In this document: piece after piece, positions 1 through 26,315 of the stretch
Position numbering within the stretch: the first letter of the stretch is position 1
Layout: the number at the start of each line of letters is the position of its first letter
Source of the DNA: a virus
Lineage: Duplodnaviria; Caudoviricetes
Strand: one strand, 5' to 3'
DNA: 26,315 nt
IMG/VR virus record: IMGVR_UViG_3300037470_000043
Coordinates: 1 to 26,315 of that record
Program-made: the position numbers and the translations under genes
Notes under the pieces: model-generated
Databases searched by the model: none
What the model saw: only the letters and a program-made list of their open reading frames with translations
Told to the model about the DNA's origin: nothing

Positions 1-159
1 ACTCATGTCTTTGGCGTGATTATCCAAGACCTGGTTCAGCTCTGTCAAACACACGGAGCAGGATTAGTTATCGGAGCTTTTCTTGAAAGGAAGATTACAC
101 TTGAGCAGATGTGCAAGTTGAAGCTTCCTGAAAGGAGTAACAATGGCAACGATAAATGA
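1..159 (+). CDS. Hypothetical protein, 3' part (truncated by window start)
   Basis: Frame 1 is open from base 1 (THVFGVIIQDLVQLCQTHGAGLVIGAFLERK...) to TGA at 157-159 and overlaps the next start, as expected for coupled phage genes. Confidence 0.6.
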   Translation, partial: THVFGVIIQDLVQLCQTHGAGLVIGAFLERKITLEQMCKLKLPERSNNGNDK

Positions 160-415
160 TCTTACTACATCCATCACCGAGCTTCCTTTTGAACAGGCTA
201 TGTTAGTTATTCTTAACCGACGAAACGCCAGAAGAATAGCTTTAACGGAAGCACAGACAAAAAAAGCTGCAAAGGCTGAAGCTAAAGCCGCTAAAGAAAA
301 TAAAACTAAAGGGGCTAAAGCTAAGCCTAAACTCACTTCAACTGAACTTGCATCCGCTTTGTCTATAGAACAAAAACAACTCTTACTGGCAGAACTTCTC
401 GGAGGAAAGAAATGA
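143..415 (+). CDS. Small Lys/Ala-rich hypothetical protein, possibly nucleic-acid binding
   Basis: SD AAAGGAG upstream of the ATG. Basic low-complexity core KKAAKAEAKAAKENKTKGAKAKPK. Stop overlaps the next start (ATGA). Confidence 0.75.
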   Translation: MATINDLTTSITELPFEQAMLVILNRRNARRIALTEAQTKKAAKAEAKAAKENKTKGAKAKPKLTSTELASALSIEQKQLLLAELLGGKK

Positions 416-1830
416 CGACTTTTAGCGAACCTGTTAATACTCCTTTTACTATGGCCGAAGTTCCTTTGCATTTGATCGACAAAGGAACTCGTTACAGAGA
501 GGACTACGGTGATATTGACGAGCTTGCGGCGTCGATTCAAGAAAACGGATTGATCTGTCCTATCGCAATCAGTAATCATCCTGAGGCTGATAGTGCTTAT
601 CAGTACTTGCTCTGTGCCGGTGGGCGTAGATTTGCCGCGCACGAGAAACTCGAAGCCACGCACATTCCGGCGAATATCTATAACAGACAGCTAACCGAAA
701 TTGAACTCCGTACGATCGAACTGGAAGAGAACTTAAAGCGCAAAGATCTTCTCTGGGAAGAGAAGTGTACAATGCGTAAAAAGATTCACGATCTCAAACT
801 GCTTATTCACGGCCCGAAAACTTCTACTGCTGTAGATGCTCCTGGCCATTCAATCCGTGACACCGCTGCTCAGCTCGGCGTTAGTCACATGAGCGTTTCA
901 CGTGATCTTAAACTCGCTGAGACGATGCAGAAATTTCCTGAGATTGCATGGTCGAAGTGCAAGAACCAATCCGACGCCGAGAAGCTGGTTAAAAAGATCG
1001 AACAAACGTTCGTGAAAGAAGAACTAGCCAAACGCGTTGAGGCTTCGCTCGGCGGTAATGCTAATTTGAAAATTCGCAAACTGGCGGATGCTTATATTGT
1101 CAGAGATTTCTTTGACGTAGCGAAAGAAATTCCTGCCAATATGTACCAGTTTGTTGAGATAGATCCTCCGTATGCGATTGATTTAGTTAACGTTAAAAAG
1201 GACTACATCAATGACGGCTATAACGAAGTTCCTGCCGAAGACTACCCCGCATTCATGCAAAAAGTTTTCGCTGAATGCTATCGTGTCATGGCTGCTAACT
1301 CATGGGGCGTATGCTGGTTTGGGCCTGATCCTTGGTATTCTCATATTATTACCTGGCTTCGTGCTGCTGGTTTTAACGTATGCGGTATTCCTTGCGTGTG
1401 GATTAAGCCTTCTGGCCAGACCAAAAGTCCTAACACGCGCTTGGCTAATGCGTACGAATCGTTTTTCTACTTCGCCAAAGGACAGCCTGCGATAATTGGA
1501 GCGGGAAGGATTAACGTTTTTAATTACCCGCCCGTCCCGCATCAGTATAAAACGCATCCTACTGAACGCCCGGTTGAAATGATTCGTGACTTGTTAAAAA
1601 CCTTCACCATGCCTGGTTCGCATGTACTTGTACCTTTTGCTGGTTCCGGCGCTACATTAATTGCCGCAGCCCTTGAAAACATGATTCCATTAGGAACTGA
1701 TTTGACGTCTGGTTATCGTGATGGATACATCCTTAATCTGAAAAGGACTTTCGATAATGGACTTAAACAGCAAGAAACAAGCGCCGCTAACCGCGCAGCA
1801 GCCGTTGCCCTTCCGATCGTGCCCGGGTAA
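412..1830 (+). CDS. ParB/Spo0J N-terminal domain + HTH + N4-C/N6-A DNA methyltransferase (beta class) fusion
   Basis: ParB motifs: IDELAASIQENGLICPI, AGGRRFAA (GxRR arginine patch) and EENLKRKDL. HTH-like SIRDTAAQLGVSHMSVSRDL. MTase catalytic DPPY precedes HPTERP and SAM-binding VPFAGSG (beta order). SD GGAGG. Confidence 0.9.
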   Translation: MTTFSEPVNTPFTMAEVPLHLIDKGTRYREDYGDIDELAASIQENGLICPIAISNHPEADSAYQYLLCAGGRRFAAHEKLEATHIPANIYNRQLTEIELRTIELEENLKRKDLLWEEKCTMRKKIHDLKLLIHGPKTSTAVDAPGHSIRDTAAQLGVSHMSVSRDLKLAETMQKFPEIAWSKCKNQSDAEKLVKKIEQTFVKEELAKRVEASLGGNANLKIRKLADAYIVRDFFDVAKEIPANMYQFVEIDPPYAIDLVNVKKDYINDGYNEVPAEDYPAFMQKVFAECYRVMAANSWGVCWFGPDPWYSHIITWLRAAGFNVCGIPCVWIKPSGQTKSPNTRLANAYESFFYFAKGQPAIIGAGRINVFNYPPVPHQYKTHPTERPVEMIRDLLKTFTMPGSHVLVPFAGSGATLIAAALENMIPLGTDLTSGYRDGYILNLKRTFDNGLKQQETSAANRAAAVALPIVPG

Positions 1831-1945
1831 GGTTGAAGTTTACTCACGTGTTTGCGGCTTCTTTCGCCCTGTTCAGCAATGGAATCCTGGCAAGAAGGAG
1901 GAATTTTATGAGCGGCGTACATATGACGTTAGTAAAATCGGCTGA
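1757..1945 (+). CDS. Small NrdD C-terminal-like protein (class III RNR glycyl-radical loop)
   Basis: VEVYSRVCGFFRPVQQWNPGKKEEFYERRTY matches the NrdD C-terminal signature (RVxGY glycyl-radical motif, then RPVxxWNxGKxxEFxxR). SD-like AAAAGGA upstream. Confidence 0.85.
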   Translation: MDLNSKKQAPLTAQQPLPFRSCPGKVEVYSRVCGFFRPVQQWNPGKKEEFYERRTYDVSKIG

Positions 1946-2462
1946 AACTTATCGTCTTAGCAAAAAGCAGCAGCAATATTTTCTGAACATTGCTAAAGAA
2001 GTTGCTAAGGCCTCTTCCTGTCACTCTCGTAAAATCGGTGCAGTGTTGATTACGCAAAGTGGTCAGATTATTTCGACTGGGTATAACGGTCCTCCCCGAG
2101 GCGTTACACATTGCGGAACGGCCAGAGTTCCAAGAGATAAGGTTTTAAATAAACTGGCTGCGATACTTACTTACGAAGACTGTCCGCGGAGACTGTTGCA
2201 TTACGATTCAGGCCAAGGTTTACAAATCTGCCCTGCCGCCCATGCAGAACGTAATGCACTAATCCAAGCTGCGCGTCATGGGATTTCGACTGAGGCTACG
2301 ATCCTTTGTCTTACGTGTTGTATTCCGTGCAAAGATTGTCTAATCGAAATCATCAACGCAGGTGTGCGTACGGTTTATGTGACGTCACTTGAGCACTATG
2401 ACCTTCTTAGCGAGTATCTTATCGAGGAGTCAGGAATCCAGATTTTTCAATACGAAGAATAA
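1908..2462 (+). CDS. dCMP deaminase (ComEB/deoxycytidylate deaminase family)
   Basis: Motifs SSCHSRKIGAV, STGYNGPPRG, HAERNAL and PCKDC (Zn-binding HxE...PCxxC). Start moved from the track's TTG at 1833 to ATG 1908, which follows a strong SD (AAGGAGG). Confidence 0.92.
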   Translation: MSGVHMTLVKSAETYRLSKKQQQYFLNIAKEVAKASSCHSRKIGAVLITQSGQIISTGYNGPPRGVTHCGTARVPRDKVLNKLAAILTYEDCPRRLLHYDSGQGLQICPAAHAERNALIQAARHGISTEATILCLTCCIPCKDCLIEIINAGVRTVYVTSLEHYDLLSEYLIEESGIQIFQYEE

Positions 2463-2476
2463 CAAAGGACGTTATC

Positions 2477-4948
2477 ATGGCTACTTTAATCATACCTCCA
2501 GAAGGAGATCTACAGCAAGCTAAGTTCATCATTGTCGGCGAACAGCCAGGCATGGTGGAAGTACGCATGCTTAAACCGTTCGTAGGTCCTACTGGACGTG
2601 AGTTGAACGAAGACTTGCAGATGATAGGAATTGCGAGAGCGGATTGCTATCTGACGAACATAATTAAAGATTACGATCATCCGTTAGAGCATTACATTGA
2701 GTACAATTCGAAGACGAAACAAATATCCGTTACCCAAGGATTTAATGATTATGTTGAGCAGCTGTATAAAGAACTCGTACATTCCTCGGCCATCATCATT
2801 GCACTCGGCAATGTGGCAACTTACGCCCTTACAGGTAAGTGGGGAATTACGAAATGGCGGGGTAGTCGTCTGCCATCAACACTACTCCCTGGAAGGATTG
2901 TTTATCCGACATTTCATCCAGCAACAGTGTTACCTCCGAAGAATCAGTTTTTGAACAAGACTTTAATTCAATTCGATATCCAGAAAGCTAAAAAAGAAGC
3001 TGATGGATTGTACGTCCCTACGACGCGTGAGCTAATTACTTCACCTTCGTTTGACGATTGTTTAACGTTTCTATCCGAGTGTGAAACTAAAGGACTCGAA
3101 GGAGCCATGATTGACTATGACATTGAGATTTACGGGGAAGAGGTTAGTTGTATATCCTTTTCAGCTCCTCGTGAAATTCACACTGCTATGTCAATTCCGT
3201 TCTTTTCTGGAAGAGATTATTTCACACCTGAACAAGAAACACTTGTCTGGCTGAAGATCGCTGCGATACTTGAAAATCCGGCTATCATCAAACGAGGGCA
3301 GAACATAATCTTCGACACACATTTTCTGCTACGTAAATACGGAATCAAAGGCGTGAATTTTCATGATACTATGATAGCTCAACGTACGTTGATGACGGAA
3401 TTTCCCATCGGCTTAGATTTCATCACGTCCATCTACACCGATCAACCGTACTACAAAGAGGACGGTAAGCGAAACTTCGGGGGACAGAACTGGTATCAGC
3501 TCTGGGCCTATAACGCAACTGATTCGTTAATGTGTCAAGAAGCATTTCCGAAGCAGCTGGAAGAGCTACATAAGCTACACACTTATGAAGCCTACGATCG
3601 TCAACGTAAGTTAATCGAACCTTTGACTTACATGATGGAACGAGGCTTGCGTGTTGATATCGAAAAATTCCGTAAGCGGCGGCAAGAACTGGACATTGAA
3701 ATCGAAACAATAAAAGAGGAGCTTGATAAGGTAGCTGGGCAGCCGTTGAATGCAAACTCCCCGGTTCAGTTGGCTAAGTATTTCTACGGCACGCTCAACC
3801 AACACGCTTACAAGAGTCGTAAAACAGGCAACGTTACCACTGACGATCTTGCTATGAAACGCTTGGCGAGAAAAGGATTTAAAGCGGCTCAGTTAGTTCT
3901 CGAAATTCGCAGCCGGGTTAAGTTAGCTTCAACGTATCTGGCTGAATCAAAGCTCTCCGCTGATGGCAGGTTACGTTGTTCTTACAATCCTGTAGGCACA
4001 GTGTTTAGTCGTCTATCTTCAAGTGAGAATTTGTTTGGTGAGGGAATGAATCTTCAAAACATTCCTCACGAAATTCGAGATATGCTTCTAGCTGATGAAG
4101 ATTATCTTTGGTTTTCTTTCGACCTAGGCCAAGCAGAGAACCGCATCGTAGCTTACGTTGGCCGAATCGATCCAATGATTCGAGCCTTTGAAGAAGGCAA
4201 GGATGTACACAAATTAACTGCTTCATTGATCTTTAAAAAACCGCCAGAAGAAATTTCATCCGAACCAGGTTCCAGTACTCTTGGCGATGGTAAGCACTCA
4301 GAACGGGATTGGGGGAAACGGTCTAATCACGGATTGAACTATGACTTTGGTTATAAATCCTTTGCACTGCTTTATGAAATGGCTGAACGCGATGCTAAGT
4401 TTATCGTTGACTCATATCATAAAGTATATCCAGGAGTGCGGCAAGGCTTTCACACACACGTAAAACGTTCTTTACGTGAAAGCCGTACGTTGACGAATTT
4501 AATGGGACGGCGGACGTTGTTTCTCGGCCCGTTAATTGACGAGACGTTCAAACAAGCCTATGCTTGTATACCGCAAGGGACGGTAGGGGATGTGATTAAC
4601 GAACGTGGATTGGAGTATATTTATTATAACCAGTCCAAGTTTAGTTCACTTGAACTACTAACCCAAACCCACGACGATATCGGCTTTCAGATTCCAATAA
4701 AAGTCGGCTGGTTACACATGGCAAGGATGCTTTGGGATATCAAGCAATCGCTTGAAACGCCTTTACAAGTTCATGAATATAAATTCGTAATCCCCGCAGA
4801 CTTAACCATTGGGCTGAATATGGCTAAGCATCAAGGGAAAGAATTAAAACAAAAGAACTTTCCTAAATCCGTAGAAGAACTTGCTATACAACTTGAAACT
4901 ATCTACGCAGAATTAAGGACACATCATGGGCAAACGGGAGTTAACTGA
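2477..4948 (+). CDS. polA: Family A DNA polymerase with N-terminal uracil-DNA-glycosylase-like domain and 3'-5' exonuclease
   Basis: UDG family-4-like motifs GEQPG..E....PFVGPTG, YLTNIIK, ALGNVA and TFHPA. Exo I/II/III: YDIE, QNIIFD, YNATD. Pol motif A DLGQAENRIVA, motif B RDWGKRSNHGLNY, motif C THDD. SD AAAGGA. Confidence 0.95.
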   Translation: MATLIIPPEGDLQQAKFIIVGEQPGMVEVRMLKPFVGPTGRELNEDLQMIGIARADCYLTNIIKDYDHPLEHYIEYNSKTKQISVTQGFNDYVEQLYKELVHSSAIIIALGNVATYALTGKWGITKWRGSRLPSTLLPGRIVYPTFHPATVLPPKNQFLNKTLIQFDIQKAKKEADGLYVPTTRELITSPSFDDCLTFLSECETKGLEGAMIDYDIEIYGEEVSCISFSAPREIHTAMSIPFFSGRDYFTPEQETLVWLKIAAILENPAIIKRGQNIIFDTHFLLRKYGIKGVNFHDTMIAQRTLMTEFPIGLDFITSIYTDQPYYKEDGKRNFGGQNWYQLWAYNATDSLMCQEAFPKQLEELHKLHTYEAYDRQRKLIEPLTYMMERGLRVDIEKFRKRRQELDIEIETIKEELDKVAGQPLNANSPVQLAKYFYGTLNQHAYKSRKTGNVTTDDLAMKRLARKGFKAAQLVLEIRSRVKLASTYLAESKLSADGRLRCSYNPVGTVFSRLSSSENLFGEGMNLQNIPHEIRDMLLADEDYLWFSFDLGQAENRIVAYVGRIDPMIRAFEEGKDVHKLTASLIFKKPPEEISSEPGSSTLGDGKHSERDWGKRSNHGLNYDFGYKSFALLYEMAERDAKFIVDSYHKVYPGVRQGFHTHVKRSLRESRTLTNLMGRRTLFLGPLIDETFKQAYACIPQGTVGDVINERGLEYIYYNQSKFSSLELLTQTHDDIGFQIPIKVGWLHMARMLWDIKQSLETPLQVHEYKFVIPADLTIGLNMAKHQGKELKQKNFPKSVEELAIQLETIYAELRTHHGQTGVN

Positions 4949-6113
4949 TTGGATAGACGGCTATTTAGCCTATACCCATAATACAGAACCTCCTGACTCC
5001 TATCGCCTATGGTGTGGAATCTCAGTGTTAGCTTCTGTGTTGCAGCGAAAGTGTAAGCTACCTTGGGGTAGTCTAACCTTTTATCCTAACATGTACATTG
5101 TACTGGTTGGGCCAGCAGGGAAAGCTCGCAAGGGAACTGCTATGGCTCCAGCACAGAAGCTGCTAGAAGATTTAGACATCAAAATGGCTGCGGAGTCTAT
5201 GACACGTGAGTCGTTGATTAAATGTCTGGCAGAGACGAGTGAAAGTATTCAAGACGCAGAAGGAAAGATTACGTTCCACTCTTCGTTAACAATCTTCTCG
5301 CCGGAGTTGGTAGTCTTTCTCGGACAGAATAACCAGAACCTGTTAATGGATTTAACTGACTGGTATGATTGTCGGAATCGTTGGACGTATCGTACGAAGA
5401 ACATGGGGACTGACGAGATTACAGGGATCTATGTTAACTTAATCGGTGCCACAACGCCTGAGTTAATTCGATCTACCCTGCCGTTAGACGCCATTGGAGG
5501 TGGCTTAACTTCCCGAATGGTTTTTGTCTACGAGGAGAAGAAAGGAAAAATCGTAGCGGCTCCGATGCTTTCAAAAGAAGAGATGGAACTTCAAGCAACA
5601 CTGCGGAGAGACTTAGAACGGATCTACTTAATGCGTGGCGAATTCCGTGTGACGCAAGGATTTTTCGATAAATGGGTTGAGTGGTACACAGCCCAGGAAG
5701 ATAATCCACCCTTCGTCGATCCACGCTTTGCTGGATATATCGAACGTCGTCCGAATCATGTGATGAAGCTTTCGATGATTCTAAACGCCAGCAGAACAAG
5801 TACCATGATTATAGATAAAACTGACATTGACAGAGCTATAAAAATCTTAACTTTCACTGAACGCAAAATGACGAATACGTTTAGTGGCGTAGGTAAGTCC
5901 AACAACGCTGACGTTATCAGTCGCGTTATGTCTGAGATCGCGATAAGAAAACAAATCACGTTCTCGCAGTTGTTAGAACTGTTTTATTTTGATGCGGATA
6001 AACGCGTGTTGACAGGGATAGTTGAGACGCTGAAAGAAATGAAATTCATTAACACGATTCAGAAGGCGAATGAGTTAATACTTTGTTACTTAGACAAGCC
6101 ACCGGCAGAATAA
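4926..6113 (+). CDS. DUF3987/YfjI-like P-loop AAA+ protein, putative replicative helicase
   Basis: YPNMYIVLVGPAGKARKGTA (Walker A variant), LTIFSPEL (Walker B region), NLIGATTP, GLTSRM (arginine finger), and a helical C-terminus. Overlaps the end of the polymerase gene. Confidence 0.72.
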   Translation: MGKRELTDWIDGYLAYTHNTEPPDSYRLWCGISVLASVLQRKCKLPWGSLTFYPNMYIVLVGPAGKARKGTAMAPAQKLLEDLDIKMAAESMTRESLIKCLAETSESIQDAEGKITFHSSLTIFSPELVVFLGQNNQNLLMDLTDWYDCRNRWTYRTKNMGTDEITGIYVNLIGATTPELIRSTLPLDAIGGGLTSRMVFVYEEKKGKIVAAPMLSKEEMELQATLRRDLERIYLMRGEFRVTQGFFDKWVEWYTAQEDNPPFVDPRFAGYIERRPNHVMKLSMILNASRTSTMIIDKTDIDRAIKILTFTERKMTNTFSGVGKSNNADVISRVMSEIAIRKQITFSQLLELFYFDADKRVLTGIVETLKEMKFINTIQKANELILCYLDKPPAE

Positions 6114-6116
6114 CTT

Positions 6117-6323
6117 AGCCCGACTTCTTGAACTGTTAACACACTAACCAAGAAAGGAGAAGAACAGTTCTGCGTAAAGCAACAAGAGGCTATCGTCGTT
6201 GTCCGGGTAAGTTTCGTTCGTTGAAAACTTCGCTAGGCAGCGCTAACCTTTTCGAACTTTGCGACCCAAAACTAAATACCTCCTAAGACGGTGTAATTGT
6301 AGGATGGAAGTCGGGCTTTTTTT
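6117..6323 (+). ncRNA. Candidate structured RNA or ssDNA element (~200 nt)
   Basis: Perfect 11-bp terminal inverted repeat AGCCCGACTTC (6117-6127) / GAAGTCGGGCT (6307-6317), followed by a T-run. Internal stems GAACTGTT/AACAGTTC, GGGT/ACCC, GTTCG/CGAAC, CGCT/AGCG and TCCTA/TAGGA. No long ORF. Confidence 0.5.
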
Positions 6324-6326
6324 AAC

Positions 6327-6349
6327 CTGTGGAAAAAATTGTTACATAG
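6327..6349. repeat. 23-bp palindromic motif, copy 1
   Basis: CTGTGGAAAA AAT TGTTACATAG, directly next to the terminator. Confidence 0.85.
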
Positions 6350-6389
6350 AAAGGGCTAGTTAGAAATTAATCTAACTAGCCCTTTTTTT
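6350..6389. terminator. Intrinsic terminator between convergent operons, probably bidirectional
   Basis: 15-bp stem AAAGGGCTAGTTAGA / TCTAACTAGCCCTTT with loop AATTAA. T7 tract on the + strand and TTTCT on the - strand. Confidence 0.9.
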
Positions 6390-6392
6390 CGT

Positions 6393-9300
6393 TTAACGTT
6401 TAGGTCTTTTTCGTGACTTAATCCTAGCCCGTCCAGATTGTTTCTTCGCATGTCCAGCGTCTAACTTTCGCAAGCCAAATATTTGATCTGTTGGCGTGTC
6501 GTAATACTTATTCGGATAATCATTATCTTGCATAGTCAAGTACTTAACTATCGGCGTGTAATCAAAGTGTTCCTTCGCACCTTCCAATACACCTTTCTGA
6601 TTCATTTCAGTTAACAACTGAACTGGTGGAGACGCAGCTGTCTTAGGCATGGCTGTTGCGTAATACGGAAACTCTTTCGTTCCATGTAGCCAGTCACGCA
6701 TGTAAGGAGCTTCAGTAAACCAGTGAAGAATATCCTTCCCTTCGCTTCGAAAAAGAGCCGTTACTGCGCCAACCATTAACGTATACCGCAGCAGCCGATT
6801 TCGTTTGCTCTTACCGAACGCATCCTTACCCCCTGTCCACTGATCCTTTAAAAGCGATGCACGAAGTTCGAAGGTTTTTTGCACGGTGGTTTGAAACATT
6901 CCAAGCAACCTACCGGCCGGGTTCTTCATGTATAATGGCTGGTCAACACCGCCACGAAAGTTAGCTTTGAGAATAGAATCTAACACTAAGGCACGTGCTT
7001 GATCTACTGTCAACTTAGCGTTCGCTGAGGCGATCGTAGTAGCCATAATCGTAACACCGTTATCTAACATCTCCGTTGTAGTTGTTAGGCTGCCTGATAA
7101 AGCTTTAACTAACGACCACGAAGATTTAAGCCCTGGTGTTTCGTCTAGAACTCTAACAATCTGATCCATTGAAACGTAGGCTTTAAACAAATCCAGCTCA
7201 GGAGTATCACCTTTCATGCCAAGCATTTTAGCCGTAGCCTGTAACGGAAGTTTTGAGGTCTGATACATTCCTTGCATTGTTGCCGACATAGTGTTGACAC
7301 CGAAAGTATCAAGTAGCTTCGATGCGTGCTTAGCTGCCGTTGACAAGGACAAACCTACGAGCCTTACGTACTCAGCGTTCACAACTCCGTTAACTACTTT
7401 ATTAACCAAGCCACCGTGTTCTTTATACAGGTTCGACTTGAGCCAATCCTGCATCATCTCACGCATGTTAGGTGGAGCTTGATACTCAATAAAATCACTC
7501 CACCGATCTAGCAAAGGCTGGAAAGCTAGCTTTCGCTCGACAGTAGGAATATAGTGATCCAGCAACTGATTAATGTCAGGAAGCCATACACGAGAATATG
7601 GAACCTGAGAAGCGAACTTTAATTTAATCGGCACACTTGGTACGTACTTAAAAGCCTTAGCCCATTTATCAGTAGCTATCTCACCAAACGAATGCGTGAT
7701 GTAAGCACCGTCTTCTTTCGTAGGCAATCCGAGCTCACGCATACGGGTAGCTGTAGCTTCAAAATACTCCGTAGCTTTTTCAGCTAACATCGCTTCAGCA
7801 GGGGAAAGAGAAATTCCTTTTGGTAACTTTCCTGCGGCAGCCAAAGCAACACGGACACGTGGATTCTTCTCCGCCAAAGGCACAATCATTTTATCGTACT
7901 TGTTTACTAAATTCTCCATTGTAGCTTTACGAAGATTCTTATAACGTTTACCTGCTGCGGTTGCCTGTGCTTTATACTTAGCAACAGCCATTTGAGCTTT
8001 GACTAACTCAGCCTTGTAGATCGGAATCTTCGGATGCGCTGCATGGGTGTTAGCTAAGCGACGTTCATTCAGCTTAACCATCTTCTCTGCATCTTTTCTC
8101 CGCACAGAATGCTGGCCTACCTCAGCTTTAAGCTGATCACTTTTATCTAATCCTTTCCGAGTCTCTTCGTACAGCTTACCTAACGTCTGTTCAATGGCTT
8201 GAGTTGCGCTAGGTAATTTACCAAACGTATCCTTAGCCCAACGTTGCGTGTTGCGGATATTAGTACCTAACGCCATCGTACTTTCCATGGCATCTATAAT
8301 CAAACTAGTCCCTGGTTTGAAAAACTTACGCAGGGCAAAGCTTGGCGTAAGCAGGTGGCCTGAGGTAGTACTCGCACGACCACTACCAATCCGCATAAGA
8401 TCCTTTGAAGGATCTAACATTTCAGGAGAATCTTTTGGAATAGCAGGCTTTTGACGCTTAGGCACTTCAAACGAGCCTTGTTTGTACTTAGGCACTATCC
8501 GATCAATTGACTTCATGTAATCGACCAGATCTTTAATCGGACTTACGCTGGGGTTAAACGCTCTGTCAAGATCGATTTCCATTTGCTGCTTAATCAGGTT
8601 AGCATAATACGCAGCTTCTGCCTCAGACAGCTTAACCTTTTTAACTGTCTTCTCTTCAGCTTTCTTCATGTCCTTTTTAACTTTCGCTTTTCCTGCTACG
8701 TCTTTCAATACTTCTTTTACCGTTGTCAACTCTTCCACTACTTGTGGAATTTCCGTAACATCTCCTGAAGCTGCGGCAGCTTTCACTTTTTGCTGCCCCT
8801 CTCCGATAGCTTCCGCTGCCGCCGTAGTTTCGTCATAGCCCAGATGAATAACCTTACGCTTAGCTGCGTTAAGCTCGGCTGCAACTTCTTTCAACGAACG
8901 TTTAAGTTTGCTGACGTCTTTACCCAGCGCTCCGCGCTCGTCGCTGAACAGATCCGTAAGATCACGTACAGTTCTTCCTAACCTACCTTCAATTTCTTCA
9001 ACCTGATCGTAATAATCCTTCTCCTGATCAAGCTGCTTAAGCTCTTCCCAGGATTGCATTTCAGGATCATAAGCATCAGGATCGCTGTCAAGAATCTGTT
9101 GAATCTCTTCCTCAGGAGTTAACTGTTTCTTTGTCTTAGTTTTTTCCGCGGCGGCTTTAATCGCATCTCGCCGAGTAGCTTGACTTTGTTTCATAGTCAG
9201 TTCAGCCATAACAGGCTCAGGGGCCTTAGCCATAACTTGACTGGAAGGCTTATTCGCCAACGCTTTTGTGTCATACGTTCTCGCACCTTCTTCATACTCC

Positions 9301-10970
9301 GACATAGCTTTTTTCAGGTTGCTTGTGTCAATGTCGAAATCATCATCTAGAAAATCATCATCAACTAACTCCGGCTCAGGCGTAACTTTCTGAGCAGCAC
9401 GATAACGATCTCCTACTTTGATCAGCTCAAGCTGACCGCCAGCTAAGTCCGCACGAGAGCCCGCAGATTTAAGAAAGTTCTGCGCAGAAGTTACGTCACT
9501 AAACTTTCGAGGATTCAATTGGTAGTTCTCAGCCTTCGCTAAAGCTTCGTCCGTGAACGTCGGAACTGCTTTCACGTCAGCAATTTGTTGTTCGAATTCT
9601 TTGAGTTTAGTTAAAGCATTTTCAGCTCCGTTTTTCTTTTCTTGCGGAATGCGTACAGTTTTGCCGTTTGAAAGTTTAGCTTTCCAAAACTGCTCTCCAT
9701 TTTTAGTCATCAAATCAGCGCCGAGAGCTTCAAGCTCTGCGTCGACACCTTGCAAGGGAGGCTCTGAAAGTTCAACAGGTTCAATGGGTTGAGCAGCAAC
9801 AGGCTCCTGTGGAACAAATTGTTCCATAGGTACAGCAGGTTTCTCAGTCATCCCAAGCTGAATCGGTGCGCCAGCAGGGAGTTCGTTCATGGCCGGAACC
9901 TGCCGAGGCGGCTTAGGCGCAGGAAGGCCTAATGGTTGACCGGGTACAGGAGGCGCTACAGCAGATTCCGCTGTCGGAACCTCAGCAGATGCAAACAGCC
10001 CTTGGGCTTCAGCAGCCTCCGCTAACTCAACGGCATACGCGTCAAGGGCTAGTGAGTCTGATTTAGGATACGCGGCTTTAACGGCTTCAACAGAGCCTAA
10101 TTCAGCTACACGGTTTAACACATTAGCCTGTTGTTTTTTCGTCAGGCTTGTCGTTGTAGGTTTAGCCGTTGGTGTCACTGGTTCAACAGGAGCCACCGGA
10201 CTAGCTGCTTTGGCAGGTTCCACAGGGGCAGCTGGCGCACTCCCCGGTTTCGAAACTTCTACAGCATTCCGCATCGCTGCAGCTTCTGTTTTATACGCAG
10301 GATATTTTCTAAGCAATTCTCCCTGGCTTATTCCAGGATTTGCTTTTTGTACCTGCTCCCAGGAAGGTAGCGTCATTCCACGCTCAGGAATCCGAGCCAT
10401 TCGTACAGGGGTAGAATTCCAAACTCGCTTAACACCGCCGCCAACAAGCATCGGAACTCCGACGTCCACAGCTGCAACTGTACTTGCGGCAAGTCCCGGA
10501 CTGCCTGTAAGATCTTGAACTAAATTCCCTAACGGCTTTGCTGCGTATTTATCCAGCCACTCGAAAGGCTTAGCGGTCATCTCAGACGTAAACGCCCCAG
10601 CCTTCGTTTGTGGCCCAGTCCGTTCTGCAACGAATTGTTGAATAGTCTGAATATTTCGTTCAGCTAATTCAGTATTAGCTTTCGTTGGAGGTGGATCTCC
10701 AGGCTTCCAGCCTTCAGGCGTAGTCCCGCTGAACAAGCTACCGAGTCCAACTAACCCTGAAGCAGCCATCGTCGGCATAGCCGCAGCAAAGTCTCGCGTA
10801 GGTGCAGTATAAGCGTCGATGCCTGCACCAAGAAAGTCAGCATAGGCACCGACGCCTTTTTTAATCTTCTGTCCAGTGGAGTAGATTTTATTAGGCGTTT
10901 CATCAACTAGAGGCTTTGACGCAGCTTCACCTGAGGATAGATCAGTAAGGTTATAGTTAATAATAGCCAT
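6393..10970 (-). CDS. Large internal virion / DNA ejection protein (positional analogue of P22 gp16 or T7 gp16)
   Basis: 1525 aa and the last gene of the morphogenesis operon. Pro/Ala-rich N-terminal linker, acidic patches, helical C-terminal half with a hydrophobic helix (LLRYTLMVGAVTALF) and a basic tail. Function inferred from position and composition. Confidence 0.65.
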   Translation of the reverse strand: MAIINYNLTDLSSGEAASKPLVDETPNKIYSTGQKIKKGVGAYADFLGAGIDAYTAPTRDFAAAMPTMAASGLVGLGSLFSGTTPEGWKPGDPPPTKANTELAERNIQTIQQFVAERTGPQTKAGAFTSEMTAKPFEWLDKYAAKPLGNLVQDLTGSPGLAASTVAAVDVGVPMLVGGGVKRVWNSTPVRMARIPERGMTLPSWEQVQKANPGISQGELLRKYPAYKTEAAAMRNAVEVSKPGSAPAAPVEPAKAASPVAPVEPVTPTAKPTTTSLTKKQQANVLNRVAELGSVEAVKAAYPKSDSLALDAYAVELAEAAEAQGLFASAEVPTAESAVAPPVPGQPLGLPAPKPPRQVPAMNELPAGAPIQLGMTEKPAVPMEQFVPQEPVAAQPIEPVELSEPPLQGVDAELEALGADLMTKNGEQFWKAKLSNGKTVRIPQEKKNGAENALTKLKEFEQQIADVKAVPTFTDEALAKAENYQLNPRKFSDVTSAQNFLKSAGSRADLAGGQLELIKVGDRYRAAQKVTPEPELVDDDFLDDDFDIDTSNLKKAMSEYEEGARTYDTKALANKPSSQVMAKAPEPVMAELTMKQSQATRRDAIKAAAEKTKTKKQLTPEEEIQQILDSDPDAYDPEMQSWEELKQLDQEKDYYDQVEEIEGRLGRTVRDLTDLFSDERGALGKDVSKLKRSLKEVAAELNAAKRKVIHLGYDETTAAAEAIGEGQQKVKAAAASGDVTEIPQVVEELTTVKEVLKDVAGKAKVKKDMKKAEEKTVKKVKLSEAEAAYYANLIKQQMEIDLDRAFNPSVSPIKDLVDYMKSIDRIVPKYKQGSFEVPKRQKPAIPKDSPEMLDPSKDLMRIGSGRASTTSGHLLTPSFALRKFFKPGTSLIIDAMESTMALGTNIRNTQRWAKDTFGKLPSATQAIEQTLGKLYEETRKGLDKSDQLKAEVGQHSVRRKDAEKMVKLNERRLANTHAAHPKIPIYKAELVKAQMAVAKYKAQATAAGKRYKNLRKATMENLVNKYDKMIVPLAEKNPRVRVALAAAGKLPKGISLSPAEAMLAEKATEYFEATATRMRELGLPTKEDGAYITHSFGEIATDKWAKAFKYVPSVPIKLKFASQVPYSRVWLPDINQLLDHYIPTVERKLAFQPLLDRWSDFIEYQAPPNMREMMQDWLKSNLYKEHGGLVNKVVNGVVNAEYVRLVGLSLSTAAKHASKLLDTFGVNTMSATMQGMYQTSKLPLQATAKMLGMKGDTPELDLFKAYVSMDQIVRVLDETPGLKSSWSLVKALSGSLTTTTEMLDNGVTIMATTIASANAKLTVDQARALVLDSILKANFRGGVDQPLYMKNPAGRLLGMFQTTVQKTFELRASLLKDQWTGGKDAFGKSKRNRLLRYTLMVGAVTALFRSEGKDILHWFTEAPYMRDWLHGTKEFPYYATAMPKTAASPPVQLLTEMNQKGVLEGAKEHFDYTPIVKYLTMQDNDYPNKYYDTPTDQIFGLRKLDAGHAKKQSGRARIKSRKRPKR
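9807..9829. repeat. 23-bp palindromic motif, copy 2 (intragenic)
   Basis: CTGTGGAACA AAT TGTTCCATAG, encoding PMEQFVPQ within the 1525-aa ORF. Confidence 0.88.
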
Positions 10971-10993
10971 AATAAAATCCTTTACTGGAAGAA

Positions 10994-11782
10994 TTATTCT
11001 AAAAACTTCTCAACGTTCTTAGCCCATACAGGATCATCTTCATCGATATCATGAGCTTCGCGGAGCTGGTTAAGGAACTGTTTTAACTGTTCCGGTCCCA
11101 TCTTACCCAAGCCCTCTTTCGGCGAGATAAAGTAAAGGGAACGAGCAGGTGCAGTAACCGTTTTGCCTCGCCAGTTTTGATACTCCACAGGCTGCAGATC
11201 AATCTGACCTAACGCTTGGCCAGAATGCTCAAGAGCACGACTGATGGAAGTAAGCTCACTTTGCGTCATGTTCTGCCGTACACGCCCAGTAGAACGTCCA
11301 TCAGAATCTTGTTCATACAACAGTGATCGTGCATAGTTATCAGCATCCATCGAATCTTTGGCAGTAGGTATTGGCGGCCTAAAACCTACCGCAGCCATGT
11401 CGCCGAAGTTAACTTTCGACGGATCATTTCCGGCTTCACCCATTCGCCCAATAGCGCCTAGTTTCGACTCAAGCTCACGAGACATTAAACTAATACGAGT
11501 TGAATCTTGTTCAAGTTTTCGTGCCGCTTGAGTAAGCCGTTCAACTTCTGCCGCATTCTTAGCTGTTGCGAGTTGAGCATTAAGCTGAGTCTTTACAGCA
11601 TCCAAATACTGCGCTTGATTGGTTAACACTAATGACATGTCACGATATTCTTTAAGATCTTGCCGTCCTTGAATATCATTAATTAGCCCGCCTTCATTTA
11701 ACTTATCCTTAAACCCTCCACGAAGACTATCGGCCATTAGCGCAGCATTAGCGTGCCCGGCATTGCCGAGTTGCAAAATCAT
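10994..11782 (-). CDS. Putative ejection protein, possibly the C-terminal part of a -1 frameshift fusion with 11845-12456
   Basis: 262-aa ORF with a coiled-coil segment. No convincing SD before ATG 11782, and the frame stays open upstream to 11902. Confidence 0.6.
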   Translation of the reverse strand: MILQLGNAGHANAALMADSLRGGFKDKLNEGGLINDIQGRQDLKEYRDMSLVLTNQAQYLDAVKTQLNAQLATAKNAAEVERLTQAARKLEQDSTRISLMSRELESKLGAIGRMGEAGNDPSKVNFGDMAAVGFRPPIPTAKDSMDADNYARSLLYEQDSDGRSTGRVRQNMTQSELTSISRALEHSGQALGQIDLQPVEYQNWRGKTVTAPARSLYFISPKEGLGKMGPEQLKQFLNQLREAHDIDEDDPVWAKNVEKFLE

Positions 11783-11792
11783 CTCAGGCGGC

Positions 11793-11846
11793 AGCCCCGT
11801 CAGGTCTGGAAACGCTGCATTTCCAGAGCCTGAATCCGACGGGGCT
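11793..11846 (-). promoter_or_regulatory. Strong RNA hairpin, candidate frameshift stimulator
   Basis: On the - strand: AGCCCCGT/ACGGGGCT (8 bp), CAGG/CCTG and TCTGGAAA/TTTCCAGA (8 bp). It begins inside the TAG stop of 11845-12456. Confidence 0.6.
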
Positions 11847-12456
11847 ACCAGGGGCGGGGTGGATTGAAGTAATTGCCCAGGGATCGTTGAGCTGTAGGAG
11901 GATTAACCCCTCCTTGATATCCTTCCGGAACACCTTCAACGGACTGCGGGAACTGAGGAACACCAGGAGGAGGAGGCCCGGTGCCGCCGCTAGCCCCAGT
12001 CCCCGCAGCTTTGTTAACATCTCGTGTGTTGCCTTTGATACTATAGCCATCGCCAGTAAGGGTCATACTGGTAGGACCCGCAACTCCCGCAGCAGTGAAA
12101 TCACCTATGCCAGGTACACCTAGATTCGGCGCTTGCTGATTGTTGTAGACGTTGGGATTGTTAAGCGTCCCACGCAAAGCGTCCAACATGCTCTGCCGTT
12201 CCACTTGCTGCGCTTTAGTGGCTTTATTTGCTAAGCTACTCTGCGCCATGAAAGTTCCGATCCCAGCCATAGGATTATTAGGAGCTAATCCACGGCCGAT
12301 CGAATCCGCGATGATAGAGAATTTTTCAGGATTCTGCTGTAACCAGTTATTAGCCTGGCTAAACATATTCCCAAAGCTAAATCCTGCAGCCGGTTGAGCT
12401 GGCGTAGGACTAGCATTAGGAGGAAGTGCAAACTCTTGTCCTGGAGTTATAGCCAT
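11845..12456 (-). CDS. Putative ejection / internal virion protein (Gly/Pro/Asn-rich)
   Basis: SD AAGGAG. Low-complexity composition, positioned between the pilot protein and the large ejection protein. Confidence 0.65.
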   Translation of the reverse strand: MAITPGQEFALPPNASPTPAQPAAGFSFGNMFSQANNWLQQNPEKFSIIADSIGRGLAPNNPMAGIGTFMAQSSLANKATKAQQVERQSMLDALRGTLNNPNVYNNQQAPNLGVPGIGDFTAAGVAGPTSMTLTGDGYSIKGNTRDVNKAAGTGASGGTGPPPPGVPQFPQSVEGVPEGYQGGVNPPTAQRSLGNYFNPPRPW

Positions 12457-12474
12457 TTTTACGCTCCTTAAAAG

Positions 12475-13407
12475 TTAAGATGATAAAGCACCTGCAACGC
12501 CGCCGACAACTGCTCCGATAGCTGTGCCCCATCCAGGGTTAATTGAGGTACCTACAGCCGCACCGCTCATAGCACCTCCGAGAACGTTTTGAGCTGTTGA
12601 TGCTTCTTTACCTGACTGTGTAGGTGTCCCGCCTCCGATCGAAGCCATTAAGGTTGAGAAGTAGTTAAACAATTCTAGCTCCCAAGTACGATCCTTGGCA
12701 GTTGCTTCGCTAATGAATTTAATCTCATCAAACTTACCTGCTGCATAAACACGCGCTAATTCAGCACTATGCACAACAAGCGTTTTTTGCCAATCAAGAT
12801 ATTGTTTAAAAACTTCATCCGCAAGTTTAAGCATGTTGTAATTAGTTTCAGCTATTAGTTTAGTCACGTCACGATTCTTCTGTGATTCAATAATTGCATG
12901 ACCTATGCTAAAAGCCGAAGTCATCACACACTGCATATCACGCATACCAGCTTGAAAACGAGGTAGAACTTTTAAATCTACATCATCATTCATTATATCA
13001 ATCTCAGCATTCAACAAAGCAACGTGCGCAGGGTTAGTTGAGATGCTGAGGTAGACATCATTGAAAACTGCAACGGTATCAGTTCCAATATTTGAGCTTA
13101 ACAAACCAAAAACTGGATTAGCACTTGCCCCAAACAACGTATCAATACAGCCTGGAAGATGGTCAAGAAAAGGAGATTCATCAAATGCAGCATTCAGGTA
13201 ATAAGTTAAGCTACGTGTTAACGTATCATTACCTCGCCGATTTAATGCTTGCCCATGCGCTTCTTTCATATAACCAGGATAATCAACTTCACCGCTAGAG
13301 CCTCCACCACCTTTAGCTTCCGCGACTACTCCAGCATACTCATAAGAAGTTTCAGATAAAACTTCCATAGTAGCCATATCAATTACTACTTCTGTGTATA
13401 CTTTCAT
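12475..13407 (-). CDS. Putative DNA ejection / pilot protein (P22 gp7-like organisation)
   Basis: N-terminal leader followed by KGGGGSSG. C-terminal glycine zipper GGAMSGAAVG...GTAIGAVVGGVAGALSS. Start set at ATG 13407, after SD AAAGGAG. Confidence 0.7.
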   Translation of the reverse strand: MKVYTEVVIDMATMEVLSETSYEYAGVVAEAKGGGGSSGEVDYPGYMKEAHGQALNRRGNDTLTRSLTYYLNAAFDESPFLDHLPGCIDTLFGASANPVFGLLSSNIGTDTVAVFNDVYLSISTNPAHVALLNAEIDIMNDDVDLKVLPRFQAGMRDMQCVMTSAFSIGHAIIESQKNRDVTKLIAETNYNMLKLADEVFKQYLDWQKTLVVHSAELARVYAAGKFDEIKFISEATAKDRTWELELFNYFSTLMASIGGGTPTQSGKEASTAQNVLGGAMSGAAVGTSINPGWGTAIGAVVGGVAGALSS

Positions 13408-13415
13408 AGCCACTC

Positions 13416-13438
13416 CTTTGGAACAAATTGTTCCATAG
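13416..13438. repeat. 23-bp palindromic motif, copy 3
   Basis: CTTTGGAACA AAT TGTTCCATAG. It fills most of the intergenic gap and overlaps the SD of the pilot gene. Confidence 0.9.
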
Positions 13439-13876
13439 TTACAGACGTTTAGTAACCATTGAAAAATCTTTCGAAAAACCGTACTGCGCTAGCTTGTCAC
13501 ATAAAGCATCGTTATTAGTATAACCAGTGATTACTTGGCAATTGTTCGATTGAGCAAAGGCCGTGAGTACTTCAATGCTTTGCAGCCATTCGGCTTCGTC
13601 TAGAGGACGTATACCGTACAGCACATAAAGATGCAAAAAGCGTTGATTTGAAAAATGATCTGTGGAGATGTCAGTAATCAAAAAGGCCTTAAAATGCTGC
13701 CCGTCGGTATCAAACAAGACCCAGCACTGGAGAATCCCGGTTAGCAGATTCTGCAGTATTCCGTTCATTGCAGCAGGGTTGTCTGCTGTAGTAGGCGGAA
13801 GCACTTGCTGACTCCCATGTTTAATGATATCCCAGTAAGGGGGAATCTGATCAGGTAGTAGTTTAACTATCAACAT
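13439..13876 (-). CDS. Virion assembly protein, possibly GNAT-like fold (position of P22 gp14 / T7 gp13)
   Basis: SD GAGGAGG before ATG 13876. Pattern LQCWV...LHLYVLYG...FAQSNNCQVITGYT...YGF resembles acetyltransferase-like podovirus proteins found just upstream of the ejection genes. Confidence 0.55.
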   Translation of the reverse strand: MLIVKLLPDQIPPYWDIIKHGSQQVLPPTTADNPAAMNGILQNLLTGILQCWVLFDTDGQHFKAFLITDISTDHFSNQRFLHLYVLYGIRPLDEAEWLQSIEVLTAFAQSNNCQVITGYTNNDALCDKLAQYGFSKDFSMVTKRL

Positions 13877-14993
13877 CTGGGCCTCCTCGTCCTGCCGAAG
13901 CAATCAGTCCTCGACGATATCGTTTGTCGGAGAACTGTACTTGTGCATGAATGTAATCCAAGTAAATAGGTTCCAGCGTTAAAGAGCGTTGGAATTTGAG
14001 TCCTACCATGAACTCTAAACCAGACGCGCCTATATGGGCATAACATTCTTTGTTTAAGCGAACTTCTTTGAACTTGGTAAAAGACTGTGTCTTATCAAAA
14101 CGATAATAAACAATCGCCCAGGCTTGCGTGGTGGCTTCGAAATCTATTCCAAACGCCAGTCCCGTTAAAGTTTTAATACAACGCTGACCAAAATCCGTAG
14201 CATGACTTACGCATTCATGCAGGATAATAGGCAATTCGTTGTTGTTGATAGAAGGTGAAACGATTTGTAACGTTCCGTCATTAGCAACGTAAAGATCAGT
14301 GATGACAATATCTAGTACTGTCAGGCCCAGTTCTGGATTATAGACTAACGTCTTTCCAACTTCCTCACTTGAGAAGAACGCTCGTCCTGACGAAGGCTCA
14401 TAAAGGCTGACGAAGTTTCCCATGAAAGGTGCAAAGAACTCACTATACCCAAGTTTTTCGGGCAAAGCATTAGGCCGCAATGAATACAGATTCCCATCTT
14501 CTGCCACATAATAATGAATCAATTCATCGCCGCAAACAGCATAGCGACTATCAATTCCCTGAGTCACGAGTACGTTCTGACCATAGCCAGGAAAAGGATC
14601 GCTTACGGGATGAAGTTTTGAAATTCCACGTTGTCCATAGACAATAAGATTCTGCCCAAGTTTGCGAACATCCCAAGCAGGGCCGCGCCAAGGTAGTACA
14701 GCATGCCCAGCTGTGATATTGCTCTTACTCGGAATACAGTTCATCGAGCCGATACCGGCCCAGATGACTGTGTTAAGTTCCAAATATTGACGAACAAATG
14801 TTCCAGTAAGCTTCGCACTTCCTCGAACAGGATTAGTGTGAATAGGATTGCTGATAACAGCATGCCCCGCGAGACTAATCTGGCCACGTATCTTAGGCGC
14901 GTAGATAGTTTCACAAGGCTGAAAACCTCGAGCTAATCCTCGCCCACGAATAGGCTGCTTAGGTATTGTAATGTCTAAATGATCAGTAGCCAT
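13863..14993 (-). CDS. Tail nozzle / tubular protein B-like, C-terminal part
   Basis: Beta-rich, propeller-like segments (VIWAGIG, VRKLGQNLIVYGQRGISKL, GIDSRYAV, YYVAEDGNLYSL, DFGQRCIKTL), located directly before the GNAT-like and ejection genes. Confidence 0.55.
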   Translation of the reverse strand: MATDHLDITIPKQPIRGRGLARGFQPCETIYAPKIRGQISLAGHAVISNPIHTNPVRGSAKLTGTFVRQYLELNTVIWAGIGSMNCIPSKSNITAGHAVLPWRGPAWDVRKLGQNLIVYGQRGISKLHPVSDPFPGYGQNVLVTQGIDSRYAVCGDELIHYYVAEDGNLYSLRPNALPEKLGYSEFFAPFMGNFVSLYEPSSGRAFFSSEEVGKTLVYNPELGLTVLDIVITDLYVANDGTLQIVSPSINNNELPIILHECVSHATDFGQRCIKTLTGLAFGIDFEATTQAWAIVYYRFDKTQSFTKFKEVRLNKECYAHIGASGLEFMVGLKFQRSLTLEPIYLDYIHAQVQFSDKRYRRGLIASAGRGGPDVDS

Positions 14994-15005
14994 TTTGACG
15001 AATCC

Positions 15006-15440
15006 TTATTGGGCAGTAGGATCAGGACCAATACCTACGTTAATATCAGCAATCGTAAAAATACCTGCTTCGAAGACAGTCTTGTTGGAACCGAAGGCAA
15101 TATAGCCTACTACAATATCATCAGGATGAGTGTCGTCCCAGATAATTGCGCCTGGAGATGGGCCGATATCCCCACCTGTAGCAGTCCATGCGACGTTGTT
15201 ATAAGTAACATAACCCTCGTTAGCCACGTTGTCCTGCACTCCTTGTGCATTAACCAACGTAGCAGGTGAGTAGCCGTATTGAGCCGCCAGTAGACTGGCA
15301 GTTACGTTTGCAAGTAAGCCGTGAGTAGCTTGACTGAATTGAAAACCTGAAACGACGAGTGAAACTTTAAGCGTGTCGTTTAAAAGATCTACTTGTTTTT
15401 TCAGTACTTCAAGTTTAAACTTGTTGGATAACTGGGCCAT
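15006..15440 (-). CDS. Virion structural protein (tail or fibre-associated beta protein)
   Basis: SD AAGGAG before ATG 15440. Pattern DLLNDTLKVSLV...GYS...VTYNNVAWTATGGDIGP..GAIIWDDT...VGYIAFG is typical of small phage tail-associated proteins. Confidence 0.6.
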   Translation of the reverse strand: MAQLSNKFKLEVLKKQVDLLNDTLKVSLVVSGFQFSQATHGLLANVTASLLAAQYGYSPATLVNAQGVQDNVANEGYVTYNNVAWTATGGDIGPSPGAIIWDDTHPDDIVVGYIAFGSNKTVFEAGIFTIADINVGIGPDPTAQ

Positions 15441-15472
15441 GAGTAGACTCCTTAAAAGTAGCAACTGATTAT

Positions 15473-15495
15473 CTATGTAACAAATTGTTACATAG
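15473..15495. repeat. 23-bp palindromic motif, copy 4 (perfect arms)
   Basis: CTATGTAACA AAT TGTTACATAG, intergenic. Confidence 0.92.
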
Positions 15496-15509
15496 GAGAA
15501 GAAAGAATA

Positions 15510-15797
15510 CTAAATAAACCAAAGAGCTTCTTGTAGATCAATAGCTTTAGCAAGAGCTTTTTCTAATTCAAGCACAGTTACAATTTGATCTGTCCCGTCA
15601 GCCATACGCCAACGTACTTCAGTTTTACCTTGCACACGCATATGACGAGAGATTCGATCTAGTTGAACCTTACTTTGTTCGTCTGCATTAAAAAGCAGCG
15701 TAGTACCTTCGCGATTAACAGAGACCACCGCAGCTGCAATACGATTAGCCCGACGCTGTTTACGTTCCTCAGGAGTAGCTTTTATTTTAATCTTCAT
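15510..15797 (-). CDS. DUF4376-like tail fibre assembly / accessory protein
   Basis: FNADEQSKVQL...VRWRMADGTDQIVTVLELEKAL pattern, downstream of the tail-tip genes. Confidence 0.6.
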   Translation of the reverse strand: MKIKIKATPEERKQRRANRIAAAVVSVNREGTTLLFNADEQSKVQLDRISRHMRVQGKTEVRWRMADGTDQIVTVLELEKALAKAIDLQEALWFI

Positions 15798-16204
15798 ACA
15801 TCAACTCCTATCACCTCGAACGTTATATCAAGATAAGGCCAGGCTTTGACGCAAATCGTGTAAGTACCAGGAACATCAGTAGTAAACTCAAGTGCCGCGT
15901 CTTCATCGTCAACGGAGACTGAATAACCTTCGTGATTAATCCAAACTTCACACGGAAGCGGCAGCTTGCTAATAATAATTTTATCTTCGTCATCAGCTTC
16001 GAAAACAGTTTTGTTTATTTCAGTTTCTTGCCAAGGCCTAGCTTGTCTAACGTGGTTAAGGAGATAAGTTGTGTTAGGGTCAAGATGTTCGTGCAGATAA
16101 AGAAACTCATCCACATCACACTGAATATTTATAGAATCCTCAGGAACAGTTATTTGACGGATAATGCGGCCTTCCACAGAGTAAACAGTACCTAGAATAT
16201 TCAT
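15794..16204 (-). CDS. Tail-tip accessory protein
   Basis: Translationally coupled (ATGA overlaps) on both sides. C-terminal Ig-like segment LEFTTDVPGTYTICVKAWPYLD. Confidence 0.55.
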   Translation of the reverse strand: MNILGTVYSVEGRIIRQITVPEDSINIQCDVDEFLYLHEHLDPNTTYLLNHVRQARPWQETEINKTVFEADDEDKIIISKLPLPCEVWINHEGYSVSVDDEDAALEFTTDVPGTYTICVKAWPYLDITFEVIGVDV

Positions 16205-18156
16205 CGCTTCACTCCTTGCACCATTATGTATTGATGGTAGGTATACAGACGATTAGGACTTCCATGAACGTAGCTCATTGAATGCCTTAACTGAAGCTGA
16301 AAAGTATGCGTACCGGCCGTAGTTATGGTAACAGCTTGACCCGTAGATGTCATCTTAGGTTGACCTATTTGCACATAGGTGACTTGACCTAACGCATTTG
16401 TTGTAGCTGTTGCTTGTGTCGCAAATATACGGGTATCATTTACGGCATAAACGCCATTTCGTAATACTCTTAGATCAACATAGTGCGCATATTGGCTCAT
16501 CTGCCCGTTAGCGGAACAGTGCGCTCCACACAGCACCATAAAAGTTAGAGGCCCATGAACTAGATCAATTGCATTAACTGTAATAGATACCTGGCAATTA
16601 TAAGTTATCCAGTTATAGTTATTCAACAGCACATAGTCAGCGGCATTAGAGGCGCCTGCAACTATCCCGACCGAATTTCCTGCTATGTGTAACGTGCCAA
16701 TAATAGCGTTGTCAATATAAGTAGCATTATTAATCGAATTCAGCCCCGCTAACGCCCCAAGACCTAGTGCATCTAAATCTATCCCCCCACTACCTAAAAT
16801 AACATTCCCGGCAGGATCAAAAATTTCAATGCCTATTGCGGTGTCCCCTGCATTTAACCTACCTAATCGTACGCGCAACTGTCGGGGAGTTTGCTTGTCG
16901 TAAATCGAAATACAATCCTGCGTTCCGTCGAGTTCTATATTCCCTTCGTTACCAAGAAACAAACGATTCAAAATCGCTGAATCTGCAAGTAGTTTATTAG
17001 CTGACAGATTCGCAATATGAGCATCACCAAAAACACCTGTCCCAACCCACAAGTCAACGTTATCAACGTCAATACGTTCAGGAATAAGAAAACCTGAAAC
17101 GCTGTCGATAAGAGTTCCTAGACCACTACCTGAAGTATCTCCGTGAATACCTATAAACATTCCTGTTACGTTAGCAGGAACATCTACACTAAAGCCATAA
17201 AGCGCATAAGACGTCGTTGGATTAAAATTATGCCAGCCGCTACTACCATCATCATGAGCTGTTATCCATCCAAGCGAGACAGCGACTTCAGTCGCAGGAG
17301 CAACTGTAGGCTGTTTAGCCATGAACTGAATACGAACACGATTACCGCGGAAAATTGAAAATGCTGAAGCCGGAATAGGAAGATAAACAGTTCCAGTAAT
17401 TCCAGTGGAAAGTAAATCAGTTACGACTGAAGTAAACAATCCCGCAACCGCTCCGGTGTAAGAATCCGCTGAAGCTGTTATATCACATCCAGTTTGCTGA
17501 ATCCAGAGATCAAAATCAGTTGACTCAAATCCGTTATAAATCGACGTAGCCATGTTCTGCACGTCGCCGATCGTAAGTCCTTCTTCGTCTTCTTGCACTG
17601 GTGTAGGTTCAATAACAATAGTCCCGTCACCAGTGAAGTTATGATAATGCGCAGAAGCGTGACGAATCCTAGCTTCTGTTTGCGCTAGATGATCAAGTGA
17701 AACACCTGCAAGAATAAACTGACCGTTAAAAAGCTCGGCTGAAATTCCTGTTACGATGTAAGCATTTTCGGAAATTTTAAACACGTGCTCTTCAGGATCA
17801 TATACTACCTTACAACTCTCATTAGTAAAATAAGCATATTCTCCGTTAGTAATTCCTGACCACCTCCCCCCTTCCGGAAGATCAGCCAGAAGCAATTCAA
17901 ACACGCCATCATCATAGCGATAAATAGCGTTGATAGTTAAAACTAAAATCCAGTTACGCCAAAGGAAAAACTGTGGAAAGGGCCAGGCACAATTCAACGC
18001 AGAAACATCTATAGCAGTTAATTTAGAAGGCGTTACTAACTTCCCAGCTTCACCTAAAAGATTAGAAGCTACTGCTAGTGTCTCAGCCCCACTAGAAGTG
18101 TATAACGACTTTCGCAAGCCGTTGAAGTTTTTTATCTTAAAAGTGTATTCTTGCAT
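16201..18156 (-). CDS. Mosaic tail protein: nozzle-like N-terminus, carbohydrate-binding-like domain, and tail-tip/spike C-terminus
   Basis: N-terminal ~160 aa beta-propeller-like (WPFPQFF, GGRWS, YAYFTNE, FNGQFILAG). Central jelly-roll-like region. Then AHIANLSANKL, IYDKQ...LRVRLGRL and IGTLHIAGNSV, resembling central tail-fibre C-termini. Confidence 0.55.
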   Translation of the reverse strand: MQEYTFKIKNFNGLRKSLYTSSGAETLAVASNLLGEAGKLVTPSKLTAIDVSALNCAWPFPQFFLWRNWILVLTINAIYRYDDGVFELLLADLPEGGRWSGITNGEYAYFTNESCKVVYDPEEHVFKISENAYIVTGISAELFNGQFILAGVSLDHLAQTEARIRHASAHYHNFTGDGTIVIEPTPVQEDEEGLTIGDVQNMATSIYNGFESTDFDLWIQQTGCDITASADSYTGAVAGLFTSVVTDLLSTGITGTVYLPIPASAFSIFRGNRVRIQFMAKQPTVAPATEVAVSLGWITAHDDGSSGWHNFNPTTSYALYGFSVDVPANVTGMFIGIHGDTSGSGLGTLIDSVSGFLIPERIDVDNVDLWVGTGVFGDAHIANLSANKLLADSAILNRLFLGNEGNIELDGTQDCISIYDKQTPRQLRVRLGRLNAGDTAIGIEIFDPAGNVILGSGGIDLDALGLGALAGLNSINNATYIDNAIIGTLHIAGNSVGIVAGASNAADYVLLNNYNWITYNCQVSITVNAIDLVHGPLTFMVLCGAHCSANGQMSQYAHYVDLRVLRNGVYAVNDTRIFATQATATTNALGQVTYVQIGQPKMTSTGQAVTITTAGTHTFQLQLRHSMSYVHGSPNRLYTYHQYIMVQGVKR

Positions 18157-18158
18157 TA

Positions 18159-18551
18159 TTAGAATACTCCGTTAAACCTACCGTCAAGTTCCTTACGCCC
18201 TGGCTTCGGCCCTACATTGGTTTGGCGCGAGATAGTATGACCGTTACGTAATCTACGTGAAGCTTCCGTAAGCACCTGCTCCATTGAATACTCCGGATGC
18301 TCGGTCTCCACCATTTGCGTAATACGCGCAAGCTGTTGCTTCTGCCCTCGCATGTCAGCGTTTTTCTCATAGAAACTATCAAGCTGTTGCTGCGCATGGG
18401 CACCGTGTTCCATCAGTTGCTTAAGGACATTAGGAAGAATACGAAGAACAGCTTCTACAGCTTTCTGCGTAAAATGCTCTTCCAAGTCTTTCAAAACCGT
18501 AGCATCACCGTTAGCAGCACGTTGGATTAAGCTAGCTATATTAAGTGTCAT
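18159..18551 (-). CDS. Helical protein paralogous to the scaffold C-terminal domain
   Basis: Ungapped similarity to the scaffold at 21063-21992 (LP-x17-DxFY-x9-KQ-x13-P). SD GGAGG; coupled to the adaptor gene. Confidence 0.65.
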   Translation of the reverse strand: MTLNIASLIQRAANGDATVLKDLEEHFTQKAVEAVLRILPNVLKQLMEHGAHAQQQLDSFYEKNADMRGQKQQLARITQMVETEHPEYSMEQVLTEASRRLRNGHTISRQTNVGPKPGRKELDGRFNGVF

Positions 18552-19246
18552 CTGAGATCCTCCCCTAACACTTCCTGCTCAATCATATCCATCTCCAGCG
18601 CAGAAAGTTCTTGATTAATTCCACTAAGCCAATCATTAGCTCCAGTTGTATTGCGATTAAAAATTTCGAGTTTGTAAAGAGCGGCCATTAAAAGCAGATC
18701 AGGATAGTTAATCGTCCAGAAGTTAGTATCCGTTGAAAGCGTAAGAAACGTAGATTCAAACAGACCTACAATTTCGATTACGTAATTAGCGTCAGTAGGA
18801 TTAAAAACGATGCCGTTGTAAGTAGCATCATCCACTTGCACATGCTGAATAAACTGACCCAGAGAGTTAAAAGCCGTAAGCTCAGTAGCACGAAGATTTA
18901 TCAACGTATAATAAGCCGGTCGAGTTACCGCGACTGAGTTGGCTAAACCCGCAAAAGCCGTATAAAACTCAGGTGCAGTAAGAAACTGTAACTTAGTTCT
19001 CGCAACTGCATCTGACACCCAAACTTCTTTAACAGCTCGACAGCGTGTAAAGAGAAACTTAAACGCCTGTGCTGAGACTGTTCCGAAACAAGTAGCACTA
19101 GACTTCAAGTGCTGCACCCCTTTATCCAGGAACCTTACACCTGCCTGAATGAAGAAATCTGCGCCGTTGTCCGTCATATCCTCGTTCTGCAAATCATACC
19201 TGCCAGAACGTTCGACAAATAAATTACGGATTTCAAACAGGGTCAT
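18548..19246 (-). CDS. Head-tail adaptor / tail tubular protein A-like
   Basis: First gene after the capsid gene. Motifs MTLFEIR...DFFIQAG, RPAYY and TNFWTINYPDLLLMAAL are typical of podovirus adaptor proteins. Confidence 0.75.
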   Translation of the reverse strand: MTLFEIRNLFVERSGRYDLQNEDMTDNGADFFIQAGVRFLDKGVQHLKSSATCFGTVSAQAFKFLFTRCRAVKEVWVSDAVARTKLQFLTAPEFYTAFAGLANSVAVTRPAYYTLINLRATELTAFNSLGQFIQHVQVDDATYNGIVFNPTDANYVIEIVGLFESTFLTLSTDTNFWTINYPDLLLMAALYKLEIFNRNTTGANDWLSGINQELSALEMDMIEQEVLGEDLR

Positions 19247-19254
19247 AAAAGCTC

Positions 19255-19277
19255 CTATGGAACAATTTGTTACATAG
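19255..19277. repeat. 23-bp palindromic motif, copy 5
   Basis: CTATGGAACA ATT TGTTACATAG, lying between the post-capsid hairpin and the adaptor SD (TAGGAG). Confidence 0.9.
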
Positions 19278-19306
19278 GGGAGTTGAGAATAACTCCCAAC
19301 TCCCCT
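19276..19306 (-). terminator. Hairpin after the major capsid gene (weak terminator or mRNA stabiliser)
   Basis: AGGGGAGTTG/CAACTCCCCT 10-bp stem, extendable by GGA/TCT. No U-tract follows. Confidence 0.65.
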
Positions 19307-19326
19307 GAGAATATATTAGTTCCTTA

Positions 19327-20631
19327 TTACGAAGGCGACCCGTTAGTCGCACCGAAACCAGTCATCAGCGCACATTTCTGCGGATGATGATGTTCCAGGC
19401 CGGCTTCAGTCAACCATTCTTCGGCAGTACCGTCGTAGCGAGTTTTACCGGTGTTTTGTTTCTCGCCTTCGCCGTAGAACGTAGTGTCAGTGATATGACG
19501 ATAACGAAGATCGGAACCGTCGAAGATTACCAGAGTGTTACGATCAGTCGCTTCAAACGAGAACAACGGGTGACGTTTGAAATTGATCTGGCCGAACGGA
19601 GTTTTAAACTTGGTCACAGCCATACCGAAGGTAGTGGTGGTGTCGTCGATCTGATAGTTGCCCTTGGCTTTGATGATCTTGTTCAGCGCCAGGATGACAC
19701 CAGAGCCGCAGAAGGCATCGCGATCGGAGCCGCCATGACGGAAGATCTGCTCAAGATAGTAATCGAGCCACTCCTCACCCGCGTCGACGAAGTACTTGTT
19801 CTGGAAGGCTACATTGGTCTCAGCTGCGAAGTCAGTGACGATCGCACCATTAGCCGTGTTCTGGCGAATGAAGTTGATCAGACCCAAAGTGGTTCGTTCC
19901 GGCTTACCGTTGTCGCCGACGTTTTCGGTCTTAATCCCCCACAGAAAAGCTTTTTCCATTTCGATGCCGTGGAGTTCGAGGGCTTCGCGCTTGGCTTCTT
20001 TATAAGCCTCGCCGGTGCGCAGATTCGTTCTCCGTGCAGTACGGGAGATTTCCAGGGGAGTCCGAAAGATCTGGGTCAGGTTATAGAACTTCGTCGGATC
20101 GTACGCAATGGCCGACGGCATGGCGCCCATTTCAGCATTGATGCTGCCGATGACCAGAATACGATCAGCATCGGAAATATCACCTGCAGATGAATTATCA
20201 TCATCTTCGAGCAACCGAACAGTGATAACAGAAGTAGCCCCGTTTTTCAAAACGTCAAGACATTTACCGACACAGTCGACAGTCAGATCAGACTCGTCGC
20301 GAAGCAGGACCTGATGACCGGAACGGAAATGTTCAGCAGTAGCCAACGGGACTTTACAATACAAAACAGTACCGGCAACGCCGCCAGAAGTGTAGGCCGA
20401 AGAAAGAAGCGAATCAGTGTAGGTAGTCGTAATCGCCCCACCTTGTACAGGAAGTGCTTTAGTCCACCAGTAAAACTCCGGATCATCAGTAGCTTCAGAC
20501 TTCATCAGCGAAGTCAAACCAGTCAACGGCATTTCACCGTCAGGGTAAACACGCAGAAGCTGATTACGCCAGTTCTTCGGCCGCTGATCAGCTACGAAAT
20601 CATTGGAACCACGAACACCAAGAAGAGACAT
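19327..20631 (-). CDS. Major capsid protein (DUF5309/SU10-type, HK97 fold)
   Basis: 434 aa. Motifs YNLTQIFRTPLEISRT, EALELHGIEMEKAFLWG, FGMAVTKFKTPFGQI and EEWLTEAGLE. Located downstream of the scaffold and followed by a hairpin. Confidence 0.88.
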   Translation of the reverse strand: MSLLGVRGSNDFVADQRPKNWRNQLLRVYPDGEMPLTGLTSLMKSEATDDPEFYWWTKALPVQGGAITTTYTDSLLSSAYTSGGVAGTVLYCKVPLATAEHFRSGHQVLLRDESDLTVDCVGKCLDVLKNGATSVITVRLLEDDDNSSAGDISDADRILVIGSINAEMGAMPSAIAYDPTKFYNLTQIFRTPLEISRTARRTNLRTGEAYKEAKREALELHGIEMEKAFLWGIKTENVGDNGKPERTTLGLINFIRQNTANGAIVTDFAAETNVAFQNKYFVDAGEEWLDYYLEQIFRHGGSDRDAFCGSGVILALNKIIKAKGNYQIDDTTTTFGMAVTKFKTPFGQINFKRHPLFSFEATDRNTLVIFDGSDLRYRHITDTTFYGEGEKQNTGKTRYDGTAEEWLTEAGLEHHHPQKCALMTGFGATNGSPS

Positions 20632-20666
20632 TTTGAGTATCCTTTCAAAAAGAAGCTGAAGTTAGA

Positions 20667-21050
20667 TTACGAGAAGGCAACAGCGCCCAGGTTTTCAACG
20701 ATCAGAAAACGAGTGTCAGAAACACCGTAGAGAACCAAAGATTCAGCAGCGGCATTAAAAGTAGCCACATCGTTGGTGCCGTCGAAAGTGCCAGCAGCCA
20801 AAGTGACTGTGTGGCCGGCAGTACCCCCGTCGACCTGAGTAATTACAAGAAACCGGCCAGGACGGGGCTTGGCGATAGTTGCCGCAATCAACGGAGTAGT
20901 GCTGCTGAGTTGCACGAGTTCAGCATACTCGTTGATAGCCCCATTAGCAGTGGCAGTAACCAACTGAACTTTCTGCCGCTCAGTAGCACGGTCATATATC
21001 GGATGCCCTATTACATCCTGATTAAGCTGTTTAGCAAAAGTGTCACCCAT
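20667..21050 (-). CDS. Putative capsid decoration / minor head protein
   Basis: 127-aa Ala/Thr/Gly-rich beta protein between scaffold and capsid. SD AAGGAG. Confidence 0.55.
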   Translation of the reverse strand: MGDTFAKQLNQDVIGHPIYDRATERQKVQLVTATANGAINEYAELVQLSSTTPLIAATIAKPRPGRFLVITQVDGGTAGHTVTLAAGTFDGTNDVATFNAAAESLVLYGVSDTRFLIVENLGAVAFS

Positions 21051-21062
21051 GATGGAACTCCT

Positions 21063-21992
21063 TTAAGAAAATAGATCGTTAATTTCCTGTTCAATTTTTG
21101 ACGTCTTCACAGTAGCAGGAGCATTACGTGAAGAAGCCGTACGAGGCAACGCAGTGGATTGAGCCGTCACAACAGGCGTTACTGGTGTATTCACCGAACC
21201 TGTCGGAGCTTGGGCAGGCAAGTTCAACTTCGCATACGCCATATCCGCAATTTGCGGAAGGATAGAATCAAGCGTTGCTTGGGGATTGGCCGTTTGCAGG
21301 TCGTTAGCAACTAAGCCAACAACTTGCTTAAAATTAGCCAACACAGGGTGTGCTTGGTAAAACTGATCTATGGATTTCTCCATTGAAATAGTCTGCCGAA
21401 TCGCAGGTTGAACCAATGTAGGGAGAGCAGTCACTAACGCATGAAGCTGCTCCATCATCGGTCCAATTGCCGCAGATACGGCACTGTTCAAAACCTGGTT
21501 AAACAATTCAGGTTTTGAAACAACTTCATCAATATCAAGATCCCCAAGAAAATCCTGTGTTTCCCGAGTATCTTTCCCAGCCTGAGGCGTAGGTGGAGTC
21601 GCCGCTTCAGTAGGCTTAACGGAAGATACTGCTTGAGCTTGAGCTAGTTTAGTCGAAAGCTCTTCGAGTTGATTACGAAGAGTTGTTAATGGATCATCAG
21701 GAGTAGCAGTTGCCGGAGTTGCCGGAGTTGCCGGATCTACTACAGGCTCAACTGGAATAGTTGCAGGTGCTGTTGAATCTGCAGGCACAGTAGCTCCAGC
21801 CACCACTGCAGCAGGCTCAGGTGGCTCAGGCGGATCAAGAGGCGTCGCGGGATCAGCTGGAGGATCAGCCGGAAGCTCTTCTTTCCCGTCCCCCCCAGGC
21901 GCGAACAAATCTTCAAAGTCTTCGTCAAAAATATCTAACTGATTATTCCGGTTAACTTTCTTCAGTTTTCTCCACATCCCCGTCCGAATCAT
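21063..21992 (-). CDS. Capsid scaffolding protein
   Basis: Acidic and Pro/Ala/Thr-rich N-half, coiled coil and helical C-terminus, between portal and capsid. SD GGAGG. Confidence 0.75.
   Translation of the reverse strand: MIRTGMWRKLKKVNRNNQLDIFDEDFEDLFAPGGDGKEELPADPPADPATPLDPPEPPEPAAVVAGATVPADSTAPATIPVEPVVDPATPATPATATPDDPLTTLRNQLEELSTKLAQAQAVSSVKPTEAATPPTPQAGKDTRETQDFLGDLDIDEVVSKPELFNQVLNSAVSAAIGPMMEQLHALVTALPTLVQPAIRQTISMEKSIDQFYQAHPVLANFKQVVGLVANDLQTANPQATLDSILPQIADMAYAKLNLPAQAPTGSVNTPVTPVVTAQSTALPRTASSRNAPATVKTSKIEQEINDLFS
21708..21734. repeat. 3 x 9-bp tandem repeat AGTTGCCGG (PAT x3 in the scaffold)
   Basis: Read directly from the sequence. Confidence 0.85.
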
Positions 21993-22245
21993 ACTCAGCC
22001 TCCATGGTTAGAATATTTATAATAGTATCCGGAAGCTGCATTAAATCGCGCGCGGAGCGAATACAGCCTCGAATAACAGCGGTCTCAACATCACTCAAAC
22101 TTGGGTCTTCTAAATTATGATGCGCGTTACTAATCCAAAGCTCCATTTCCTGCAGCATATCTTGCCAGAGCAACGAGTCCTTAAACTGCTCAAACTGCCC
22201 CCGAGTGCAGCGATACCCCGTCTTCTTTGGAACATTTTGTTCCAT
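21952..22245 (-). CDS. Small head-assembly-region protein
   Basis: 97-aa helical ORF between portal and scaffold, a common podovirus position. Its ATG lies inside palindrome copy 6. Confidence 0.65.
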   Translation of the reverse strand: MEQNVPKKTGYRCTRGQFEQFKDSLLWQDMLQEMELWISNAHHNLEDPSLSDVETAVIRGCIRSARDLMQLPDTIINILTMEAEYDSDGDVEKTEES

Positions 22246-22247
22246 AG
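22225..22247. repeat. 23-bp palindromic motif, copy 6
   Basis: CTTTGGAACA TTT TGTTCCATAG, immediately after the portal stop codon. Confidence 0.9.
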
Positions 22248-24182
22248 TTATATCATCCCTTCTTGCGCTGCTTGCGCTACTGGAATTATGTTACCTTTTT
22301 GAGCTTCTTGCATTACTTCTTCATTCGACGCTGTCGAAGTTCGAATAAATTCGTCAACGTTTTTCGCGCCGTTATTCCTTGCAATGTGCTTGAAGATCCT
22401 AGCCACATCAAACTTCTGCCCAAGCTCAGGTTGCTTGGTAATGATTTCAAACATACGTTCCCAGACTTGAGAATAGTTACTTCCAGGAAGCTCACCGCTA
22501 CTAATGATTACATCATAAGCAATAGACAAATCAGACGGCTTAACAGCAAAACGTGTCGGAGCATTTAATCCATACTCAGACTGCAGCCGTTCCAGCCAAT
22601 CACCAGAAACTTTAATAAACGTCTCTTGGGTCATAAACTGCTGCGTATGAGACGCGAAGAACTCACCAATGTCGTTCAAGCCCTGATAGGCCAGAATCTG
22701 CGCTATCCGGTTTAAGCGAGAAAAAGCTCCCTGCCGAGTACCCTGAAACTCTTCACCTGTAAGCCGCTCAGGCCCACCTTGTCGCAAAGAGCCCATCGAG
22801 CCATCGTCAGCACCACCAATTCTCTGCATCCACTGTACGATGAAAGCAGAATCTGCTACATGGCCACGTGTAACATCGGACACAGGGAGCTGCATGATAG
22901 AATCTTTCACGCCCTTACCCCACGCAGGTCTGCGTGTACGGACAAGTTTGCCTTCTTCAGGATTCTTCAAATCCTCGCTATTAAGCAGAAAAGGATCATA
23001 GATTAATACATCGTTAATAGCTTTACGTACGTTGGTGATGTGTGCGTTGAAGAGCCAGTCAAGCGTACCTTGCAGTCCAAACAACGTCTCAAGTCGCGAT
23101 ATCGGAGTAGTTGAATATCCGTCAAACTCAGGCGCTACAGTGGCAATAGGAAACTGATCATGCCAGAGCCCAAGAGGTTTAGCTTCGATAAGGATAGAAT
23201 CTCCAGCTACAGTAAGCATCCACTTTTCGGGATAATCACTAGTCCCAAGACCATGCTTGCTGGGGATTAGTTTCACATACATGATGATTTTATCAACAGG
23301 GTTGACTACAGCATCGTTCTCAATGGTACCGAGATTTGTTTTAGTATTCCGCCCTGACGGATCATCAGACATTATACAAGTTCTACGAACCCCTAAGTGC
23401 TCAAGATACCTAGCATTAAAAATTCCGTTTTCAGAATCCTTCTCATCTGATAAGATGTTCATGACGTTAGTAGATTCAATCCAACCTACAAACTCGCCAT
23501 CCTGTACCCGTTGGATAGGGACAGAAGGGTCAAGAAGCAGTTTGTACGGATCGATATTAACTAACCCATTACCTTCAAAGGCCAGGTTAGTAGCCGAATC
23601 CCCTGCCAACCCATTCATCATACCCTCAAGAGCTGTCGACTGTTTAGGCTTTTTATTCGTCTTACGCACCCAGATAGGTGCCGCTGAGCCTACTCCATAC
23701 GCCAATGCGTCTCGAAAAAATGTATGAAGAGCAAGTGGAACTTTAGTCTTCTGCGCATGAACTTGGTTAACGTGCTGTAGGAGCTGAGCACCTATCACAT
23801 CCTCAGGCCCAACTCCCTCGTAACGAAAAATCGGATCCTGAAAAAATACGGCACAAAGGTAGCTGAGCAAGGTTTCCATAATTGCGTAAGAGTACGGAAA
23901 CACAATCGAAACGGGCTTACGTTTGTCCCGAAGTTTAAGTTCTTTTTCTTTATCACTAAGTACGATATACCCCGTAAGAACGTGATCTATCTCACGCCAC
24001 GACGAATGCCGCCCTGTCATCACATTAGCACTTGCCCGTGCACGATCCATGACAAGCTTAACAAGCTCCTCGTGCTGTTTCGAACCTGGTTTTAAATTCA
24101 ACTCATTCGGATACGAATAATCATAATTCACGTCTTTGAAGTTTACCTGTGTACGTGTATTAGTGTTAATGACAACAGGCAT
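22248..24182 (-). CDS. Portal protein
   Basis: ~644 aa directly after TerL. Motifs FFRDALAYGVG, IDPYKLLLDP, LQGTLDWLFNAHITNVRKAIN and ERLTGEE. Start set at ATG 24182 after SD AGGGAG. Confidence 0.88.
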   Translation of the reverse strand: MPVVINTNTRTQVNFKDVNYDYSYPNELNLKPGSKQHEELVKLVMDRARASANVMTGRHSSWREIDHVLTGYIVLSDKEKELKLRDKRKPVSIVFPYSYAIMETLLSYLCAVFFQDPIFRYEGVGPEDVIGAQLLQHVNQVHAQKTKVPLALHTFFRDALAYGVGSAAPIWVRKTNKKPKQSTALEGMMNGLAGDSATNLAFEGNGLVNIDPYKLLLDPSVPIQRVQDGEFVGWIESTNVMNILSDEKDSENGIFNARYLEHLGVRRTCIMSDDPSGRNTKTNLGTIENDAVVNPVDKIIMYVKLIPSKHGLGTSDYPEKWMLTVAGDSILIEAKPLGLWHDQFPIATVAPEFDGYSTTPISRLETLFGLQGTLDWLFNAHITNVRKAINDVLIYDPFLLNSEDLKNPEEGKLVRTRRPAWGKGVKDSIMQLPVSDVTRGHVADSAFIVQWMQRIGGADDGSMGSLRQGGPERLTGEEFQGTRQGAFSRLNRIAQILAYQGLNDIGEFFASHTQQFMTQETFIKVSGDWLERLQSEYGLNAPTRFAVKPSDLSIAYDVIISSGELPGSNYSQVWERMFEIITKQPELGQKFDVARIFKHIARNNGAKNVDEFIRTSTASNEEVMQEAQKGNIIPVAQAAQEGMI

Positions 24183-24198
24183 AGTGTAACTCCCTAAC

Positions 24199-24221
24199 CT
24201 ATGTAACAATTTGTTCCACAG
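24199..24221. repeat. 23-bp palindromic motif, copy 7
   Basis: CTATGTAACA ATT TGTTCCACAG, between TerL and portal. Confidence 0.9.
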
Positions 24222-24233
24222 GTAAATTAAAAA

Positions 24234-24853
24234 CTATATTCGATGACAACTGGTTTGATCAAACGCCGGCTCATTCTCAAGCTCAGCGTATTCATCCGCA
24301 CCGTCAGGTAAGTCAACAGGGTCAAAATAAATCGCTTCCTTTTCCATTACCTTCACAATATAAGCTGCCGCATCCATTACGTCAAACTTACGAGCACGTG
24401 GAAAAGTTAAGAGCTGTTGTTCTAGCTTTTGACAAATCGCAGGGTTATGGTAGATGTAACCTTGACGATAAAACGGGGCTAGCCAAGCAATCCGTTCTTC
24501 TTTTTTTCCTGTCGCATTTAACTCAAGCAAAAGCGGAAAGATTCCACGCTTACGCATTTCGTTTTTAATCGGCTGAACAATAAATTCGTGAAGCGATGTT
24601 ACTTCAATCGCTAAGATCGTAGCCTTAAGCCTCACAACCATTGCGAACATTTCATCGTAAAGCTGATCAGGGTAGAATCGATCTGCCACGCAATCACGAA
24701 AATACATTCGCTTCGAAGTTCGATCAATTCCCCAACCGACTATAGCTGAGTCAGCTGAATGTAGCTCAACTGTCTTAGCCGGATCGACGATTACCACGTT
24801 GGTTAATATCGGCTTTTGCTTTGTATTAGCAGCCAACAAGCTCGACTTCATCA
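24234..24853 (-). CDS. terL: Terminase large subunit, C-terminal RNase H-like nuclease domain (+1 frame relative to the ATPase part)
   Basis: Acidic catalytic motifs VVIVDPA, DSAIVGWG, LAIEV, KKEERI and FPRARKFDVMDAAAY. The start is uncertain. Confidence 0.85.
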
Positions 24854-25719
24854 TAGTATTTAAACATCTCTTGTTTAAACGTGGCTGTTTCTGTTGAGAT
24901 CGGAATGTTACGATACTCACGATAAAACACGTCCAGCTGACCACGACGCTTGAAAGACTCATAAAGCTTTCGAACTTCTTCATCAGTCATAAAATCAGGC
25001 CACTTTGATTTCAAGTCATCGTCGCAGATTTCAAGCCGTACTGAGGCCCAATCAGGATCTTCAAGAAGATTCACCAAAAGCGAATCTTCGTGCAGGACGG
25101 TGCCTATTACGATAATCCGCCAGTTCTTCGAACTACGATCTACGCAGTTACAAAGATCGGCAAAGAACCAATCCTTGAGCTTCTGACGCGAATCAGGATT
25201 CATTACTGATTCAGCATCTTCCAAGTCATCGACGATGATTAAATCAGGTCGATTATTACCGAACAACATCCCGCGAACCTGCTGACCTGCGCCTCTCGGC
25301 AGAACCATCGTGCCAGTGGTAGTAATCCAACAATCCTTCGAAAACGTATCAGACTTCATCGGTCCGAAAAGTTTTACGATTTGAGGATTAGTAAGCAATT
25401 CGCGCTTTAAGTTCTCCCCTTGGGCAACGGCGTTTGTTGCAGTAGCAGAAACAGGTACAATGAATTTCTTCTCCTGAAACAGAATCCGTTTAGCGGGGTG
25501 AGTGATCGTGTTAATCGTAGTCTTCCCAAACCCGCGTGGCGCTGCGATAGCCACGCGTTGTTTAGAATCATCATCAAGAAGTTTAAAAATCTCATCGTGC
25601 AAAGTAGAGAACGGATTATAAAACCGCTCAGGAAATAATACCTTGCCGCAGACTTTAGTGCTCAAAGAACACGCAGCCATGATACGTTTTAATTCAGGCG
25701 TTTTAATCAGTTCAGACAT
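24826..25719 (-). CDS. terL: Terminase large subunit, N-terminal ATPase domain
   Basis: Walker A APRGFGKTT, GAGQQVRG, Walker B LIIVDDLED, coupling motif VIGTVLHED, and FYREYRNIP. Confidence 0.9.
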   Translation of the reverse strand: MSELIKTPELKRIMAACSLSTKVCGKVLFPERFYNPFSTLHDEIFKLLDDDSKQRVAIAAPRGFGKTTINTITHPAKRILFQEKKFIVPVSATATNAVAQGENLKRELLTNPQIVKLFGPMKSDTFSKDCWITTTGTMVLPRGAGQQVRGMLFGNNRPDLIIVDDLEDAESVMNPDSRQKLKDWFFADLCNCVDRSSKNWRIIVIGTVLHEDSLLVNLLEDPDWASVRLEICDDDLKSKWPDFMTDEEVRKLYESFKRRGQLDVFYREYRNIPISTETATFKQEMFKYYDEVELVGC

Positions 25720-25730
25720 TAAATAAGCAC

Positions 25731-26042
25731 CTATGGTTTTTTACTTATCGAATAGTTACAAGGAACTTCGGAATTGTTAGTATAAATCCGATGCTCTCGT
25801 TCGAGTATGCTGAGCCTCGTATCTATCCCATGCAAGAACTCCCGCATCTGGTCTGCCACATGGAGTAGACTGTTATTCACGTTATTAATTGTATCTCTCA
25901 AAGCTTCAAGCACTTCATCACGTTTCTTATCTTTGGTAGCATAAGAATTAAAGAGTAATGAAAGTAAAACACCTATCAAGGTGAAAATACCACCTAACAT
26001 CCACAACATAAAGCCCGGGTTCGTCGTGATGAAGTGCTCCAT
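25731..26042 (-). CDS. Single-TM coiled-coil membrane protein (holin- or lysis-associated-like)
   Basis: Hydrophobic helix FMLWMLGGIFTLIGVLLSLLF followed by a coiled coil ending IDTRLSILE. Confidence 0.55.
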   Translation of the reverse strand: MEHFITTNPGFMLWMLGGIFTLIGVLLSLLFNSYATKDKKRDEVLEALRDTINNVNNSLLHVADQMREFLHGIDTRLSILEREHRIYTNNSEVPCNYSISKKP

Positions 26043-26053
26043 TAAAACCTCGC

Positions 26054-26314
26054 TTAAGCGGAAGTAATCGTGGCAGTAAGAGTCCCAACGCCGAAAGAAG
26101 CAGTGTCGTTATTCAATACAGGCTTGGCTTCGGGTAGTTCCCCAAAACCCAGAAAGTTTCCATCGGTAGCGGCATCGTAAAGAACCAAATGCGTCATGTA
26201 AGCACCTGTTGCCCAATCAGCAGTAGCTGTAGGAAAGGTGATAGTCGCATCGTTAGTAATCGTCGCGGTAGAATCTGCCGTAGTCGCTGCGCCCCATTTG
26301 TTGACGGTAGTGGT
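26054..26314 (-). CDS. Tail-fibre-associated structural protein, 3' part (truncated by window end)
   Basis: Not in the ORF track. Open frame ...TITNDATITFPTATADWATGAYMTHLVLYDAATDGNFLGFGEL..AKPVLNNDTASFGVGTLTATITSA*, a recognisable small phage tail protein pattern. Confidence 0.7.
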   Translation of the reverse strand, partial: TTTVNKWGAATTADSTATITNDATITFPTATADWATGAYMTHLVLYDAATDGNFLGFGELPEAKPVLNNDTASFGVGTLTATITSA

Positions 26315-26315
26315 G

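Follow-up and report, generated by a model that had tools for sequence, protein, structure and literature searches.

KorB of plasmid RK2, with its OB operators, shares with the phage protein considered here a ParB-family domain for NTP binding together with a helix-turn-helix (HTH). The palindromic sites of KorB often lie far from promoters, with a sliding reach of about 1.5 kb, and KorB, which KorA locks, acts as a repressor and in partition, whereas the phage protein carries a methyltransferase (PMC11790492). Furthermore, a counterpart of ParA or KorA was not identified in the phage, and the sites diversify between phages. Noc with NBS and ParB with parS give the best structural and sequence matches of the N-terminal part, in the same helix register. 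His159 of the phage protein sits at the specificity position R173 of ParB, and co-evolution of residue and base is common to both (PMC7383237). ParB and Noc sites are 16 bp long (PMC7383237; PMC8367383), while the phage sites span 23 bp with an A/T-rich centre. Other differences from Noc and ParB are about 16 residues inserted ahead of the HTH, Gly for E102 in 83% of the homologues, Arg for Q58, and a lytic-type phage genome.

The domain fusion itself is already known: fusions of a ParB-CTPase and an N6_N4-methyltransferase are in print and are enriched in phages (PMC12704722). What we did not find described is their cognate sites. The passages on these fusions in PMC12704722 and PMC4738411 give neither a target site nor a mechanism, and in the literature searched, mostly open-access, no description of cognate dispersed sites or of sliding methylation was found for ParB-methyltransferases. 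ParB-Tls loci adjoin the terminase (PMC4738411), whereas the present gene lies in the replication module. In M.SsoII and M.Ecl18kI, too, the methyltransferase has an N-terminal domain of its own for DNA binding, reading a palindrome of similar centre; an enzyme of this type is, however, a C5 enzyme of a restriction-modification system, with one operator, which inhibits methylation, and with no ParB NTP domain (PMC6100179). In ParB-dependent phage T-dioxygenases, a phage ParB fold is likewise coupled to a DNA-modifying enzyme, but there, as far as that report describes it, ParB is a separate protein with no obvious DNA-binding domain and no loading sites, and its NTP residues are non-essential (PMC13229309).

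Organization of the gene and its product

The window, that is the whole stretch of 26,315 nucleotides analysed here, is an entire IMG/VR record and represents part of a podophage with a polymerase, an SU10-like portal and a capsid. The ParB-HTH-methyltransferase gene (412..1830, + strand), a core gene of the podophage family, encodes 472 aa. Its ParB NTP-binding domain covers residues 15–112 (454..747, +), and residues 29–108 match Pfam ParB_N (PF02195) above the cut-off (E 4e-9). Box II reads GGRR (residues 70–73) where the canonical form is GERR, and ENLKRKDL follows at 106–113. The HTH is placed at residues 146–169 (847..918, +), with the recognition helix starting from 158/159. The methyltransferase domain (1084..1746, +) matches N6_N4_Mtase (E 6e-20) and has DPPY at 1162–1173 (residues 251–254) ahead of FAGSG at 1636–1650 (residues 409–413), the beta-class order. 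An AlphaFold2 model with mean pLDDT of 91.5 has helices at 148–155 and 159–174 and, after the HTH, a long helix at 186–212 leading to the methyltransferase; in Foldseek searches its N-part matched Noc, ParB and KorB, and its C-part CcrM, M.RsrI and MboIIA. Profiles, motifs, model and fold matches thus confirm the first-pass annotation, which had read this protein as ParB GxRR and ENxxRxDL motifs and an HTH fused to a beta-class amino-methyltransferase. A central HTH that reads a palindromic site is predicted from the model, the Spo0J register and the covariation described below.

In the methyltransferase domain, D251, P253, Y254, G411, S412 and G413 are invariant among the 118 homologues, and the enzyme is therefore predicted to be catalytically active. 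A canonical C-terminal dimerisation domain is not evident in the 472-aa protein. The score for NCBIfam parB_part (47.8 bits) is under the cut-off of 58.45, no ParA was found among the 26 window proteins scanned, and the window has dispersed sites and no parS-like 16-mer within three mismatches, where a ParABS system has a cognate ParA and clustered parS. We therefore do not classify the system as ParABS; it would work as a site-loaded ParB of the Noc/KorB type carrying an enzyme.

Just upstream of the gene lie an RHH gene and f7, a small conserved gene for 90 aa (143..415, +) which overlaps the methyltransferase start, has no family match and is present in 61 of 64 genomes. f7 is a possible candidate for a partner or clamp lock of the methyltransferase. 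Elsewhere in the window, a family A polymerase whose N-terminal part is a uracil-DNA glycosylase domain (2477–4948, +) adjoins a dCMP deaminase, and the terminase large subunit (24234–25719, −) appears as two overlapping ORFs of 297 and 249 aa; it is a single ORF of about 506 aa in relatives, so that the split reflects a frameshift or an assembly error.

Palindromes in the window and in related phages

Seven copies of a 23-bp palindrome with the consensus CTRTGKAACA-WWW-TGTTMCAYAG, each with 0–1 mismatch, are found between 6327 and 24221, and none of 100 shuffled windows had any copy. The first (6327..6349) is located between the convergent early and late arms, beside a separate terminator-like hairpin (6348–6387); the second (9807..9829) is within a 1525-aa virion gene; the third (13416..13438) is in a short junction and abuts the ribosome-binding site of the next gene; the fourth (15473..15495) is at a gene junction; the fifth (19255..19277) is in the gap between capsid and adaptor genes; the sixth (22225..22247) overlaps the start codon of the gene that follows the portal; and the seventh (24199..24221) is at the start of the portal gene. 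The seventh palindrome scores 29.3 and the next best site in the window 12.9. A site every 3 kb or so, as first proposed, is what the gaps of 1974–3782 bp between 6327 and 24221 amount to, but it does not extend to bases 1–6326, where no site is present, the methyltransferase gene itself included.

For comparison, 265 homologues came from a protein search, and 118 of the 120 listed among them were aligned. IMG/VR scans covered 80 loci each, the best of 509 with the gene and the best of 533 with the capsid; longer contigs were completed to full length, L008 and L204 excepted. An exact-pattern scan of viral contigs gave 20 stretches, mostly single chance matches, and contributed G041, G044 and G048. 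The methyltransferase gene occurs in 19 of 24 capsid-selected records, and in 12 of 12 of those at least 90% complete. Among gene-bearing relatives, 53 of 54 have their own palindrome family; de novo discovery found 5–24 copies of a 23–25-bp palindrome in 51 of the 54, near-duplicates included, and the same pipeline gave 1–4 copies on 20 shuffled genomes. G062 has the same helix as G059, and cross-scanning with its matrix gave eleven sites in G059; in G032, 14 of 15 cross-scan matches were kept. G029 and G032 have even-length sites, with a spacer one base longer and one base shorter than in the usual odd-centred form.

The geometry of these families is conserved while their sequence differs between phages: CTWTGTTCAAA is the half-site met most often, while GGGGA, TTTAA or GTCCC stand in others. 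The parS likeness of the window's palindrome is therefore incidental, and the half-site resemblance to a swapped parS in the first-pass annotation, being one variant among many, carries no weight as evidence; the literal swapped-parS pattern has no match with two mismatches allowed. A conserved insertion ahead of the HTH (window 811–846, residues 134–145), which Spo0J does not have, tracks in its type the outer base pair of the site (16/1/1/46), an association confounded with one clade. G041 is without this insertion, and the outer flank of its sites is poorly conserved.

Gene and sites mostly occur together. In G063 (L231, L265 and L266), the methyltransferase gene is missing in place and no palindrome family is present in 38.1 kb, although the terminase small subunit, RHH, f23, primase and virion genes are retained; f7 and the polymerase are missing as well, and this is a single case of co-loss. 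From its ORFs, G063 combines the common virion module with a different replication module having a DnaB-like helicase, an SSB and an exonuclease. G041 has another virion module, yet it carries the window's inner half-site together with Arg164, and its 31.6 kb have no match to terminase small subunit, RHH, f23 or primase. A weak ParB-like match (E 6e-4 to 9e-6) also lies at 12043–12219 (+) of G041, inside a 1644-aa virion protein. In G070 (L163 and L272) the gene is intact, yet no site family is detectable in 25.3 kb, and Microcystis phage Mel-JY34 (L282, 11543–12838) has a 26% identical ParB-HTH-methyltransferase in the same gene order and no palindrome family.

Layout of the sites along the genomes

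The sites are spread more evenly than chance predicts. The gaps have a coefficient of variation of 0.48, where random junctions give 0.97; all 32 of 32 genomes fall under the null mean, 27 of them at p<0.05. Across relatives the median gap is 3,235 bp, the median of the largest gaps 6.7 kb and the maximum 11.5 kb. By mechanical ORF calls, 261 of 404 sites are at tandem junctions and 84 within ORFs; another 29 are convergent and 24 divergent, and 6 stand at edges. Conserved genes contain only 8 sites in 462 kb, while of the 46 genes longer than 3.9 kb 34 have a site inside them, in all cases in the 5′ half and in mixed frames. Because of the mixed frames, internal start codons were rejected as the cause; tolerance of the 5′ region of giant genes may contribute.

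Sites with perfect symmetry reach only about a third of the number that half-sites paired at random would give (32 of 694 against 102.6 ± 7.8), although score thresholds may add to this deficit. The deficit is seen at every position of the 694 sites, and the outer positions are partly biased by transcription direction. Selection against hairpins or cruciforms is possibly behind it. Among mismatches on the transcribed strand, G.U is rarer than A.C (152 vs 265), which together with the deficit in arm pairing argues against an RNA stem; an RNA hairpin or terminator was rejected. Likewise, a sigma-70 promoter or operator was rejected, there being no −10 or −35 signal at a fixed offset from the sites. 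The layout, the mixed frames and the avoidance of perfect palindromes thus point to a site in double-stranded DNA more than to an RNA stem or a promoter. Late-gene control, one of the functions first suggested, fits poorly with the sites of relatives, which occupy both arms of the genome, convergent ends and the interior of the giant virion gene.

Covariation of helix residues and bases

For the question of which protein reads the sites, 6,275 columns with 24,626 residue states in 23 gene families were scanned position by position in 64 phages, blind to the protein. The 64 genomes are de-duplicated at 90% from 74 with motifs; the sites of six of them come from cross-scanning, one of these having only 3 sites. 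Of all columns, the best predictor of G6 is His159 (12/2/3/47; p 1e-8, runner-up 2e-5), that of G8 is Asp158 (6/0/2/56) and that of C9 is Arg164 (4/0/0/60). Among 31 base traits, only these three independent ones (C9 with its complement A9) peak in the recognition helix, and the top matches of the rest, outside the helix, are clade markers or at background level. In 400 runs with traits simulated on the tree, 0, 13 and 4 reached the observed p-values for G6, G8 and C9, and 0, 0 and 2 had their top match in the recognition helix. In independent pairs, His159 and G6 changed in the same direction in 8 of 11, with 0 opposite and 3 unchanged (p 0.008); Arg164 gave 3/0/0 and Asp158 about 2.5/0/0.5, with three origins and p 0.25 each.

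The His rule was derived on the first 31 genomes, and all five His carriers among the 33 later ones had G6. Two genomes are exceptions (G035 and G041), and the three non-His genomes with G6 carry Arg at 159; His and Arg grouped post hoc give 10/0/2. Out of sample, the Desulfofustis phage MD01 from GenBank, whose helix reads SKS..RD, fits all three rules with nine sites having C9, T6 and no G8. MD02, intended as another such case, is an unrelated phage without sites and hence provides no test. Further post hoc rules, Met160-A7, Lys160-G7 and Asp/Asn159-A5, have 1–3 origins only and are not significant. Contacts of His with G, Arg with G and Asp with C are standard recognition chemistry. In a weak stretch of 2.3 bits, but in register, residues 158, 159 and 164 align with A-R..N of Spo0J and thereby with S172, R173 and N178 of ParB, which contact parS (PMC7383237).

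An earlier distance-based scan, replaced by the position-by-position one, gave a different picture, and both results stand. Its partial-Mantel windows in 31 genomes, dominated by one large clade, left the helix outside the top 40 of 6,204 windows and ranked a loop of the ParB-methyltransferase fifth, and its whole-gene partial r was 0.52 for terminase small subunit, 0.47 for primase and 0.24 for ParB-methyltransferase. These correlations speak for another reader, such as terminase small subunit, RHH, f23, primase or a host factor, or for an RNA hairpin, with the covariation due to shared ancestry. So does the unrelated phage G048 (L095, L151 and L152), which has six GGTGTCACA-TWR-TGTGACACC sites in its early half, an HTH_3 gene and no ParB domain; its palindromes are probably ordinary operators, and proteins other than a ParB-methyltransferase can thus give palindromes of similar geometry. 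However, in the 37 genomes with terminase small subunit the His159-G6 match is perfect (9/0/0/28, p 8e-9), against 3.5e-4 for the best terminase column, and terminase small subunit, RHH, f23, primase and f7 are all weaker on the three traits. G063 keeps the candidate genes without sites, G041 has sites without a match to them, and the hairpin version meets the pairing deficit and G.U rarity already given. We regard this explanation as very improbable.

Since three helix residues covary with the evenly spread palindromes, docking of the protein there is very likely: with high confidence, from comparative data, the HTH of the ParB-methyltransferase binds the phage palindromes directly, as a dimer. 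The link between protein and site, which the first-pass annotation called speculative, has thereby gained strong comparative support from covariation, the co-loss case and even spacing, and the co-variation of motif and HTH across related phages that it proposed to look for is seen in His159-G6, Asp158-G8 and Arg164-C9.

NTP pocket, proposed clamp and methylation

The ParB pocket is nearly invariant in the 118 homologues: R27 and R29 are conserved at 99%, and G70, R72, R73, E103, E106, N107 and R110 at 100%. Mutations at seven residues of Caulobacter ParB weaken CTP binding (PMC8367383), and all seven have conserved counterparts here (89–100%). Among the Box I, II and III residues, the counterparts of R60, S74, G79, R103, R104, E135, N136 and R139 are conserved at 89–100%. 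Position 71, counterpart of the hydrolytic E102, is Gly in 83%, and the Q58 counterpart is Arg in 99%. ParB with E102A binds CTP without hydrolysis and stays clamped longer (PMC8367383), so that a long-lived clamp is predicted for the phage protein. The distance of 1.5 kb that KorB clamps reach from their own site (PMC11790492) is about half of the median palindrome gap.

The mechanism that we propose begins with the HTH, which very likely binds the evenly spread palindromes as a dimer. There the ParB domain would close into a nucleotide-gated clamp, slide a few kilobases along the phage DNA and let the enzyme methylate a short motif on the phage's own DNA. A possible purpose, weakly indicated, would be to mark progeny DNA against a specific host system while the host chromosome is left unmethylated. 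We have moderate confidence in NTP-dependent loading and spreading; the whole explanation, nucleotide-gated sliding with site-loaded and cis-biased methylation, has in our judgement an even chance of being right.

Persistent restriction-site avoidance argues against a blanket anti-restriction role: GATC, CATG, CTAG, CGCG and 6-mer palindromes are still avoided, to the same degree as in G063 (−0.47 vs −0.48), and self-targeted anti-restriction as first suggested is weakened in that general form. Word-bias statistics gave no methylation target motif, and the available part of a methylome study of the habitat of MD01 has nothing on the MD01 phage (PMC9296519).

Alternative explanations

A clamp like that of KorB, VirB or Noc may instead coat the genome for long-range transcription control or for DNA organisation in replication or packaging, with the methyltransferase as passenger, as dimerisation module or acting in trans. 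The same evidence of binding and spacing would serve for it, KorB offers a precedent of dispersed sites with a clamp-locking partner (PMC11790492), f7 and the RHH gene lie just upstream, and restriction sites remain avoided. Against it, the residues for catalysis and SAM binding do not vary among the 118 homologues, identity to the query is higher in the methyltransferase domain (53%) than in the ParB part (46%), and most of the best 150 matches to the N-terminal part alone are fusion-length proteins. We regard this reading as unlikely. Less probable still is a static system like M.SsoII, in which the methyltransferase doubles as a transcription factor and does not slide, even though the 15-bp palindromic operator of M.SsoII has the same central ACA-AAT-TGT (PMC6100179), a word like a ribosome-binding site stands just downstream of 272 of the 422 oriented sites, and in 27 of 49 genomes the gene is preceded by a site no more than 1.2 kb upstream. 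Sites at convergent ends (29 of 404) or inside ORFs (84 of 404), over-dispersed spacing, near-invariant NTP-binding residues and the lack of −10/−35 signals at fixed offset are hard to reconcile with it, and the late region has no more promoter-like matches than chance would give (29 vs 26.7). Moreover, the 5–24 dispersed sites per genome and the amino-methyltransferase differ from the M.SsoII type, a C5 enzyme with a single operator in the promoter region of its restriction-modification locus.

Tethering would be another way to methylate in cis: the sites would bias the enzyme by local concentration or looping, and the ParB domain would be a dimerisation scaffold without a gate. Two purified ParB-N6N4 fusions, one bacterial and one from a phage, were outside the 11 NTP binders of a DNA-free assay (PMC12704722, Dataset S5), a status read from the text of that report and its list of control mutants, and mutations of NTP residues did not abolish function of phage 5mYOX-associated ParBs (PMC13229309). 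In addition, the covarying residues seem to map 3–6 bp out from the dyad and the beginning of the helix to point outward, an arrangement apparently different from that of ParB on parS. Conservation of R72, R73, E106, N107 and R110 at 100% is, however, not expected of a vestigial pocket, and the Box I loop GLIxP resembles that of published CTP binders (PMC12704722, Dataset S6), though its authors found no reliable rule and nucleotide choice of ParB-type proteins is not predictable from sequence (PMC12704722). Tethering is thus also rather improbable, and site-loaded, nucleotide-gated sliding is the reading followed below.

Implications

ParB-methyltransferase fusions are common in phages and so far unexplained. 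One large family of them now has putative cognate DNA sites and a three-residue recognition rule, so that binding, nucleotide gating and methylation in cis can be tested directly; cognate DNA was absent from the earlier NTP assays on such fusions. If sliding methylation is true, the roles of CTP clamps, so far segregation and gene control, would come to include the delivery of an enzyme, and orthogonal protein–site pairs would become available for region-targeted marking of DNA. Tentatively, and with somewhat less than even confidence, we suggest that these lytic-type podophages use a self-addressed methylase, a CTP-gated and slowly hydrolysing ParB clamp that loads only at private palindromes and slides to methylate that genome alone, the palindromes diversifying fast and being spaced to cover the whole genome. 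If so, a DNA-modifying enzyme would be aimed by the identity of the genome and not by its target motif, through a residue–base code that can be read.

Follow-up and report, generated by a model that had tools for sequence, protein, structure and literature searches.

Dispersed palindromes in a Caudoviricetes genome and their probable recognition by a ParB-methyltransferase fusion protein

Palindromic operators that are spread over a replicon and bound by a ParB-family protein have been described for the IncP plasmid RK2, where KorB loads at its OB operators and then slides (PMC11790492); a title in the reference list of that article gives their number as 12. ParB with parS and Noc with NBS likewise pair a common N-terminal fold and a helix-turn-helix with a palindromic site (PMC7383237, PMC8367383), and ParB is reported to spread over approx. 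5–10 kb, moving DNA into a compartment that adjoins its C-terminal domain (PMC8367383). Fusions of ParB to N6N4-methyltransferases are frequent in phages, and a possible anti-defence role has been suggested for them (PMC12704722). The accessible text of that article gives no DNA target, site set or mechanism, and our literature search, which left most subscription journals uncovered, yielded no paper giving target sites for such fusions. A phage ParB fold is also coupled to post-replicative DNA modification in the ParB-activated thymine dioxygenases, where ParB is a separate activator devoid of a DNA-binding domain (PMC13229309). Mycobacteriophage stoperators, finally, are numerous repressor-type sites distributed genome-wide, with specificities diverging among relatives; they are asymmetric and belong to a monomeric immunity repressor and to lysogeny (PMC9283540).

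The stretch of DNA analysed here, referred to as the window (26,315 nt; Caudoviricetes, IMG/VR record IMGVR_UViG_3300037470_000043), carries a set of sites comparable to the OB operators. A first-pass annotation had listed seven 23-bp palindromes, and a consensus scan returned exactly seven matches, at positions 6327, 9807, 13416, 15473, 19255, 22225 and 24199, with no mismatch to its consensus in six copies and a single one in the first. Matches with up to three mismatches occurred in 0 of 100 shuffled windows. With a matrix built on the window, the seven copies scored 31.8–42.4 against −2.9 for the next best place, and the absence of copies from positions 1–6300 was confirmed. The palindrome is real but is better described as 25 bp, with 10-bp arms and a 5-bp spacer (10-5-10). 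Similarly, the arm mismatches noted earlier in copies 1, 5 and 7 are present, but they are not limited to these three, as the arms are imperfect in six of the seven copies.

As first described, gene junctions harbour six of the copies, and the remaining one is within a large gene, which encodes 1525 aa. Site 1 (6326..6350; like the others, not assigned to a strand) is found where early and late transcription meet, flanked by two terminator-like stems. Site 2 (9806..9830) is the intragenic copy, situated in a Pro/Glu-rich stretch and coding for PMEQFVPQE, which reads PMEQIVPQE in the relative G001. Site 3 (13415..13439) follows a stop codon and reaches into the ribosome-binding site of a 312-aa gene, and the intergenic site 4 (15472..15496) is the sole perfect copy, with 10-bp arms that pair fully in the 23-bp frame. 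Site 5 (19254..19278) abuts a hairpin 3' of the major capsid gene and extends into the next ribosome-binding site, site 6 (22224..22248) is located at the portal stop codon and contains the ATG start of a 97-aa gene, and site 7 (24198..24222) occupies the terminase/portal gene interval.

The matrix scan of window and relatives proposed in the first-pass annotation revealed analogous, lineage-specific sets. Relatives were collected by alignment searches; single-protein searches with the polymerase and with the fusion protein described below found almost nothing. Complete relatives possess 7–20 copies each, spread genome-wide at one site per 2–11 kb, with a sequence that is own to each lineage; the exact motif of the window was found in several copies in only one other contig. 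A 25-bp site family was not seen in four distantly related phages whose fusion has diverged, and in PaMx41 neither the fusion gene nor the site family was found. Confinement to a 'late region', as initially proposed, was not upheld: in a near relative the window's motif occurs nine times in the early half, and the impression arose because the window holds only about 6 kb of that half. The spacing of the sites is under selection, as had been suspected. The longest gap in the window is shorter than expected by chance (p 0.0014 for uniform placement, p 0.0002 for random gene junctions), and across 12 complete genomes the gaps are more even than chance (Fisher p 6e-7 and 9e-9). Even spacing is not seen in G022, and another four of the 12 do not reach significance when compared with uniform placement alone. 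Furthermore, 13 of the 24 genes of at least 1000 aa contain an internal site, and the peptides encoded there differ.

At positions 412..1830 (plus strand) and adjoining the DNA polymerase gene, the window encodes a protein of 472 aa in which a ParB-fold NTPase, a helix-turn-helix and a beta-class N6/N4 DNA methyltransferase are fused (PF02195 + PF01555, with PF02195 above cut-off), the architecture of the fusions in PMC12704722. The palindromes are very likely its binding sites, because the bases of the site shift with its DNA-reading helix. The N-terminal part matches Noc, ParB and KorB; its ParB domain (approx. residues 12–110; 445..741, plus strand) contains the invariant R27, R29, R72, R73, E103, E106 and N107, of which the nucleotide-binding residues, R29 to N107, are present in 61 of 61 aligned rows. 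At the catalytic Glu of ParB's GERR motif (box II), 57 of the 61 rows have Gly instead (GGRR), and the box I Gln is Arg; CTP hydrolysis by the fusion is therefore doubtful. The helix-turn-helix (residues 147–174; 850..933, plus strand) has helices at 148–155 and 159–174 in the predicted model. The canonical ParB C-terminal dimerisation domain is missing, and in its place stands the methyltransferase domain (approx. residues 219–445; 1066..1746, plus strand), with beta-class enzymes as its best fold matches. Motif IV, DPPY (251–254), precedes motif I (FxGxG), here PFAGSG (408–413), and their key positions are kept in 58–61 of the 61 rows, which are approx. 46% identical; for DPPY and the glycines of motif I the figure is 60–61. 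DPPY cannot separate m6A from m4C (PMC8259958).

A covariation scan of 401 alignment columns over 61 non-redundant rows assigned the top column for site positions 7, 8, 9 and 10 to residues 159, 160, 160 and 164, respectively, all within the helix-turn-helix, with residues 161 and 158 ranking third and fourth for position 9; for positions 2, 4, 5 and 6 the top column was outside it. His or Arg at 159 goes with G at position 7 in 58 of 61 rows (9 independent pairs, approx. 8 in the same direction and 0 opposite, p 0.008). It should be noted that Arg was joined to this rule after inspection of the data, His159 taken alone giving p 0.07, and that the Arg164 rule is also post hoc. The association held in 26 rows fetched later, where G7 was found in 4/4 rows with His/Arg159 and 0/22 others, and where Gln159 went with A7 (3/3) and Asp158 with G9 (1/1). 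Over the 87 rows, concordance is 84/87 for His/Arg159-G7, 86/87 for Gln159-A7, 87/87 for Asp158-G9 and 86/87 for Arg164-C10, the first association having changed 14 times on a quick tree of these non-redundant relatives. The exceptions include the His rows L171 and L228, which carry T7, and Arg168-G2 is supported by one independent pair. When aligned by eye, residue 159 corresponds to ParB R173 and Noc Q158, for which solved contacts with guanine and adenine, respectively, are described (PMC7383237); the equivalent helix position thus appears to read G via Arg or His and A via Gln. This points to a helix-turn-helix that would read a palindromic site.

The fusion gene is the last of a three-gene cassette. 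The window begins with the 3' part of an F14 family gene (approx. 78 aa; 1..159, plus strand), ribbon-helix-helix-like by eye, followed by a small F20 family gene (90 aa; 143..415, plus strand), which is always upstream of the fusion. Neither was found to covary with the site, the best z on matched rows being 4.0 for F14 against 9.9 for the fusion, and 5.4 for F20 against 9.7; F14, F20 and F18 were rejected as binders, their covariation being weaker than that of the fusion on matched rows. All 13 site-bearing complete genomes have the fusion gene, accompanied in 13/13 by F14 and F20. The only two close genomes without the fusion, G031 (97% complete) and G006 (72%), are also devoid of sites and, by HMM, of F14 and F20.

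The arrangement differs from that of a ParABS centromere clustered on a stably kept replicon, as the sites are dispersed and evenly spaced. A cognate ParA (PF13614) was over the cut-off in 0/12 near-complete relatives and in 14/14 controls, the conserved ATPase of these phages being AAA_24, and a tyrosine integrase (PF00589) was found in 0/12. A role in partition or lysogeny was rejected on these grounds; moreover, none of the 22 hits in bacterial genome contigs is on a contig longer than 48 kb. The relative MD01, a Desulfofustis phage, is predicted to be strictly lytic (PMC10370329). In contrast to ParB and Noc, the phage protein has no ParA, no clustered sites and no canonical dimer domain but a fused enzyme. 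KorB offers another likeness, with a ParB-family protein, no single centromere and palindromes dispersed on a replicon of about the same length (PMC11790492). Unlike RK2, however, the phages look lytic and are without ParA/IncC, their 25-bp sites have a 5-bp spacer and vary with lineage, a DNA methyltransferase forms the C-terminal domain, and there is no sign of promoter targeting. The fusion also differs from the ParB of the thymine dioxygenases in having a helix-turn-helix that covaries with the site. The comparison with stoperators drawn in the first-pass annotation fails on both symmetry and lifestyle, the sites of the window being palindromic and the phages lacking the integrase. The conserved inverted repeats of phiC31 presumably resemble the sites described here.

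The same annotation had suggested 'loading or organising sites', which is the best reading of the palindromes now that the fusion can be named as the probable binder. Our comparison shows the sites, their spread and spacing, the helix covariation and the conservation of motifs for nucleotide binding and for methyl transfer, from which we infer the steps of a mechanism. On balance, we lean towards the sites being loading points of a clamp that slides along the phage DNA and methylates it in cis. A dimer of the fusion would bind the 25-bp site, nucleotide binding would shut the N-terminal gate in a ParB-like manner, and the methyltransferase domains, in the position taken in ParB by the C-terminal dimer domain, would seal the ring at its opposite end. 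On leaving the helix-turn-helix, the DNA would therefore run past the catalytic domains. The fusion would then slide over the next few kilobases, methylating the phage's own DNA. A site at the intervals seen, inside a gene if needed, would keep the entire genome in sliding range, and DNA without a matching site would stay unmarked. Since the gene lies beside that of the DNA polymerase, the progeny would receive the mark while its genomes are being replicated. Against this reading counts a phage ParB whose NTP residues are dispensable for the activation of a DNA-modifying enzyme (PMC13229309), and so does the lack of any N6N4-methyltransferase fusion among the nucleotide binders named in the main text of PMC12704722. 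The mark would be no blanket shield, because carriers of the gene still strongly avoid restriction-type words (GATC, 2 observed against 304 expected in G011, and 0 against 188 in G007); blanket anti-restriction is not supported by the word counts, in a low-powered comparison with four gene-less genomes.

Several other readings of the same data were weighed. It is unlikely, in our estimate, that the main task of the fusion is to time gene expression as a repressor of the KorB kind or as a roadblock, perhaps locked by F14 or F20, with methylation secondary. KorB, likewise a clamp of the ParB family, exerts repression at a distance together with KorA (PMC11790492), F14 and F20 are constant companions of the fusion, the cassette is directly preceded by a site in G033, G003 and G016, and 63 of 125 co-directional sites end at most 20 nt from a start codon, often reaching into the ribosome-binding site. 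Yet 17 sites are at convergent gene ends and 25 in reading frames, sigma-70-like promoters are not commoner near sites (17/125) than at other junctions (24/207; a weak test, with hosts mostly not identified), the phages appear to be lytic, and invariant methyltransferase motifs would be superfluous in a repressor. That the fusion organises the replicating genome by bridging, compaction or hand-over to replication or packaging proteins, with even spacing reflecting architecture rather than enzyme coverage, would agree with the intragenic sites and the neighbouring polymerase gene; we hold it to be distinctly improbable, given that the catalytic motifs are kept across such divergent rows and that two relatives live without the entire cassette. 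There is similarly little to commend a protein that stays put and methylates a base in or beside the site as a regular local mark. The replaced ParB catalytic Gln and Glu speak for it, as does PMC12704722, which chose N6N4-methyltransferase fusions among its proteins and whose main text names none among 11 nucleotide binders; against it, every nucleotide-binding residue is kept, the sites of the family share no invariant adenine or cytosine, and some spacers, as in G020, have no adenine at all.

Least probable is that the sites serve another molecule, be it F14, the small terminase, a host regulator, phage-specific promoters or RNA hairpins acting in processing or translational control. The presence pattern of F14 and F20 equals that of the fusion, but the strand with which F14 is predicted to read DNA does not vary between phages with different sites. 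The small terminase does have a helix-turn-helix, scorable on only 14 rows (the terminase, F25, F17 and F23 provided 14–33 rows each, too few for statistics); its helix is nearly identical in G008 and G021, whose sites differ at position 7, which argues against it as the binder. The window and G010 have close capsid proteins and different sites. Late-only phage promoters were rejected because the sites occur genome-wide, in the early as in the late half, where genes converge and within reading frames, with no conserved flank and no fixed −10 element found at the oriented sites of the relatives. RNA hairpins were likewise rejected: no G-U bias is seen in the transcribed strand (41 G-U against 52 A-C in 150 oriented sites), and an Rfam search of the window gave no match. 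The sites are two-fold symmetric, and the earlier preference for a dimeric DNA-binding-protein site over an RNA stem is borne out.

ParB-methyltransferase fusions are described as common in phages and unexplained (PMC12704722); one large family of them now gains a probable DNA target and a residue-to-base code that held on later-fetched rows, and some 90 protein-site pairs form a natural series for the evolution of DNA specificity in the ParB family. If the sliding is true, an enzyme would ride on a clamp gated by nucleotide, and modification would be restricted to the DNA molecule in which the site lies. More tentatively, and as something possible rather than probable, a ParB clamp that is long-lived and hinged by a methyltransferase may paint only genomes that bear the lineage's own site, so that a phage could tell its own DNA from that of the host and of co-infecting relatives. 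Such self-marking, if true, might be used for defence evasion, for protection from the phage's own nucleases or for packaging, the race to keep the mark private would be what makes site and helix drift so fast, and the residue-to-base code could lead to a programmable, site-loaded DNA methylator of kilobase range.

Seven copies of a 25-bp palindrome, with two 10-bp arms around a 5-bp spacer, were found in the window at 6327, 9807, 13416, 15473, 19255, 22225 and 24199; six match the pattern proposed in the first-pass annotation exactly and the first has one mismatch, and none of 100 shuffled sequences held a match. A matrix scan gave seven sites scoring 31.8–42.4 and a next-best place of −2.9, in agreement with the annotated absence of copies from positions 1–6300, and six copies do lie at gene junctions and one within a gene of 1525 aa. 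The arms of copies 1, 5 and 7 are imperfect as had been claimed, but that count was too low, since six of the seven copies are imperfect. The longest gap in the window is shorter than expected by chance (p 0.0014 for uniform placement, 0.0002 among junctions), which upholds the proposed selection for spacing.

When loci anchored on capsid were searched de novo for palindromes, many relatives proved to have the same 10-5-10 design at similar places, with inner bases differing from one relative to another; these families are analogous to that of the window and lineage-specific. The sites are not confined to a late region, as had been supposed: 13 near-complete genomes have 7–20 copies, spread over both the early and the late half and scoring far above the background. 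Among the relatives, G033 (92% identical over 3.95 kb to G001, which is itself 92% identical to the window) has the motif of the window itself in nine copies, one of them directly 5′ of the small gene of family F14, the later part of which starts the window; there is no overlap of G033 with the window, and the adjacency is therefore deduced from the reading frame. A comparison of the window with G001 showed 7 differences in 175 site bases, every one at a family-variable position, and 42 in 675 flanking bases. Over 12 genomes (G004, nearly a copy of G003, was omitted), the longest gap was below chance (Fisher p 6e-7 for uniform placement, 9e-9 among junctions), with G022 as the exception and G005, G012, G020 and G024 not significant against uniform placement alone. 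The 189 sites of 17 genomes comprise 125 between co-directional genes and 25 within reading frames; convergent junctions hold 17, divergent ones 14 and edges 8. Internal sites occur in 13 of 24 genes of at least 1000 aa, at differing places and in differing peptides, three pairs of entries being near copies. Apparent 26-bp versions with a 6-bp spacer were seen in the phage loci L199 and L216 and at G012:970, and the L199 and L216 proteins have the helix KSP[AS]SIVQDIMLA/S in common. Vibrio phage VS-ABTNL-3 (L099) has a different palindrome family of 3–4 copies (173, 6568, 23359, 38800) and a diverged ParB-methyltransferase, the helix-turn-helix of which aligns poorly.

RNA stems were rejected, as the annotation had anticipated: G-U pairs show no excess over A-C mismatches on the transcribed strand (41 versus 52). 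A start codon lies within 20 nt of the site end at 63 of the 125 co-directional sites. Promoters were likewise rejected; no conserved element stands at a fixed distance from the sites, and sigma-70-like sequences occur near 17/125 sites versus 24/207 control junctions, a weak test that used standard hexamers, which may not suit the hosts.

The gene at 412–1830 (plus strand) encodes a 472-aa fusion in which a ParB N-terminal domain is followed by a helix-turn-helix and a beta-class methyltransferase (model mean pLDDT 82); fold matches of the model were N4/N6 methyltransferases, followed by Noc, ParB and KorB. Sites were present in 93 of 103 phages or loci (rows) with the fusion gene, the ten site-less rows being four distant phages and six loci of 6–18 kb, two of which hold a clear variant or a family missed by the filter. 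The fusion gene, F14 and a second small gene family, F20, occur in 13/13 site-bearing complete genomes. The fusion gene is missing in G031 (97% complete) and from its usual place in G006 (72%); neither genome has a site family, which makes no more than two negative cases. Sites are lacking in G009 too, but this genome is uninformative because it lacks the fusion-gene region.

Covariation of the protein with its sites was assessed in 61 rows left after removal of those at least 85% identical (42 with at least three de novo sites, 19 scored by a family-wide matrix). Of the 401 alignment columns, residue 159 scored best for site position 7 (z 8.9, R2 0.72), residue 160 for position 8 and residue 164 for position 10; position 9 was best matched by residue 160, closely followed by 161 and 158. 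Best columns for positions 2, 4, 5 and 6 fell outside the helix-turn-helix, which we put down to kinship. The association of His159 with G7 had been framed on about 17 genomes, before 80 further loci were added. On a tree built without residues 120–200, His/Arg159 and G7 were concordant in 58/61 rows (9 independent pairs, about 8 in the same direction and 0 opposite; p 0.008), and in 39/42 when only de novo rows were used (p 0.03). A later set of 78 matches, reduced by 29 redundant ones and 23 with too few sites to 26 rows, had G7 in 4/4 His/Arg159 rows and 0/22 others, A7 in 3/3 Gln159 rows and G9 in the sole Asp158 row. Over all 87 rows, on a quick tree, concordance was 84 for His/Arg159-G7 (14 changes, p 0.008; His alone p 0.07), 86 for Gln159-A7 (3 pairs), 87 for Asp158-G9 (4 pairs) and 86 for Arg164-C10 (4 pairs, a post hoc rule), and Arg168-G2 had one pair only. 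In the window, the fusion carries His159 and Arg164, and G7 and C10 prevail among the sites. Residue 159 aligns by eye with Noc Q158, which bonds adenine 1, ParB R173 bonding guanine 1, according to passages of PMC7383237. This pattern in the sequences makes the fusion very probably the binder of the sites. That another protein binds them is highly improbable; F14, F20 and F18, a further gene family, were rejected as binders, since their best z on the same rows was weaker than that of the fusion (4.0 vs 9.9, 5.4 vs 9.7 and 5.9 vs 9.5, respectively), and for the small terminase, F25, F17 and F23 the rows were too few for this control.

The fusion shares a common fold with ParB, but does not belong to ParABS systems, and its sites do not belong among stoperators as portrayed in the sections of PMC9283540 consulted, contrary to the comparison drawn in the annotation. 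A search for published descriptions of such sites found none, subscription journals being largely beyond its scope. ParB-N6N4-methyltransferase fusions are reported to be frequent in phages, with no DNA target given in the relevant passages and section of PMC12704722, and excerpts of PMC13229309 describe a phage ParB without a DNA-binding domain that activates thymine dioxygenase.

In ParB, CTP closes the N-terminal gate, DNA is driven into a chamber lying between the DNA-binding domain and the C-terminal domain, and spreading covers about 5–10 kb (PMC8367383, in part). The C-terminal domain of the fusion is, unlike that of ParB, a methyltransferase. Beta-class methyltransferases are often dimeric. 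Type III Mod is one such dimeric case (PMC8259958, in excerpt). The fusion is inferred to form a ring closed by its methyltransferase domains that would load at a site and scan DNA, the spacing of sites covering the genome. Across rows that share about 46% identity, the nucleotide-binding residues and the two methyltransferase motifs hardly vary. The catalytic Glu and Gln of ParB are replaced, and Caulobacter ParB E102A stays closed and spreads further (portions of PMC8367383); by analogy, the clamp may therefore persist for long, or its use of CTP may differ from that of ParB. We give this predicted loading, sliding and methylation a somewhat better than even chance. The fusion works like KorB with its dispersed operators, as far as excerpts of PMC11790492 describe them, and action by repression is an unlikely reading. 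Use of the regularly spaced sites for genome organisation is more doubtful, and local marking of DNA by the fusion is less probable still. Neither ParA nor a tyrosine integrase was found in any of 12 relatives, and partition and lysogeny are therefore unlikely. A simple anti-restriction role is not supported by word counts, carriers of the fusion gene still avoiding restriction-type words, although the comparison with four gene-less genomes has little power. CATG is rarer in 16 carriers (0.01–0.81 of expected) than in four gene-less genomes (0.78–0.97), a post hoc observation on one of 16 words and only a lead for the methylation target.

F14 (ribbon-helix-helix-like by eye) and F20 (together at 1–415) precede the fusion in 13/13 complete carriers and are candidate partners or operon regulators of it. 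HMM searches detected neither in the two fusion-less genomes, diverged remnants being seen by eye in G006, and in the Atlas F14 has unnamed phage proteins as neighbours.

The 26-kb genome piece is that of a podophage, with genes for the ParB-methyltransferase, dCMP deaminase, DNA polymerase A and primase on the plus strand, and for terminase, portal, capsid, adaptor and presumed ejection proteins on the minus strand. The family A polymerase (2477–4948), the gene of which adjoins that of the deaminase, has an N-terminal uracil-DNA glycosylase domain. The large terminase of the window (24234–25719) is split into a pair of overlapping reading frames, one of 297 aa and one of about 200–250 aa. G001 shares this split and G021 is split as well, and in G010 the gene is intact and 19 nt shorter; the window probably has a real two-piece terminase and not an assembly error. 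About 200 nt 3′ of the primase gene (6113–6320) end in a 12-bp stem and T run on the plus strand and contain three inner hairpins (RNA fold z −2.4); this element had no match in Rfam or among phages, and nothing similar stands at that place in G010. A contig of run X3 spans the region, then continues into other sequence.

Desulfofustis phage LS06-2018-MD01, at 48% capsid identity, has the nearest annotated genome; it was predicted to be strictly lytic by the authors who described it (PMC10370329, in part), and methylation is readable from long reads of a community containing MD01 (PMC9296519, in excerpt). The podophage family is large and mostly uncultured, with hundreds of IMG/VR loci (547 matches in one search; L002-L050, L165-L316), and PaP2/119X/PaMx41 phages are its distant kin (24%). 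The sites are real and their design is conserved through this large phage family; their binder is well supported, and the mechanism is a proposal.
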